In this document: piece by piece, positions 1-64,000 of the stretch
Layout of the letters: the number at the start of each line of letters is the position of its first letter
Position numbering within the stretch: the stretch's first letter is position 1
Assembly: GCA_035519675.1 (NCBI GenBank)
Contig: DATIWB010000130.1
Coordinates: 9,629 to 73,628, forward strand
From: Myxococcaceae bacterium
GTDB taxonomy: Bacteria > Myxococcota > Myxococcia > Myxococcales > Myxococcaceae
Direction of reading: 5' to 3'
DNA: 64,000 nt
Notes under the pieces: generated by a model
Databases searched by the model: none
What the model was told of the DNA's origin: nothing
What the model saw: only the letters and a program-made list of their open reading frames with translations
Position numbers and translations under genes: made by a program

Positions 1-515
1 ACCGGCTCGCCGTCGAGCGAGAGCGTGCGCCCGAGCACGGCCGGATCCGCTCCGAAGCGCCGCCGCCAGAGCGACTCGGAGAGCACGGCCACCCGGGGGC
101 CCGGCGGACCGGGCTCGATGAGGCGGCCGAGGAGCGGTCGCGCTCCGAGCACCTCGAAGACCTCCGCCGAGACCAGCGCCCCCTCGACGCGCTCCGGCTC
201 CCCGTCGCTGGCGAGGTTGAAGCCGCGGGCGCTGATCGCACCCATCGACGCGAATGGCTCGGCCTCGGACTTCCAGGTGAGGAAATCGGCGCCGGTGACG
301 GTGAGGCGGGTGCCGCGGGCATCGGTCTGGGAGGCGAAGACCAGGCGGTCGGCGTCGGCGTAGGGCAACGGCCTCCAGAAGAGCGCGTCGGCGACCTCCA
401 GGACGCTCAGCGCGGCCCCCAGCCCCAGCCCGAGGACCCCGACGGTGAGGGCGAGGAACCCGCGGCGTCGGGACAGGCGGGCGAGCATCCCCTGGATCCG
501 GACGATGGTGCTCAT
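1..515 (-). CDS. ABC transporter permease, MacB/FtsX-like (N-terminal part; gene continues past the left edge)
   Basis: Open-ended reverse frame absent from the ORF track. My translation from ATG (complement of 513-515): MSTIVRIQGMLARLSRRRGFLALTVGVLGLGLGAALSVLEVADALFWRPLPYADADRLVF...VAVLSESLWRRRFGADPAVLGRTLSLDGEP. This is one N-terminal TM helix followed by a MacB-type periplasmic domain signature. Third codon positions are GC-rich. Confidence 0.6.
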   Translation of the reverse strand, partial: MSTIVRIQGMLARLSRRRGFLALTVGVLGLGLGAALSVLEVADALFWRPLPYADADRLVFASQTDARGTRLTVTGADFLTWKSEAEPFASMGAISARGFNLASDGEPERVEGALVSAEVFEVLGARPLLGRLIEPGPPGPRVAVLSESLWRRRFGADPAVLGRTLSLDGEP

Positions 516-644
516 CGCACCGGAGCGTGCCACGTCCGGGACGGGCCGGAACCGGCGGCGCAGCCGGCGGCGAGCGTCCGCAACGCGCTTGCCCCGTCGG
601 TGTCCTCCGGGGGCGAGCCTCCACGGAGGCCGAGGAGACCCTTC

Positions 645-848
645 ATGCATCTGCGTAGACTCTTCCAGGTCCTCGTTCTCGGCGGCGGTGCGCTGGTCGC
701 CGGTGCCTGCGGTGGCAACGACACCGCGATCCGCCCTTCGCCCCAGCAGCAGACCCTGCCGGACGGCGGAGTGGTCATGCCCTCGCCGGGTGGTGGAGGC
801 GGAGGCGGCGGGACGATGGGGAATCCTGGCGCGCCCCCCGGCTGGTAG
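645..848 (+). CDS. small putative lipoprotein (Gly/Pro-rich)
   Basis: Internal ATG of ORF 600..848, preceded by GAGGAG. Signal peptide plus lipobox: MHLRRLFQVLVLGGGALVAG-C. Short and low-complexity, so uncertain. Confidence 0.35.
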   Translation: MHLRRLFQVLVLGGGALVAGACGGNDTAIRPSPQQQTLPDGGVVMPSPGGGGGGGGTMGNPGAPPGW

Positions 849-869
849 CACGGGGCCACCCTCCCTGGT

Positions 870-3452
870 TCAGGGCTCGGCGGGGTCGAGCAGGTAGAGC
901 ACGTCCGTCCGCCGCCGGAAGTGGAAGGCAAACGTCTTCCCGTCCGGCGTGGCGAGCACCTTGGTCAGCCGTGGAACCCCGGCAAGGTCCACCGGCGCGA
1001 GCGTCCGGTACGGGGTGACCTGGCGGGTCCTCGGATCGAAATTAACCACCGGGGCTGGCACCACGTTCCGCTCGAATGCCAGCAGGGTCTGGTCCTTCAA
1101 CCAGCCGACCACCCCGTACCTCGGTCCGAGCTCCGTCACGCGGTCCGGCGTCCCACCCTCGACCGGGATGAGGCTGGGGGTTCCGTCCGGATCGGACACC
1201 GCGACCCATCTCTGGTCCGGCGAGACCGCCAGAATGTAGCCGGGGGCGAGCGGCGGCGAGATGGAGCGCAGGTCGCCGCCATGCATGTCGAGCACGAAGA
1301 CCCGGCTCACGTCCTCGCCGCGCCTTCCGTACAGGGCCACCCGTTTCCCGTCGTGGAAGAAGCTCGCCGAGTACACCCGTTCCATCCCCGGGACGACGAA
1401 GTCCCGGGGCTCACCCGGGCCCGTCGGGAGAACCCGGAACTGATCGCTCTTCTCCTCCCGGAGGCTGACCAGCGCCTGGCTGCCGTCCGGGGTGAGCGCG
1501 AGGCTGCGACCGATCCCCAGCTGCGTCGGCGCTCGCTGGTCCAGGTTCCGGAGAACGACCAGGAGGTTCGGAGAGGCCCCCACCCCTGACTCGAAGGAGA
1601 GGATCTTCTTCCCGTCATCCGAGATCCCCGAGACGCTGGCCCAGTCGAGCCACTCGATCGCCCGCGCGGGTCCGTCCGGCGGGGCGACGACCAGCTCCTG
1701 TCCCCAGTCGCGCTCGCTGACCAGCATCCGGCCATCGCGGTCGACGTCGTCGATCTGGAGGTTGCCGGTGCCGCGGTAGACCAGCCGCGGCGCCCTTCCT
1801 TTCCGCAGGGCCCAGACCGACGCCAGCTCTCCCGGCCGCGCGAGCCCGGCGAGCACCTCCTCGGCGTTCCGGGTCCAGGCGACGCCGAAGCCATCGTCGA
1901 ACAACGAGCTCCACTCCTCGGCGCGACCGTCCGTGCCCACGACCATGACCCTCGCCGCGCTGTCACCGGGACGGGGGTGGTCCAAGAAGGCGACCCGATC
2001 GCCGCTCGGGGCGACCCGGGGATCGGTCACGAACCCGGTGGACTTGAAGACCACGCTCCCCAGCGGGAACTCGAGTGCGGTGCCCTCGGTTCCGCCGCGA
2101 ACCACCGCCAGCGTCTTCCCGTCGGGCGCCCAGTCCGCGTAGAAGACGTCGGTGGCCAGCTCGCGCGGGGTGCCTCCCAGCTGCGGCACCACCGCCAGCG
2201 TGCCCTTGAGCCCGAACGCCAGGGGGTAGGTCGGGTTCAGCAGGACGGCGAGGTCCCCCCCGCCGGAGACGGAGAGGAGCTCCGCCTTCCCCACGTCCAG
2301 ACTCCGGAAGACCCGCGACTCGGTGCTGGTGGTGAACAGCTCGGGCAGGGTGTCGTTCCAGGCGGCGCTGAAGTGCACCGTCTTGCCGTCGGGTGCGAAG
2401 CGCGCCGTGAAGATCGCGCCGCGGTGGAAGGTGAGCTGGTGGACGCGCGGCTGCGACGCCGGGGTCCGCGCCGCCCGCCCCGCGACGTAGGCGACGAGTG
2501 CGAGGAGGAGGGCGGGAGCGAGCCATCGGGCGAGCCGGATCGCGCGGGCGTGGCCCCGGCCCAGGGCCTCCAGCGGCTGGGCAGGTGTGGTCGACCCGGT
2601 CCCGCGCAGCGCCTCGAGGCTGAAGCCCACGTCACGCGCCGACTGGAAGCGTTGCTCGGGGTCCTTGGCCAGACAGCGCTGGACCACCTGTGCCACACCG
2701 GCCGGGACCGAGGGAGGCAGGGGCGCCGGTTCGTCGTGGAGGATGGAATAGCCGCTCTCGACGATGGAGCCGGTGCGGAAGGTGCGCTGCCCGGAGAGGA
2801 GCTCGTAAAGAATGGTGCCCAGGGCAAAGATGTCGCTCCGGGCGTCCACCTGCTCGCCCCGGACCTGCTCCGGCGACATGTAGCCCGGCGTCCCCAGCAC
2901 CGCACCGGTCCGGGTTGCCGAGCCGGCGGGGCTCATCGTGGGGTCGAGCAACCCACGCGCCTCGGTGACCCGGGGAGTGGCCTTGGCGATGCCGAAGTCC
3001 AGCAGCTTCACCTGGCCGGAGCGGGTGACGAAGACGTTCTCCGGTTTGAGGTCCCGGTGGATGATGCCGTGCGCATGCGCCGCGGCGAGCGCATGAGCAA
3101 TCTGCCCCGCCCAGTCGAGCGCCTGGAGCAGCGACACCGGGCCACGCAGGAGGCGCTCCCGGAGCGTCTCTCCCTGGAGCAGCTCGGTCACGACGTACGG
3201 CGCGCCCTCGTGCACCCCGATGTCGTGCACCGCGACGATGTTCGGGTGATTCAGCCCGCCGGCGAGGCGGGCCTCCTGCTCCAGCCGGTTCAGGAACGCG
3301 GTGTCGCCGGCCAGAGCCTCGCCGACCACCTTGATCGCCACCTCGCGCTGCAGCCGGCTGTCCCGGGCCCGGTAGACCTCCGACATCCCCCCGGAGCCGA
3401 GCGTGGCGAGCACCTCGTAGGGGCCGAGCCGGGTGCCGGGCGCGAGTCGCAC
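870..3452 (-). CDS. Ser/Thr protein kinase with TM segment and C-terminal TolB/WD40-like beta-propeller
   Basis: Hanks kinase motifs are present: [33 protein letters not shown]. The C-terminal ~500 aa carries repeated PDG/DG-K/R-VAF propeller-like motifs. Confidence 0.9.
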
Positions 3453-3587
3453 GGCGTCACTCTAGCGCGGCCGGCGGGTGACGACCCCGCGCGCACGGTC
3501 CAGCACGTCGACGGCGCCGGCCAGGGGGGCGGGAATCTCGGCTTGGCGCCCGGCGAGAGCCTGGTAGGCTGATCCACTCCAGTCCCG

Positions 3588-4751
3588 ATGACCGTCCTCG
3601 CTCCGGCCCTCGTCGCCGCGCTGCTGACCGCCGCGCCGTCCAGCCCCCAGACTCGCATCCTGAACCGCCGCGTCGAGCGGAACCAGGTGCTGGCCAGCGC
3701 GCTCCGCGCCGCCGGGCTCGACGGCATCCAGACCGACCGCGTGGTCGGCGCGCTCCAGGGCGTGTTCGACTTCCGGAAGTCGCGGGTGGGCGATCAGCTG
3801 CGGCTGGTGTTCCGTGACGGTGAGCTGGACCACTTCGACTACCGCCAGAGCCCGGTGGACGAGTGGCAGGTCCGCCGCGATGGCGAGAAGTACGTGGCCA
3901 GCAAGCGGGAGGTCGAGGTCGAGACCCAGGTCTCGCGGGTGGAGCTGGAGGTCGCGAGCTCGCTGTACGACGCCGCGCTCGCCGCCAAGGAGGACCCCAC
4001 CATCGCCCTGGCGCTGGCCGACGTCTTCGCCTGGGACATCGACTTCTACGTGGACGTGCGCAAGGGCGACCGGGTCCGCTGCCTGGTGGAGAAGGTCCTG
4101 AGCAAGGGCCGGCTGCTACGCTACGGCGAGGTGGTCGCCGCCGAGTACCGGGGCGAGAGCGTCGGCACCAAGCGCGTCTTCCGCTGGCAGCTCCCGGACG
4201 GGGAGTGGTCCTACTTCCAGGAGGACGGGACCAGCGCGCGCAAGGCGTTCCTCAAATCGCCGCTCAAGTTCGCCCACGTGACCAGCCGCTTCGGGATGCG
4301 CTTCCATCCAGTGCTCGAGTACCTCAAGGCACACCAGGGCGTGGACTACGCCGCGGCCGTCGGGACCCCGGTGTGGGCCGTGGCCGATGGCACGGTCACC
4401 GTCGCCGGCAACACCGGCGCCGGCGGGAACAGCGTCTGCGTCCGGCACCGGAACGGATTCGAGACCTGCTACCTGCATCTCTCCTCGTACGGCCCGGGCG
4501 TCCGCACCGGCGCCCGGGTGGCGCAGAAGCAGGTCGTCGGCTACTCGGGCAACACCGGGCGGACCACCGGGCCGCACCTGCACTTCGCGATGAAGCGCAA
4601 CGGCGGGTTCGTGAACCCGCTGAACCAGAAGTTCCCCCGGAGCGAGCCGGTGCCCCCCACCCTCCTGGCGCGCTTCCGCGAGGCAGTGGCCCCGATCGCG
4701 GCGAGCCTCGACGCGCCCTCGCTGGCGGCGGTCACCCCCCCGAACCGCTAG
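3588..4751 (+). CDS. M23 family metallopeptidase (LytM-type)
   Basis: HQGVDYAAAVGTPVWAVADGTV ... GNTGRTTGPHLHFAMKRNGGFVNP are typical M23 HxxxD and HxH motifs. N-terminal signal or anchor present. Confidence 0.9.
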   Translation: MTVLAPALVAALLTAAPSSPQTRILNRRVERNQVLASALRAAGLDGIQTDRVVGALQGVFDFRKSRVGDQLRLVFRDGELDHFDYRQSPVDEWQVRRDGEKYVASKREVEVETQVSRVELEVASSLYDAALAAKEDPTIALALADVFAWDIDFYVDVRKGDRVRCLVEKVLSKGRLLRYGEVVAAEYRGESVGTKRVFRWQLPDGEWSYFQEDGTSARKAFLKSPLKFAHVTSRFGMRFHPVLEYLKAHQGVDYAAAVGTPVWAVADGTVTVAGNTGAGGNSVCVRHRNGFETCYLHLSSYGPGVRTGARVAQKQVVGYSGNTGRTTGPHLHFAMKRNGGFVNPLNQKFPRSEPVPPTLLARFREAVAPIAASLDAPSLAAVTPPNR

Positions 4752-4768
4752 CGAGCGCCCGCTCCCGG

Positions 4769-6145
4769 TCAGCCGGCACGGGACGTCCGGGCCGGATCCA
4801 GCGCCGGGGCTGGCGGCGCGCTCCCGGGGCGCTCCCACTCGAAGACCTCGGTCTCCCCGAGCGCGACCGGACGGCGCTCGAACAGCAGGACCGCACGGAG
4901 CCCGTCGGTGAAGTAGGGGTCGCCGGTCAGGTTGTGGTGCGGGCGGGTGGACGGGGCTGGATCGAGCCCCTTCACGAAGCCGAACTTCACCAGCGACTGC
5001 GAGTAGAGCATGTCCTGGATCAGCCCCAGCCGCACCTCGTCCACGTCGGGGTCGATCTTGTGGGTGGTGAGGTTCCAGGTCTTGAGCGTCCAGCGCACGC
5101 CGATGTCCCGGCTGATCTGCCCCAGCCAGACCGGTCGGTCACGGTACAGCAGGGGAGCGAGCCAGAAGCGGATGTGGTTGCGCTGGCTGATCGACTGCCG
5201 GGCCTTCTGGCCCGCCACGTCCTGGAAGCGCCCCAGGGCGTAGAGCGGGCTCACCGGCGAGTACCGGTACTTCGAGCCGAGGAGGAAGGACTTCACCGTC
5301 TTCCAGGACGAGCCCAGGTACACCACCTCCGTCGGATGCCAGCCCCGGCGAAGGAAGGCGGGGAACAGGTCGTCCGGCTTGCCGATCAGGACCACATTCA
5401 GTGGATCACCGCGGGCGCTCCCGTTCCTGTTGGTGGTCCAGCCCGGCAAACGCTCCAGGGCCGCGCGCAGCTCCTCCTCGGTCTCGAGCCGAGCCACCGA
5501 CTCGCGCCGGTAGATGCGGTCGAGGTCCAGGCGGCTGGCGTCGGTCCTGAGGCCCGGTACCCGCAGGAAGTAAGTGAAGCTCTTCACCGCCCCGTGCCGG
5601 GGAGCCACCAGATCGATCGCCACCGGCTTGGTGCCCTCGTCCAGGTTGGCGAAGACGAAGCCGGCCCCTCTGGTGCCGGGGAGCACGGGGCTGCGGAACT
5701 GGGACTGGTCGAAGAACTCGTCCATCTGACGGTTGGCCGACGGGGCGAACTTCGAGTGCCGGAGGTGCGCTGCCTCGCGGGCCGAGAAGTAGTCGGCGTC
5801 GAGCCCGGCAGCGAGCAGCCAGTACGGCACCTCCTCGGCGTTCTTCACCTCGATCCACACCGGCTGGATGCCGCTCCGGGCGAGGGCCGTGCCGAAGAGC
5901 GCCCGGCTCTCGCGGGCGCTGAGAACCGCGGCGGTCACCTCCACTCCTCCATCGCGCTGGGTCACGGCGCGGTCGGCGAGCGAGAGGTCCTCGAGGCGCC
6001 CGTGGCGATAGCCGGCCAGCGCGGTGATGTCCACGTCGCGCACCGAATCGAACAGCGCCCGGAGGCGCCGGCCCCGCCGCCAGCCGAGCACCACCAGCCC
6101 CAGCACCAGCCCGACCGCAAGGACGATGACGTCGCGCATCACCAT
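4769..6145 (-). CDS. membrane-anchored LssY-C-terminal-like domain protein
   Basis: N-terminal TM helix. The C-terminal block DPLNVVLIG...FLRRGWHPTE...SPVSPLY...GRFQDVAGQKARQSISQRNHIRFW resembles the LssY_C family from memory. Confidence 0.6.
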   Translation of the reverse strand: MVMRDVIVLAVGLVLGLVVLGWRRGRRLRALFDSVRDVDITALAGYRHGRLEDLSLADRAVTQRDGGVEVTAAVLSARESRALFGTALARSGIQPVWIEVKNAEEVPYWLLAAGLDADYFSAREAAHLRHSKFAPSANRQMDEFFDQSQFRSPVLPGTRGAGFVFANLDEGTKPVAIDLVAPRHGAVKSFTYFLRVPGLRTDASRLDLDRIYRRESVARLETEEELRAALERLPGWTTNRNGSARGDPLNVVLIGKPDDLFPAFLRRGWHPTEVVYLGSSWKTVKSFLLGSKYRYSPVSPLYALGRFQDVAGQKARQSISQRNHIRFWLAPLLYRDRPVWLGQISRDIGVRWTLKTWNLTTHKIDPDVDEVRLGLIQDMLYSQSLVKFGFVKGLDPAPSTRPHHNLTGDPYFTDGLRAVLLFERRPVALGETEVFEWERPGSAPPAPALDPARTSRAG

Positions 6146-6225
6146 GGCTCAGCCCACGGACCATAGTTGAACCACGCGGAGTCGCCACCGGCTTCAGCGG
6201 GAGCGGGTAGAGTTCCTCCCGCCAG

Positions 6226-8727
<2,502 letters not shown>

Positions 8728-8883
8728 ACGAGCTGCGGCCCGGGGGCGCGGTGCGCTCGCACCATCGCTCCTGGCGAATCCGGGTCCGTTGCACCACGGA
8801 TCTCGTGGGCCGAACGGCATCCTGCGAATCGCCGGAAGGACTGGGACCCTGCCCTCCTCCACGCAGTCCGGGAGGGGTTCCTC

Positions 8884-11800
8884 TTGCATCGAACGCTCCG
8901 ACGTCCCGCGACCTGGGCCTCACGGCGGCTCTTCTGGCTCGTGCTCCTCGTCGCTCCCGCCACCCGCGCCCAGAGCGGCATCTCGGTGCTGACCGGGACG
9001 GTGGTCGACTCCAGCACCCGCGCGCCGGTCTCCGACGTGGTGGTGACTGCCACCTCGCCCACGCTCCAGGGAGAGCAGGTCGTGGTGACCGACGCCAGTG
9101 GTCTCTACCGCGTCCCCCAGCTCCCGCCGGGCATCTACAGCTTGCGCTTCGAGAAGGAGAGCTACCGGCCCTACAGCCGGAGCGGGATCGATGTGGCGGC
9201 GGACCGGACGTTGCGACTCAACGTAGAGCTGCTCCCGGAGACCGCCGGGGTGGAGAACATTGCGGTGGTGGGCACGCCGCCGACCATCGACGTCGGCTCC
9301 AGCACCGTGGGCACCACGGTCAGCCAGGACTTCGTGCGCAATCTGCCGGTCGCCCGGCCCGGCGGGCTGTCCGGCGCCAACCGGTCCTTCGATTCCCTGG
9401 CGACGCTGGCCCCCACCGCGAACGCCGACGCCTACGGGGTCTCGATCAGCGGATCTCAGAGTCCAGAGAACAGCTACTTGATCGACGGATTGGCGGTGAA
9501 CGACACCGCGTACGGGGTCAACGGCTCACCCCTGACCATCGAGTTCATCGACGAAGTGAACGTGATCACCGGGGGCTACATGCCCGAGTACGGGCGGTCG
9601 CTCGGCGGCGCCCTCAGTGCGGTCACCAAGTCGGGAGGCAACGAGTTCCACGGCTCGGTCTTCGGCACCTACACCCCGGGCGCGCTGAGTGGGGCACCGG
9701 CCTCGGTGGAGGGGATCAGTGGCGGAGCAGTGAGCACCCGCACCTCCCTGTTCAACATCGGGGACTTCGGAGCCACGCTCGGCGGCTACATCCTCAAGGA
9801 TCGCCTCTGGTTCTTCGTCGGGTTCCAGTACGCGGCCAGCCGGAACTCGCTGTACCGGGACTTCGCCCAGGCCACCCTGGACGGCGGCGGGAACCAGGCG
9901 CTGGACCCCACGACCGGGCAGCCGATCTACACCCCCATCCCCGGCGGCACGCAGCGCTGGTTCCAGGACGAGCGGTCGATCAACTACATCGCCAAGCTGA
10001 CGTACTTGATCACCACCGACCACCGGGTGAGCGTCTCGATCAACGGCACACCCACCAGCGGCGGCGGTGACAGCGCCCTTCCGTTCCGCATCCCCGGACT
10101 CCTCCAGCTCCGCACTCCTCAGACCGCCTCGACCACCATCGGGGCGGGGACCTTCAACGCCTTCCACATCAAGACCCACAACGACTCGCTGAACGTGGTC
10201 GGTGAGCTGAACAGCGCCTTCCTGGAGAAGCGGCTCCTCCTGGACGCCCGCGTCGGCTGGCACCACCAGCGCGACGAGGGTCTGCCGGGGGATGGAAGCG
10301 AGTTCAACGTCGACGAGCGCACGACGCTGGCCGGTACCCCGCTGTACGCGCTCCATCCCAACATTCCGCGCAACGTCGCCGAGGTGGATCAGGTCCCTTC
10401 GGCGGTCTCGCAGGCCTGCGCCGGAGCCGACGGAGCGCAGAAGTGCGGCGTGCTGGCCTGGTTCACCGGCGGCCCGGGGTTCATCGAACGGCTGCAGCTG
10501 GATTCGTACCAGGCCCGCGGCGTGCTGACCTACATCTTCTCCGGGCTGGGGCACCACGTCTTCAAGGTCGGCGTCGACGGGGTCATCTCCTACTACGAGC
10601 ACAAGAAGGGCTACACCGGGCGAGTCAGCTTCGCCGAGGTTCCCGAGGACACGTTCCCTGGACCGGGCAGCGGGACCCAGCCCTTCGCGGTCTTCGAGAC
10701 CCGGAACTTCGGGCACCTCACCGGGCCAGATCAGCCGGTGCTCGACCCCTTCTCGGACGCCAAGACCAAGTCCACCATCCTCGGCGGCTTCGTCCAGGAC
10801 AGCTGGAGCATCCTGGACAAGGTCACCCTCAACGTGGGGCTGCGCTACGACCAGCTCGCGCTGTCTGGCGCGGACGGGGTGACCCGCATCTCGCTGAAGG
10901 ACCAGATCTCCCCGCGGGTGGGCCTGGTGTGGGACCCGACGCAGCAGGGACGCTCGAAGATCTACGCCAACTACGGGCGCTACTACGAACAGATCCCCCT
11001 GGACATCGCCGACCGCGAGCTGACCACCGCCTCGGGTCTGGTCGTCTACCACGACTACAACTGCGACCCCCTGGGCAGGGGCGTCCAGAACTGCATCGAC
11101 CACAGCCGGCTCTACTCCAACACCCGCCCCAGCCGAACCTGGCTGATCACCGCCGCGGATCAGGTCCCGGTGGATCCCAACCTCAAGTCGCCAACCAACG
11201 AGGAGATCGTGGTCGGCGCCGAGTACGAGGTGCTGGCCAATGCCCGCCTGGGAGTGAACTACATCCACCGGAACCTGGTGCGCACCGTCGAGGACATGTC
11301 CAACGACGAGGCGGCCACGTACTTCATCGGCAATCCGGGTGAGGGGATCGCCTCGTCCTTTCCCAAGGCCAAGCGCACCTACGACGCGGTGACGGTGAGC
11401 TTCACCAAGACCTTCTCCGATCTCTGGCTGGCGCAGGTCAGCTACACCTGGACCCGCCTCCACGGGAACTACGATGGGCTATACCGGCCGGAGAACAACC
11501 AGCTCGACCCGAACCTCAACTCCACCTTCGACCTCAAGTCGCTGCTCCTGAACCAGGAGGGGCCGCTGTTCGGTGACCTGACCCACACGGTGAAGGTCTA
11601 CCTGGCGAAGGAGTTCCCGATTCTCCCGGTGCTCAGCCTCACCCTGGGCGCCTCGTACAACGGCAATTCCGGCCCGCCGATCAGCTACCGCGGCGCGCAG
11701 GTCCTCTACGGGGCGGGCGAGGCTTACATCCTCCAGCGAGGCCAGGGAGGACGGCTCCCCTGGGTGAACACCGTCGACGCCCGCGTGGGAGTGAACTACC

Positions 11801-12231
11801 GGCTGGGGAGGGACAGCGTGGTCACCGTCGCGGTGGAGGGCTTCAACATCTTCAACTCCCAGCGGCCCACCTCGGTGAACGAGAATTACACCTACGACCA
11901 GGTGGGGCCGATCCCCAACGGGACCCAGGGCTCGATCCCCGGCACGGTCTTCGGCTCGACGGTCCTCCGCAACGACGATCCGACCAAGGGACCGGTCTAC
12001 GACCCGTCGAAGACCTTCGAGGAGAACGTGGCCGCCGGCGCGGCCCGGGTGATCTCGCCCGGCAATGGCTCGCTCCCCGCTCCCGGATACGTGAACGGCT
12101 CGGCCAAGCGGGTCCTGCTCCCCGACCCGGCACAGGCCCCGTTCCCCGCGGCGGTGAACCCCACCTGGGGTCGGCCAGCCAGCTACCAGGCCGTGCGGAC
12201 CATCCGCTTCAGCGCCCGGGTGACCTTCTGA
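8884..12231 (+). CDS. Oar-like TonB-dependent outer-membrane transporter, paralog 1 (CarboxypepD_reg-like N-domain + plug + barrel)
   Basis: Signal peptide ending ATRAQS. N-domain VLTGTVVD...GLYRVPQLPPGIYSLRFEK. C-terminal RFSARVTF ends in Phe. TTG start follows GGGAGGGG. Strongly similar to the ORFs at 14296 and 19270. Confidence 0.9.
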   Translation: MHRTLRRPATWASRRLFWLVLLVAPATRAQSGISVLTGTVVDSSTRAPVSDVVVTATSPTLQGEQVVVTDASGLYRVPQLPPGIYSLRFEKESYRPYSRSGIDVAADRTLRLNVELLPETAGVENIAVVGTPPTIDVGSSTVGTTVSQDFVRNLPVARPGGLSGANRSFDSLATLAPTANADAYGVSISGSQSPENSYLIDGLAVNDTAYGVNGSPLTIEFIDEVNVITGGYMPEYGRSLGGALSAVTKSGGNEFHGSVFGTYTPGALSGAPASVEGISGGAVSTRTSLFNIGDFGATLGGYILKDRLWFFVGFQYAASRNSLYRDFAQATLDGGGNQALDPTTGQPIYTPIPGGTQRWFQDERSINYIAKLTYLITTDHRVSVSINGTPTSGGGDSALPFRIPGLLQLRTPQTASTTIGAGTFNAFHIKTHNDSLNVVGELNSAFLEKRLLLDARVGWHHQRDEGLPGDGSEFNVDERTTLAGTPLYALHPNIPRNVAEVDQVPSAVSQACAGADGAQKCGVLAWFTGGPGFIERLQLDSYQARGVLTYIFSGLGHHVFKVGVDGVISYYEHKKGYTGRVSFAEVPEDTFPGPGSGTQPFAVFETRNFGHLTGPDQPVLDPFSDAKTKSTILGGFVQDSWSILDKVTLNVGLRYDQLALSGADGVTRISLKDQISPRVGLVWDPTQQGRSKIYANYGRYYEQIPLDIADRELTTASGLVVYHDYNCDPLGRGVQNCIDHSRLYSNTRPSRTWLITAADQVPVDPNLKSPTNEEIVVGAEYEVLANARLGVNYIHRNLVRTVEDMSNDEAATYFIGNPGEGIASSFPKAKRTYDAVTVSFTKTFSDLWLAQVSYTWTRLHGNYDGLYRPENNQLDPNLNSTFDLKSLLLNQEGPLFGDLTHTVKVYLAKEFPILPVLSLTLGASYNGNSGPPISYRGAQVLYGAGEAYILQRGQGGRLPWVNTVDARVGVNYRLGRDSVVTVAVEGFNIFNSQRPTSVNENYTYDQVGPIPNGTQGSIPGTVFGSTVLRNDDPTKGPVYDPSKTFEENVAAGAARVISPGNGSLPAPGYVNGSAKRVLLPDPAQAPFPAAVNPTWGRPASYQAVRTIRFSARVTF

Positions 12232-12980
12232 TGCGCGCCGACACCTCGACCGAGGAAACGACCATGCTCCGGAGCCTCCTCTGCGCCGCAGTGCTCACCG
12301 CGTCGCTGAACGCCTGCGTCCCGGACGCCGCGCCGCCGCCGTGCCTGATCCAGCGTGGCTACTACACCGTCCAGTTGACGCTGGAGACTCCGCCCTCGGG
12401 GGCCTGCACCGACGTGCTCCCTTCGATCTACGGGGACAGCTGGCGAATGGACATGTACCAGCCCGACAACCAGGTGGTGGTGCATCCGCTGTCCATGCCC
12501 TACCCCGACGTGGGAGGGGATCCGGATCCGTCCCATCCCTACTTCGGGAAGGGGAATCTCTCCGGAGAGCCGGACTCGCGAAGCGTGTGCACCATGCCCA
12601 CGATGTCCGAGGCCCGAGCCGACGTCGACCCGCTCGGCCTCGGTCCCGGTCAGGAGACGTACACGCTCTCCGCCGAGCAGCTCGAGTTCCTCAGCGGCGC
12701 CGACTACCAGGGGACCGAGTTCCAGGGCGAGGTGGCCATCTCCTTCGGTGACTGCTCCGGGACCTACAAGGCCCTAGCGCTGAACCCGCTGGTGCCGTGC
12801 GCCTCGGACGACGATTGCTCGCCGGACGCAGATCCAACCGCCGGCCGGGCCATCGGCTCGGGCATCAACGCCCAGTACGCGGTGGCCTGCACCAAGGCGG
12901 ACTGGGTGACGAACTTTCTCACCGGGGATCCGACGGTGGGGGTGTGCTTCTTCACCAAACCCTTCCCGGGGCTGAAGTGA
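12231..12980 (+). CDS. 8-Cys lipoprotein partner of the Oar-like transporter, paralog 1
   Basis: ATG overlaps the transporter stop (TGATG). Lipobox LTASLNA-C; the true start may be the second Met at 12264. Eight conserved Cys and the C-terminal GVCFFTKPFPGLK are shared with 17550 and 22612. Confidence 0.75.
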   Translation: MRADTSTEETTMLRSLLCAAVLTASLNACVPDAAPPPCLIQRGYYTVQLTLETPPSGACTDVLPSIYGDSWRMDMYQPDNQVVVHPLSMPYPDVGGDPDPSHPYFGKGNLSGEPDSRSVCTMPTMSEARADVDPLGLGPGQETYTLSAEQLEFLSGADYQGTEFQGEVAISFGDCSGTYKALALNPLVPCASDDDCSPDADPTAGRAIGSGINAQYAVACTKADWVTNFLTGDPTVGVCFFTKPFPGLK

Positions 12981-13014
12981 CCGGCCCGGGTCCGGCGAAC
13001 CAGGGGAGCAGGAC

Positions 13015-13353
13015 ATGGGCGCCGACGAGCTGCTGCGGGCGCTGAAGGCGGTGGCCGAGCCCACCCGGCTGCGGATGCTGGAGCTGCTGCTGCAGTGGCA
13101 CGGCCCCCGGACCGGACCGATTCGGTCTGGCGAGCCCGGGCTCTGCCTGTGCGACCTGGAGCTGCTGGTGGGCATGCGGCACGCACTGGTCTCCCACCAC
13201 CTCCGCATCCTCAAGGAGGCGGGGGTGGTCGAGTCCGAGAAGCGAGGCCGGTGGACGGTGTACCGGGCGCGGCCCGAGCCGCTGGCGCAGATCGCCAGCC
13301 GCCTGAGGGGGCTGGCGGCACCACGCGGAGGGCCGGACTCGCGGGCGGCGTGA
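13015..13353 (+). CDS. ArsR/SmtB family transcriptional regulator (variant with inserted loop; CxC retained)
   Basis: LKAVAEPTRLRMLELL ... LCLCDLELLVG ... VSHHLRILKEAGVV ... RGRWTVY. Lies 34 nt downstream of the lipoprotein gene, with GGGGAG upstream as a Shine-Dalgarno sequence. Confidence 0.85.
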   Translation: MGADELLRALKAVAEPTRLRMLELLLQWHGPRTGPIRSGEPGLCLCDLELLVGMRHALVSHHLRILKEAGVVESEKRGRWTVYRARPEPLAQIASRLRGLAAPRGGPDSRAA

Positions 13354-13419
13354 CGTTCCAGTCCCAGGCCGCTCGGCGGGTACAAGCTGTGGTGCCGCCA
13401 CCCGCGGGATACAGGCGCA

Positions 13420-14172
13420 GTGCGACTCCCGGTCGACCTCCACCCTCCGCCCACTCCGAGCTCCCCGCACCTGTCCGGCCCGAGAGGGCTGCGGCTGCTC
13501 TCGGCGCTGGCCCAGGCCGGCGCGAACTGCGAGGGCCGGCAGCGGTTCCGCCTCGAGGCGCTCCGTGCCCTGCGCGCGGCGATTCCCTTCGACTTCGGCT
13601 TCATCGCCACGCCCCCGGCGGGACGTCCCGAGCCGGCATCGCTCGGCGCCACCCCGCCCGTGCTCCGGGTGTTGACCCGGCATGGCCGGGGGGCGTGGAT
13701 CGAGCTGCGCGAGCTCCGGGCCCGGGCCGATGGGGCGGTACTCCAGCTCGCCGGCGCCGGTGCCTCCAGCCCGCTCCTGCGGCTTCTGCAGACCACGCAC
13801 CCGGTCGAGGCGCTGTGCATCGGCTGGCTGAGCGACGAGGCCGCGGCGGTGGTGCTGGCCCGCGAGCTCGAGCCGGCGTTTCACGGCCCGGAGGTGGAGC
13901 TGCTGCGCCTGGCCCTCCCGGTACTCACCCTCGCGGACACCCAGGCCGCGGACCTGGCCGACTCCCTCGGGGCCACCCTCAGCCCCCGGGAGCAGGAGAT
14001 CTTGGGCTACCTCCAGCGGGGCTATAGCAACCGGCAGATCGGCCTGGTGCTCGGAACCTCCCCTCTCACGGTCAGGAACCAGCTTGCGCGGCTCTTCCGC
14101 AAGGTGGGGGTGGCCTCCCGAGCCGAGCTGGTTGGACTCGCCGCCGGCTGCCTCCGGAACCCCGGCCGCTGA
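13420..14172 (+). CDS. LuxR-family transcriptional regulator (uncharacterised N-domain + C-terminal HTH)
   Basis: C-terminal LSPREQEILGYLQRGYSNRQIGLVLGTSPLTVRNQLARLFRKVGVASRAELV. Paralog of 18310..19023. Exact start uncertain (GTG at 13420). Confidence 0.8.
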   Translation: MRLPVDLHPPPTPSSPHLSGPRGLRLLSALAQAGANCEGRQRFRLEALRALRAAIPFDFGFIATPPAGRPEPASLGATPPVLRVLTRHGRGAWIELRELRARADGAVLQLAGAGASSPLLRLLQTTHPVEALCIGWLSDEAAAVVLARELEPAFHGPEVELLRLALPVLTLADTQAADLADSLGATLSPREQEILGYLQRGYSNRQIGLVLGTSPLTVRNQLARLFRKVGVASRAELVGLAAGCLRNPGR

Positions 14173-14295
14173 GTGCTCGCCGTCGCTGATGTGGTGCGGC
14201 GACACCACAGCGGCGGTGGTTCAGCTGCAACCGTGACCCGCTGCCCCTCGCACGTCGACAGTCCCTTCCTCACCCGTCGCGAGGAGGGGCTGCTC

Positions 14296-17200
14296 TTGAA
14301 GCGAGCCGAGCTGGGAACGACAGGAAAGGCACGAGCGTGTGCGCTGCTCTTGACGCTCGTGCCTACCGTGGCGCTGGCGCAGGCCAGCACCTCGGTGCTC
14401 ACCGGAAACGTGATCGACACATCCACCAAGGCCCCCGTGGCAGACGTAGTGGTGACCGCGACCTCTCCCGCCCTGCAGGGCGAGCAGGTGGTGGTGACCG
14501 ACTCCACGGGCCTTTACCGCGTTCCCCAGCTGCCGCCGGGGACGTACACCCTCCGCTTCGAGAAGGAGACCTACCGGCCCTTCTCCCGGACCGGCATCGA
14601 CGTGGCCGCCGACCGGACCCTGCGGCTCAACGTCGAGCTGCTCCCGGAGACCGCGGGGAGCGAGACGGTGACCGTGGTCGGCACCCCGCCCACCATCGAC
14701 ATCGGCTCCAGCGCCACCGGCACCACCATCAACCAGGACTTCGTCCGCAACCTGGCGGTGTCCCGGCCCGGCGGCCTGAGCGGGGCGAACCGCTCGTTCG
14801 ATTCGCTGGCCACCACCGCGCCGCAGGCCAACGGTGACTACTACGGGGTGGGCATCAACGGCGCGACCTCGCCCGAGAACCTGTACCTGATCGACGGCAT
14901 CTCGGTGAACAACCCCGGGTTCGGCACCCTGGGCTCGCCCCTCACCGTGGAGTTCATGGACGAGGTCAACGTGGTCAGCGGCGGGTACATGCCGGAGTAC
15001 GGGCGGACCAGCGGCGGGGCGATCAGCGCGGTCACCAAGTCCGGAGGCAACGAGTTCCACGGCTCGGTGTGGGGCACCTTCACTCCGGGCAGCCTCAGCG
15101 GCGCGCCGGGGGTGGTCCCCGGGGGGACCCCGGTGGTCCAGGGGACGCGGGAGCTGGGCAACTTCGGCGACATCGGGGCGACGATCGGCGGCTACATCCT
15201 CAAGGACAAGCTGTGGTTCTTCGCCGGCCTGCAGTGGTCGGCGCAGCGCTACATCTACGGGCGCAGCTTCAGCCGGCTGATCAACGGCGCGTTCGAGCCC
15301 ATCCCCGACTCGACCCAGCGCCGGAATGGCGACGAGCGGAGCTGGAACTACATCGGCAAGCTCACCTTCCTGATCAGCTCGGATCACCGGGTGAGCCTGA
15401 CGGTCACCGGGACGCCGACCAACGGTGGAAGCGACGGGGGGGTGGCGCTGCGGAACCGCTCCAACAACCGCATCCCCTTCAACGCCAACCTCCTGGCGCT
15501 GGGCACCTACAACGCGGGGTGGACCAAGTCGAGCTTCAACGCCGTGGACGTGGCCGGCGAGCTGAGCAGCTCCTTCCTCGACAAGCGCCTGCTGCTGGAC
15601 GTGAAGCTCGGCGTGCACATCCAGCGCGACTCGTACCTTCCCGGGGACGGCAGCACCCTCGACGACATCGATAACCCGGCAACGCTGGCCGGCGTCCCGG
15701 CGGTGCGTTCGCCGGCGGGCATCCCCACGCCGGTGTACCAGCTGGACACCTCGGTGCCGGCCTCGGTGGTCCGGGCCTGCACCGAGCCCGGCGCGACCTG
15801 CAACGTCGTCCGGTACGGGACCGGCGGCCCGGGCGGGCTGATCGAGTACCTGAACTTCGACAGCTACCAGGGCCGGGCGGTGCTGACCTACCTGGTCAAC
15901 GCGCTGGGGCACCACGTGCTCAAGGCAGGCTTCGACGGGCAGATCAACAAGTACAGCCACGACGAGACGTACACCGGTGGCGTCGTCTACCGCGACGGGA
16001 CCGACATCGGCGGGCCCGCGGGCTCGGTCTACGACTACCGCCGCTTCGGTGCCATCACCGACACCGACACCATCAGCGACGCGCCCCGGCCGTACACCGC
16101 CACCAAGTCGACCATCCTCGGAGGCTTCGTCCAGGACAGCTGGAGCATCATGGACAAGGTCACCCTCAACCTCGGTCTCCGCTACGACGCACTGAACATG
16201 GAGGGGCAGGACGGCAAGACGCGGATCAAGCTCACCGATCAGCTGAGCCCCCGCATCGGCGTGGTGTGGGATCCGACCCAGCAGGGCCGGTCGAAGATCT
16301 TCGCCAACTACGGGCGCTACTACGAGTACGTCCCGCTCGACATCTCCGACCGGGCGCTGAGCAGCTCGCAGGGGACGCTCCAGGGGGTGCACGACTGCAA
16401 TCCCCTCGCGGTGGGGCGGAAGGGGTGCGACGTCAGGACACGGGTGGACAGCACCGCGACCATCACCGGGATCGCCCAGGCCCCCGACCGCAAGTGGGGG
16501 GTCACCGGGCCACCCTACGCCTCGTACGTGGACCCGAACCTCAAGTCGCCGACCAATGACGAGATCGTCGCTGGCGCCGAGTACGAGGTGCTGCCCAACG
16601 CGCGGGCTGGCGTCACCTACACCCACCGGAACCTGGTCCGCACGGTGGAGGACATGTCCAACAACGACGGGCAGACCTACTTCATCGGCAACCCCGGGGA
16701 GGGGATCGCCGACTCCTTCCCCACCGCCAAGCGAACCTACGACGCGGTCACCGTGCTCTTCACCAAGAGCTTCTCCGACCTCTGGCTGGCACAGGTCAGC
16801 TACACCTGGTCCAAGCTGACCGGGAACTACGACGGCCTGTTCAACGCCCAGGGCCTGGCAGCGCTCGGCGCGCCGCAGCTCGATCCCAACATCAACTCCA
16901 CCTTCGACCTGCGGACTCTCCTGCTGAACCAGGACGGTCCGCTGAGCGGGGACATCACCCACAACATCAAGGTCTACTTGGCCAAGGAGTTCGTCATCAA
17001 CCCGGTGTTCAGCGCCACGCTGGGTGGCTCCTTCAACGCCAACTCCGGGGCACCGATCAACGCGCTGGGCGGCCACCCCATCTACGGCGCCGGCCAGGCC
17101 TTCCTCCTCCAGCGGGGCAGCGGTGGGCGACTGCCCTGGGTCACCTCGCTCGACGCCCGGGTGAACCTCAACTACCGGCTGAGCAAGGACAGCGTGATCA

Positions 17201-17547
17201 CCGCCTCGGTGGAAGCGTTCAACGTCTTCAACTCGCAGCGGCCGGTCTCGGTGGACGAGAACTACACCCTGAACACCGTCTCTCCCATCCTCGGCGCCAC
17301 CCAGGGCACGGTGCCTGCGCAGTTCGGAGGGATCTGCAGCGGAACCACCATCGACACCTGCGCACCGGGCAACGGCTCACTGCCCAAGCCGCGGGTGGCG
17401 AACTCGACCACCGGCGCGGCGATCAACGTCTCGCTCCCGGATCGCAACGGTAACCCGATCCCCCGGGTGACCAACCTCACCTGGGGCACACCCACCAACT
17501 ACCAGCCGGTGCGTCAGTTCCGGTTCAGCCTGCGGTTCACGTTCTAG
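14296..17547 (+). CDS. Oar-like TonB-dependent outer-membrane transporter, paralog 2
   Basis: ORF 14173..17547 trimmed to the in-frame TTG at 14296, which follows GAGGAGGGG. The signal peptide ends ALAQAS. Same domain order as paralog 1. C-terminal RFSLRFTF. Confidence 0.9.
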   Translation: MKRAELGTTGKARACALLLTLVPTVALAQASTSVLTGNVIDTSTKAPVADVVVTATSPALQGEQVVVTDSTGLYRVPQLPPGTYTLRFEKETYRPFSRTGIDVAADRTLRLNVELLPETAGSETVTVVGTPPTIDIGSSATGTTINQDFVRNLAVSRPGGLSGANRSFDSLATTAPQANGDYYGVGINGATSPENLYLIDGISVNNPGFGTLGSPLTVEFMDEVNVVSGGYMPEYGRTSGGAISAVTKSGGNEFHGSVWGTFTPGSLSGAPGVVPGGTPVVQGTRELGNFGDIGATIGGYILKDKLWFFAGLQWSAQRYIYGRSFSRLINGAFEPIPDSTQRRNGDERSWNYIGKLTFLISSDHRVSLTVTGTPTNGGSDGGVALRNRSNNRIPFNANLLALGTYNAGWTKSSFNAVDVAGELSSSFLDKRLLLDVKLGVHIQRDSYLPGDGSTLDDIDNPATLAGVPAVRSPAGIPTPVYQLDTSVPASVVRACTEPGATCNVVRYGTGGPGGLIEYLNFDSYQGRAVLTYLVNALGHHVLKAGFDGQINKYSHDETYTGGVVYRDGTDIGGPAGSVYDYRRFGAITDTDTISDAPRPYTATKSTILGGFVQDSWSIMDKVTLNLGLRYDALNMEGQDGKTRIKLTDQLSPRIGVVWDPTQQGRSKIFANYGRYYEYVPLDISDRALSSSQGTLQGVHDCNPLAVGRKGCDVRTRVDSTATITGIAQAPDRKWGVTGPPYASYVDPNLKSPTNDEIVAGAEYEVLPNARAGVTYTHRNLVRTVEDMSNNDGQTYFIGNPGEGIADSFPTAKRTYDAVTVLFTKSFSDLWLAQVSYTWSKLTGNYDGLFNAQGLAALGAPQLDPNINSTFDLRTLLLNQDGPLSGDITHNIKVYLAKEFVINPVFSATLGGSFNANSGAPINALGGHPIYGAGQAFLLQRGSGGRLPWVTSLDARVNLNYRLSKDSVITASVEAFNVFNSQRPVSVDENYTLNTVSPILGATQGTVPAQFGGICSGTTIDTCAPGNGSLPKPRVANSTTGAAINVSLPDRNGNPIPRVTNLTWGTPTNYQPVRQFRFSLRFTF

Positions 17548-17549
17548 CC

Positions 17550-18227
17550 ATGGACACCACCATGAGAACCTCACTGCTCTGCATGCTGCTCCTCGCCACC
17601 GCCTGTGGCTCGCTGGCCCAGCCCGAGTGCCAGATGCTCCCATCTGCGCAGGGCGGGTACGTGCTGCGCTTCACCCGGACCGGATCGGCCAGCGCCGGCT
17701 GCGACACCCGGAACCCCGCGGAGACCAGCGACATCTGGGTCTTCGACACCATCGCCAACAGCCAGGTACGGGTGCACGCCGCACTCACCATGCCCTATGC
17801 CGATCCCACGGTGGACCCGCTTCCGGCGGGGCTGATCGGCGCGGGCGAGTTCACCACCCGGGAGGCCGACGCCGATTCGCTGTGCCACATCGCCAGTCTG
17901 ACCACCATGACCGACGGCACCCTCTCCTACGCCACGCGGAACATGGAGTCGTTGGGGAGCGCGGCGTACCAGAACGCTGAGTTCAAAGCCGAGGTCACCA
18001 TGACCTCCGGAGCGTGCACGGCCGAGTACACGGTGCAGGCGCTCTCGCCGGCGGTTGGCTGCGAGACCGACGCGGACTGCGACCCGTTCAAGCAGCCGTT
18101 CAGCTCGGGCATCTTCAGCACCTTCGACCAGGGCTGCAAGACGGACCCCTGGACGGTGCCGGTGGCCACCGCCTTCGGCAGCTCGGGGGTGTGCTTCTTC
18201 AACCAGCCGTACCCGAGCCTGAAGTAG
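17550..18227 (+). CDS. 8-Cys lipoprotein partner, paralog 2
   Basis: Starts 2 nt after the transporter stop. Lipobox LLLATA-C. Same 8-Cys spacing; C-terminal GVCFFNQPYPSLK. Confidence 0.75.
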   Translation: MDTTMRTSLLCMLLLATACGSLAQPECQMLPSAQGGYVLRFTRTGSASAGCDTRNPAETSDIWVFDTIANSQVRVHAALTMPYADPTVDPLPAGLIGAGEFTTREADADSLCHIASLTTMTDGTLSYATRNMESLGSAAYQNAEFKAEVTMTSGACTAEYTVQALSPAVGCETDADCDPFKQPFSSGIFSTFDQGCKTDPWTVPVATAFGSSGVCFFNQPYPSLK

Positions 18228-18247
18228 CCTGCGGCGAGAGTCTCCCC

Positions 18248-18299
18248 GGGCCCCGTGCCGGAGCCGTCTGGCTCCTTCGCACGGGGCCCTTCTCGTTTT
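18248..18299. terminator. bidirectional intrinsic terminator between the convergent lipoprotein-2 and LuxR-2 genes
   Basis: Nested perfect hairpin GGGCCCCGTGC-C-GGAGCC-GTCT-GGCTCC-TTC-GCACGGGGCCC, followed by the T-rich TTCTCGTTTTC. Confidence 0.75.
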
Positions 18300-18309
18300 C
18301 AGCCGACTG

Positions 18310-19023
18310 CTAGGCGATACGCGCGCGCCGGGTGGCCATGGCCGCCAGCCCCACCAGCTCGGAGCGGCCGCTCACGCCCACCTTGCGGAAGAGACGGCAG
18401 AGCTGGTTGCGCACCGTGAAGTGCGAGGTGCCCAGCGCCGAGGCGATCTCCCGGTTGTTGTAGCCGCGGCTGACGTAGTCGAAGATCTCCTGCTCCCGGG
18501 GGGTGAGCCGGGCCCCGAGCGCCTCTTGCACCTCGCTCGCCCGCCGGTCCCCGAGCCCGATGACCGGAAGGGACAGCCGGACCAGCTCCAGCTCGCGGCG
18601 GGCGAAGGGCTCGCTGGCGCGACCGAGCACCAGGGCGGTCCGACCCTCCTCGAGCGCGGCGAGGCAGAGGTGACGGACTGGACGCTCGGCGCGCAGCAGG
18701 CGTCCGAGCTCCGAGTCCGCGCTCACCAGGCCCGAGGCCTCGACCACTCCGCCCAGCCCCAGCGCGGCGGCACGAATCCCGGCCAGCTCGCTCCAGACGG
18801 TGTCCGCTCTCCGGGCGAGGAGGCGCTCGGCGAGTGGCGGCAGTCCCCAGCTGACCGGCTCGGGTCCGGGGCTGGAGGCGCCGCTCTGGACGAAGGCCAC
18901 CTCGAAGGGAATCGCGCCCTGGAGCAGCGCGAGCGTTCCGGAGCGGAACTCGGCGCGGTCGTGGGCGCGGACGGCAAGTGCGGCGATCTCCGACAGCAGT
19001 TGCGGAGCAGCGTTGATTGACAT
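18310..19023 (-). CDS. LuxR-family transcriptional regulator, paralog 2
   Basis: ORF 18310..19476 trimmed to the Met of MSINAAPQLLSEI (complement of 19021-19023) by alignment with the 13420 protein. C-terminal LTPREQEIFDYVSRGYNNREIASALGTSHFTVRNQLCRLFRKVGVSGRSELV. Confidence 0.8.
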   Translation of the reverse strand: MSINAAPQLLSEIAALAVRAHDRAEFRSGTLALLQGAIPFEVAFVQSGASSPGPEPVSWGLPPLAERLLARRADTVWSELAGIRAAALGLGGVVEASGLVSADSELGRLLRAERPVRHLCLAALEEGRTALVLGRASEPFARRELELVRLSLPVIGLGDRRASEVQEALGARLTPREQEIFDYVSRGYNNREIASALGTSHFTVRNQLCRLFRKVGVSGRSELVGLAAMATRRARIA

Positions 19024-19269
19024 GCGGTCGTCGTTCTCTTGGTACGACCCCCTCGCTGACTGTGACAATGGGCGTTGACCCGAAGTTGCCGTCCTTCGCC
19101 GCACGCCCGCGCCGCCTCGCTGCAGCATCCGGCGAACCGCCGTGGGCCACCCGCGAACCGCCTGGTACGGACGGACCACATCCCCAGTTGGTTCAGGCGC
19201 AATCCAGACCCGGCCACCCCGCGCACCGCATCCTCTGCTGCACCACGCAGTCCGAGGAGGGGTGCCAAC

Positions 19270-22200
19270 TTGGAACGAATCACGCTCCGTCGCCGCGTCG
19301 CGAGCAACGGCCGGGCCCAGCGGCTCCGCGCCCTGCTCGTCACCGGCGCACTCTTCGCCGGTCCTTCGGCGCTCGCCCAGGGAAGCACCTCGGTGCTCAC
19401 CGGAAACGTCGTCGATGCGTCCACCCGCGCCCCGGTGGCGGACGTGGTGGTCACCGCCACCTCTCCCTCGCTGCAAGGCGAGCAGGTGGTGGTCACCGAC
19501 GCCTCCGGCCTCTACCGCGTCCCCCAGCTGCCGCCCGGGACGTACACCCTGCGCTTCGAGAAGGAGACCTACCGGCCCTACAGCCGCACCGGCATCGAGG
19601 TCGCCGCGGACCGGACGCTCCGGCTGAACGTCGAGCTGTTGCCCGAGGTGGCCGGGGTGGAGACGGTGACCGTGGTCGGCGCGCCGCCGGTGGTGGACGT
19701 GGGCTCGAGCACCGTGGGCACCACGGTGAACAGCGACTTCGTGCGCAACCTCGCGGTGTCGCGGCCCAACGGGCTCGGCGGCGCCAACCGCTCCTTCGAC
19801 TCGCTGGCCTCCACCGCCCCCAACGCGGCGAACGACGTGTACGGCGTGTCGATCAGCGGCTCGCAGAGCCCGGAGAATAGCTACCTCATCGACGGCCTGT
19901 CGGTGAACGACCCTGCATACGGGGTCAACGGCTCACCGCTGACGGTGGAGTTCATCGACGAGGTCAACATCATCACCGGCGGCTACATGCCCGAGTACGG
20001 GCGGACACTCGGCGGTGCCCTGAGCGCCACCACCAAGTCCGGCGGCAACGAGTTCCATGGCTCGGTGTTCGGCACCTGGACCCCTGGAGGGCTCACCGGC
20101 GCTCAGGGCCCACTCACCATCGCCGGAGGCACCCCGGCCATCCTCAGCGCCCGAAACCTCGACAACATCTGGGACCTCGGGGCAACACTGGGCGGCTACA
20201 TCATCAAGGACAAGCTGTGGTTCTTCGCCGGCGTTCAGTACGCCACCCAGCGCTACTCCTACACGCGGACGTACCAGAAGGCCCGGGTGGACAGCGCCGG
20301 CGAATTCATCAACGACCCGGCGACCGGCCAGCCGATCTACGACCCCATCCCCGGGGGCGAGAGCCGCCGCTTCGGTTCGGAGAAGACCATCAACTACATC
20401 GGGAAGCTGACCTACCTCATCACCTCGGATCACCGGCTGAGCGTCTCGGTCACCGGAACTCCCACCTCGGGAGGAGGGGACGGCAACTACCCGATCAGGG
20501 TCCCGGGCCTGCTCCAGGCGAGGAATCCCTCCAACCCGGGCCTCTACGGCGGGTCCGGTTTCAACGTCTTCAACCTCAAGACCAAGGACGACTCGCTCAA
20601 CGTCTCCGCCGAGCTCAACAGCAGCTTCCTCGACAAGCGGCTGCTCCTCGACGTGCGCTTCGGCTGGCACCACCAGCTCGACGAGGGGCTTCCGGCCGAC
20701 GGCAGCGAGTTCAACACCGGCCAGGATGGCAAGCTCGCCGGGACTCCCGGCTACATCACCAGCACCGCGGATCTCCAGAACATCGCCGCACTCGAGCCGG
20801 ACGTTCCCGCCGCGGTGAGGCAGGCCTGCTCGGGGCCCTTCGCCAACACCGAGTGCGGCTTCCTCGGCTACGTCGTCGGGGGGCCGGGGTTCATCGAGCG
20901 GTTGAAGCTGGACAGCTACCAGGGCCGGGGGGTCCTCACCCTCCTGGTCAACGGGCTCGGGCACCATGTCATCAAGGGCGGGGTCGACGGGGCGATCTCC
21001 TACTACGAGCACACCAAGGCCTATACCGGGAAGGCGGCCTGGCAGTACCTCCAGGGGAACAGCACCCCGGACGGCCTGCCGGCGATCAACGAGGCCCGCC
21101 GCTATGGCTACCTCACCGGCCCCGATCAGGCGGTCACGCTCGACAGCATCACCGCCAAGAGCAAGTCGACGATCTTCGGGTTCTTCGTCCAGGACAGCTG
21201 GAGCATCCTGGACAAGGTCACGCTGAACGTCGGCATCCGGTACGACACCCTGGCGCTGTCCGGCGAGGACGGCATCACCCGCATCGCTCTGAAGGATCAG
21301 TTCTCACCGCGGATCGGCGTGGTGTGGGACCCGACGCAGCAGGGCCGCTCGAAGATCTACGCCAACTACGGGCGCTACTACGAGAACATCCCCCTGGACA
21401 TCGCCGACCGCGAGCTGAGCATCGAGCCGCAGATCTACGGCTACTCCAACACCGACTGTGACCCGGTGGGCATCGGCGGGCTGGCCCGGTGTGATGCCGC
21501 CAAGCGCCTCACCTCGGGCCTCCGGCCAAACAGGAAATGGCGGCAAGGCTCGGCGGACCAGGTCCCGGTGGATCCCGATCTCAAGTCCGCGTCCACCGAC
21601 GAGGTGGTCGCCGGGGCCGAGTACGAGGTCCTGGCCAATGCGCGGGTGGGACTGAACTACACCTATCGCAACCTGGTCCGGACGGTGGAGGACATGTCCA
21701 ACGACGAGGCCAACACCTACTTCATCGGCAACCCCGGCGAGGGGATCGCCGACACCTTTCCCAAGGCCAAGCGCACCTACCACGCGGTGACGCTCAGCTT
21801 CACCAAGACCTTCTCCGACCTGTGGATGGCGCAGGCCAGCTACACCTGGTCGCGGCTGACCGGAAACTACGACGGCCTCTACCGGCCGGAGGACAACCAG
21901 CTCGACCCCAACCTGAACTCCACCTTCGACCTCAAGTCGCTGCTCCTCAACCAGGACGGGAACCTGGCGGCGGACGCCACCCACAACATCAAGGTGTACC
22001 TGGCGAAGGAGTTCGTGATCGTCCCCACCTTCAGCATCACCGCCGGCGGCTCGTTCACCGCCACCTCGGGCACCCCGATCAACTACCTCGGCGCCCAGGT
22101 CACCTACGGGCCGGGACAGGCCTACATCCTCGAGCGCGGCGCCGGTGGACGGTTGCCGTGGGTCACCAGCTTCGACGCCCGGGTGTCCTTCAACTTCCGC

Positions 22201-22608
22201 TTCTCGAAGGACAGCACGCTCAGCGCCAGCGTCGAAGGGTTCAACATCTTCAACTCGCAGCGGCCGATCACCGTGGACAACAACTACACCTTCGACAACG
22301 TTGGCCCGGTCATCGGGGCACGGAACGGGAGCGTCCCTGCCCCCAACGGGGAGATCGTCCGGATCCTCCCCGGCTACGACCCCGCCCTCACCTTCGACCA
22401 GAACCGCGCGGCCGGGAACGTGGAGAGCATCCAGGCGGCGAACGGCTCGCTGCCGAAGCCCCGGTACGTCCAGGGCGCGGCGGCCCAGGTCGTCCTCCCG
22501 GACCCCTTCCAGAACACCGGGTTCGTGAACACCAACGTCAACTGGGGCAAGCCAACCAACTACCAGCCGGTTCGCAGCTTCCGGTTCAGCCTCCGGTTCA
22601 CCTTCTAG
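19270..22608 (+). CDS. Oar-like TonB-dependent outer-membrane transporter, paralog 3
   Basis: ORF 19075..22608 trimmed to the in-frame TTG at 19270, which follows GAGGAGGGG. The signal peptide ends ALAQGS. By eye, over 80% identical to paralog 1 across the first ~240 mature residues. C-terminal RFSLRFTF. Confidence 0.9.
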   Translation: MERITLRRRVASNGRAQRLRALLVTGALFAGPSALAQGSTSVLTGNVVDASTRAPVADVVVTATSPSLQGEQVVVTDASGLYRVPQLPPGTYTLRFEKETYRPYSRTGIEVAADRTLRLNVELLPEVAGVETVTVVGAPPVVDVGSSTVGTTVNSDFVRNLAVSRPNGLGGANRSFDSLASTAPNAANDVYGVSISGSQSPENSYLIDGLSVNDPAYGVNGSPLTVEFIDEVNIITGGYMPEYGRTLGGALSATTKSGGNEFHGSVFGTWTPGGLTGAQGPLTIAGGTPAILSARNLDNIWDLGATLGGYIIKDKLWFFAGVQYATQRYSYTRTYQKARVDSAGEFINDPATGQPIYDPIPGGESRRFGSEKTINYIGKLTYLITSDHRLSVSVTGTPTSGGGDGNYPIRVPGLLQARNPSNPGLYGGSGFNVFNLKTKDDSLNVSAELNSSFLDKRLLLDVRFGWHHQLDEGLPADGSEFNTGQDGKLAGTPGYITSTADLQNIAALEPDVPAAVRQACSGPFANTECGFLGYVVGGPGFIERLKLDSYQGRGVLTLLVNGLGHHVIKGGVDGAISYYEHTKAYTGKAAWQYLQGNSTPDGLPAINEARRYGYLTGPDQAVTLDSITAKSKSTIFGFFVQDSWSILDKVTLNVGIRYDTLALSGEDGITRIALKDQFSPRIGVVWDPTQQGRSKIYANYGRYYENIPLDIADRELSIEPQIYGYSNTDCDPVGIGGLARCDAAKRLTSGLRPNRKWRQGSADQVPVDPDLKSASTDEVVAGAEYEVLANARVGLNYTYRNLVRTVEDMSNDEANTYFIGNPGEGIADTFPKAKRTYHAVTLSFTKTFSDLWMAQASYTWSRLTGNYDGLYRPEDNQLDPNLNSTFDLKSLLLNQDGNLAADATHNIKVYLAKEFVIVPTFSITAGGSFTATSGTPINYLGAQVTYGPGQAYILERGAGGRLPWVTSFDARVSFNFRFSKDSTLSASVEGFNIFNSQRPITVDNNYTFDNVGPVIGARNGSVPAPNGEIVRILPGYDPALTFDQNRAAGNVESIQAANGSLPKPRYVQGAAAQVVLPDPFQNTGFVNTNVNWGKPTNYQPVRSFRFSLRFTF

Positions 22609-22611
22609 AGG

Positions 22612-23352
22612 ATGCCCATGCACACCCGAGCTTCAGGCCTGCACGCCGTCCTCCTCTCCGTCCTCTCCGTGGTGCTGCTCACTGCCTGCCCCACCGCGGC
22701 CCCCGCCCCGTGCCTCATCCAGCGGCCGCCTCTGCAGGGCTACACCATCAAGTTCACCCTCCAGGGCACGCCCCCGGCCGGGTGCGAGACGGTCCTGCCG
22801 TCCACCTACGCCGACAACTGGCGGTTCGACGGATTCAGCGACCGGGCGATCTACGTGAAGTCGGACAGCATGCCGTACCCGGACGAGGGCGGACCGAACA
22901 GCCCGGTGCTGGGGCACGGAACGTTCTCCGAGGCGCCCGATGCGGACAACATCTGCACCATTCCCGACATCACCCCGATGACCTCGGACACCGACGTGCT
23001 GGGGCTGGGGTTGAACAACCTGGTCTACCACCCGAAGAATCTCCGCTTCCTCGACGGGGCTCGCTACCAGGGCTCGACCTTCGAGGGCGACGCGGACATC
23101 ACCTTCGGCACCTGCACCGGCTCGTACAAGATGCAGGGGCTCACCCCATCGCCGATCGGGTTCATCGGACCGTGCGAGGACGACTCGCTGTGCGACCCCT
23201 TCGGCGACCCGGCGAATGGAGTCTTCGCCTCGGGGCTCAACCCGGACTACGCCATCGCCTGCGTGAAGGAAGACTGGGTGACCACCTACCTGACCGGAGA
23301 CCCCACGCTGGGAATCTGTTTCTTCACCAAGCCGTTCCCTGGGTTGAAGTGA
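22612..23352 (+). CDS. 8-Cys lipoprotein partner, paralog 3
   Basis: Starts 3 nt after the transporter stop. Lipobox VVLLTA-C. Eight conserved Cys; C-terminal GICFFTKPFPGLK. Confidence 0.75.
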   Translation: MPMHTRASGLHAVLLSVLSVVLLTACPTAAPAPCLIQRPPLQGYTIKFTLQGTPPAGCETVLPSTYADNWRFDGFSDRAIYVKSDSMPYPDEGGPNSPVLGHGTFSEAPDADNICTIPDITPMTSDTDVLGLGLNNLVYHPKNLRFLDGARYQGSTFEGDADITFGTCTGSYKMQGLTPSPIGFIGPCEDDSLCDPFGDPANGVFASGLNPDYAIACVKEDWVTTYLTGDPTLGICFFTKPFPGLK

Positions 23353-23366
23353 CTTCGGGACCTGCG

Positions 23367-23390
23367 ACCCGGGGAAATCGATTCCCGGGT
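23367..23390 (+). terminator. GC-rich hairpin downstream of lipoprotein-3 (possible attenuator or weak terminator)
   Basis: ACCCGGGGAA-ATCG-ATTCCCGGGT forms a stem of about 9 bp. There is no T-tract, so function is uncertain. Confidence 0.3.
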
Positions 23391-23421
23391 CCGGCGTCCT
23401 ACTGTTGGCCGGAGCAGTGAC

Positions 23422-23769
23422 ATGAGCGCGAATGAACTGTTGAGCGCGTTGAAGGCGGTGGCCGAGCCCACCCGGTTGCGCATGCTCGAGCTGCTGCTCG
23501 GGTGGGAGGGGCCGCGCACCGGTCCGGTGCGCACGGGCGAGCGAGGGCTGTGCCTGTCGGACCTCGAGCTGCTGGTGGGTCTCCCCCACGCGCTGGTGTC
23601 GCATCATCTGCGCATCCTGAAGGAGGCGAACCTGGTGGAGACCGAGCGCCGGGGCCGGTGGACCGTCTACCGTCCGTGCCCGGAGCGGGTGAGTCTCCTG
23701 GCCGAGGCGCTGCGGACGGTGGGAACCACCCGCCAGCTCCCGGGCGACCCCAGCCTCTCGGCGGCGTGA
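23422..23769 (+). CDS. ArsR/SmtB family transcriptional regulator (paralog of 13015; CxS variant)
   Basis: LKAVAEPTRLRMLELLLGWEGPRTGPVRTGERGLCLSDLELLVG...VSHHLRILKEANLVETERRGRWTVY. Confidence 0.85.
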   Translation: MSANELLSALKAVAEPTRLRMLELLLGWEGPRTGPVRTGERGLCLSDLELLVGLPHALVSHHLRILKEANLVETERRGRWTVYRPCPERVSLLAEALRTVGTTRQLPGDPSLSAA

Positions 23770-23772
23770 GGG

Positions 23773-24603
23773 TCAGCCGCGGCGGGACTTGTTCCGGAAC
23801 GCCGCCGGAGTCTCGCCCAGAATCCGGCGAAACACGCGGGTGAGATGGCTCTGGTCGGTGAACCCGGTCTCGAGCGCGATGTCGGCGATGGGCCGCTCGG
23901 TCTCCAAGAGGAGCCGGCGCGCGGCATCGACCCGCAGCTGACGCAGGTACTCCGCAGGGGTGGTCCTCAGATGACGCCGGAATCCCCTGACCAGCCGGTG
24001 CAGCTGGACGCCGGCGACGCGCGAGAGCGCCTCCAGCGTCCAGGTCTCGCTCAGGCCCCCGTGGAGGCATTCGCGGGCCCGCTCCAGCCACGGCGGAGGG
24101 GAGGTGCCGCGCTCGGCGTCCGCGGCGCGGCCGACGGTCGCGAAGAGCTCCAGGGCCAGGCCCTCGGAGAGGAAGGGCGAGTGCGCATCCGGAGCCCGCA
24201 GCTCGGCGGCGATGCGGGCGGCGAGCCCCGCCAGGCCGCGCTGGTGAATGGTGGCCGGCTCGGAGAGCAGCGACCCGTACACCTCGGAGATCCGCGACGG
24301 CCCGGGCTGCACCTCCACCACCAGCGCCTCCGTCTCCACCGGGACGAAGGCGTTCCAGTGCCTGGCTCCGGCGGGGGTGACCAGCACGGTGTCGCCCTGC
24401 CCCAGGTTGGAGGCCCGCCGGTCGAGCTCGCCCTCCCAGCCCCCGCGGAGCACGAAGGCGATGCTCGGGGTGGCATGCGCGTGCGGCTCGAGCCGGAGCC
24501 CCGGGGCGAACCAGGCCCGGGTCAACACCATCCCCCCGGCCTCGAGGGCGACTGCCCGGGCGAAGTGCGAGAGCGCGCGGGGGGTGGGTACGGAGGTTCT
24601 CAC
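23773..24603 (-). CDS. AraC family transcriptional regulator with N-terminal cupin-like domain
   Basis: C-terminal dual HTH: LEALSRVAGVQLHRLVRGFRR...IADIALETGFTDQSHLTRVFRRILGETPAAF. Confidence 0.85.
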   Translation of the reverse strand: MRTSVPTPRALSHFARAVALEAGGMVLTRAWFAPGLRLEPHAHATPSIAFVLRGGWEGELDRRASNLGQGDTVLVTPAGARHWNAFVPVETEALVVEVQPGPSRISEVYGSLLSEPATIHQRGLAGLAARIAAELRAPDAHSPFLSEGLALELFATVGRAADAERGTSPPPWLERARECLHGGLSETWTLEALSRVAGVQLHRLVRGFRRHLRTTPAEYLRQLRVDAARRLLLETERPIADIALETGFTDQSHLTRVFRRILGETPAAFRNKSRRG

Positions 24604-24778
24604 GCCTCTTCATGTTTGGCCGGGCAGCAAAACGATTGCCATCACAGTGGCCTCCGCTGGCCGCATGGTTGCCGCCGCTCGCCGGCTGCCCCGTCCGTCC
24701 CAGAGCGCGCGACCGGTACAAGACCTCCGACCGGCGGGAGTGCCAGCTTCCCCCGTTCCCCGAGGAGGTACCCCTCGC

Positions 24779-25669
24779 ATGCTCGCCACCGTCGCGCTGG
24801 TTGCAGCGCTCGCCGCCGCCCAGCCGGACCCGCTCGCCGCCGCGAACAAGGCCTTCGCCGACCAGGACTGGCCCCGCGCCGCCGAGCTGTACCGGGCCGT
24901 GGTGCAGGCGCACCCGGAGCAGGCCTCCAGCTGGGCCCGGCTCGGGCGGTCGCTGCGGGAAGCGGGCCGGGCCCGCGAGGCGCTCACCGCGCTGCAGAGG
25001 GCCGAGCAGCTCGGGTTCTATCCGCCGCTGATGCAGTACCAGCGGGCGCTGGCCCACGCCCACCTCGGAGAGAAGGACGCGGCGCTCGCGCTGCTGAAGC
25101 CGCTGGTGGCCGAGGAGTTCGGACCGCCGCCGGGGCTCCAACCGGTGGACGCGGACCCGGCGGTGGCGGGCGATTCGCGGTTCAAGGAGCTGGCGGCGAA
25201 GTTCGCTGCGCTGTCCGCCCCCTGCACCCAGCCGGCCTCGCCGTGGCGGCAATTCGACTTCTGGGTGGGGGCCTGGGACGTCTACGACCGGAGCGGGAAC
25301 CGGGTGGGGCAGAGCCGGATCGAGCGCATCCTCGGCGACTGCGTGGTGCTGGAGAGCTGGAAGGGTACCAGCGAGGGCAAGAGCTGGAACACCTGGAACC
25401 CGGCGCGCAAGCGGTGGGAACAGTCGTGGGTGGACTCGAGCGCCACGCCGGTCTTCTTCACCGGCCAGCTGGAGAACGGAGTGATGGTCTACCACTCGGA
25501 CCAGCCACAGCCCGACGGCAAGCCCTACCAGCGGCGGCTCACCTTCACCCCGTTGCCCGGGCACCGGGTCCGGCAGTTCAGCCAGGGAACGGAGGACGGC
25601 GGCAAGAGCTGGAGCACCGAGTACGACCTGATCTACGTGCCGCAGGGCGCGCCCTTCTCCGCCCTGTAG
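24779..25669 (+). CDS. secreted TPR-repeat protein with C-terminal W-x-G-x-W beta-rich domain
   Basis: ORF 24248..25669 trimmed to the ATG at 24779 after GAGGAGG. Signal peptide MLATVALVAALAAA. TPR-like helices (WPRAAELYRAVV..., ALTALQRAEQLGF...). C-terminal FDFWVGAWDVYD domain. Confidence 0.7.
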   Translation: MLATVALVAALAAAQPDPLAAANKAFADQDWPRAAELYRAVVQAHPEQASSWARLGRSLREAGRAREALTALQRAEQLGFYPPLMQYQRALAHAHLGEKDAALALLKPLVAEEFGPPPGLQPVDADPAVAGDSRFKELAAKFAALSAPCTQPASPWRQFDFWVGAWDVYDRSGNRVGQSRIERILGDCVVLESWKGTSEGKSWNTWNPARKRWEQSWVDSSATPVFFTGQLENGVMVYHSDQPQPDGKPYQRRLTFTPLPGHRVRQFSQGTEDGGKSWSTEYDLIYVPQGAPFSAL

Positions 25670-25891
25670 GCCGCCGCGCGCGCCGGGAGGTTCGGCGGTC
25701 GTCGCCGTGCGACCGCGGAGCCTCCCGGCGCACGAGTGGGCGACCCGGGTGCGTCACCGCTCCCCTCACCACAGTGGACCGGGCGAGCTGCGCGCCTGTT
25801 GCGCGGATTCGTCGGCGGACCGGCGATGTGCCGGGCCCCGGAGTGCCGGAAAGCGGTGCCGGGGTGGAGCGTTAGACTCGGGGGAACGCCG

Positions 25892-26344
25892 ATGCCGCTG
25901 CCGGAGACCCACCCTCGCGCGCTCGACCCGCTGGATCTCCAGCTGCTCGCGCTTCTGGAGATGGACGGCCGGATGTCGCATGCCCGGCTCGCGCGCCGGG
26001 TGGGCCGCTCGCGCAGCGCGATCCAGGAGCGCATCGAGCGGCTGGAGCGAATGGGGCACATCGCCGGGTACACCATCCGGCGCGGGAACCGGAACGCCGA
26101 GGTCCAGGCCTACATCCTGGTCTCGGCGAGTGGGGTGAACCACGACTCGCTCGCCGCCGCGCTGCAGACCCTCCCCGAGGTGCGGGTCTGCGACTCGGTC
26201 AGCGGCGAGCTGGACCTCATCCTCCAGGTGCAGGCGCGCGACATCGCCGGCGTCGACCGGGTGCGGGCGGCGGTGGCCGCGCTCCCCGGCGTGGCCCGGA
26301 CCCGCACCGCGCTGGTGATGCAGAACCGATTCCAGCGCGGGTGA
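25892..26344 (+). CDS. Lrp/AsnC family transcriptional regulator
   Basis: LDPLDLQLLALLEMDGRMSHARLARRVGRSRSAIQERIERLERMGHIAGY, followed by an RAM-like C-terminal domain. Start chosen at the internal ATG 25892. Confidence 0.85.
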   Translation: MPLPETHPRALDPLDLQLLALLEMDGRMSHARLARRVGRSRSAIQERIERLERMGHIAGYTIRRGNRNAEVQAYILVSASGVNHDSLAAALQTLPEVRVCDSVSGELDLILQVQARDIAGVDRVRAAVAALPGVARTRTALVMQNRFQRG

Positions 26345-26358
26345 TGTGCCGCCCCGAC

Positions 26359-27240
26359 CTAGCCCACGCGCCGGAGCGGCGAGGGCTGGAGCCGGCCGAG
26401 GAACCAGTCCCGGATGGGGGCCCAGATGGCCTGCTCGAACTGCGGCCGGACCCAGCCGAAGTGGCCGATCCGCCCCACGCCGGCCTCGGCGGGAGTGACG
26501 GTGTGGACCTCCCGCCTGCCGCCATAGAACGACACCAGCGCCTCCACCCCGCTCCGTGGGGCGTAGAGGTCGTCGGAGATGTGAAGTCCCCGGACCGGGA
26601 AGCGGAGCGCGGCGTAGTCCGCCCGCACCGGGGGACCCAGGACGTCGAAGAGGTAGTTCCGCTCCCTTCCCCAGGCGGCCCACTCCCGGGCGACCCCCGC
26701 AGGGAGGTCCTCGCCCTGGCCGAGCGCCTGCATCGGCAGGTAGCCCCTGGCGGCCGTGAGGGCGGGGATCATTGCGTGCCACATGCTCCACATCACCACC
26801 CGCGCCGGCCACGGCCAGTGTCCTGCCCAGCCGAGCTGCGAGCCGATCAGCGCCGCCCCCGCGAGGTGGCGTGCGGAGGGAGCCAGCCCGATGAGCTGGC
26901 CACCGGCGCTGTGGCCGAGCATCAGCAGCGGGGCGCCGGGGTAGGCCTGGCGCATCCACCCCAGCGCTCCCTCCAGGTCGAGCCGCCCCCAGTCCTGCAT
27001 CCGGGCGTCCTCGTCGCGCAGCGAGCGTCCCCGGCGAGAGCCGCCGATGCCCCGGTAGTCGAAGGTGAGGACCGCCAGCCCCGCCTCGGCGAGGCATCCG
27101 GCGATGCCCTCGTAGATTCTCCGGGGAACGCCGGTGGCGCTGGCGATGACCACCGCCCCTTCGACCCGGGGTGGCTCCAGCACCGTCGCTGCGAGCGGGC
27201 GGCCGTCCGCGGCCTCGAAGACCAACGCGATGGGACGCAC
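26359..27240 (-). CDS. alpha/beta hydrolase
   Basis: ORF 26359..27447 trimmed to the GTG (complement of 27238-27240) preceded by GGAGG. Nucleophile elbow GHSAGG. Overall alpha/beta-fold pattern. Confidence 0.8.
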   Translation of the reverse strand: MRPIALVFEAADGRPLAATVLEPPRVEGAVVIASATGVPRRIYEGIAGCLAEAGLAVLTFDYRGIGGSRRGRSLRDEDARMQDWGRLDLEGALGWMRQAYPGAPLLMLGHSAGGQLIGLAPSARHLAGAALIGSQLGWAGHWPWPARVVMWSMWHAMIPALTAARGYLPMQALGQGEDLPAGVAREWAAWGRERNYLFDVLGPPVRADYAALRFPVRGLHISDDLYAPRSGVEALVSFYGGRREVHTVTPAEAGVGRIGHFGWVRPQFEQAIWAPIRDWFLGRLQPSPLRRVG

Positions 27241-27259
27241 CGGACACCTCCGTGCTATC

Positions 27260-27300
27260 AGTAGACCAGTCGGTCTACTTACTAGACCGACCGGTCTACT
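27260..27300. promoter_or_regulatory. two tandem TetR-type operator palindromes in the divergent hydrolase/TetR intergenic region
   Basis: AGTAGACC-AGTC-GGTCTACT (27260-27279; perfect 8-bp arms) and TAGACC-GACC-GGTCTA (27283-27298). Centres are 21 bp apart. Confidence 0.65.
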
Positions 27301-27321
27301 GAGGTCAAGGAGGCAGCCCAC

Positions 27322-27879
27322 GTGGATACCCGGGAACGGATGGTGGACGTCACGGCGCGCCTGCTGGCGCGGCAGGGCTACCACGCCACCGGCCTGGCCC
27401 AGGTGCTGACCGAGGCCGGTGCGCCCCGCGGTTCGCTCTACTTCCACTTCCCCGAGGGGAAGGAGCAGATGGCGGCGGAGGCGGTGCGGCGCCTGGGCGA
27501 GCAGCTGGGGGCCGCGCTCCAGGCCAAGCTCGATGGCAAGCCCGACGTCCGCAGCGGGCTGCAGTCGGTGGCGCGGATGTTCGCCCGGCAGCTCGAGGCC
27601 TCCGAGTTCGCTCTGGGCTGCCCGGTGGCCACCACCGCGCTCGAGGCCTCGGACGAGGCCCCCGCGCTCTCGGCGGCCTGCGCCGAGGTGTTCGAGCGGT
27701 GGACGGTGGTGCTGGCGGACCGGATCCGCCAGGAGCGGCCGCGGATCGCCGCGCCCGAGCGGCTCGCCCGGACGGTGCTCTGCCTCATCGAGGGCGCGCT
27801 GCTCCTGGCCCGGGTCCGCCGCAGCGCCGAGCCGCTCCGGGACGCCGAGCTCGCCATCGGGACCCTGCTCGACGGCTGA
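27322..27879 (+). CDS. TetR/AcrR family transcriptional regulator
   Basis: N-terminal HTH VTARLLARQGYHATGLAQVLTEAGAPRGSLYFHFPEGKEQM. GTG start after AAGGAGG. Confidence 0.85.
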   Translation: MDTRERMVDVTARLLARQGYHATGLAQVLTEAGAPRGSLYFHFPEGKEQMAAEAVRRLGEQLGAALQAKLDGKPDVRSGLQSVARMFARQLEASEFALGCPVATTALEASDEAPALSAACAEVFERWTVVLADRIRQERPRIAAPERLARTVLCLIEGALLLARVRRSAEPLRDAELAIGTLLDG

Positions 27880-27971
27880 TCGACCGCGCCACGACGCGGC
27901 TCCCGTCCCCGCTGGTCCTCGCTCCGGTTCCGCGGTTGACTGGGGGCTCGCGCGGGGTGCGGAGGCGTCGA

Positions 27972-28640
27972 ATGGCTGGAATGAAGGTCATCCTCTTCGG
28001 AGCGACGGGGATGGTGGGGCAGGCCGTGCTCGGCGAGTGTCTGCGCGACGGTGGGATCGACGCCGTGCTGGCCATCGGCCGCAGCCCCACCGGGCGCAGC
28101 GACCCGAAGCTCCGTGAGCTGGTGCGCACGGACCTGTTCGACACCGCCGTCCCCGACGCGGAGCTGCAGGGGTACGACGCCTGCTTCTTCTGCCTCGGCG
28201 TCTCCTCCGCGGGAATGGCCGAGGCCGAGTACACCCGGCTCACCTACGAGCTGACCCTGGCCTGGGCGCGGGTGCTGGCGCGGATCGACCCCGACCTGGC
28301 CTTCCTCTACGTCTCCGGTGCCGGCACCGGCGGCAAGTCGATGTGGGCCCAGGTGAAGGGGCGCACCGAGGCCGCGCTGCGAGGGCTCTTCCCGGCCGCG
28401 TACATGGTCCGGCTGGCGATGCTCCGCCCGGTGCACGGCGAGGTCTCGAAGACCCGCTGGACGCGCATCGCCTACGGCGTCTTCGGGCCCATCGCGCCGC
28501 TCGTCGAGGCGCTTGCGCCGTCGGTGGTCATCACCACCGAGGAGCTTGGCCGGGCGATGATCCGCGCCGCGCGCGAGCGGCCTCCCACGCACGTGCTGGA
28601 GATGAGGGATCTCCAGGCGCTCGGGCGTGCCGCTCGCTGA
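27972..28640 (+). CDS. NAD(P)H-binding (atypical SDR/NmrA-like) protein
   Basis: Rossmann motif MKVILFGATGMVGQAV. ORF 27699..28640 trimmed to ATG 27972 (alternative 27981). Confidence 0.75.
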   Translation: MAGMKVILFGATGMVGQAVLGECLRDGGIDAVLAIGRSPTGRSDPKLRELVRTDLFDTAVPDAELQGYDACFFCLGVSSAGMAEAEYTRLTYELTLAWARVLARIDPDLAFLYVSGAGTGGKSMWAQVKGRTEAALRGLFPAAYMVRLAMLRPVHGEVSKTRWTRIAYGVFGPIAPLVEALAPSVVITTEELGRAMIRAARERPPTHVLEMRDLQALGRAAR

Positions 28641-28686
28641 GGTGCAACCGCTTGAGCCCGCCACCTGCTAACTCCGGAGCGAACCG

Positions 28687-29148
28687 ATGCCCCTGCTCGC
28701 CCTGCTGCTCCTCGCCGCCGCACCCGAGTGCCCGGCGATCTCTGCCGGCTCTCCCGGCCTCGCCCAGCTCGGCTGGCTGGCGGGCGCCTGGTCCGCAGAC
28801 GACCGCGGAACGCTGAACGAGGAGGTGTGGATGGCGCCCGCGGGCGGGTCGATGCTGGCCATGCACCGGGACACGGCCGGAGGGAAGACCACCGGCTTCG
28901 AGTTCCTTCGCATCGAGCAGGATGGCGAAGGGCTCGTCTACCGGGCCATGCCCGAGGGGCGCCCGGCCACCGACTTCCGGCGCGTCGCCCAGGGCCCGAG
29001 CTGCATCGTGTTCGAGAACCCCGGGCACGCCTTCCCCCGCCGCATCCTCTACTGGCGCGAGGGGGCGACGCTCCACGCCCGCATCGAGGGCACGCGCCAG
29101 GGCAAGCCCGCGTCGTACGAGTGGGCCTGGACCCACGGAGCCCGCTGA
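28687..29148 (+). CDS. secreted hypothetical protein (DUF6265-like, W-x-G-x-W motif)
   Basis: Signal peptide MPLLALLLLAAA. LGWLAGAWSADD...EEVWMAP...FLRIEQDGEGLVY pattern. Family name recalled from memory only. Confidence 0.55.
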   Translation: MPLLALLLLAAAPECPAISAGSPGLAQLGWLAGAWSADDRGTLNEEVWMAPAGGSMLAMHRDTAGGKTTGFEFLRIEQDGEGLVYRAMPEGRPATDFRRVAQGPSCIVFENPGHAFPRRILYWREGATLHARIEGTRQGKPASYEWAWTHGAR

Positions 29149-29209
29149 GCCGGCTGGTGGGCCTCGGATCCCATGCCTTGGCTGCGCCGGCCCGTGGCAT
29201 CGTGGCCGG

Positions 29210-30481
29210 ATGCTCTCCACGACCGCTCTTGCCCTGACGCTGCTGCTCGGCGCCGCTGCGGCCACTGCCCCGGACGGCGGGACGGCGCCCGGGACGCCAG
29301 ACCCACGACTGCTGGGCCAGGCGCGGTCCATCCTCCAGCGGGCGCCGCTCATCGACGGGCACAACGACCTGCCCTTCGCGCTGCTGGAGAGGACCGGCGG
29401 GGACCTCACCAAGGTGGACCTGGCTCGGCGCCAGCCCGAGCTCCCCGCCGACATCCCCCGCCTGCGCGAGGGGCGGGTGGGGGCGCAGTACTGGGCCATC
29501 TTCGTCGAGTCGGACACCCGGCTGACCCGCACCGCGCTCCACGACGCGCTCCGGGTGTTCGACGTCGCGCTGCGGACCATCGAGGGCCGACCGGAGCTGG
29601 AGCTCGCCCGGAGCGCCGAGGACATCGTCCGGATCACCCGCGCGGGCCGGATCGCCTCGCTGCTCGGCGTCGAGGGCGGGCAGATGATCGAGAGCTCGCC
29701 CGGGGTGCTCCGCATCTTCCACCGGCTCGGCGCCCGGTACCTGACGCTGACCCACTGGGGGAACGTCGAGTTCGCCGACGCGGCCACCGACACCCCGGTC
29801 CACGACGGGCTCACCAAGCACGGTGAGCTGCTGGTCGGTGAGCTCAACCGGCTGGGGATGTTCGTCGACATCGCCCACGTCAGCCCCGACGTGATGCGCG
29901 ACGTGCTCCGGGTGACGAAGGCGCCGGTCATCTCCTCGCACTCCGACGCCTACGCGCTGGTGCCTCACCCGCGCAACATCCCGGACGACGTGCTGCGGGG
30001 GGTGGCGCGCAACCGCGGCGTGGTCCACGTCAGCTTCATCCGGGAGTTCGCCGTCCCCAGCGCCGAGTACCTGGCCCAGAGAAAGCAAGCGCGGCGCGCC
30101 ATCCGGCAGCGGGTGGCGAACGACGACGAGGCGGAGGCGCAGCTGCTGGCCTGGGACAAGGCGAATCCCCAGCCGGGCGGCTCGGTGGCAAACGTGGCCG
30201 ACGCCATCGACCACATCCGCGCCGTGGCCGGGGTGGACCACGTGGGCATCGGCGGGGACTTCTACGACGACGGGTCGCTCACCATGGTCGAGGGGCTCCA
30301 GGACGTCACCCGCTATCCGTTTCTCTTCGCCGAGCTCCTCCGCCGGGGCTGGAGCGAGGACGACCTGGTGAAGCTCGCGGGCCAGAACCATCTCCGCGCG
30401 ATGCGGGAGATGGAGCGGGTGGCGGCCCAGCTCCAGAAGTCCACCCCGCCGGCCACCACCGAGGGCCCACGCGTGCCCTGA
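29210..30481 (+). CDS. membrane dipeptidase (peptidase M19)
   Basis: ORF 28922..30481 trimmed to ATG 29210 (signal peptide MLSTTALALTLLLGAAAA). PLIDGHNDLP motif and the HVSPD, SSHSD, DHVGIGGDFY blocks. Confidence 0.85.
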   Translation: MLSTTALALTLLLGAAAATAPDGGTAPGTPDPRLLGQARSILQRAPLIDGHNDLPFALLERTGGDLTKVDLARRQPELPADIPRLREGRVGAQYWAIFVESDTRLTRTALHDALRVFDVALRTIEGRPELELARSAEDIVRITRAGRIASLLGVEGGQMIESSPGVLRIFHRLGARYLTLTHWGNVEFADAATDTPVHDGLTKHGELLVGELNRLGMFVDIAHVSPDVMRDVLRVTKAPVISSHSDAYALVPHPRNIPDDVLRGVARNRGVVHVSFIREFAVPSAEYLAQRKQARRAIRQRVANDDEAEAQLLAWDKANPQPGGSVANVADAIDHIRAVAGVDHVGIGGDFYDDGSLTMVEGLQDVTRYPFLFAELLRRGWSEDDLVKLAGQNHLRAMREMERVAAQLQKSTPPATTEGPRVP

Positions 30482-30719
30482 TCAACCCCGGCTCACCCGA
30501 GCCCAGGCGCAGGAACGTCTCGGAGCTGCTCGGGCGCGCCGCACGGTCGGCCTGACGCCCGGACGCACCCCCGGCAGGGGGCCTCGCGCACCGGTTTGCA
30601 CCGGGCTGGCATCGCTGCCCATCGAGGGGCGCAGATGCCCCTGAAATCAGGGCAGTCCGGGCCCAGCCGGGACGCTAGAACACCGTCAGCCAGCCGCCGT
30701 AGAAGGGTGGCTCCCGCCC

Positions 30720-34277
<3,558 letters not shown>

Positions 34278-34296
34278 GAAGCACCGGGGCCACGCC

Positions 34297-34650
34297 TTGA
34301 TCCGCACCGCCCTGCAGCTCGTCCTGCTCGGCGCGCTCTTCGCCCTCTGCCGCTGGGCGGTGGAACGGTCGGGAGTGCCGGTGCCGGCGGGGCTCGTCGC
34401 CCTGGTGCTGCTGACGGCCCTCCTGCTGACCCGGGCCGTCCCCGAGCGCGCGGTGGGAGGTGGAGCCGATGCCCTGCTTCGCATCCTCCCGGCGCTCTTC
34501 GTTCCCTCGGGCATCGCCGTCCTCCGTGAGCTGCCCATGCTCCGCGGGCACTTGCTGAGCCTGGTGGTGGTCCTGGTCGCGAGCGTGATGCTGGGCCTGC
34601 TGGTGGCAGGTGTGGTGGGCCAGGCCGCGGCCAACCGGGAGCGGCAGTGA
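34297..34650 (+). CDS. CidA/LrgA family holin-like membrane protein
   Basis: Four hydrophobic helices. ORF 34219..34650 trimmed to TTG 34297 so it does not overlap dnaE. Followed by the overlapping LrgB-like gene. Confidence 0.7.
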   Translation: MIRTALQLVLLGALFALCRWAVERSGVPVPAGLVALVLLTALLLTRAVPERAVGGGADALLRILPALFVPSGIAVLRELPMLRGHLLSLVVVLVASVMLGLLVAGVVGQAAANRERQ

Positions 34651-35336
34651 CCGCCCTCGAGGTGCTGGCGGCGACCGCGTTCACCGCCGCGCTGTACTGG
34701 GCCTGCATCCTGTTGCAGCGGCGGTTCCGCCTGGCGCTCCTTCACCCGGTCCTCGTCGCGGTGCTGGTCGGGGGAACCCTGTTCGCGCTGCTGCCGCCAC
34801 GCTGGCTCGACGCCTACCTCGAGGGCTCCGCGCCAATCACCTGGCTGCTCGGGCCGGCGACCGCAGCGCTCGCCCTCCCCTTCTTCCGCCGCCGCGCGTT
34901 CCTCGCCGCCCACCCCTGGACCGCGCTGCTGACCGTCGTCGCCGGATGCGCGAGCACGGTGGCCGTGGTCTGGGGGCTCGGGGCGCTGCTCGGGCTGTCC
35001 CCTGCGCTGAGGTGGGCTGCGACCCTGAAGTCCGTCACCCTGCCGGTGGCGCTGGGGCTCGCCGAGGTGGTCCGGACGCAGCCCGGAGTCACCACCCTCT
35101 GCGTGTTCGCCAGCGGGCTCCTGGGCTCCGCGGTGGGTCCTGCGCTCCTGAGCTGGGCCCGGGTCCACTCACCCATGGCCCGGGGGCTGGCGCTGGGAAC
35201 GCTCTCCCACGTCCTCGGGACCGCCCGCGCACTCGAGGAGGATCCGCTGTCCGGGGCGGCCGGCGTCGTGGCGCTGACCCTGTCGGCGTTGCTGCTCGCC
35301 GCCGCGGCGATTTGCCTCTCGCTGCTGATCGACTGA
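34647..35336 (+). CDS. LrgB/CidB family membrane protein
   Basis: GTG start overlaps the LrgA-like stop (GTGA). Polytopic membrane protein with an LrgB-like pattern (LLGPATAALALPFF...). Confidence 0.8.
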   Translation: MTALEVLAATAFTAALYWACILLQRRFRLALLHPVLVAVLVGGTLFALLPPRWLDAYLEGSAPITWLLGPATAALALPFFRRRAFLAAHPWTALLTVVAGCASTVAVVWGLGALLGLSPALRWAATLKSVTLPVALGLAEVVRTQPGVTTLCVFASGLLGSAVGPALLSWARVHSPMARGLALGTLSHVLGTARALEEDPLSGAAGVVALTLSALLLAAAAICLSLLID

Positions 35337-35494
35337 CTCAGCGCCCGAAGACCGCCACCGGGAGCCCGCTCCCGCCCAGCGCGCCGACCACCGGGGCATC
35401 CATCATCGAGGACCTGAAGCCATGCATTCATGACCCGCCTCTACGAGCAGGCGGCTTCCGGATTGGGTGAAGTCGCCTGAAGGCGGCCGGCGAG

Positions 35495-35947
35495 TCAGCG
35501 CGCCGGCTCGAGCTTTCCCGGGCGGCGGAGCATCTTCTCGATGTCCATGACGTGGGTCTCCTCGCCGTGGACCATCTTCCGGGCGTACTCCTCGAGCACG
35601 ACGCTCTTCCCCTCCGTCAACTTCAGCAATTTCTTGTACGTGGCGACCCCCTCCAGCTCGTGCTCCAGCGCCTCGCGGAGGATCTGATCGATGTCGTGCT
35701 TGTGGGTCTCCAGCAGCTTGCCGATGGCGAGCGAGGGATGGCCGCCCAGCGCGGTCACGTACTCGCCGGCGGTCACCGCGTGGTCGAGCGCCTCCGTCGC
35801 CTGGGTGCGCATCCAGGAGACGATCGGGATGCGGGCATGCCCGAAGATCATCAGCGAGTAGTGCGAGTAGCGAACGACCCCCGCCAGCTCGAGCTCGAGG
35901 ATCTCGTTCAGCGTAGCGATCACCGCGGCCGACTCCGACTCGTTCAT
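35495..35947 (-). CDS. ferritin-like di-iron protein (bacterioferritin family)
   Basis: VIATLNEILELELAGV..., two ExxH pairs (ATEALDH, GEETHVM) and bridging Glu residues, consistent with a four-helix-bundle di-iron site. Confidence 0.8.
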   Translation of the reverse strand: MNESESAAVIATLNEILELELAGVVRYSHYSLMIFGHARIPIVSWMRTQATEALDHAVTAGEYVTALGGHPSLAIGKLLETHKHDIDQILREALEHELEGVATYKKLLKLTEGKSVVLEEYARKMVHGEETHVMDIEKMLRRPGKLEPAR

Positions 35948-36043
35948 GGTTTCACCTCGCGCCGACTGAAGTCCTGCCCGGCGTGGGAGACTCGCCGGAT
36001 CCCCGCGCCGACGTCCAGCCCGCCACCTCCCTTTCCGGGAGCC

Positions 36044-36712
36044 TCAGGCCGGGAGGCGGGGAGCAAGCTCGGCCAGTGAGCTCACCACCAGGTCCGGTTC
36101 GGCAATCCCTCCCCCGTCCCAGTGGGCTCGTGCCGAGCGGCGCACCCAGGCCGCCCGGAGGCCTGCCGACTTCGCGCCGAGCACATCCCAGGCGTTGGAC
36201 GACACCAGCCAGGTCCGCTCCGGGCTCCCGCCGCTGCGCCCCAGCAGGTGGCGGTACACGGCCGGGCTCGGCTTGTAGGTCTGCACCTCGTCGACACTCA
36301 CCACGTCGGTGAGCGGCGGCATGAGCCGAGCGTGGGTGAGGAGACCCCGGAGCGTCGCGCCAACTCCATTGCTGAAGGCGACCAGCCGGTGGCCGGCCTC
36401 GGCGAGCCGCGCCAGCCCGTCGTGCGCATCGGCGAAGGCCGGGAGCCGCTGGTAGACGTCGAGCAGGCCAGCCTCGGCGGTCCGCAGATCCACCCCCAGC
36501 ATCGCGGAGGTGGCGCGGAACGCCTGGCGGGTCACCACGTCGAAGTCGGCGTAGCGACCCATCAGCGCCCGGCGGAAGGTCCAGTCGATCTGCCGTTCGC
36601 GCCAGGTGGCGGCGAACCGCTCCGCGAGGTCCCCCACGTGCTCGCGCAGCGGAGCGTCCATCCCCAGCGGGTCGACCAGCGTCCCGTACACGTCGAAGCC
36701 GATGAACGCCAT
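36044..36712 (-). CDS. haloacid dehalogenase type II / HAD hydrolase
   Basis: ORF 36044..37123 trimmed to the Met of MAFIGFDVYGTLVD (DxYGTL motif). SNG... and the VQTYKPSPAVY...VSSNAWDV blocks. Confidence 0.8.
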   Translation of the reverse strand: MAFIGFDVYGTLVDPLGMDAPLREHVGDLAERFAATWRERQIDWTFRRALMGRYADFDVVTRQAFRATSAMLGVDLRTAEAGLLDVYQRLPAFADAHDGLARLAEAGHRLVAFSNGVGATLRGLLTHARLMPPLTDVVSVDEVQTYKPSPAVYRHLLGRSGGSPERTWLVSSNAWDVLGAKSAGLRAAWVRRSARAHWDGGGIAEPDLVVSSLAELAPRLPA

Positions 36713-36812
36713 GTGCCCTCCCCGGGGGTCCGGTCGCCGCCGGATGCTCCTCCTTCGCTGAAGGGCGAGCAATTGGCCGCCGCCGCCGCCCGACGTCGGT
36801 CCCGACGCTAGG

Positions 36813-38417
36813 ATGGCCGGCGTGCCAGCCCCGTCCGCCGAGGCGCGGAGGATTCGCGGCGAGTACTTCACGCCCCCACCGCTGGTGGACGCCGTGCTCT
36901 CGCTCGCCGTCCCCCACCTCGGTCCCGGCCCGGTCACCGTCGCCGACCCGGCGTGCGGCGACGGGGGGTTCCTTTCTGCCGCCGCCCGGGCGCTCCCGGC
37001 CGCCCGGCTGCACGGGCTCGAGCTGGACCTCGCGCACGCCGCGGCTGCCCGGCGCGAGGTTCCCGGAGCGCGCATCCTGGTGGGCGACGCGCTCCGGGGC
37101 GGATGGGACGCGTTGGTGCGCATCCTGCCTGACGACGGCGAGGAGCTCTGGCTGGGAAACCCGCCCTACAACGGCACCTCACCGCTGCTCGGCGATCCAC
37201 CGGCCTACCGTGCCCTGCGCGCCCGTCTCGGCCTCGACGGCGCCCTCCCTCGCGGCACCAGCCTCCGCGACGACTACGCCTTCTTCCTCCTCCTGGCCTC
37301 GGAGCGGCTGGCACGACGGCCCGGCGTCCTGGCCTGGGTGACCTCGGCCACCCTCCTCGACGCCTTTCTCTACGCCCCGCTCCGCCGCCGCCTCCTGGAC
37401 CGGCTCGGGCTGCGAGAGGTGGTCGACCTGGGCGCGGGCGTCTTCCCCGGAACGCGGGTGCGGACGTGCGTCACGGTCTGGCGGAGCCGGCACGGTCCGG
37501 CGCCCTCTCCCCGGTTCCGCGCCTGGGCGCCCGGCTCGAGGGCGGTGGAGCGCACCCGGCCGTGTCCCTTCCGGATCGACGGGCCGGAGTGGAGCCTGCG
37601 ACCGGTCCCCGCCGAGGCGGAGCAACTGGACAGGCACTGGCGCGCCCTGGGCCAGCCGCTCGACGTGCTCGTCCCGGTGAGCTGCAGCGGATTGAAGACC
37701 CGGTTCGACGAGCTGCTGGTCGACGAGGACGCGGAACGGCTCCTTGCCCGCGTGGATGCCTTCCTTCGCACCCGCGACCTCGAAGCGTTCGCGCGGGCGC
37801 ACCGGATTCCCCGGCCGCTGCTTCCCAAGCTGGAGGCGCTGCGCCGCTCACCCGGGCTCCCCGCACGGGCCGACCGGAACTCGGTGCGTCCCTTCCACCG
37901 CTGGGCGGGAGCGCGCCACCGCGGCGGCCTGCCCGAGAGCGCACGGGCGTTCTGCTACCTGGAGCGGCGGCTCATTCCCCGCGGGGACCACCGGCTGGTC
38001 GGCGCGTTCGACCCGCACGCCGGCGACTGCAAGCTGGTCTTCAACCTCCGGGAGCTGCCGCTCGCCGCCACCGCGCTCGAGTCCGAGGGCTGCGTCCCCG
38101 CCCACCGGCACACTCGCTTCGCCCCGCTGCTCGTGCCGGAGCGAGTGCGGAGCGATGGGCCGGCCGCGGGGCGCTCGGGCGGGAGCCTCGGTCCGCCGGT
38201 TCCGAACCTCTCTCCGGCCGGCCTCGCCTGGGCCGAGCGGGTGGGGGGTCCACGGCAGGCCTTCCGGCGCATCGCGGCCTTCATCAACTCGTCTGCGGTC
38301 CAGGAGGTCTGGGCGCCGGCCTTCGGCTGCAGCCGCGTCCTGCCGGTTCCACTGCACGACGGATGGCCGAGCCACCCGGAGGGGAGCCCTCTTGCGAGCG
38401 GCGCTGCCCGTGGGTGA
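36813..38417 (+). CDS. stand-alone N6-adenine DNA methyltransferase, Eco57I/MmeI/YeeA-like
   Basis: YFTPPPLV, SAM motif I VADPACGDGGFL, catalytic motif IV WLGNPPYNG. The C-terminal region resembles the MmeI-family C-domain. Confidence 0.75.
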   Translation: MAGVPAPSAEARRIRGEYFTPPPLVDAVLSLAVPHLGPGPVTVADPACGDGGFLSAAARALPAARLHGLELDLAHAAAARREVPGARILVGDALRGGWDALVRILPDDGEELWLGNPPYNGTSPLLGDPPAYRALRARLGLDGALPRGTSLRDDYAFFLLLASERLARRPGVLAWVTSATLLDAFLYAPLRRRLLDRLGLREVVDLGAGVFPGTRVRTCVTVWRSRHGPAPSPRFRAWAPGSRAVERTRPCPFRIDGPEWSLRPVPAEAEQLDRHWRALGQPLDVLVPVSCSGLKTRFDELLVDEDAERLLARVDAFLRTRDLEAFARAHRIPRPLLPKLEALRRSPGLPARADRNSVRPFHRWAGARHRGGLPESARAFCYLERRLIPRGDHRLVGAFDPHAGDCKLVFNLRELPLAATALESEGCVPAHRHTRFAPLLVPERVRSDGPAAGRSGGSLGPPVPNLSPAGLAWAERVGGPRQAFRRIAAFINSSAVQEVWAPAFGCSRVLPVPLHDGWPSHPEGSPLASGAARG

Positions 38418-38451
38418 GCCTCGCCCGCCGTCGAGTCGAGGAGTCCGAGCG

Positions 38452-38736
38452 ATGAGAACGAGAGCGTGGCTGGTCCTGGGGTGCGTGGTGGCAACGGGCG
38501 CGCGGGCGGCGGAAACGAAGCCGGGGCACGCCGGAGGCACGGCGGTGAAGCCGGTGGTGTGCCGCGCGGTGGCCGACGCCCTGGGCAAGGGCGGCCAGGA
38601 GCTGGCGCAGGCGCTGGAGCGGGATGCGATCGAGCTCGCCCCGAAAGGCTACGTGCTCGCGGCGCTGCTCCCGGGAGACCCACCGGTGGCCTGCTACCGA
38701 CACGAGGGCCCGCCGCCGAAGCCGGGCGCGCGGTGA
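38452..38736 (+). CDS. small secreted hypothetical protein
   Basis: ATG after GAGGAG. Signal peptide MRTRAWLVLGCVVATGARA. 94 aa. Confidence 0.45.
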   Translation: MRTRAWLVLGCVVATGARAAETKPGHAGGTAVKPVVCRAVADALGKGGQELAQALERDAIELAPKGYVLAALLPGDPPVACYRHEGPPPKPGAR

Positions 38737-38798
38737 GGCGGCCGTGCCGGGCGGACCCCGGGCCTGACCACTGAACGGATTGTCAGCCCCCAGATGTA

Positions 38799-39236
38799 GT
38801 GTATGCCCCCATGGAACGCACCGCCCGTCCGGCTCCGCTCCTGGAACAGCAGTCGCTGCTCGGCGGTGTGGACCTCGTGCGCCCAGGGTCCAGAGGCCGG
38901 AGCCAGGGCACCTCGGTCCACGTCGATCCGCGGTGGGAGATCGGCTTTGCCAAGGCCCTCGCGCTCGTGGTGGAGCACGGCCGCAAGGCCCGTGAAGCGA
39001 CGGAGCTTTCCCGCTGGAGCCGCTGCCCGCGTTGCCAGCGTGTCGGCGACACCCTGCGCGAGTTCGGCGTCCGCACCCTGCGGGGTCGGCGGGTGGCCCA
39101 GTCCTGGTGCCGGTCCTGCCGCGGCCCGGCCCTGGCCCCCGGCCCGCGCCGCCTCCCGGCCCAGGCCAGCTGGCTCGACCACGAGCCGAGCTCGCTGACC
39201 GCGGCCGCCCTGACCTCGCCGACTCTAGGACCCTGA
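38799..39236 (+). CDS. hypothetical protein with CPxC...CxxC zinc-ribbon
   Basis: ORF 38799..39236. CPRCQRVGDTLREFGVRTLRGRRVAQSWCRSC. GC3 is lower than in neighbouring genes. The 3' end runs into the 82-bp repeat. Confidence 0.3.
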   Translation: MYAPMERTARPAPLLEQQSLLGGVDLVRPGSRGRSQGTSVHVDPRWEIGFAKALALVVEHGRKAREATELSRWSRCPRCQRVGDTLREFGVRTLRGRRVAQSWCRSCRGPALAPGPRRLPAQASWLDHEPSSLTAAALTSPTLGP

Positions 39237-39360
39237 CCACACCTTGACCCGGATCTTGGCCGCGGCCGCCCTCACGCTGACTGCGGCCGCCCTGGCCTCG
39301 CCGACTCTAGGACCCTGACCACACCTTGACCCGGATCTTGGCCGCGGCCGCCCTGACTCA
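39195..39360. repeat. 82-bp tandem direct repeat (about 2.1 copies) punctuated by GCGGCCGCCCT (NotI palindrome) boxes
   Basis: Units start at 39195 and 39277 and are near-identical over about 66 nt (CTGAC[CT]GCGGCCGCCCTG[AG]CCTCGCCGACTCTAGGACCCTGACCACACCTTGACCCGGATCTTGGCC). GCGGCCGCC boxes sit at 39201, 39262, 39283 and 39344 (spacing 61/21/61). Confidence 0.85.
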
Positions 39361-41643
39361 GATGTAGCCGAACCGCCGGCGGAGCAGCCACTCGCCCCCG
39401 AGCAGCACGGCCAGCGCCACCAGCCAGCCCCAGCGGTCCCAGAGCGGCGCGTCCTTGCTCCGCCCCACCTCCACCAGCGGTGGATCCAGCAGGGGCGCGG
39501 CGGGAAGTCCGCCCATCGGCAGCTCGTAGGCGCGCCCCCCGGTGGCACGGGCGATGTCCGCCAGCAGCTCGGTCCGGACCGAGGCGTCAGCCATCTCCGG
39601 TCCCACCGATCGCACCGCCACCGCGTCGTCGGCCTCGCCCAGGTCCTTCCCGTTCAGCTTGGCCGTCGCCCGGAGCTTGTACGCGCCGGGCGGCACCGGG
39701 TCGAACGCCACCCGAGCCACCCCGTCGGGTCCGCCGTTCGCCACCCGCGTCTGGAGCACCTTCCGCTCGGTGAGCCCGAAGAGGTCCACCCGCACCTCGG
39801 CGGAGGCCGCGGGCTGATAGTCCGGCTGGCGCGCGGTGACCACCGCGCCCACCGGATGGCCCGGCTCGACCGTCGGCGGGTCGGCGGAGATCTGCAGCGA
39901 GGTCAGATCCGGGTCGCGCACCAGCCAGCGGAGGGCGTTGCTCCAGAACCGGTCGTAGTGGCGGTTCTGTTCGCCGGTGCGGCGGGCGGTGAAGGCCCAG
40001 GTCCAGCTGTCGTCCATCATCATCGCCATCGCCCGACCGCGGCCGTGCTCCCAGAGCGCGAGCACCGGGGCCGGCTGCCCGTTGACCTGGAGGTTGGGGT
40101 GGGCGAGCAGCACCGTCGCTCCCTGCTTCACCCGCACCACGTTCAGCCCGCTCGCCGGCGGCAGCTCGTCCCAGGAGGACTGCGTTCCGCCCTCCGTGGT
40201 CTGCACCCGCATCACCGGGTGCCGGAGCCCGTCGGCGGTGAGCTTCACCTTGAAAGGCTCGACCACCGCCGAGGCGCCGCTGGGGTCCACCGGGAGCGCG
40301 CGGTCCAGCACCGGGTAGGCCGCGCGGCCCTCGCCGAAGGCGTGGTCCCCGCCGATGACCAGGAGCGCGCCACCCCCCACCACGTACTGCTCGAGGTTGC
40401 GCTCGTAGCTGGCGATGGAGAGCGCCGGCTCGGCGTAGCCGAAGTTCTGGAACACCACCACGTCGAAGGTGTGGAGCTTGGTGTCGAAGATCTCCTCCAT
40501 CGGGAAGGGGATCAGCGACAGCTCGCGCTCGGGGTTCCGGGTCTGGGTGTCGTCCGAGGAGGTGCGCAGGATGTAGAACGAGACCAGGTCCACGTTCGGG
40601 TCCTGTCTCAACAGACCGCGGAGGAATCGCTCGTCCCAGCTCGGACGCCCCACCACCAGGAGCACCCGGACCCGGTCGCGGATGACCTTCAGCACGAACG
40701 AGCGGGTGTTGTTCTCCACCACCGCCTCGCCCGGGTACACCGGCGCTCCCACGGTGTAGACGAAGCGGCCGGTCTGGTCGGGGGTGAAGGTGAAGGAGAC
40801 CGGCGTGCGCTGATCGTCCTGGTCGAGGTGCACGGTGCGGGTGCCCACGGTGAGACCCTCACGCTGGAGCACCACCGGTACGTCGCGGCCCTTCAGTCCC
40901 CGGGCGTGCAGCTCGAGGTCCACCGTCACCGCGTTCCGGACGAAGGCGAAGTCGTCCACCTTCACCGCCTCCACCGCCAGATCCACCAGCGCCGGCTCGC
41001 CCACCCGGACGGTGGAGACCGGGAAGCCCAGGGTGCGCAGCTCGTCGGACTGGCGCGTCTGGAGCCCGGCCTGGAGCTCGACGTTGTCCGCCCCGTCCGA
41101 GAGCAAGATCGCCCCGGCGAGCTTGCGGCTGCCACCGGTGTCGGTCGCCTTCAGCGCTCGGAGCGCGGCCATGAGATCCGTCCGGTAGCCGGTGCCCGGG
41201 GTGCGGAGCGCCTCCAGCGAGACGGGCGCGAGCTCCGGAGAAAAGCCGAGGACCTCCACCTGGTACCGGTCGCGGAGGGCCTCGAGCCCGGGAGCGAAGC
41301 GGTCCAGCGCCTCGGCCGCCGCCGCCGCCCTGGTCGGACCATCGGGCCGCACCGGGAAGCCCATGCTCGCGCTCCGGTCCACCAGCACCGCGAGGCGGTT
41401 CTTCACCCGCACCTGGGCCAGCTGCCGCAGCCCGGGCTCGAGGAGGAAGAAGAGCGCCATCGCTCCGGCCAGCAGCCGGAGCACCAGGAGCACCCGACGC
41501 CGGAGCGTCGACGGCTCGCGCCGCAGCCCGAGCACCGCCAGCACCACCCCCGCCAGCACCAGGAGGGCGAGCAGACCGAGCGCCCAGGCCGGAAGCGGAG
41601 AGAGGCTCACCAGCCGCCAGGTGGTGGTGGTGCCCCCGTTCAT
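39358..41643 (-). CDS. BatA-N-terminal/vWA-like large membrane protein
   Basis: N-terminal two TM helices; LVDRSASMG (DxSxS MIDAS-like); C-terminal TM. Start overlaps the stop of the upstream DUF4159 gene. Confidence 0.75.
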   Translation of the reverse strand: MNGGTTTTWRLVSLSPLPAWALGLLALLVLAGVVLAVLGLRREPSTLRRRVLLVLRLLAGAMALFFLLEPGLRQLAQVRVKNRLAVLVDRSASMGFPVRPDGPTRAAAAAEALDRFAPGLEALRDRYQVEVLGFSPELAPVSLEALRTPGTGYRTDLMAALRALKATDTGGSRKLAGAILLSDGADNVELQAGLQTRQSDELRTLGFPVSTVRVGEPALVDLAVEAVKVDDFAFVRNAVTVDLELHARGLKGRDVPVVLQREGLTVGTRTVHLDQDDQRTPVSFTFTPDQTGRFVYTVGAPVYPGEAVVENNTRSFVLKVIRDRVRVLLVVGRPSWDERFLRGLLRQDPNVDLVSFYILRTSSDDTQTRNPERELSLIPFPMEEIFDTKLHTFDVVVFQNFGYAEPALSIASYERNLEQYVVGGGALLVIGGDHAFGEGRAAYPVLDRALPVDPSGASAVVEPFKVKLTADGLRHPVMRVQTTEGGTQSSWDELPPASGLNVVRVKQGATVLLAHPNLQVNGQPAPVLALWEHGRGRAMAMMMDDSWTWAFTARRTGEQNRHYDRFWSNALRWLVRDPDLTSLQISADPPTVEPGHPVGAVVTARQPDYQPAASAEVRVDLFGLTERKVLQTRVANGGPDGVARVAFDPVPPGAYKLRATAKLNGKDLGEADDAVAVRSVGPEMADASVRTELLADIARATGGRAYELPMGGLPAAPLLDPPLVEVGRSKDAPLWDRWGWLVALAVLLGGEWLLRRRFGYI

Positions 41644-42389
41644 CTCCGCTTCTTGAGAATCAGCGGGAGGTGCACTGCGTCGTCCTTGTAGTCGAGGCAG
41701 AGCCCGTACATGCAGACGTTGATCCCCACCCGCACCGCGAGCTCCCGCTGCGGCTCACCGCCCGGCGAGACCTCGTAGGCATAGGCCCCACCCTCGTCGC
41801 GCTCCCAGGCGCCGGCGAGGTCGTTCTGCGAGTACACCACCGCGGCCCGGTTGCCGAGGTTCACCATGTGCAGCTGCGGGTGGAGGAAGAGCCGTCCCGG
41901 GGCCGAGTCGAGCAGGTAGAAGGTCTTGAACAGCACGTGGGTGCTCGGCACCGGCTCCAGCGCCGAGCCCGGGAGCACCCGGGCCAGCTCTCGCCGGAAG
42001 CCGGTGTCGAACCCGCGCCCACCGCTTCCGTCGTTGGCGTCGGCCAGGACGAAGCCGCCGAAGGTCAGGTAGCGGCGGAGCGCCTCGACCTCGGGAGACG
42101 AGAGCGGCGGGAAGTCGCCGTCACCCCCGAAGTAGAGGAAGGGGTGGTCGAACAGCCGCGGGCTGGCGAGGGCGAGGCCGCGTGCCTCGGGCACCACCTC
42201 CACCGAGGTGCGCCGCTGCAGCTCCCAGGCGAGCCGCCGGAGGCCGGACAGCCGCCCATCCCACCGGCCGCCGTGCTGGGCGACACCGGGGACGAAGCGC
42301 GCTCCCTCTCCGAAGGCCAGCGCGCGGCGGCCCAGCGTCAGCAGTGGCAGGCTGCCCAGGAGGGCTCGTCGAGAGAGAGGAAACGCCAT
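41640..42389 (-). CDS. DUF4159 domain protein (Tat-type signal)
   Basis: SRRALLGSL twin-arginine-like N-terminus. FLYFGGDGDFPPLS...LRRYLTFGGFVLAD...CMYGLCLDYKDD matches my memory of DUF4159. Confidence 0.75.
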   Translation of the reverse strand: MAFPLSRRALLGSLPLLTLGRRALAFGEGARFVPGVAQHGGRWDGRLSGLRRLAWELQRRTSVEVVPEARGLALASPRLFDHPFLYFGGDGDFPPLSSPEVEALRRYLTFGGFVLADANDGSGGRGFDTGFRRELARVLPGSALEPVPSTHVLFKTFYLLDSAPGRLFLHPQLHMVNLGNRAAVVYSQNDLAGAWERDEGGAYAYEVSPGGEPQRELAVRVGINVCMYGLCLDYKDDAVHLPLILKKRR

Positions 42390-42504
42390 TCGCCAAGAGC
42401 CAGGGGCTCGCTTAGCACGCCCGACCGTGCAACAGCGGCGCCGGCGCGCTTCATCCTGCCCCCCAGGGCGTGTATAGACGGGCCCCGGCGTTCATCCCCC
42501 CGAC

Positions 42505-42762
42505 ATGAAGGCATCCGACTCCGAACCGGCCGAGGCGCTCCGCCGGGCCCAGCAGGCACTCAGCGCAGGCGACGTGGTGGCCGCCCGGCGGCTCGCCGAG
42601 AAGGCGCTGGCAGCAGGTCCGCGCGACACGGAGGCGGCCGAGGCCAGGGACATCCTGGCCCGGACCGGCGTCGCCTGGCGGCTGCTCGGCTACGGAGCGG
42701 TGGCGGCAGTCTGCTTCGTCCTCCTGGTCCTGGTGGCGCTGCTGCGGAGTGGACACTCGTGA
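42505..42762 (+). CDS. small C-terminally membrane-anchored protein
   Basis: 85 aa: a helical N-part and one C-terminal TM (LLGYGAVAAVCFVLLVLVALL). Its stop overlaps the next start (GTGA). Confidence 0.5.
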   Translation: MKASDSEPAEALRRAQQALSAGDVVAARRLAEKALAAGPRDTEAAEARDILARTGVAWRLLGYGAVAAVCFVLLVLVALLRSGHS

Positions 42763-44162
42763 AGCGGCGTTCAGCAGCGGCAGTGGCGACACGGGCGGCG
42801 GCGGCGGCCGTGGATCCGCGGCGGCCTGCGCCACTCGGCCGGAGAGGCTGGCTGGTGATCGGCGCCGTGGTCCTCCTGGCGAACCTCCCCGTCCTCCATC
42901 TGCTCGTCCGGAGCGAACCGAGGCCCACCGGGCGGGTGCCCTTCTCGGACGATTTCACCGACCCGGGCACCGTGGCTCGCAACTACCGGTCACTCGGCGG
43001 CTACCCGCGGGTGGTGGGCGGTGAGCTGCTCTCGCCGGGCACGAAGAACAACCCGCTCTGGCTCGACGCCGCGCTCCCCCCGGACGTGGTGGTGGAGGTC
43101 TCCGCCCGGCCCATCAGCCCCGACGGGGAGATCCGGGTCACCGTCTTCGGGAGCGGGATCGACGCCGACACCGGTTACCAGGCGGTGCTCGGCCCATGGA
43201 GCCCCATGGGCTCGCCGCAGCGGCTTGGCCCGAGCCTGGTGCGGCTGGACGAGAACGGCGCCACCCTCTCGCGCTGGCTCTCGCGGGCGAAGGTGCCTGG
43301 AGACCTCCGCTCGGCGGGCTTCCGGAAGGACTCGGGGCTCCGCATCGAGGCCCCACCGCTCACCCTCGAGCCGTCGCACGTGTACCGGATGCGCTTCGAG
43401 CGGCGGGGCTCGGTCCTGCGCTGGACGGTGGACGGGCGGCTGATGGCCGAGCTGGACGACCCCTTCCCCCTCACCGGTCCCGGGCACGACCGCCTCGGCC
43501 TCTCCAGCGGCGAGTGGGACGTCTACTACGACGACCTCCGGGTCACCCCGGCGACGGGCGGAGGCTTTGCGCCGGTGACTGCCGCTCCCCCCGAGCCGGC
43601 CGCCGGCCCGTTCTTTGACGACTTCGACCGGGCCCAGCTGGGACCGGACTGGCTGGCCACCGACCCCACCGCGGTCTCGCTCGAGCAGGGCGCGGCGGTG
43701 GTGCAGCGCGCCCACAACCACCCGGTGTGGCTCCGGAAGCCCATCCCCGACGACGTGGTCATCGACCTCGAGGTGTGGACCGACAGCCCCGACGGCGACA
43801 TGAAGGTCGAGGTCTTCGGTGACGGGCAGTCGTTCCACCGCGGAGACTTGGGCGCGGCGTACGACGCCACCGGGTACGTGCTGGTGATGGGCGGATGGCG
43901 GAACACCCTCTCCGCCATCGCCCGGCAGCACGAGCATGCCGCCGACCGGGTGACGCGTGCCGACCCACGGGTGGTGCCCGGGCGAAAGTACCACTGGACC
44001 ATCCGCCGCCAGGGCCGCGTCCTCAGCTGGCTGGTCGACGGTCAGCCCTTCTTGACCCTCGACGATGCCGACCCGCTCCGTGGACCCGCGCACCGGTACC
44101 TCGCGCTGTCCGGGTGGGAGTCGAAGGTGCACTTCGACAACCTCAGGATCAAGCCACTGTGA
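42759..44162 (+). CDS. membrane-anchored protein with two tandem LamG/DUF1080-like (concanavalin-type) domains
   Basis: ORF 41670..44162 trimmed to GTG 42759, because the upstream part is antisense to the DUF4159 gene. TM helix WLVIGAVVLLANLPVL. Two about 190-aa repeats, each starting F[SF]DDF and ending ...[VF][YH][YF]D[DN]LR[VI]. Confidence 0.7.
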   Translation: MKRRSAAAVATRAAAAAVDPRRPAPLGRRGWLVIGAVVLLANLPVLHLLVRSEPRPTGRVPFSDDFTDPGTVARNYRSLGGYPRVVGGELLSPGTKNNPLWLDAALPPDVVVEVSARPISPDGEIRVTVFGSGIDADTGYQAVLGPWSPMGSPQRLGPSLVRLDENGATLSRWLSRAKVPGDLRSAGFRKDSGLRIEAPPLTLEPSHVYRMRFERRGSVLRWTVDGRLMAELDDPFPLTGPGHDRLGLSSGEWDVYYDDLRVTPATGGGFAPVTAAPPEPAAGPFFDDFDRAQLGPDWLATDPTAVSLEQGAAVVQRAHNHPVWLRKPIPDDVVIDLEVWTDSPDGDMKVEVFGDGQSFHRGDLGAAYDATGYVLVMGGWRNTLSAIARQHEHAADRVTRADPRVVPGRKYHWTIRRQGRVLSWLVDGQPFLTLDDADPLRGPAHRYLALSGWESKVHFDNLRIKPL

Positions 44163-44185
44163 GCGCGCCCGCCATGCGCTCGGCT

Positions 44186-44262
44186 GCGGCCGCCCTGACC
44201 TCACAGACTATTGTCGCCCGAAGTCACCTCGACGTGGACCTCGACTGCGGCCGCCATGACCT
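44186..44262. repeat. second copy of the GCGGCCGCC-61 nt-GCGGCCGCC element
   Basis: GCGGCCGCCCTGACCTC at 44186 and GCGGCCGCCATGACCT at 44247, with the same 61-nt box spacing and the same first 17 nt as the element at 39201. Lies between convergent genes. Confidence 0.6.
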
Positions 44263-45445
44263 ACGGCTTCGGCTCGGCGATCAGGTCGAAGTCCGGCAGC
44301 TCCGAGCGGACGAACTCGCGCATCCGGTCCACCAGCGCCGCCTCGATCTGCCGCGCCCGCTCCCGGGAGAAGCCGAAGTGAGTGCCGATGTCCTGCAAGG
44401 TCATCGGCTCGTCGGCGGTGAGCCGCTTCTCGAAGATGTACCTCTCCTTGCCCTCCAGCGTCCTGGCGAAGACCTCCAGCTTGTCGCGGAAGAGGCGCTT
44501 CAGCTCCTCGGTGGCAAGCCGCTCGTCCGCGGCAGGGAAGCCGCTCGCCGGCAGGATGCGGTCCCCGCGGGTCCCGTCCCCGTCCTCGCCCACCGGGGCG
44601 TCGATCGAGACCTCGTCCTGACCGAGGCGCTGGTCCATCTCCACCACGTCCTGCTCGGTGACGTTCAGCCGCTCGGCGAGCAGCTTGGGAGTGGCCTCGT
44701 AGCCCAGCTTGAGCAGCCGCTCCTGCTCCTGGCGCAACTTGAAGAAGAGCTTCCGCTGGGCCTCGGTGGTCCCCAGCTTCACCATCTTCCAGTTGTCCAT
44801 GATGTAGCGAAGGATGTACGCGCGGATCCACCAGGCCGCGTAGGTGGAGAGCTTCACCCCGCGGTCAGGGTCGAACTTCTTCACCGCCTGCATCAGGCCG
44901 ATGTTCCCCTCCTGCACCAGGTCGAGCAGCGCGAGGGGATTCCGGTGATACTCGTGGGCCAGCTTCACCACCAGGCGCAGGTTGGCCGAGACCAGGCGGG
45001 CCGCGGCGTCCAGGTCCCCGCTGCTCCGGTACCGCCGGGCCAGGCGGCCCTCCTCCTCCCGTGACAGCAGCGGGTGGCGCTGCACCTCGGCCATGTAGGC
45101 CGACATCGGATCGGCGCGGGCGATGCTCCGTTCGGCCGGGCGGGTGGGGGTGACGGCTGCGAACTCGACCACCGGCTCCAGCTCGGCGAGCTCCTCGACA
45201 TCCGGCTCCGCGGGCTCGGCGGCCTCCGCCGCCTCCTCGGCCTCCTCGACCGGACGGGCCTCCAGGACTTCCTCGACCGGACGGGCCTCGCGGACCTCCT
45301 CGGCCTCGGGCCGCGCCCTCCGCGCCGGGCGGGGACGTGCGGCGGTGGACCGCGCCGGCTTGCGGGGCGAGCGTGGGCTGGCCGCTGCCGGACGGGCGGC
45401 CGGCTTCCGGCGAGGCTTCCCTGGCTTCTTGGGTGGACGGGCCAT
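44261..45445 (-). CDS. rpoH: RNA polymerase sigma factor, sigma-32 (RpoH)-like, with basic/acidic low-complexity N-terminal extension
   Basis: Region 2 LVQEGNIGLMQAVKKFDPDRGVKLSTYAAWWIRAYI. RpoH-box-like QRKLFFKLRQ. Region 4 MTLQDIGTHFGFSRERARQIE. Confidence 0.85.
   Translation of the reverse strand: MARPPKKPGKPRRKPAARPAAASPRSPRKPARSTAARPRPARRARPEAEEVREARPVEEVLEARPVEEAEEAAEAAEPAEPDVEELAELEPVVEFAAVTPTRPAERSIARADPMSAYMAEVQRHPLLSREEEGRLARRYRSSGDLDAAARLVSANLRLVVKLAHEYHRNPLALLDLVQEGNIGLMQAVKKFDPDRGVKLSTYAAWWIRAYILRYIMDNWKMVKLGTTEAQRKLFFKLRQEQERLLKLGYEATPKLLAERLNVTEQDVVEMDQRLGQDEVSIDAPVGEDGDGTRGDRILPASGFPAADERLATEELKRLFRDKLEVFARTLEGKERYIFEKRLTADEPMTLQDIGTHFGFSRERARQIEAALVDRMREFVRSELPDFDLIAEPKP
45244..45289. 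repeat. 27-bp in-frame tandem duplication inside the sigma-factor N-terminal extension
   Basis: CCTCGACCGGACGGGCCTC at 45244-45262 and again at 45271-45289. Encodes EARPVEEV / EARPVEEA. Confidence 0.8.
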
Positions 45446-45528
45446 GGGCGAACGGACGGGTTGCTTCTAGCAGGACCCCAGGGGAGCGTGATTGCCAGGG
45501 TGTGCGGGAGGGATTAAGCCCGTGCTCG

Positions 45529-47424
45529 ATGAGTGACAACATGCCCGCGCCAGAACGCGGCGAAGTTTCCGTGCCTCCCGACGCGGCTCCGGCCCCGGAG
45601 ACGGCCACCCCCGAGCGACCGGCCGAATACCTGGCCGAGGTGGGCTTCGAGGACCTGGCGCTCTCCCCCGAGATTCGCCGCGCGCTGGTGGACCGTGGCT
45701 ACACCCACCCCACGCCGGTCCAGGCGCAGGCCTTCGACCCGGTGATGCAGGGCAAGGACCTGATCGTCCGGAGCAAGACCGGCACCGGGAAGACCGCGGC
45801 GTTCGGGCTTCCACTGCTGGAGAAGATGGACCCCGAGGACAAGGCGGTCCGCGCCCTCGTCCTCTGCCCCACCCGGGAGCTCGCGCTGCAGGTCGCCGCC
45901 GAGCTCCAGGATCTGGCCAAGTACAAGGGCGTCCGGGTCACCGCCATCTATGGCGGCGCGTCGATGCAGGACCAGGAGAACGCGCTGGAGAGCGGCTCGC
46001 CGATCGTCGTCGGCACCCCGGGGCGGATCTACGATCACATCCGGCGGAAGAACCTCAAGCTCCAGGGCTGCCGCCACGTCGTCCTCGACGAGGCCGACGA
46101 GATGCTGAACCAGGGGTTCTACGAGGAGGTCACCCGGATCCTCGACCAGCTGCCCAAGGACCGGCAGGTGCTGCTGTTCAGCGCCACCGTCCCGCCGGAG
46201 ATCCAGCACCTCATCAGCCAGTACACCACCTCGCCGGAGATGCTGATGCTCTCCGGCGACGTCCTCACCGTCGACCACATCCACCACGTCCGCTACGACG
46301 TCACCGACGCGTACCCCAAGCCGCGGAACCTCATCTACGTGCTGGAGATGGAGGAGCCAGACAACGCCATCGTCTTCTGCAACACCCGGGACGACACGGC
46401 GCTGGTGACCGCGGTGCTGAACCGGAACGGCTTCGACGCCGAGCTGCTCAACGGCGACCTGCCCCAGAAGGAGCGGGAGCGGGTGATGGCCAAGGTGAAG
46501 CGGGGCGAGGTGGCCTTCATGGTGGCCACCGACATCGCCGCCCGCGGCATCGACATCTCCGACCTCCAGTACGTCATCAACTACTCGCTGCCCGAGGACC
46601 CTGCGGTGTACCTGCACCGGGTCGGGCGGACGGGTCGCATCGGGAAGAAGGGCACGGCGCTCAACCTCATCTCCGGCCGGGAGCTGGGGACCTTCACCGT
46701 GCTGGAGAAGAAGTACGGAATCCGCTTCGAGAAGCGCGAGATGCCGTCGCCCGAGGACGCGATGCGGATGTGGACCGAGCGGCACGTGCGGGAGATCCAG
46801 TCCGCGGCCGCGGGGAGCGTCTACGAGGGCTACCTCGGGCTGGCTGGGGAGCTGAAGCAGCGTCCCGATGCGGACGACTCCATCGCTTACCTGCTCAAGT
46901 ACTTCTTCGGTCATCTGAGAATGGAGAAGCTGAAGGCGGCCGGGGGGGCCGCCGAGCCTGCCGCCGCGCCGGCGCCGGCGAGGCCTCCGCGGGACCGCGA
47001 GCGGTCGAGGGGTGACCGTCCCCGGCGCGAGGACCGCGGGGAGCGCGGCGACCGACCCGAGCGCGCCGAGCGGTCCAGCCGGGACGATCGCTCCGGGGGG
47101 CGTGAGCGGCGGGAACGGCGCGAGCGTCCACCGCGTCGAGACCGGGCGGAGGAAGGGGCGGCACCCGCGGGGCCCGAGGCCGGGCCCCCGGGACAGGTCC
47201 GGCTGTGGATGAACGTGGGGAGCTCCGAGGGCCTCGATGCCGCGGGCGTCACCGCGATGCTCGAGGGCCTGGGTGCGCCGCCCGGGAAGCTGCAGCGGGT
47301 CGAGGTCAAGCAGACCTACAGCTACGCCTTCGTCGCCGAGGAGGACGCGGCCGCCTTCGAGAAGCTGGACGGGCAGAAGCGGGGCGAGAAGTCGCTCCGC
47401 CTGGAGCGAGCGAGGCGCCGATGA
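45529..47424 (+). CDS. DEAD-box ATP-dependent RNA helicase with Arg/Glu-rich linker and DbpA-like C-terminal RNA-binding domain
   Basis: ORF 45337..47424 trimmed to ATG 45529. Q-motif, SKTGTGKT, DEAD (VLDEADEML), SAT, HRVGRTGR. Confidence 0.9.
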   Translation: MSDNMPAPERGEVSVPPDAAPAPETATPERPAEYLAEVGFEDLALSPEIRRALVDRGYTHPTPVQAQAFDPVMQGKDLIVRSKTGTGKTAAFGLPLLEKMDPEDKAVRALVLCPTRELALQVAAELQDLAKYKGVRVTAIYGGASMQDQENALESGSPIVVGTPGRIYDHIRRKNLKLQGCRHVVLDEADEMLNQGFYEEVTRILDQLPKDRQVLLFSATVPPEIQHLISQYTTSPEMLMLSGDVLTVDHIHHVRYDVTDAYPKPRNLIYVLEMEEPDNAIVFCNTRDDTALVTAVLNRNGFDAELLNGDLPQKERERVMAKVKRGEVAFMVATDIAARGIDISDLQYVINYSLPEDPAVYLHRVGRTGRIGKKGTALNLISGRELGTFTVLEKKYGIRFEKREMPSPEDAMRMWTERHVREIQSAAAGSVYEGYLGLAGELKQRPDADDSIAYLLKYFFGHLRMEKLKAAGGAAEPAAAPAPARPPRDRERSRGDRPRREDRGERGDRPERAERSSRDDRSGGRERRERRERPPRRDRAEEGAAPAGPEAGPPGQVRLWMNVGSSEGLDAAGVTAMLEGLGAPPGKLQRVEVKQTYSYAFVAEEDAAAFEKLDGQKRGEKSLRLERARRR

Positions 47425-47945
47425 GCGAGCGACCGACGGCCGAGGCAATCCGCCAGATTCCCCTGCTCTCGGGACTGACCGAGGCGGAGCGGGCCGAGGT
47501 CGCCGGGCTGGCCGTGGTGAAAACGCTCGAGGCGCAGCTGCCGCTCTTCCGCGAGGGGGACGCCGGCGACGCGCTGGTGTTCCTGCTCGCCGGCTCGGCG
47601 CAGGTGGTGAAGCGGGACCCGGGGGGCAGACATCAGATTCTATCGGTGGTCTCCGCGCCCGCCGTCCTCGGCGAGATGGCGGTGCTGGAGGCCGGTGGCA
47701 AGCGCAGCGCCTCGGCGATCGCCGTGGGTCCGGTCACCTTCGCCACGGTCCCCGGGCCGGCCCTGCGGTCGCGCCTGTCGAGCGGGAACGTCGCCGCGCT
47801 GAAGATCGCCCACGGGCTGGCGAAGCTCCTCGCCCGCCGCCTGGGCGAGGCGAACACTCGGCTGGTCCAGGTGCTCCAGAGCGGGAAGGCGGACGCCGGC
47901 GTCGCGGAGGCACAGCAGGCGCTGGGGCAGGACACGGCAAGCTGA
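47421..47945 (+). CDS. cyclic-nucleotide-binding domain protein
   Basis: ATG overlaps the helicase stop (ATGA). cNMP fold pattern LFREGDAGDALVFLLAGSAQV...GEMAVLEAGGKRSASAIA. Confidence 0.8.
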   Translation: MSERPTAEAIRQIPLLSGLTEAERAEVAGLAVVKTLEAQLPLFREGDAGDALVFLLAGSAQVVKRDPGGRHQILSVVSAPAVLGEMAVLEAGGKRSASAIAVGPVTFATVPGPALRSRLSSGNVAALKIAHGLAKLLARRLGEANTRLVQVLQSGKADAGVAEAQQALGQDTAS

Positions 47946-47986
47946 GGTCTCGGGACGGGTGCGGAGACCTTTGCGGGGAGGACGCG

Positions 47987-48475
47987 ATGGGGACGAAGAC
48001 GCTGTCGCACGGATGTGTCGTCTCGCTTCTGCTTTGCGCCGTCGGCTCAGCGGCATTCGCGGAGTCGGCACCGACAGACTCTCCTCAGGCGAAGAAGATC
48101 GTCGCGCTGGTGGAGAAGGCTGCCGCGCTCGTCGACGCCAAGGGCAAGGCGGCGTTCACGGAGTTCCGGAAGAAGGGCAGCGAGTGGTTCGACGGCGAGA
48201 CGTATCTCTTCTCCTACGACCTCAAGGGGAACGTCCTGCTGAATCCCGCCTTTCCTCAGCGCGAGGGCACGAACCCGCTCGGGCAGACCGATGCCAACGG
48301 GAAGAAGTTCCACGATGCCCTCGTGGAGACGGCCAAGACCAAGGGCTCGGGATGGGTGGATTACATGTTTCCGCGTCCCGGTCAGACGACGCCCTCGCAC
48401 AAGTGGACGTACGTGAAGCGGGTCAGCATCGATGGCCTTCCTGCCCTGCTCGGCGCGGGGTTCTACGGCGAGTAG
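47987..48475 (+). CDS. periplasmic single Cache (sCache_2-like) domain protein
   Basis: Signal peptide. GETYLFSYDLKGNVLLNPAFPQREGTN...DANGKKF...GSGWVDYMFPRPGQ...KWTYVKRV...LGAGFY. Confidence 0.75.
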   Translation: MGTKTLSHGCVVSLLLCAVGSAAFAESAPTDSPQAKKIVALVEKAAALVDAKGKAAFTEFRKKGSEWFDGETYLFSYDLKGNVLLNPAFPQREGTNPLGQTDANGKKFHDALVETAKTKGSGWVDYMFPRPGQTTPSHKWTYVKRVSIDGLPALLGAGFYGE

Positions 48476-48489
48476 GTCGTTGGGCGACC

Positions 48490-48570
48490 GTGCTGACGCC
48501 GGCGCGGGGAGCGGCCGACCCGGGAGTCGCCGAGGCCCAGCAGGCGCTCGGGCAGGACACGGCCTCCTGA
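48490..48570 (+). pseudogene. orphan duplicate of the last about 26 codons of the cNMP-binding gene
   Basis: Translates as VLTPARGAADPGVAEAQQALGQDTAS*, against VLQSGKADAGVAEAQQALGQDTAS* at 47871-47945. No plausible upstream coding frame. Confidence 0.6.
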
Positions 48571-48600
48571 GGCGCGGATCAGGCGATTCCCTGCAGGGAG

Positions 48601-48633
48601 TTGACTCGGGCAGATATTCACCCTATTGGGTGA
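48601..48633 (+). promoter_or_regulatory. putative promoter and ArsR operator upstream of the arsR-AHSA1 pair
   Basis: TTGACT at 48601, 17 nt, then TATTGG. Perfect inverted repeat TCACCC-TATT-GGGTGA (48618-48633) overlaps the -10 and lies 5 nt before the GTG start. Confidence 0.45.
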
Positions 48634-48638
48634 GCATT

Positions 48639-48968
48639 GTGAATGCCTCGGCCCGGCTGGACCACACCCTCGGCGCCCTCGCCGACCCCACCCGACGGGC
48701 CATCCTCCTTCGCCTCTCCGAGGGCGAGGCCCGGGTCACCGACCTCGCCGCCCCGTTCGAGATCTCCCTCAACTCGGTGTCGAAGCACATCCGGATCCTC
48801 GAGCGCGCCCGGCTGGTGAGGCGGCGGCGCGTCGGACGGGAGCACCTCCTGTCGCGCAATCCGCGGCCCCTGGACGAGGCCGCCGAGTGGATCGACCGGC
48901 TCAGGACTCACTGGAACAGGCGGCTCGATCGCCTGGCGAAGGCACTCGAGGAGGACGACACCCCATGA
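48639..48968 (+). CDS. ArsR/SmtB family transcriptional regulator
   Basis: LGALADPTRRAILLRLSEGEARVTDLAAPFEISLNSVSKHIRILERARLV. GTG 48639 within ORF 48432..48968. Confidence 0.85.
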   Translation: MNASARLDHTLGALADPTRRAILLRLSEGEARVTDLAAPFEISLNSVSKHIRILERARLVRRRRVGREHLLSRNPRPLDEAAEWIDRLRTHWNRRLDRLAKALEEDDTP

Positions 48969-49447
48969 GCGGAACCGAGAGGAAGACCTTCACCGTGGGG
49001 CGGACGTTCAAGGCAAGCCCGGAGAAGGTCTGGGCCATGTTGACCACCCGGGAGGGCCTCGACCGGTGGTGGGCCCCGGAGGGATTCCGCTCCGTCGTCC
49101 AGCACCTCGACGTGCGGGTCGGTGGGCGCTTCGAGATCGCGATGACCGCGGTGCTGCCGGAGATCGTCGCCCATCTGAAGGCACTGGGAGTTCCCGCGAC
49201 CAGCGTGGCACGTGGGGACTACACCGAGGTCCAGGCGAACCGGCGGCTCGCGTACAGGAATGCCATCGACTTCGTCCCCGGCGTCGCTCCGTACACCACC
49301 GAGACCCTGATCGAGATGTCGCCGGCGCCCGGTGGCGGGACCCGCCTCGTGGTCACCAACGACGTCATGCACGACGCGACGTGGACCGAGAACGCCCGCC
49401 GCGGGTGGGAGCAGCAGATCGGCAAGCTGGAGAAGAGCCTCGGGTGA
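48965..49447 (+). CDS. SRPBCC / AHSA1 (Activator of Hsp90 ATPase homolog 1-like) domain protein
   Basis: ATG overlaps the ArsR stop (ATGA). FKASPEKVWAMLTTREGLDRWW...GGRFEI pattern. This is the classic ArsR-AHSA1 pairing. Confidence 0.85.
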   Translation: MSGTERKTFTVGRTFKASPEKVWAMLTTREGLDRWWAPEGFRSVVQHLDVRVGGRFEIAMTAVLPEIVAHLKALGVPATSVARGDYTEVQANRRLAYRNAIDFVPGVAPYTTETLIEMSPAPGGGTRLVVTNDVMHDATWTENARRGWEQQIGKLEKSLG

Positions 49448-49480
49448 GGGGCTGGCCCGGAGCGCGGGCGAGGAGCTCCT

Positions 49481-50155
49481 CTACACGACCGCGGCCGGTC
49501 CGCGCTTCAGCGCCTCGCGGAGGGCCTGCACGCCTGCGCCGGGACCACCAGGGTGGGCGAAGACACAGGTCCCGGCGACGAGGACGTCCGCACCGGCAGC
49601 CGCGGCGATCGGCCCGGTCGTCAGGTCCACCCCGCCGTCCACCTCGAGCTCGCACCGGGGCGCGCGCTGCTGGAGGAGCGCGCGGGCCCGGGCCAGCTTC
49701 GGCATCACCTCGTGGATGAACTTCTGCCCGCCGAAGCCCGGGTTCACCGTCATCAGCAGCAGGAGGTCCAGGCTCTCCACGACCTCCTCGACGGTCCCGA
49801 GCGGCGTCGCCGGGTTCAGCCCCACGCCGACCTGCTTCCCCTGCTGGCGCACCTGCTGGATGGCCCGGTGGAGGTTGGGCGTCGCCTCCTGGTGGAGGAT
49901 GAGGAGATCTCCACCCGCCTTGATGAAGTCGGCCGTGTACCGCTCGGGCCGCTCGATCATCAGGTGGATCTCCAGGGGCAGCTTCGTCCCCCGCCGCATC
50001 GCCTCGACGATCGGGATGCCCAGCGAGAGGTTGGGAACGAACAGCCCATCCATGATGTCGATGTGGAACCGGTCCGCCCCACCCCGCTCGGCGTCGGCGA
50101 CCTGCTCGCCCAGCCGCCAGTAGTCCGCCGCGAGGATGGAGGGGAGGATCTTCAC
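49481..50155 (-). CDS. rpe: ribulose-phosphate 3-epimerase
   Basis: ILPSILAADY...FHIDIMDGLFVPN...MTVNPGFGGQKF...EVDGG. GTG start (complement of 50153-50155). Confidence 0.9.
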   Translation of the reverse strand: MKILPSILAADYWRLGEQVADAERGGADRFHIDIMDGLFVPNLSLGIPIVEAMRRGTKLPLEIHLMIERPERYTADFIKAGGDLLILHQEATPNLHRAIQQVRQQGKQVGVGLNPATPLGTVEEVVESLDLLLLMTVNPGFGGQKFIHEVMPKLARARALLQQRAPRCELEVDGGVDLTTGPIAAAAGADVLVAGTCVFAHPGGPGAGVQALREALKRGPAAVV

Positions 50156-50157
50156 GC

Positions 50158-50895
50158 TCAGGTGGACTCCCCTAGCCCGGCTGCCGCCGCCTGGTCCACC
50201 AGGAAGGTGAGCCGGCCCGACGTCGGCGCGATGCCCCGGGCCGGGATCTCCACCACCGGCGCCTTCCCCCGCAGCACCTCTCGCAGGGCCCAGACCTTGT
50301 CCTCCCCGGTCACCAGGAACAGCACCTCCGCCGCCGCGTTCAGCACCGGGAAGGTCAGGGTGATGCGATGGGTCCGGAACTTCTCCACCCAGTTGGCGAC
50401 CACCCACCGGGTTCTCTCGCTCAGCGCCGGCGAGTCCGGGAACAGCGACGCGGTGTGCCCGTCCGGACCGAGCCCCAGCAGCACCAGGTCGAAGCCGGGG
50501 AAGGTCGTCGTCCCGGGAAAGAGCTTCCGCAGCGTCTGCTCGTAGTCCGCCGCCGCCTCCTCCGCCGGGAGCTCACCCCTGATCCGGTGGACGCTCGACT
50601 GGTCGACAAAGGGCAGCCCGGTCAGGGCCTCCCGCGCCATCCGGGCGTTGCTCTCCGGATGGTCAGGTGGGACGTTCCGCTCGTCTCCGAAGCAGAACAC
50701 CATCCGGTCCCAGGGCAGCCGGGGCCCGGCCGCCATCTGCCGGTAGAGCGCCTTGGGAGTCGTCCCACCGGAGAGCGCCAGGGTGAAGCGCCCACGGCCG
50801 TTCGCCGCCGCCCACGCCCGGTCATGCACCCACTGCGCCGCGGTGCGAGCCACCGCGGCCGGATTCTCCAGCACTCGAAGCGTCGGCCCGGCCAT
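50158..50895 (-). CDS. pgl: 6-phosphogluconolactonase
   Basis: ORF 50158..51966 trimmed to MAGPTLRV. LALSGGTTP...FCFGDERNVP...LLGLGPDGHTASLFP. Confidence 0.9.
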   Translation of the reverse strand: MAGPTLRVLENPAAVARTAAQWVHDRAWAAANGRGRFTLALSGGTTPKALYRQMAAGPRLPWDRMVFCFGDERNVPPDHPESNARMAREALTGLPFVDQSSVHRIRGELPAEEAAADYEQTLRKLFPGTTTFPGFDLVLLGLGPDGHTASLFPDSPALSERTRWVVANWVEKFRTHRITLTFPVLNAAAEVLFLVTGEDKVWALREVLRGKAPVVEIPARGIAPTSGRLTFLVDQAAAAGLGEST

Positions 50896-50903
50896 GGCCC
50901 ACC

Positions 50904-51887
50904 TCAGCTCTCGTCGAAGGCCGCGCAGTGCGCCGCGCCCCAGAGCGCCGCCCGGTCGTTGAGCACCACCAGCACCGGGATGGTCTCCAGGAGCGACCGC
51001 ATCCGGCCCTTGTCCAGGAACGCGTTCATGAACAGCCCATCCTGCTTGAAGCGGGGGAGGAGCTTCGGCGCGATCCCTCCGCCGAGGAAGAGCCCTCCCG
51101 TGGCGAGCATCCGCAGCGCGACGTTCCCCGCCTCCGCCCCGTAGGCCGACACGAACAGCTCCAGCGCCTCCACGCACACCGGGTCCGCCTCGTCCATCGC
51201 GCAGCGCGACACCACCGGCGCCGCGTCCCCCTTCGCGAACCGCGCGGTCAGCTCCGGCGGCTCGGGCTGGCCCGAACGCTGGCGGAGGAACCGGTAGATG
51301 CGTACCAGCCCACTGCCGGAGATGATCCGCTCGGCGCTCACCCTGCCCTTCTCCCGGGCGATGTCCTCCATGAGGTCCGCCTCGAGCCGGCTCCGCGGGG
51401 CGAAGTCCGCGTGCCCGCCCTCCGTCGCGAACGGGTGATGCCGCTGCCCGTCCCAGTACAGCCCCGCGCACCCCAGACCTGTCCCGGCGGAGAGGATCGC
51501 CTGGTTCCCGACCGCGTTCGTCGCCCCTGCCTGGAGCATGGCGAAGTCGGTGGGCCCGAGGTGCCGCAGGCCGTAGGCGTTCGCCTTGAGGTCGTTCAGC
51601 AGGGTGACCTTTGGCACCCCGAGGATGTCCGCCAGGTGCACTGCATCCACCACCCAGGGCAGGTTGGGCGTCTCGGTGCGACCGTCCTTCACCGGCCCGG
51701 CCACCCCCAGCGCCGCAGCGACGGCCGCCGGGCGCACCTCCTCGACGAAGCGCCGAACGATGGTCTCGAGATCTGGCGCCGAGCGGCTCGGATAGACGAC
51801 CTCTCTGGTCAGCAGCAGCCGCCCCGCCTGGACCTCGAACGTCGCCAGGCGGGCGTTGGTCCCGCCGATGTCCCCGGCGACGATCAC
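50904..51887 (-). CDS. glk: glucokinase
   Basis: [15 protein letters not shown]; ROK-less Glk pattern; 327 aa. Confidence 0.9.
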
Positions 51888-53416
51888 GTCCCCGAGTTCT
51901 CCCAGTGCCGGCCCTCCCGGGCGAGCAGCTCATCCGCCTCCGCCGGGCCCCAGCTGCCCGCGGCATGGTTGGGGAAGCTCCGCGGCGGCAGCGCCTTCCA
52001 GACGTCGAGGACCGGCTGCACCATCGACCAGCCCGCCTCTACCATGTCCGCGCGCTGGAAGAGCGTGGCGTCACCGATCATCGCGTCGTACAGCAGCGTC
52101 TCGTAGCCGGTGCTCGCCACCTTCCCGAAGTAGTCCACGTAGTCGAAGTCCATCTCCACCGCACCCACCGTCAGCACCGGGCCCGGCACCTTCGCCCCGA
52201 AGCGCAGCGAGATCCCCTCCTTGGGCTGGATGTGGATGTAGAGCCGGTTGGTCGTCAGCCGGTCCACCGAGGTGTGCTGGAAGAGCATCGCCGGGGCGTG
52301 CTTGAACTGGATGACGATCTGCGTGACGCGCTTCGGGAGCCGCTTCCCCGTCCGGGCGTAGAACGGCACGCCCGCCCAGCGCCAGTTGTCCACCATCAGG
52401 CGCAGGGCGACGAAGGTCTCGGTGTGGCTGTCCGGCGGGACCTTCTCCTCCTGGCGGTAGCCCGGGACCTTCTTCCCCTCCACCTCGCCCGGGCCGTACT
52501 GGCCACGCACCGCCTGGTGCAGCACTTCCTCGGGCGACAGGGGCTCGATGGAGTTGAGCAGCTTCACCTGCTCGTCCCGCACTGCGTCCGCGCTGAACGA
52601 GATCGGCGGCTCCATCCCCACCAGGCTCACCAGCTGAGCGATGTGGTTGGGGACCATGTCCCGCATCGCGCCCGCGGTGTCGTAGTAGCCGCCACGACCC
52701 TCGACGCCCAGCTCCTCGGCCACCGTGATCTGCACGTGGTCGATGTAGTTCCGGTTCCAGATGGGCTCGAACATCCCGTTCCCGAACCGGAACACCATGA
52801 GGTTCTGGACCGTCTCCTTCCCGAGGTAGTGGTCGATGCGAAAGATCTGCCGCTCGCCCACGACCGACTTGATGGTCCGGTTCAGCTCCACCGCACTGGG
52901 CAGGTCGTGCCCGAAGGGCTTCTCGATGACCACCCGGCGCCAGCGCCCATTCTCCTCCTTCGCCAGCCCGCTCTTCCCGAGGTTCTGGACGATGGGCGCG
53001 AAGAACGTGGGCGCCACCGACAGGTAGAAGAGGTAGTTCCCCGGCGTGCCCACCTGGGAGTCGGTCTTCTTCAGGAAGTCGGCCAGGCCACTGAACGACT
53101 CGGGCTTGGTCCCGTCCGCCGCGAAGTAGAAGACCCGCTCGGACAGCGCGCTCCACGCGGCCCGCATCGGCTCGGTGGAGAGCAGCTTGTCCTCCGGCTT
53201 CACCTCGTCCCGGAACTGGGCGTTGCTCATCTGCGTCCGCGCCACTCCCACCACCGCCAGGTTTCGCGGGAGGAAGCCGGCGTTCTGGAGGTTCAGGATC
53301 GCCGGGATGAGCTTCCGCTTGGTGAGATCTCCGGAGGCGCCAAAGATGATGATGACGCACGGGTCGGCGGTCCGGTTGTGCGGAGGGGTGAGCGCGGTCT
53401 CGAGCTTCTGGACCAT
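51884..53416 (-). CDS. zwf: glucose-6-phosphate dehydrogenase
   Basis: [27 protein letters not shown] motifs. Confidence 0.95.
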
Positions 53417-54388
53417 CTACTTGGGCTCCACGTGACCGCCGAACTGCTTCCGCATCGCCGAGAGGAGCTTCTCGGCGAAGGTGTGCTGCTGCCGCGAGCG
53501 GAAGCGGGTGTAGAGCGCTGCGGTCAGCACCTCGGCCGGCACCGCCTCGGCCACCGCCGCCTCTACCGTCCACCGGCCCTCGCCCGAGTCCTGGACGAAG
53601 CCCGAGTAAGCGTCGAGCTTCGGGTCCTCCGCCAGGGCAATGCTGGTCAGGTCCAGCAACCAGCTCGACACCACGCTGCCCCGTCGCCACAGCTCGGCGA
53701 TGTCGGCGACGTTCAGGTCGTAGCGGAGGTCCTCGGGGAGCTGCTCCGAGGCGGCGTTCTTGAAGATGTCGAACCCCTCGGCGTAGGCCTGCATCAGGCC
53801 GTACTCGATGCCGTTGTGGACCATCTTCACGAAGTGGCCCGAGCCCGACGGACCGCAGTGGAGATACCCCAGCTCCGCGGTGCTCTTGCCGTCACGGCCG
53901 GGGGTGGCCGGGATGTCGCCCTTGCCCGGGGCGAGCGTGCGGAGCACCGGCTCGATGCGCTGCACCGCCTCCTTCGGGCCGCCCACCATCAGGCAGTAGC
54001 CACGCTCCACGCCCCACACCCCGCCACTGGTTCCGGCGTCGACGTAGTGGATGCCCTTCTTGCCGACCTCCTTCGAGCGCCGGACGTCGTCCTTGAAGAA
54101 GCTGTTCCCACCGTCGATGATCGTGTCCCCGGCCTCGAGCAGCCTGGCCAGCGACTGCACCGTGTCCTCGGTGGGACCGCCGGCGGGGACCATGATCCAC
54201 ACCGCGCGCGGCTTCTGGAGCTTCGAGGCCAGCTCCTCGAGGCTCTTCGCCCCCGTGGCACCCTCCCTGGCGAAGCCCGCCACCACGTCCGCGCCCCGGT
54301 CGTACACCACGCAGCTGTGTCCGCCCTTCATCAACCGGCGGACCATGTTCCCGCCCATCCGGCCCAGGCCGATCATTCCGATCTGCAT
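53417..54388 (-). CDS. gnd: 6-phosphogluconate dehydrogenase (decarboxylating, short form)
   Basis: [19 protein letters not shown]; [14 protein letters not shown]. Confidence 0.9.
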
Positions 54389-54447
54389 CGCTGTCGCTCC
54401 TGACTGAAGACTCCCGGTGAGGACTGCTCGTTTGTCTCAGACCGTGC

Positions 54448-55578
54448 TCACCGCTTGCCTCCGGCAGCCACCCGGGCCCCCACCGCGGCGATCAGCGCCT
54501 GGAAGCTGTCGGCGAAGGACTTGACGCCCTCGACCACCAGCTGGTCGGTGACCTCCTTCATCGAGATGCCCGCCTTCTCCAGCGCCTTCATCGTGGCGTC
54601 GGCCTCGTCCAGCCCCCGGTCCAGCGTCCGCCGGGGCTTGCCGTGGTCGCGGTAGGCGTCGAGCGTCGCCGGGGGAATGGTGTTCACCGTCTCCGGGCCG
54701 ATGAGCTCCTCGACGTAGAGCACGTCCGAGTACTTCGGATTCTTGGTCCCGGTGCTGGCCCAGAGCACCCGCTGGGTCTGGGCACCCTTGTCCGCCAGCG
54801 CCTTCCACCGCGCACCGGAGAAGAGCTCGAGGTACCGCTGGTAAGCCTGCCTGGCGTTGGCGATCGCCACCTTCCCCATCACCTGGTCGAACAGCCGCTT
54901 CTGCTCCGGCGTGGCGCCGGCCTTCTCCCGCTGGGCGATGACCTTCTCCACCAGGGTGTCGATGCGGCTGACGAAGAAGCTGGCCACCGAGGCGAGCTGG
55001 GACAGGTCCTCACCCCGCGCGGCCCGCTTCTCCAGCCCGCGGAGGTAGGCCTCCGCCACCTGGATGTAGGCCTCCTGGCTGAAGAGCAGGGTGACGTTGA
55101 CGTTGATCCCCTCGGAGATGGCCTGCTCGATGGCCGGCACGCCCTCCGGGGTCCCGGGGATCTTGATCATCACGTTGGGGACCGAGAGCGTCTTCCACAG
55201 CCGCCGGGCCTCGACCAGCGTTCCTTGGGTGTCGTGGGCCAGGGTGGGCGAGACCTCGATCGAGCAGTACCCATCGCGGTGCCGGGTCTCCTCCCACACC
55301 GGGCGGAAGATGCGAGCGGCGTCGCGGATGTCGCGGACTGCCAGCGCCTCGAAGACCTCGCCGGGGCTCGCCTTCCGGGGAGCCCACTGGGCGAAGAGAT
55401 CGTCGTAGTCCTTGCTCCCCTCCACCGCCTTCTGGAAGATGGTGGGGTTCGAGGTGAGGCCCTTGAGCGCGTCCTCCCGGATGAGCTTCTGCAGCTCTCC
55501 GCTGGTGACCAGGTCCCGCCGCATGAAGTCGAGCCAGATGCTCTGGCCCAGCTTGGCCAGCTGCTGAAGAGGATTCAT
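54448..55578 (-). CDS. tal: transaldolase (long form)
   Basis: GQSIWLDFMRRDL...TSNPTIFQKA...IKIPGT (active-site Lys region). Confidence 0.9.
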   Translation of the reverse strand: MNPLQQLAKLGQSIWLDFMRRDLVTSGELQKLIREDALKGLTSNPTIFQKAVEGSKDYDDLFAQWAPRKASPGEVFEALAVRDIRDAARIFRPVWEETRHRDGYCSIEVSPTLAHDTQGTLVEARRLWKTLSVPNVMIKIPGTPEGVPAIEQAISEGINVNVTLLFSQEAYIQVAEAYLRGLEKRAARGEDLSQLASVASFFVSRIDTLVEKVIAQREKAGATPEQKRLFDQVMGKVAIANARQAYQRYLELFSGARWKALADKGAQTQRVLWASTGTKNPKYSDVLYVEELIGPETVNTIPPATLDAYRDHGKPRRTLDRGLDEADATMKALEKAGISMKEVTDQLVVEGVKSFADSFQALIAAVGARVAAGGKR

Positions 55579-55627
55579 GGTTGCTCCTTCGACCGCCGCT
55601 CGCGGCGCTGGTGGTGGGTGACGGGCC

Positions 55628-57679
55628 TCACTTGGCCCTTCCGAGCTGCTCCTTCGCCGCCGCCACCACGTGTTCGGTGGTGAAGCCGAAGTGCTTGAGC
55701 AGGTCCTTGAGCGGAGCCGAGGCCCCGAAGCTCTTCATTCCCAGGATCTTCCCGCCGCGCCCCACGTAGGTCTCCCAGCCGAACATCGCCGCCTGCTCCA
55801 CCGCCACCCGGGCGGTGACCGCCGAGGGCAGCACCGACTCGCGGTACTCGGGCGACTGCTGCTCGAAGATTTCCCAGCAGGGCATGCTGACCGCCCGGGC
55901 ACGGATGCCCTCGGCGGCGAGGATCTCCTGGGCCTCGACGATCAACCGCACCTCGCTCCCGGTGGCCATCAGGAGCACGTCGGGCTTGCCTCCTGCGGCG
56001 TCGACCAGGACGTAGGCGCCCATCCGTACCCCGGCGGCGGGGGCGACCTTGCTCCGGTCGAAGGTGGGAACCGCCTGGCGGCTGAAGACGAGGATCGCCG
56101 GGTGGTGCTGGCTCTCCATCACCAGCCGGTAGCACTCGGTGACCTCGCTGGCGTCCCCCGGACGGAGCACCCAGAGTCCGGGGATCGCCCGCAGGGAGGG
56201 GAGGTGCTCGATCGGCTGGTGCGTCGGCCCGTCCTCCCCCAGACCGATCGAGTCATGGGTCATCACGTGGAAGGCGGGGATCTCCATGATCGCTGAGAGC
56301 CGGATCGGGGCCCGCATGTAGTCGGTGAAGGTCAGGAAGGTGCTCCCGAACGCCCGGAGCTTGCTCAGCACCATCCCGTTGACGATCGCCCCCATCGCAT
56401 GCTCGCGGACCCCGAAGTAGATGTTCCGTCCACCTGGCTCGTCCGGGGCGAGGTTCGGCTCGCCCTTGAGGGTGGTCTTGGTGGAGACGCTGAGGTCGGC
56501 CGCGCCGCCGAGGAGCCAGGGAATCCTCTTCGCCAGGGCGTTCAGCACCTGTCCCGACGACTCGCGGGTGGCCAGACCCTTGGGATCGGCAGGGAACGCC
56601 GGGAGCTCGCTGTCCCAGCCCGGCGGGAGCTCGAACCGGTCGATTCGATCCAGCTCTGCTGCCAGGTCGGGGAACTCCTTGGCATACCTCGCCCGGAGAG
56701 CCTCCCAGTCCTGCCGCAGCTTCCTTCCCCGCGCCCCGATGCCCTGCTGGTAGTGCTCGCGGACCCCGTCCGGGACCAGGAACTGCGCGTCCTCCGGCCA
56801 GCCGTAGCTCTTCTTCGCCGCCCGCACCTGGTCCTCGCCGAGCGGCTCACCATGAGCGGCGCTGGTGTCCTGCTTCTTCGGGCTCCCGTAGCCGATGTGC
56901 GAGTCGACCACGATGAACGTCGGCCGGCCCTGCTTCTTGAAGAAGGCCAGGGCCGAGGCGAGCTGACCAAGGTCGTTGGCGTCGGTGACGTGGGTGACCG
57001 CCCAGCCGTAGGCATCGAAGCGCCTGGCGACGTCCTCGCCGAAGGACAGCGCCGTCTTGCCGTCGAGCGAGACGTGGTTGTTGTCGTAGAGCCAGCAGAG
57101 GTTGGGCAGCTTCAAGTGCCCGGCGAGCGACGCCGCCTCCGAGGCGATGCCCTCCATCATGCAGCCGTCGCCCACGATGGCGTAGGCGTCGAAGTCGAAC
57201 AGCGGGAAGCCGGGCCGGTTGTAACGGGCGCCCAGCCACCTGGAGGCGATGGCCATCCCCACCGAGTTCGCCGCGCCCTGTCCGAGAGGACCGGTGGTGG
57301 CTTCGACACCGGTGGTGAGGCGGTACTCGGGATGGCCCGGAGTGCGGCCGTTCAGCTGGCGGAACTGCTTGAGGTCCTCGAGCGACACGGCCGGAGCGTC
57401 GAGCACCCGCCCCTGGTGGTCGACCTGCCGCACGCCGGTCAGGTACAGCACCGAGTACAGCAGCATCGAGGCGTGCCCGTTGGAGAGCACGAACCGGTCG
57501 CGGTTCGGCCAGGTCGGGTCCGCAGGGTCGTAGCGCAGCACGTTCTGCCAGAGCGCGTAGGCGACGGGCGCCAGCGCCATCGGCGCACCGGGGTGTCCGG
57601 AGTTCGCCTTCTGCACGGCGTCGATCGACAGCGTGCGGATGGTGTCGATCGCGAGCTTCTCGATTCCTGGCTGGGGCAC
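55628..57679 (-). CDS. tkt: transketolase
   Basis: ORF 55628..57754 trimmed to the GTG after GGAG. AVQKANSGHPG, GDGCMMEGI, HDSIGLGEDGPTHQP. Confidence 0.92.
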   Translation of the reverse strand: MPQPGIEKLAIDTIRTLSIDAVQKANSGHPGAPMALAPVAYALWQNVLRYDPADPTWPNRDRFVLSNGHASMLLYSVLYLTGVRQVDHQGRVLDAPAVSLEDLKQFRQLNGRTPGHPEYRLTTGVEATTGPLGQGAANSVGMAIASRWLGARYNRPGFPLFDFDAYAIVGDGCMMEGIASEAASLAGHLKLPNLCWLYDNNHVSLDGKTALSFGEDVARRFDAYGWAVTHVTDANDLGQLASALAFFKKQGRPTFIVVDSHIGYGSPKKQDTSAAHGEPLGEDQVRAAKKSYGWPEDAQFLVPDGVREHYQQGIGARGRKLRQDWEALRARYAKEFPDLAAELDRIDRFELPPGWDSELPAFPADPKGLATRESSGQVLNALAKRIPWLLGGAADLSVSTKTTLKGEPNLAPDEPGGRNIYFGVREHAMGAIVNGMVLSKLRAFGSTFLTFTDYMRAPIRLSAIMEIPAFHVMTHDSIGLGEDGPTHQPIEHLPSLRAIPGLWVLRPGDASEVTECYRLVMESQHHPAILVFSRQAVPTFDRSKVAPAAGVRMGAYVLVDAAGGKPDVLLMATGSEVRLIVEAQEILAAEGIRARAVSMPCWEIFEQQSPEYRESVLPSAVTARVAVEQAAMFGWETYVGRGGKILGMKSFGASAPLKDLLKHFGFTTEHVVAAAKEQLGRAK

Positions 57680-57873
57680 TGGGACTCCGGATGTGGGGAA
57701 ACGGCGCCGATAGGCCGACGCCCCGTTTCTGGCGCACCGCCGGGTCCGAAACAAGGCGCAGGTGGGTGATGGTTGGCCGAGTGGAGGGTTGCGTTACCGC
57801 TTCAACAGGCGCATCGAGGTTCGGGAGTTCCTTTCGTCGCCAGCGGGTGGCCGCGGTACACTCCGTCGAACAG

Positions 57874-60054
57874 ATGTCCGACACGCGCGCGGCCATCCGC
57901 GAGCTGCGCTCCCTCAGCGAGAAGCGAAGTACCCAGGGTCTCAGCGAGCAGGAGCGGAGCCGGCTCGCCGAGTTGCGGGAGAGGCTGGGGTTGCCCTCCG
58001 AGCCCTCAGAGGCCCGGACCGACGGCTCCCAGCCCGGCGGCGCCCCTGCGTCCGCACGCTCGCCGGCCCCCGTGGCGGCGGCCCCTGCGGGCGCGGCGGC
58101 CGACGCGGACTCCCTGCCACCCACCGCACCGGCAGCGCTCCCGCGCCTGGATGCACCGGAGGCTCCCCCATTCCCGAGGCTCGAGCCCGACGCGGAGCCC
58201 GTCCCGGTGGCCTCCGGGCAACGGGGCGCGCCCGAGCCGGAGACCGTCCCCGAGCCGCGAGCCGCGATCGAGCCCGCTGCCCCCGCGCCGGAATTCGAGC
58301 CCGGGGCGGTGGAGATGCTGGCGTCGGCGGAGGAGCTCGCCCCGCCGCTGCCCCTGCCCGACCTGGAGCTGGAGCGCCCGATGGAGGCTGGGCTGTCGGA
58401 GGCCCCGACCGATCCGGCCATCGAGCTGCGCGCCTTTGCCGAGGCGAGCTCGCCGCTGGGCGAGCCCGAGATGGCCCTGCCGACCACCACGTTGCCCGAC
58501 CTCGAAGCGCAGGGGGGACTCGGGGAGCTCGAGGCTGCGGGAGCCGGCGTCGAGGAGCCCGGGGCGCAGAGGGTCCTCGAGCCTCTCCCTCTTCCACCCG
58601 AGGAGGCCTGGACCGGCGTCGAGGCCCCCCCGGAGGAGACCGGGGCGGCGCCGCTCGATGCCCTCGCGCCTGTGGAGCAGGCCCCGCTCGAGCCCGCGCC
58701 GCCAGAGCCCCCACGGCGGCCGAGCCTCGCCGAGCGCATCGACGCCGCGGTGGAGGCCACCGAGGAGACCCGCCCGGCCGACGGTGATGCCCTGGCGTGG
58801 GGCGCGGCGCCCGAGCCGCTCGTCGCCGAGGACCTCGGGGCGACACCGCTCGACGTGGCGGACCTGGCCGGCGAGTTCAGCCCCCCCGAGGACGGGGCCC
58901 CCATCGAGCTGTCCTCGGCCGACGTGGTCCTGCTGGAGAGCGAGCCCGCCGCGGAGCTGGAGCTCGGGGGCGCGCCCGCGGACCCGGTGCCCCTCGCCGG
59001 TCTCCACGAGTTCATCGGCCAGCAGCCCGCGGATCCGCGCGCCCTCGCCTTCGAGGACCAGGGCGAGGCGCCCACCTTCGCCCCGGAGGAGCTGCAGGCC
59101 ACCGGAGCCGAGCTCGCGGCCGAGCCGCAGACCTTCCACGCCGCGCCGCTCGAGGTGCCCCCCGAGTCCGAGCCGGAGCCGCCGCCCCCGCCGGCGCCGG
59201 CCGCTCCGCGCATCGTCGTTCCCCGGCCGCCGCCAGGCCCGCCCCCATCGCGTCCTGCACCGGCGGCTGCCCCGCAACCCCGGGTGGCGCCCGTTCCACC
59301 CCGACCCACCGTGCCTCCGCCGGCATCGGCCGTGGCCTCGGCCGCGACACCTCCCCCGGCGCCGGCGCGGCCGCAGGCCCCGGAGGCCGGCACTTCGCCG
59401 GCACGTCGGAGCGGGCTCCCCCCACCGCCTCCCGCCGCGGCCTACGTGCTCGGGGACGACGGGCGGCGCCTGCCGGCGATCGCCGCGGCGGTGCCCGAGC
59501 CGCCACAGCTCGCCCACCAGTTCGGCCGGAGCGGTCCGTTCGGACGGCCGCAGGCCCTGCTGCTGACCCCCGCCCCGCTCGACGTGATGGACGGCGCCGA
59601 CGAGCTGCCGAGCGAACCCACGCCGATGCCGGCGACCGACGTGGCGACCGGGGCCGAGGTCTTCGGGGGGACCTACCTCAGCCCCACCTTCGTCGAGGGG
59701 GAGCACCGGGTGGTGCTCCACACGCTCGAGGGGCAGGTCCGCCGGGGCACGGTGAAGGACCTCGATCTGCTGGACCCCGTCATCCGGCTCGCCCAGCCCG
59801 GCCGGCCGCCGGAGGCCATCGCCGCCGAACGGGTGAAGGCCATCTTCTTCATGCAGGAGCCGGGGAGCGCCCCGCTTCCCTCGGTGGGACAGCGGATCCG
59901 TGTGGGCTTCGCCGACGGCCGGCAGATCGTCGGCTTCTCCGAGGACGTCGAGGCGGGCGAGCAGGGGTTCTTCCTCGTCCCCGCCGACACCCGCACGCAC
60001 ACCGCCCGGATCTACGTCTTCCGGGCGGGAGTGGCGTCGATCAGCGCTGCCTGA
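57874..60054 (+). CDS. Pro/Ala/Glu-rich low-complexity protein with helical N-terminus and folded about 130-aa C-terminal domain
   Basis: ORF 57691..60054. Start placed at MSDTRAAIRELRSL, with no clear Shine-Dalgarno sequence. The central ~560 aa are low-complexity P/A/E. C-terminus: HRVVLHTLEGQVRRGTVKDLD...FFLVPADTRTHTARIYVFRAGV. Confidence 0.6.
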   Translation: MSDTRAAIRELRSLSEKRSTQGLSEQERSRLAELRERLGLPSEPSEARTDGSQPGGAPASARSPAPVAAAPAGAAADADSLPPTAPAALPRLDAPEAPPFPRLEPDAEPVPVASGQRGAPEPETVPEPRAAIEPAAPAPEFEPGAVEMLASAEELAPPLPLPDLELERPMEAGLSEAPTDPAIELRAFAEASSPLGEPEMALPTTTLPDLEAQGGLGELEAAGAGVEEPGAQRVLEPLPLPPEEAWTGVEAPPEETGAAPLDALAPVEQAPLEPAPPEPPRRPSLAERIDAAVEATEETRPADGDALAWGAAPEPLVAEDLGATPLDVADLAGEFSPPEDGAPIELSSADVVLLESEPAAELELGGAPADPVPLAGLHEFIGQQPADPRALAFEDQGEAPTFAPEELQATGAELAAEPQTFHAAPLEVPPESEPEPPPPPAPAAPRIVVPRPPPGPPPSRPAPAAAPQPRVAPVPPRPTVPPPASAVASAATPPPAPARPQAPEAGTSPARRSGLPPPPPAAAYVLGDDGRRLPAIAAAVPEPPQLAHQFGRSGPFGRPQALLLTPAPLDVMDGADELPSEPTPMPATDVATGAEVFGGTYLSPTFVEGEHRVVLHTLEGQVRRGTVKDLDLLDPVIRLAQPGRPPEAIAAERVKAIFFMQEPGSAPLPSVGQRIRVGFADGRQIVGFSEDVEAGEQGFFLVPADTRTHTARIYVFRAGVASISAA

Positions 60055-60067
60055 GGCAGCCGGCGGC

Positions 60068-60658
60068 TCACTTCGAGGCGGTGGGGGGGCCCTGCTTCAC
60101 CAGCTCCATCTCCACCGTGAGGACCGCGTCCTCACCGACCATCAGGCCGCCGGCCTCGATGACCTTGTTCCAGTTCAGCCCGAAGTCCTTGCGGTTGACC
60201 TTGGTGGTCGCGGTGAGCCCACGACGCATCTTCCCCCCGGCGAGCGTCTCGGGAGTGTACTGCACGTCGAGCACCACCGGCTTGGTCACCCCGTGGATGG
60301 TCAGGTCGCCGTCGACCTTCAGGCTGTTGGCTGGCCCCTGGGTGATCTTCGTCGACTTGAAGGTGATGGTCGGGAACTTCTCGACGTCGAAGAAGTCAGG
60401 CGACTTGAGGTGGGCGTCCCGCTTCGGCTCCCGGGTGTTGATGGTGGTGGCGTCGATGGTGATCTCCGCCTTGCTCTTGCTGAGGTCCTGGTCGTCCTGC
60501 TGGATGACACCGGTGGTCTTGCCGAACTCACCCCGGACGTTGCTCACCATCATGTGCTTCACCAGGAACGAGCTCTGGGTGTGGGCAGGGTCCACGTCCC
60601 AGGTCGAGGCGACTGCGGGCAGGGCAACGAGAGCGGCGAGGGCAACGAACGAGCGCAT
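60068..60658 (-). CDS. YceI family periplasmic protein
   Basis: Signal peptide. WDVDPAHTQSSFLVKHMMVSNVRGEF...REPKRDAHLKSPDFFDVEKFPTITFKS. Confidence 0.9.
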   Translation of the reverse strand: MRSFVALAALVALPAVASTWDVDPAHTQSSFLVKHMMVSNVRGEFGKTTGVIQQDDQDLSKSKAEITIDATTINTREPKRDAHLKSPDFFDVEKFPTITFKSTKITQGPANSLKVDGDLTIHGVTKPVVLDVQYTPETLAGGKMRRGLTATTKVNRKDFGLNWNKVIEAGGLMVGEDAVLTVEMELVKQGPPTASK

Positions 60659-60760
60659 CAGGTGTCTCCGGAAGGTGAGGTTCTGCTGAACGAGAACTCG
60701 GGCTCTTGGATGCCCGCCCCGCAGTGGTGATTCAACGAATCCGTCGTGAAACAGACCGTC

Positions 60761-61519
60761 TCACTGGAGGAAACGGTCGGAATCCCGGGGCGTGTTCCGG
60801 TCCGGGCTGACCAGGGTGAGGTGCTTGCTGCGCGAGCGGAGCTGCCGCTGCAGCCTCCAGCTCTGCAGTCGGAGGAACCAGTCGGAGGGGCCACCCAGCC
60901 GCAGGTACGCCCAGGTCAGCAGCAGCGCCACCGCCGACGGAATGACGTACAGGAAGCTGGAGAACGCGCCGCTCAGGAACACGAACCCCACGCCGATCAA
61001 CGCGAACACGTTCCCGCTCACCGGCAGGCCCCAGAAGTTGGTCTGCCGCCGGCCGAAGCTCAGCCCGTAGGCGACCCACAGCGCCGAGCCCATGACGAAG
61101 CCCCCCGGGAAGGGAATGGCTCGCAGTGCCGAGACCCCCAGCGCCAGCAGCACGGTGAAGAGCCCGGCCAGCACGGTGGTGCCCACGGCGAAGAACGCCA
61201 TCCGCCGCGAGCCCCAGGTCTGCTCCAGGGCACCGCCGAGCTGCCAGAGGATGAGCGCTCCGAAGATGACTCCCATCGGGGAGTTCTCGACGAAGCCGTA
61301 GGTGAGCGGCTGCCAGACGTCGCCGCGGAGCACCAGGCCGGGAACGAGCAGGAGCAGCGATCCGAGGCCGTCGCGGGTGAGCGCGAAGACCACCGAGCCT
61401 CCGACCAGCGCCACCGCCAGCCACGCGGCGGCGCCCTGCAGACCTGGAAGGAGGGGCCGGAAGCCCCGGCGCATGGGACGCATGCCCCGAGGTCTCCACG
61501 AGCGGAGGCCGGAGCGCAA
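60761..61519 (-). CDS. rhomboid-like polytopic membrane protein (catalytic residues not evident)
   Basis: WQPLTYGFVEN...LWQLGGALEQTWGSRR resembles rhomboid TM2/L1 blocks. No clear GxSG or His. Start uncertain. Confidence 0.45.
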   Translation of the reverse strand: MRSGLRSWRPRGMRPMRRGFRPLLPGLQGAAAWLAVALVGGSVVFALTRDGLGSLLLLVPGLVLRGDVWQPLTYGFVENSPMGVIFGALILWQLGGALEQTWGSRRMAFFAVGTTVLAGLFTVLLALGVSALRAIPFPGGFVMGSALWVAYGLSFGRRQTNFWGLPVSGNVFALIGVGFVFLSGAFSSFLYVIPSAVALLLTWAYLRLGGPSDWFLRLQSWRLQRQLRSRSKHLTLVSPDRNTPRDSDRFLQ

Positions 61520-61540
61520 CCCCCCTCCGGTCCAGAACGC

Positions 61541-61756
61541 CTACCCGTTCCGGGGGGATGCTTCTCGGTGACGGTAGAAGAGGGTGATGGTCAAGCAGTG
61601 GAACTCCTTGTCGGAGCTCTGGGTCACCACCCGGTCCACCACCTCGACCCCGGGATTGTCCCGGAGCCACTTGGTGATGGTGTCACCCATGGTCTCCCGG
61701 TCTCGAGCGAGCGTCGTCGAGAACACCTTCACTCCGGTGAAGGGAACGCTGGCCAT
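61541..61756 (-). CDS. small hypothetical protein (71 aa)
   Basis: ORF 61541..61840 trimmed to MASVPFTGVKVF. Lies directly upstream of the rhomboid-like gene on the same strand. Confidence 0.45.
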   Translation of the reverse strand: MASVPFTGVKVFSTTLARDRETMGDTITKWLRDNPGVEVVDRVVTQSSDKEFHCLTITLFYRHREASPRNG

Positions 61757-61809
61757 GGGCGCGACCTTCTTACATCCGATGCGCCGGAGCGAGCAACCAG
61801 ATTGGAAAG

Positions 61810-62043
61810 CTACAGCGAGCGTGCCCGGCGGGCGAGGCAAGCCGCCTCTTCACGGCAGGATGGGCCAATGCCGTCCGGATGCGGCCCCAGCGGCGTCCGG
61901 TCTGACTCCTCCACGCCACACAGGACGCAGTGGCGCTTCCGCTGGCGCCGCTCTGCCCGCCGCTGCTCGGCGATCTCCTTGGCCCGCTCCCGCGAGGTCT
62001 TCGCGCCATCGGTCGTCATCGCGCCGTCACCCTCTGCGGACAT
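61810..62043 (-). CDS. small basic Cys-containing hypothetical protein
   Basis: The last 77 codons of shadow ORF 61810..63813, starting MSAEGDGAMTTDG. Codon bias is acceptable; contains HCVLCG...SCREEAAC. Confidence 0.35.
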   Translation of the reverse strand: MSAEGDGAMTTDGAKTSRERAKEIAEQRRAERRQRKRHCVLCGVEESDRTPLGPHPDGIGPSCREEAACLARRARSL

Positions 62044-62077
62044 CGATAACACGGCTTGCCGCGAAGGGGGGGGCCCG

Positions 62078-62416
62078 ATGATGCTCCGAGGGCTCTTCCC
62101 GATGCTTCCGTCCCGTGCGCGCCGGGCGCTCCTCGCCCTCGGAACCGCCGCCCTGGCGGGGTGCGGTCCCGCAGCCGTCCCCGAGTCCGGACCCGCGGCC
62201 GCCGCCACCGCCCGCGCGCTGGTGCGACCCCACCTCGCCCGGAACGCCCTCCGGACGCCCAGCACCCGGGATGGGTCCGGCTCGGCCGTCACCCCGGGCC
62301 CCACCGCCGTGGTGCTGGGGCACAGGGCTCCGGACGGCACCCTGCGCGTGGGGTGCGTGGACAGCGAGGACGGGGCCGAGGCGCTGGTCCGCGAGTCGGA
62401 AGAGGAGGCCCGGTGA
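62078..62416 (+). CDS. small lipoprotein
   Basis: ATG within ORF 60746..62416. RRALLALGTAALAG-C lipobox. Stop overlaps the next start (GTGA). Confidence 0.5.
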   Translation: MMLRGLFPMLPSRARRALLALGTAALAGCGPAAVPESGPAAAATARALVRPHLARNALRTPSTRDGSGSAVTPGPTAVVLGHRAPDGTLRVGCVDSEDGAEALVRESEEEAR

Positions 62417-64000
62417 CCCCAGGGCCGCTGCGCGCGCTCTGCCTCGCGGCGCTGGTCGCGTCCCCGGTGGCCCTGGGCGGAGCGGAGATCCGCATCGTGG
62501 ACGGGAATGGCTCGGGCGAGGGGCTCGACGATCGCACCCCGGCGGACCCGGTGGGCGGCAACCCCGGCACGACGCTGGGTGAGCAGCGGCTGATGGCCGC
62601 CCAGTACGCCGCCGCCCTCTGGTCGGCCACCCTGGGCAACCAGGTTTCCATCGCCATCCGCACCGAGTTCGCCGACCTCGACTGCTCCGGCGGCACCGCG
62701 GTGCTCGGCGCGGCGGGCCCCACCCTGCTCTACGACGGCAACCGGTACCCGGCCGCGCTGGCCAACGAGCGCGCCGGCCGGGACCTCGACCCGGGCCGCG
62801 AGGAGATCGACGCCCGCTTCAACGCCCGGGTGGGCAGCTCCGGCTGCCCGGTCACCGCCTGGTACTCCGGCCTCGACAACCAGGCCCCGACCGGCACCAC
62901 CGACCTGCCGTCGGTCCTCCTCCACGAGATGGCGCACGGGCTGGGGTTCATCAAGTCCGCCACCGTGTTCCGGGACCAGGCCCAGGACGACACCAGCGGC
63001 GTGCTGCTCTCGCAGCTCTCCGAGTCCGACTACGCCGCGGCGATCCGCCGGCCGCTGGGGGTCAGCTGGATCGGCCCGGCGGTTCGGGCGAGCAAGGACG
63101 CCATCCTCGACAAGACGGACGGGCTGCTGCGGCTCCCGGACGGCCGCACCCTCGCGCTCGCCCGCGCCCGGTTCGGCCCCGGACACGTCTCGCTCACTGC
63201 CCCGGTGGTGCTCGCCCAGGACGCGGACGGGGGCACGGGCCACGACGCCTGCGGTCCGCTGGCCGCCTCGCCGGGGGCGCTGGTCCTGGCCGAGCGAGGC
63301 CTGCGCTCCGACGCCGGCCTGTTCTGCTTCGTCGCGCAGCGGGCGCTCAACGCGCAGGCCGCGGGCGCGGTGGGGCTCCTGGTCCGCCCCCTCCAGCCGG
63401 GCATCGGGCCCACCTCGTACACCGGCGATGCCGGAACCGAGCTGAGCATCCCGGTGTGGGGCCTCTCGTCCGAAGACGGGGCCTTCCTCGAGGCCTACGT
63501 CTCGGGCGGGGGGGAGCAGCCGGTGGCCGTCGACGGGGATGGGCGGCGCGCGGGCGAGAACCTGGTCGGCGACGTGCTGCTCTACACCCCCAGCACCTAC
63601 TCGGACGGCTCGAGCGTGGGGCACTGGGACTCGAGCGCCTCGCCCCCCCTGCTCATGATGCCCATCATCAACCCCAGCCTGCCCCGGGACCTCGACCTCA
63701 CCCCGGCCGCGCTGCGGGACGTCGGCTGGACGCTGCCGGCGGGGCTGAGCATCGGCGCCACCACCCTGGGACGCGACCTCGACGATGGACGCCCTCCCCG
63801 GTTCATCGTCCACGTCGTCAACCGCGGCGCCACGCTCGCCAGCGGAGTGGTCCTCGACGCCCGTGCCGACCCCGCCCTCCGCCTGGTCTCGACGGAGCTG
63901 TCCTGCGCCGGCGGGGCTTGCTCGACCGGGCCGCTCGACTGCGCAGCAGGGCTGCCCTGCGCGCTCGGGGAGATCGCCCCCGGGGCGGTGAGGACGGTCA
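62413..64000 (+). CDS. secreted HEXXH zinc metalloprotease with PA (protease-associated) domain; 3' end beyond the window
   Basis: Open-ended frame absent from the ORF track. I translated 62413-64000 and found no stop. Signal peptide LRALCLAALVASPVALGGA; VLLHEMAHGLGF; PA-like block ACGPLAASPGALVLAERG...FCFVAQRALNAQAAGAVGLLV. Third positions are very GC-rich. Confidence 0.75.
   Translation, partial: MTPGPLRALCLAALVASPVALGGAEIRIVDGNGSGEGLDDRTPADPVGGNPGTTLGEQRLMAAQYAAALWSATLGNQVSIAIRTEFADLDCSGGTAVLGAAGPTLLYDGNRYPAALANERAGRDLDPGREEIDARFNARVGSSGCPVTAWYSGLDNQAPTGTTDLPSVLLHEMAHGLGFIKSATVFRDQAQDDTSGVLLSQLSESDYAAAIRRPLGVSWIGPAVRASKDAILDKTDGLLRLPDGRTLALARARFGPGHVSLTAPVVLAQDADGGTGHDACGPLAASPGALVLAERGLRSDAGLFCFVAQRALNAQAAGAVGLLVRPLQPGIGPTSYTGDAGTELSIPVWGLSSEDGAFLEAYVSGGGEQPVAVDGDGRRAGENLVGDVLLYTPSTYSDGSSVGHWDSSASPPLLMMPIINPSLPRDLDLTPAALRDVGWTLPAGLSIGATTLGRDLDDGRPPRFIVHVVNRGATLASGVVLDARADPALRLVSTELSCAGGACSTGPLDCAAGLPCALGEIAPGAVRTV

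Follow-up and report, generated by a model that had tools for sequence, protein, structure and literature searches.

Three tandem modules of an Oar-class transporter and an MlpA-family lipoprotein in an uncultured myxobacterium

Genes of the three modules

The window analysed here is a 64,000-nt stretch of DNA from a Myxococcaceae bacterium. Its segment 8884-23769 carries, on the + strand, three paralogous modules, each consisting of a gene for a ~1100-aa Oar-class TonB-dependent transporter (TBDT) followed, with a gap of -1 to +3 nt, by a gene for a 225-249-aa lipoprotein. TBDT1 (8884-12231, +, 1115 aa) and TBDT3 (19270-22608, +, 1112 aa) both begin with a TTG start codon, and TBDT2 (14296-17547, +) has a length of 1083 aa. 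All three possess a signal peptide, end in ...TF and thus in a C-terminal Phe, and match the Pfam families CarboxypepD_reg (E 3.7e-18 to 2.7e-17), OMP_b-brl_4 (E about 1e-30 to 1e-32) and TonB_dep_Rec_b-barrel (E about 1e-13). This bears out the common architecture proposed in the initial annotation, with the reservation that the Plug match is weak: TBDT1 scores 24.1 bits, just above the Pfam cut-off of 23.9, and TBDT2 and TBDT3 score 20.4 bits, below it. Between the N-terminal domain and the plug, all three transporters carry a TonB-box-like motif of the form ExxxVVG (ENIAVVG at 9253-9273 in TBDT1, ETVTVVG at 14662-14682 in TBDT2 and at 19660-19680 in TBDT3). Their mutual identity is 61-66% overall; across the first 240 mature residues TBDT1 and TBDT3 are 83.3% identical, in agreement with the earlier estimate of over 80%.

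The lipoprotein genes LP1 (12231-12980, 249 aa when counted from 12231), LP2 (17550-18227, 225 aa) and LP3 (22612-23352, 246 aa), all on the + strand, start -1, +2 and +3 nt after the respective TBDT stop codon, which confirmed the tight coupling of each to its transporter gene. LP1 may instead start at Met12 (12264); this likelier start would give it a normal 18-aa lipoprotein signal peptide. The lipoboxes read LNAC, ATAC and LTAC, and each is followed by eight conserved Cys; mutual identity among the three proteins is 35-49%. LP1-3 have no Lys at position +2, the mark of inner-membrane lipoproteins in Myxococcus xanthus, and this points to outer-membrane targeting. AlphaFold models of LP2 (pLDDT 92) and LP3 (pLDDT 84) contain an eight-stranded beta core and a cysteine-rich C-terminal part. 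A fold search of the PDB with these two models gave no significant match (all E >= 4e-3, TM <= 0.31); the best non-significant matches of both include NHBA, fHbp, TbpB lobes and lipocalins.

Modules 1 and 3 are closed, as initially annotated, by paralogous ArsR/SmtB-family regulator genes (13015-13353, +, 112 aa, and 23422-23769, +, 115 aa; 71% identity). Where classical ArsR proteins carry ELCVCD, ArsR1 has the motif CLC and ArsR3 has CLS, and neither contains an alpha-5 His/Asp/Glu site.

The MlpA family and its transporter neighbour

The lipoproteins belong to Pfam family PF27412, 'MlpA': a precomputed PF27412 match exists for relatives that share 85-95% identity with LP3 and LP2, and a profile-profile comparison of the window clade with 95 distant members gave a probability of 100% (E = 2.6e-49, 218 columns). 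The family comprises 493 representatives (50% identity clusters, E <= 1e-3) and is very diverse, yet the eight Cys are invariant throughout, and they are best read as forming four disulfides in the exported protein. The extreme C-terminus is strongly conserved as well (C-[FV]-[FL]-x-x-P-F-P-x-L-K). The pairing with a transporter had been thought possibly undescribed, which did not hold, since the family is already catalogued and since Oar and MlpA of M. xanthus carry the consecutive locus tags MXAN1450 and MXAN1451 and are both present in the purified outer membrane (PMC3222651). The window therefore adds three diverged copies, in an uncultured myxobacterium, to a gene pair that is already known; the window lipoproteins are tied to M. 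xanthus MlpA through the Pfam family name and these locus tags.

Against the possibility that the lipoprotein usually lies away from Oar-like genes, adjacency was found wherever it could be assessed. In related genomes the MlpA gene adjoins an Oar-type TBDT in 9/9 testable loci, and on looked-up contigs the genes of 8/8 diverse MlpA proteins are each preceded, at a distance of 2-70 nt, by a gene for a transporter with CarboxypepD_reg and OMP_b-brl_4 domains. The same holds for a distant clade in metagenomes, where all 55 loci with enough flanking DNA to test show the pair: the TBDT ends just upstream of MlpA on the same strand in 53 and starts about 100 nt downstream of it, in inverted order, in the other two. 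At least 23 metagenome loci carry TonB-ExbB-ExbD(-ExbD) genes beside the pair, directly after MlpA in 14 and upstream of the TBDT, divergently oriented, in 9. The genes flanking the pair in an Archangium-type clade encode two or three Peptidase_S51 proteins, an OPT oligopeptide transporter and a Peptidase_M20 protein; no such peptidase or OPT neighbours occur in the window or among 80 metagenome loci. An ArsR-like gene also follows the pair in two further loci (L016 and L010), and ArsR homologues are lacking from the 80 distant loci. The transporter and lipoprotein genes form a genuine conserved unit of two, not a chance arrangement at one locus.

Over 46 TBDT-MlpA pairs, mean pairwise identity is 33% for the lipoprotein versus 46% for the transporter, which suggests that MlpA evolves faster than its partner. 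Divergence of the two proteins correlates weakly when close relatives are left out (r = 0.15); the data establish co-inheritance, but not co-evolution.

A putative TonB-energised transport unit and its alternatives

The best explanation of the region as a whole, to which we assign a probability of roughly 0.6, is an array of three diverged Oar-MlpA modules, each an operon encoding an Oar-class TBDT and its own PF27412 lipoprotein that would together form a TonB-energised unit. The most likely reading is a two-protein transport unit of the outer membrane in which MlpA serves as an accessory subunit. It would be lipid-anchored, disulfide-stapled and small beta-barrel-like, and its most likely task, comparable to that of SusD with SusC, would be to capture the substrate or to gate the barrel on the outer side. 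The three modules may handle different substrates: identity is lowest between the lipoproteins (35-49%) and in the variable barrel regions (40-60%), as opposed to ~80% in the N-terminal domain and plug. The modules would most likely import nutrients, peptide-like or otherwise organic, a direction to which the peptidase and OPT-transporter neighbours in another MlpA clade point. Because no Ton genes are found in the 64,000-nt window, the three modules would have to use a Ton system encoded elsewhere.

Alternatively, MlpA could face the periplasm and help to assemble or structurally support the unusually large Oar-type barrel, for example by binding the CarboxypepD_reg domain or plug or by tethering, with no part in substrate recognition. 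The inner leaflet of the outer membrane is the default destination of lipoproteins sorted by Lol, M. xanthus MlpA occurs in the outer-membrane fraction, and the MlpA gene lies between the TBDT and TonB-ExbBD in many operons, which fits a Ton-facing side. We nevertheless consider this unlikely, as conservation of the barrel is highest in the supposed partners, the N-terminal domain and plug, and a conserved partner would lead one to expect a conserved lipoprotein, whereas MlpA diverges faster both among the 46 pairs and within the window (35-49% versus 61-66%). The strict 1:1 pairing also fits a dedicated exporter and its substrate, in which case an Oar-type barrel would carry its cognate MlpA to the cell surface, or would carry some other protein there aided by MlpA, and the conserved MlpA C-terminus could be an export or recognition signal. 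If true, this would broaden the secretory role reported for Oar with the protease PopC, but it is rather improbable given that the Lol pathway takes lipoproteins to the outer membrane without a TBDT, that we know of no case of a TBDT flipping a lipoprotein, and that one clade, through its peptidase and OPT neighbours, speaks for import; the sequence itself gives no sign of direction.

Uptake of a metal or metalloid, sensed by the ArsR/SmtB regulators and bound by the Cys-rich lipoprotein, would agree with the ArsR genes closing modules 1 and 3, the CLC motif of ArsR1 and the ArsR-like genes in L016 and L010. It appears quite improbable, however: ArsR3 has CLS instead of CLC, the alpha-5 site is missing from both proteins, the Cys are best read as disulfides, and the distant loci carry ArsR homologues in 0/80 cases. 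Moreover, the usual response of ArsR-type sensors to metal excess is to lift the repression of efflux or detoxification, the wrong logic for an importer. That the adjacency reflects conserved gene order alone, without a functional or physical link between the two proteins, is the least credible alternative and highly improbable. Martinez-Canamero et al. are said to have found in 2002 that the developmental defect of an mlpA mutant is milder than that of an oar mutant, which would favour it; yet the pair is adjacent in every testable locus, down to about 25% identity, in varied neighbourhoods and even in inverted order, the gaps measure 2-70 nt and the lipoprotein gene often sits inside a TBDT-Ton operon.

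The preferred transport unit has parallels in known systems. SusC/SusD and RagA/RagB of Bacteroidota likewise consist of a CarboxypepD_reg-like TBDT followed by an outer-membrane lipoprotein gene, and there, too, the pair is multiplied and diversified within genomes, where it is embedded in substrate-specific loci. SusD is an alpha-helical protein of about 500-600 aa with TPR-like repeats, whereas MlpA is beta-rich, has about 220 aa and contains 8 Cys. SusC/RagA-specific NCBIfam models do not match the window TBDTs, nor does the SusD Pfam family match the window lipoproteins; the weak, non-significant fold matches of LP2 include the small lipoprotein BT2262 and one chain of BT2261-2264, a SusCD complex with additional small lipoproteins (E 0.05-0.07, TM about 0.25). 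The systems of Neisseria and relatives, TbpA/TbpB and the Slam-dependent lipoproteins (HpuA, fHbp, NHBA), resemble the modules in combining a TBDT with a lipid-anchored partner built of small eight-stranded beta-barrels. MlpA differs in showing no sequence similarity to them; the TbpB Pfam family has no match in the window lipoproteins, and neither the window nor the MlpA loci showed a Slam (DUF560) gene. In Neisseria, tbpB precedes tbpA.

A further close parallel is the Oar-MlpA pair of M. xanthus. The Oar subclass is defined by a PF13620 N-terminal extension, a TonB box, a plug, a 22-strand-type barrel and a length of >1000 aa, an architecture that dominates in Bacteroidetes (PMC6434023). 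The window TBDTs share this architecture. Ton genes adjoin M. xanthus oar (PMC8546572; PMC6434023) as a dedicated tonB-exbB-exbD-exbD set, like those beside many of the MlpA loci found here. The window differs by its three tandem diverged copies, its ArsR and LuxR regulators and its lack of Ton genes, suggesting that the modules are satellite paralogues and not the oar-mlpA orthologue. A review by Braun reports that Oar and PopC are enough for PopC secretion in Escherichia coli and does not mention MlpA (PMC11658791), so MlpA would be dispensable for at least this process; PopC-type secretion is known for Oar itself only.

Duplication and control of the modules

Module 3, not module 2, is the nearer relative of module 1, and the TBDT, lipoprotein, ArsR and 5' leader patterns agree in this respect, which supports the proposed diversification through duplication of whole modules. 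In close relatives, the interval from glgP to araC contains one to three modules; whole modules have thus been gained or lost.

Two paralogous LuxR/GerE-family genes (47% identity) physically flank module 2: LuxR1 (13420-14172, +, 250 aa), with a C-terminal HTH and no Pfam match in its N-terminal ~170 aa, and LuxR2 (18310-19023, -, 237 aa), divergent from module 3. The initial annotation was right about this flanking, but to read it as a wiring of the LuxR genes to module 2 would be misleading. Both LuxR genes are kept in relatives without module 2, and LuxR1 is missing where relatives carry module 2 without module 1, indicating that LuxR1 goes with module 1 and LuxR2 with module 3. The ArsR and LuxR genes thus appear to belong to modules 1 and 3, each of which may be controlled by its own ArsR-LuxR pair, and module 2 would have no regulator of its own.

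Downstream of LP2, a long GC-rich hairpin (18248-18290; -42 kcal/mol, z = -6.2) is followed by UUCUCGUUUU, the whole element spanning 18248-18298 on the + strand. It had been described as a strong bidirectional terminator; its strength stands, but a U-run follows the hairpin only on the + strand and not on the - strand, and it is predicted to be an intrinsic terminator for module 2 only. The region upstream of module 1 (8728-8883, +) contains a leader/RBS block, CACGCAGTCCGGGAGGGGTT (8860-8879), in common with module 3; the pattern occurs only there and at 19244-19263, with 0.03 chance matches expected. The latter copy is among the many blocks conserved in 8 genomes within the divergent LuxR2/TBDT3 control region (19024-19269), which also contains an inverted repeat, TTCGCCGCACGC / GCATCCGGCGAA, at 19095-19106 / 19125-19136.

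Gene content of the glgP-araC locus

The three modules lie between the glycogen phosphorylase gene (glgP, 6226-8727) on the left and an AraC-family gene (23773-24603), carried on the strand opposite to the modules, on the right. Twelve genes were reported between these boundaries; those itemised are three transporters, three lipoproteins, two ArsR and two LuxR regulators, and the initial annotation's description of three paralogous modules holds with small corrections. The window has a G+C content of about 70% and its remaining gene content is ordinary and chromosomal, with genes for DNA polymerase III alpha subunit, a sigma-70 factor, glucose-6-phosphate dehydrogenase and transketolase. A 664-aa open reading frame on the minus strand (58006-60000) has a first-position G+C of 0.90 and no Pfam match, and may encode a low-complexity or repetitive protein, or be no gene at all.

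The transporters TBDT1, TBDT2 and TBDT3 (8884-12231, 14296-17547 and 19270-22608) are all longer than 1000 aa (1083-1115 aa), carry a signal peptide and end in Phe. A CarboxypepD_reg domain (PF13620, E 3.7e-18 to 2.7e-17, 63-66 bits against a cut-off of 32.3) precedes the plug, for which the Pfam match is weak (PF07715, 24.1 bits in TBDT1 against a cut-off of 23.9, and 20.4 bits in TBDT2 and TBDT3). Between the two, a TonB-box-like motif, E-x-[IV]-x-V-V-G, could be recognised by eye and is kept in all three proteins, and their barrels match both PF00593 (TonB_dep_Rec, E about 1e-13) and PF25183 (OMP_b-brl_4, E about 1e-30 to 1e-32). On this architecture we assign the three transporters to the Oar class. 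Overall identity among them is 61-66%, with about 80% over the N-terminal domain and plug and as little as 40-55% in some barrel segments; for copies 1 and 3, an estimate by eye of over 80% across the first 240 mature residues is matched by a measured 83.3%. A PDB sequence search with TBDT3 found no related solved structure. PopC-type protein secretion is an activity known for Oar itself.

The lipoprotein genes LP1, LP2 and LP3 (12231-12980, 17550-18227 and 22612-23352) start -1, +2 and +3 nt after the respective transporter stop codons, in agreement with the tight coupling of -1 to +3 nt noted earlier. The LP1 start may lie 33 nt later, at Met12, which would give a more typical signal peptide. 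Each protein has a lipobox Cys followed by eight further Cys and ends in ...PFPGLK or ...PYPSLK, fitting a family motif P-x-L-K/R. Downstream of LP2, a hairpin at 18248-18290 (folding energy -42 kcal/mol, z = -6.2) had been called a strong bidirectional terminator; the strong hairpin is there, but a U-run follows it on the plus strand only.

The MlpA lipoprotein family and its Oar-type partner

The lipoprotein family had not been recognised from sequence reading, and local Pfam and NCBIfam profile scans of LP1-3 gave no match. Searches with the lipoproteins nevertheless led to a catalogued family, PF27412, labelled 'MlpA' in contig annotation records; the local Pfam set did not include the PF27412 model, and the name was taken solely from precomputed annotations. 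Nearly all of 78 relatives found in a homologue search carry a precomputed PF27412 match, among them P0001 and P0002 (91% identical to LP3), P0277 and P0270 (92-95% identical to LP2) and the LP1-like P0060. When the window clade was compared by profile-profile alignment with 95 distant PF27412-type members, a profile from which that clade had been left out, the two aligned end to end over 218 columns (probability 100%, E = 2.6e-49). A HMMER scan of 1.84 billion representatives returned 493 proteins at E <= 1e-3 and 214 at E <= 1e-10, mostly of 225-340 aa; in most, a lipobox is present and the Cys number nine, the lipid-modified one and eight others. The C-terminus is often ...P-[SAG]-L-[KR], and there is little or no variation in the Cys columns when 95-116 diverse members are aligned. 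Judged by profile, cysteine pattern and context, LP1-3 are members of the MlpA family. Some public predicted proteins (P0165, P0080 and P0076) are frameshift artefacts at the transporter-lipoprotein gene pair; in P0165 a transporter C-terminus (...YQPVRSFRF) comes first and is followed by lipoprotein-like sequence.

A 2002 study by Martinez-Canamero and colleagues reportedly described mlpA, placing it immediately downstream of oar, and a developmental phenotype for it. For Myxococcus xanthus, Bhat et al. 2011 (PMC3222651) list MXAN1450 as 'TonB-dependent receptor (Oar)' and the locus tag that follows, MXAN1451, as 'Putative lipoprotein MlpA'; mass spectrometry of purified outer membrane detected the two proteins. 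It is the Pfam name together with this report (PMC3222651) that would tie LP1-3 to the founding member MXAN_1451. The suggestion that the pairing may be undescribed was therefore too strong, since the pair is already on record for that member (PMC3222651). A literature search for PF27412 found no paper, we found none in the searchable literature in which Oar and MlpA are considered to function together, and the Oar secretion paper mentions neither MlpA nor MXAN_1451. What is new is the tandem arrangement, which has regulators of its own; that the Oar-MlpA(-Ton) linkage is so general, a point on which we found no study in the searchable literature, may be new as well.

We asked whether the lipoprotein is usually encoded away from Oar-like genes, and found it adjacent to one in every testable locus; no testable locus had an MlpA gene standing away from an Oar-type transporter. 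All three LP genes of the window adjoin Oar-type transporter genes. A scan of 185,579 species genomes gave ten loci, all in metagenome-assembled genomes and nine of them labelled Myxococcaceae, Myxococcota or 'delta proteobacterium', and in 9/9 loci with upstream DNA the lipoprotein gene comes directly after the transporter gene. At least L001-L008 are, from their flanking genes, the same chromosomal locus as the window, so they were counted as one observation. On looked-up contigs, eight of eight diverse members (20-63% identical to LP2) follow a CarboxypepD_reg plus OMP_b-brl_4 gene by 2-70 nt, in neighbourhoods that are otherwise unrelated. A metagenome scan seeded with a six-sequence alignment of a distant clade yielded 80 loci with 57-72% G+C. 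Where flanking DNA sufficed, an Oar-type transporter ends just upstream on the same strand in 53/55; in the other two (L034 and L038) the order is inverted, with the MlpA gene first and an Oar-type transporter about 100 nt downstream. In L034 (5-586 and 668-1420), the gene that precedes MlpA encodes the C-terminus ...FHFSIGLF, which by eye resembles that of an Omp85-family barrel protein. Named source organisms in the search outputs are all Myxococcota (Myxococcaceae, Archangium), bar one contig labelled Gemmatimonadales. This 321-kb contig (L010, CAVRWY010000010.1) carries a transporter-MlpA-ArsR...LuxR module whose lipoprotein, 66% identical to LP3, has a split reading frame; mis-binning, an assembly error or transfer could account for its presence there.

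Genes for TonB, ExbB and one or two ExbD proteins stand beside the pair in at least 23 of the 80 metagenome loci. They directly follow MlpA on the same strand in 14 loci (among them L021, L022, L024-L027, L031, L035-L037, L045, L048 and L054) and lie upstream of the transporter on the opposite strand in nine (L044, L047, L061, L063, L078, L082, L095, L099 and L100). The M. xanthus oar locus is of the same kind, as tonB1-exbB1-exbD1-exbD2 adjoin oar (PMC6434023; PMC8546572). In contrast, there are no Ton genes in the window, which suggests that its three modules are satellite copies dependent on a Ton system whose genes lie elsewhere. A radical-SAM protein of about 515 aa (PF19864 plus PF04055), about 70% identical between loci and sometimes followed by an EamA transporter, also recurs beside the pair (L018/L019:3830-5350 on the minus strand, L051:2095-3573, L061:5930-7477, L095:5441-7069, L099/L100:5528-7072, and, cut by contig ends, L063:5899-6048 and L089:1771-2070).

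AlphaFold2 models of LP2 (58 sequences, pLDDT 92, pTM 0.86) and LP3 (22 sequences, pLDDT 84, pTM 0.80) have eight main beta strands and, after them, some 60 C-terminal residues that form short helices and short strands and include several of the conserved Cys. Foldseek searches of the PDB with both models gave nothing at E <= 1e-3 (best E = 4e-3 and 1e-2, TM-scores <= 0.31), and we left the fold family unassigned for this reason. The weak matches, all of them small eight-stranded barrels, comprise lipocalins, NHBA, fHbp and TbpB lobes, a Riemerella haemophore, BF2706, BT2262 (a small lipoprotein) and one chain of the BT2261-2264 SusCD complex; we take them as no more than a hint of fold class. 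A PDB sequence search with the lipoprotein profile found no related solved structure.

Proposed role and direction of transport

At the level of gene order, two outer-membrane proteins are always encoded together, usually 2-70 nt apart on the same strand and often in an operon with the Ton motor. Two established transporter-lipoprotein systems offer themselves for comparison, and we rejected membership of the window pairs in both. The SusC/RagA NCBIfam model is not among the matches of the transporters, the lipoproteins have no match to the SusD Pfam family, and SusD is alpha-helical and TPR-like, whereas the LP2 and LP3 models are beta-rich. Nor do the lipoproteins have a TbpB Pfam match; Foldseek matches to TbpB reach E of about 0.06-0.1 with a TMq of about 0.27, and TbpB is bilobed, with handle and barrel domains, whereas MlpA is a single unit of 200 aa. 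By analogy, we infer that the Oar-MlpA pairs may work like SusC/SusD and TbpA/TbpB without belonging to either.

Most likely, MlpA assists the barrel as an accessory subunit, the two forming a transport unit energised by TonB. We favour a task at the outer face, where MlpA would capture substrate or gate the barrel, both because SusD, TbpB and other lipoproteins that partner TonB-dependent transporters offer the analogy and because the lipoprotein is the fast-evolving partner: mean pairwise identity over 46 pairs is 33% for the lipoprotein vs 46% for the barrel. In the barrel protein, the N-terminal domain and plug have changed more slowly than the variable segments. A mirror-tree correlation of r = 0.77 between transporter and lipoprotein divergence was discarded as evidence of co-evolution, as r falls to 0.15 for distant pairs. 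A bolder reading, to which we give a probability of roughly one in three, is that Oar-MlpA is the myxobacterial counterpart of SusC-SusD, an obligate two-protein TonB-dependent machine of the outer membrane; MlpA, small, disulfide-stapled and barrel-like, with a fold that has no solved relative, would rest on the Oar-type barrel and determine what passes, or would itself be handled by the barrel.

The direction of transport may be read in two ways. Import of a peptide-like substrate is hinted at by the Archangium-type clade (L011, L012-L014 and L017; ~3600-13900), where genes for a Peptidase_M20, an OPT oligopeptide transporter and two or three Peptidase_S51 proteins lie around the pair, a neighbourhood that resembles a peptide-utilisation locus. 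Neighbours of the types ArsR, LuxR, Peptidase_S51, OPT, M20, Tannase and Trans_reg_C were sought across the 80 distant loci and found in none, so that such neighbours appear clade-specific and uninformative on general function. Export would follow by analogy with Oar and PopC; according to the Braun review (PMC11658791), these two proteins reproduced the activity in E. coli, and MlpA is not mentioned there. If the two-protein machine is real, the three modules would be three substrate-specific versions of it, serving three substrates, and MlpA could be the missing factor that lets an Oar-type barrel work in export as well as import. Oar is, to our knowledge, the one TonB-dependent transporter reported to export a protein, and we know of few substrates for Oar-type transporters outside Bacteroidota. 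In the sampled myxobacterial lineages, the MlpA-family lipoprotein is the invariable genomic partner of such transporters, and the linkage provides a concrete and cheap hypothesis for M. xanthus genetics (mlpA versus oar). Oar-type proteins make up about one quarter of all TonB-dependent transporters (PMC6434023).

Duplication, loss and regulation of the modules

Modules 1 and 3 are nearest to each other in every component: their transporters are 66% identical, against 61-62% to module 2, and their lipoproteins 49%, against 35-36%. As the initial annotation had it, both end with paralogous ArsR genes (ArsR1, 13015-13353; ArsR3, 23422-23769); these are 71% identical, and module 2 is without one. 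Immediately before the start codon, the two modules also share the leader block CACGCAGTCCG(A)GGAGGGGT, for which chance predicts 0.03 matches. That transporter, lipoprotein, ArsR and leader all follow this pattern argues for duplication of whole modules and upholds the segmental duplication proposed earlier. The spacers ahead of both ArsR genes (12981-13014 and 23353-23421) share CCCGGGTCCGGCG, which suggests that the duplication took in the lipoprotein-ArsR junction. As orthologues of each module in related genomes are 83-92% identical, the duplications would be older than those species.

Both ArsR proteins match the winged-helix family HTH_5 (PF01022, E 2.9e-10 for ArsR1 and 2.6e-9 for ArsR3) and NF033788 (73 and 65 bits, cut-off 55). 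At the position of the classical alpha-3 ELCVCD site, ArsR1 has CLC and ArsR3 CLS, and an alpha-5 site (a D/H/E cluster, including a His cluster) is absent from both, so metal sensing is possible for ArsR1 and doubtful for ArsR3. Just ahead of CLC/CLS, both carry a stretch W-x-G-P-R-T-G-P-[IV]-R-[ST]-G-E-x-G, which may be an insertion absent from typical ArsR/SmtB proteins.

LuxR1 (13420-14172, plus strand) and LuxR2 (18310-19023, minus strand) had been described as bracketing module 2. They do flank it physically, but LuxR1 goes with module 1 and LuxR2 with module 3: LuxR2 accompanies module 3 in every genome compared, and LuxR1 accompanies module 1 and ArsR1 in L003 and is missing where module 1 is missing (L004 and L005). 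Module 2 appears to have no regulator of its own. This shared travel of LuxR and ArsR in relatives suggests an ancestral unit of transporter, lipoprotein, ArsR and LuxR. In L010, a more distant single module, ArsR and then LuxR lie downstream of the pair, and in L016 an ArsR-like gene follows it.

The LuxR2-TBDT3 intergenic region (19024-19269) contains many long blocks conserved in eight genomes, including GACTGTGACAA..GTTGAC, an inverted repeat TTCGCCGCACGC/GCATCCGGCGAA (19095-19136) and the blocks CTGGTAC-GACGGACCACA and GTTGGTTCAGGCGCAATCC, near 19160-19180 and 19186-19204 respectively. We regard them as candidates for promoter and operator elements; a sigma-70 promoter scan of the region found none. 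A putative shared operator motif, CYGSCGAAYCG, upstream of modules 1 and 3 was dropped, with 1 match vs 1.3 expected.

The locus from glgP to araC/TPR/asnC is orthologous in related Myxococcaceae metagenome-assembled genomes, and the number of modules varies: module 3 only in L002, module 3 with a C-terminal LP2 remnant in L001, modules 1 and 3 in L003, modules 2 and 3 in L004 and L005, and all three in the window, with L009 beginning at ArsR1 and module 1 inferred there. Varying numbers at one locus suggest that modules are being lost by deletion, and the glgP-araC locus appears to be a hot spot of such loss. With three diverged modules under separate regulators, and close relatives that keep one, two or three, the window offers a natural experiment. 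Directly after glgP in L001 (5283-5618), the C-terminal ~96 residues of the LP2 orthologue remain (88% identical), a deletion scar left by the removal of module 1, LuxR1, TBDT2 and half of LP2. In the same locus, TBDT3 is apparently frameshifted near 9530.
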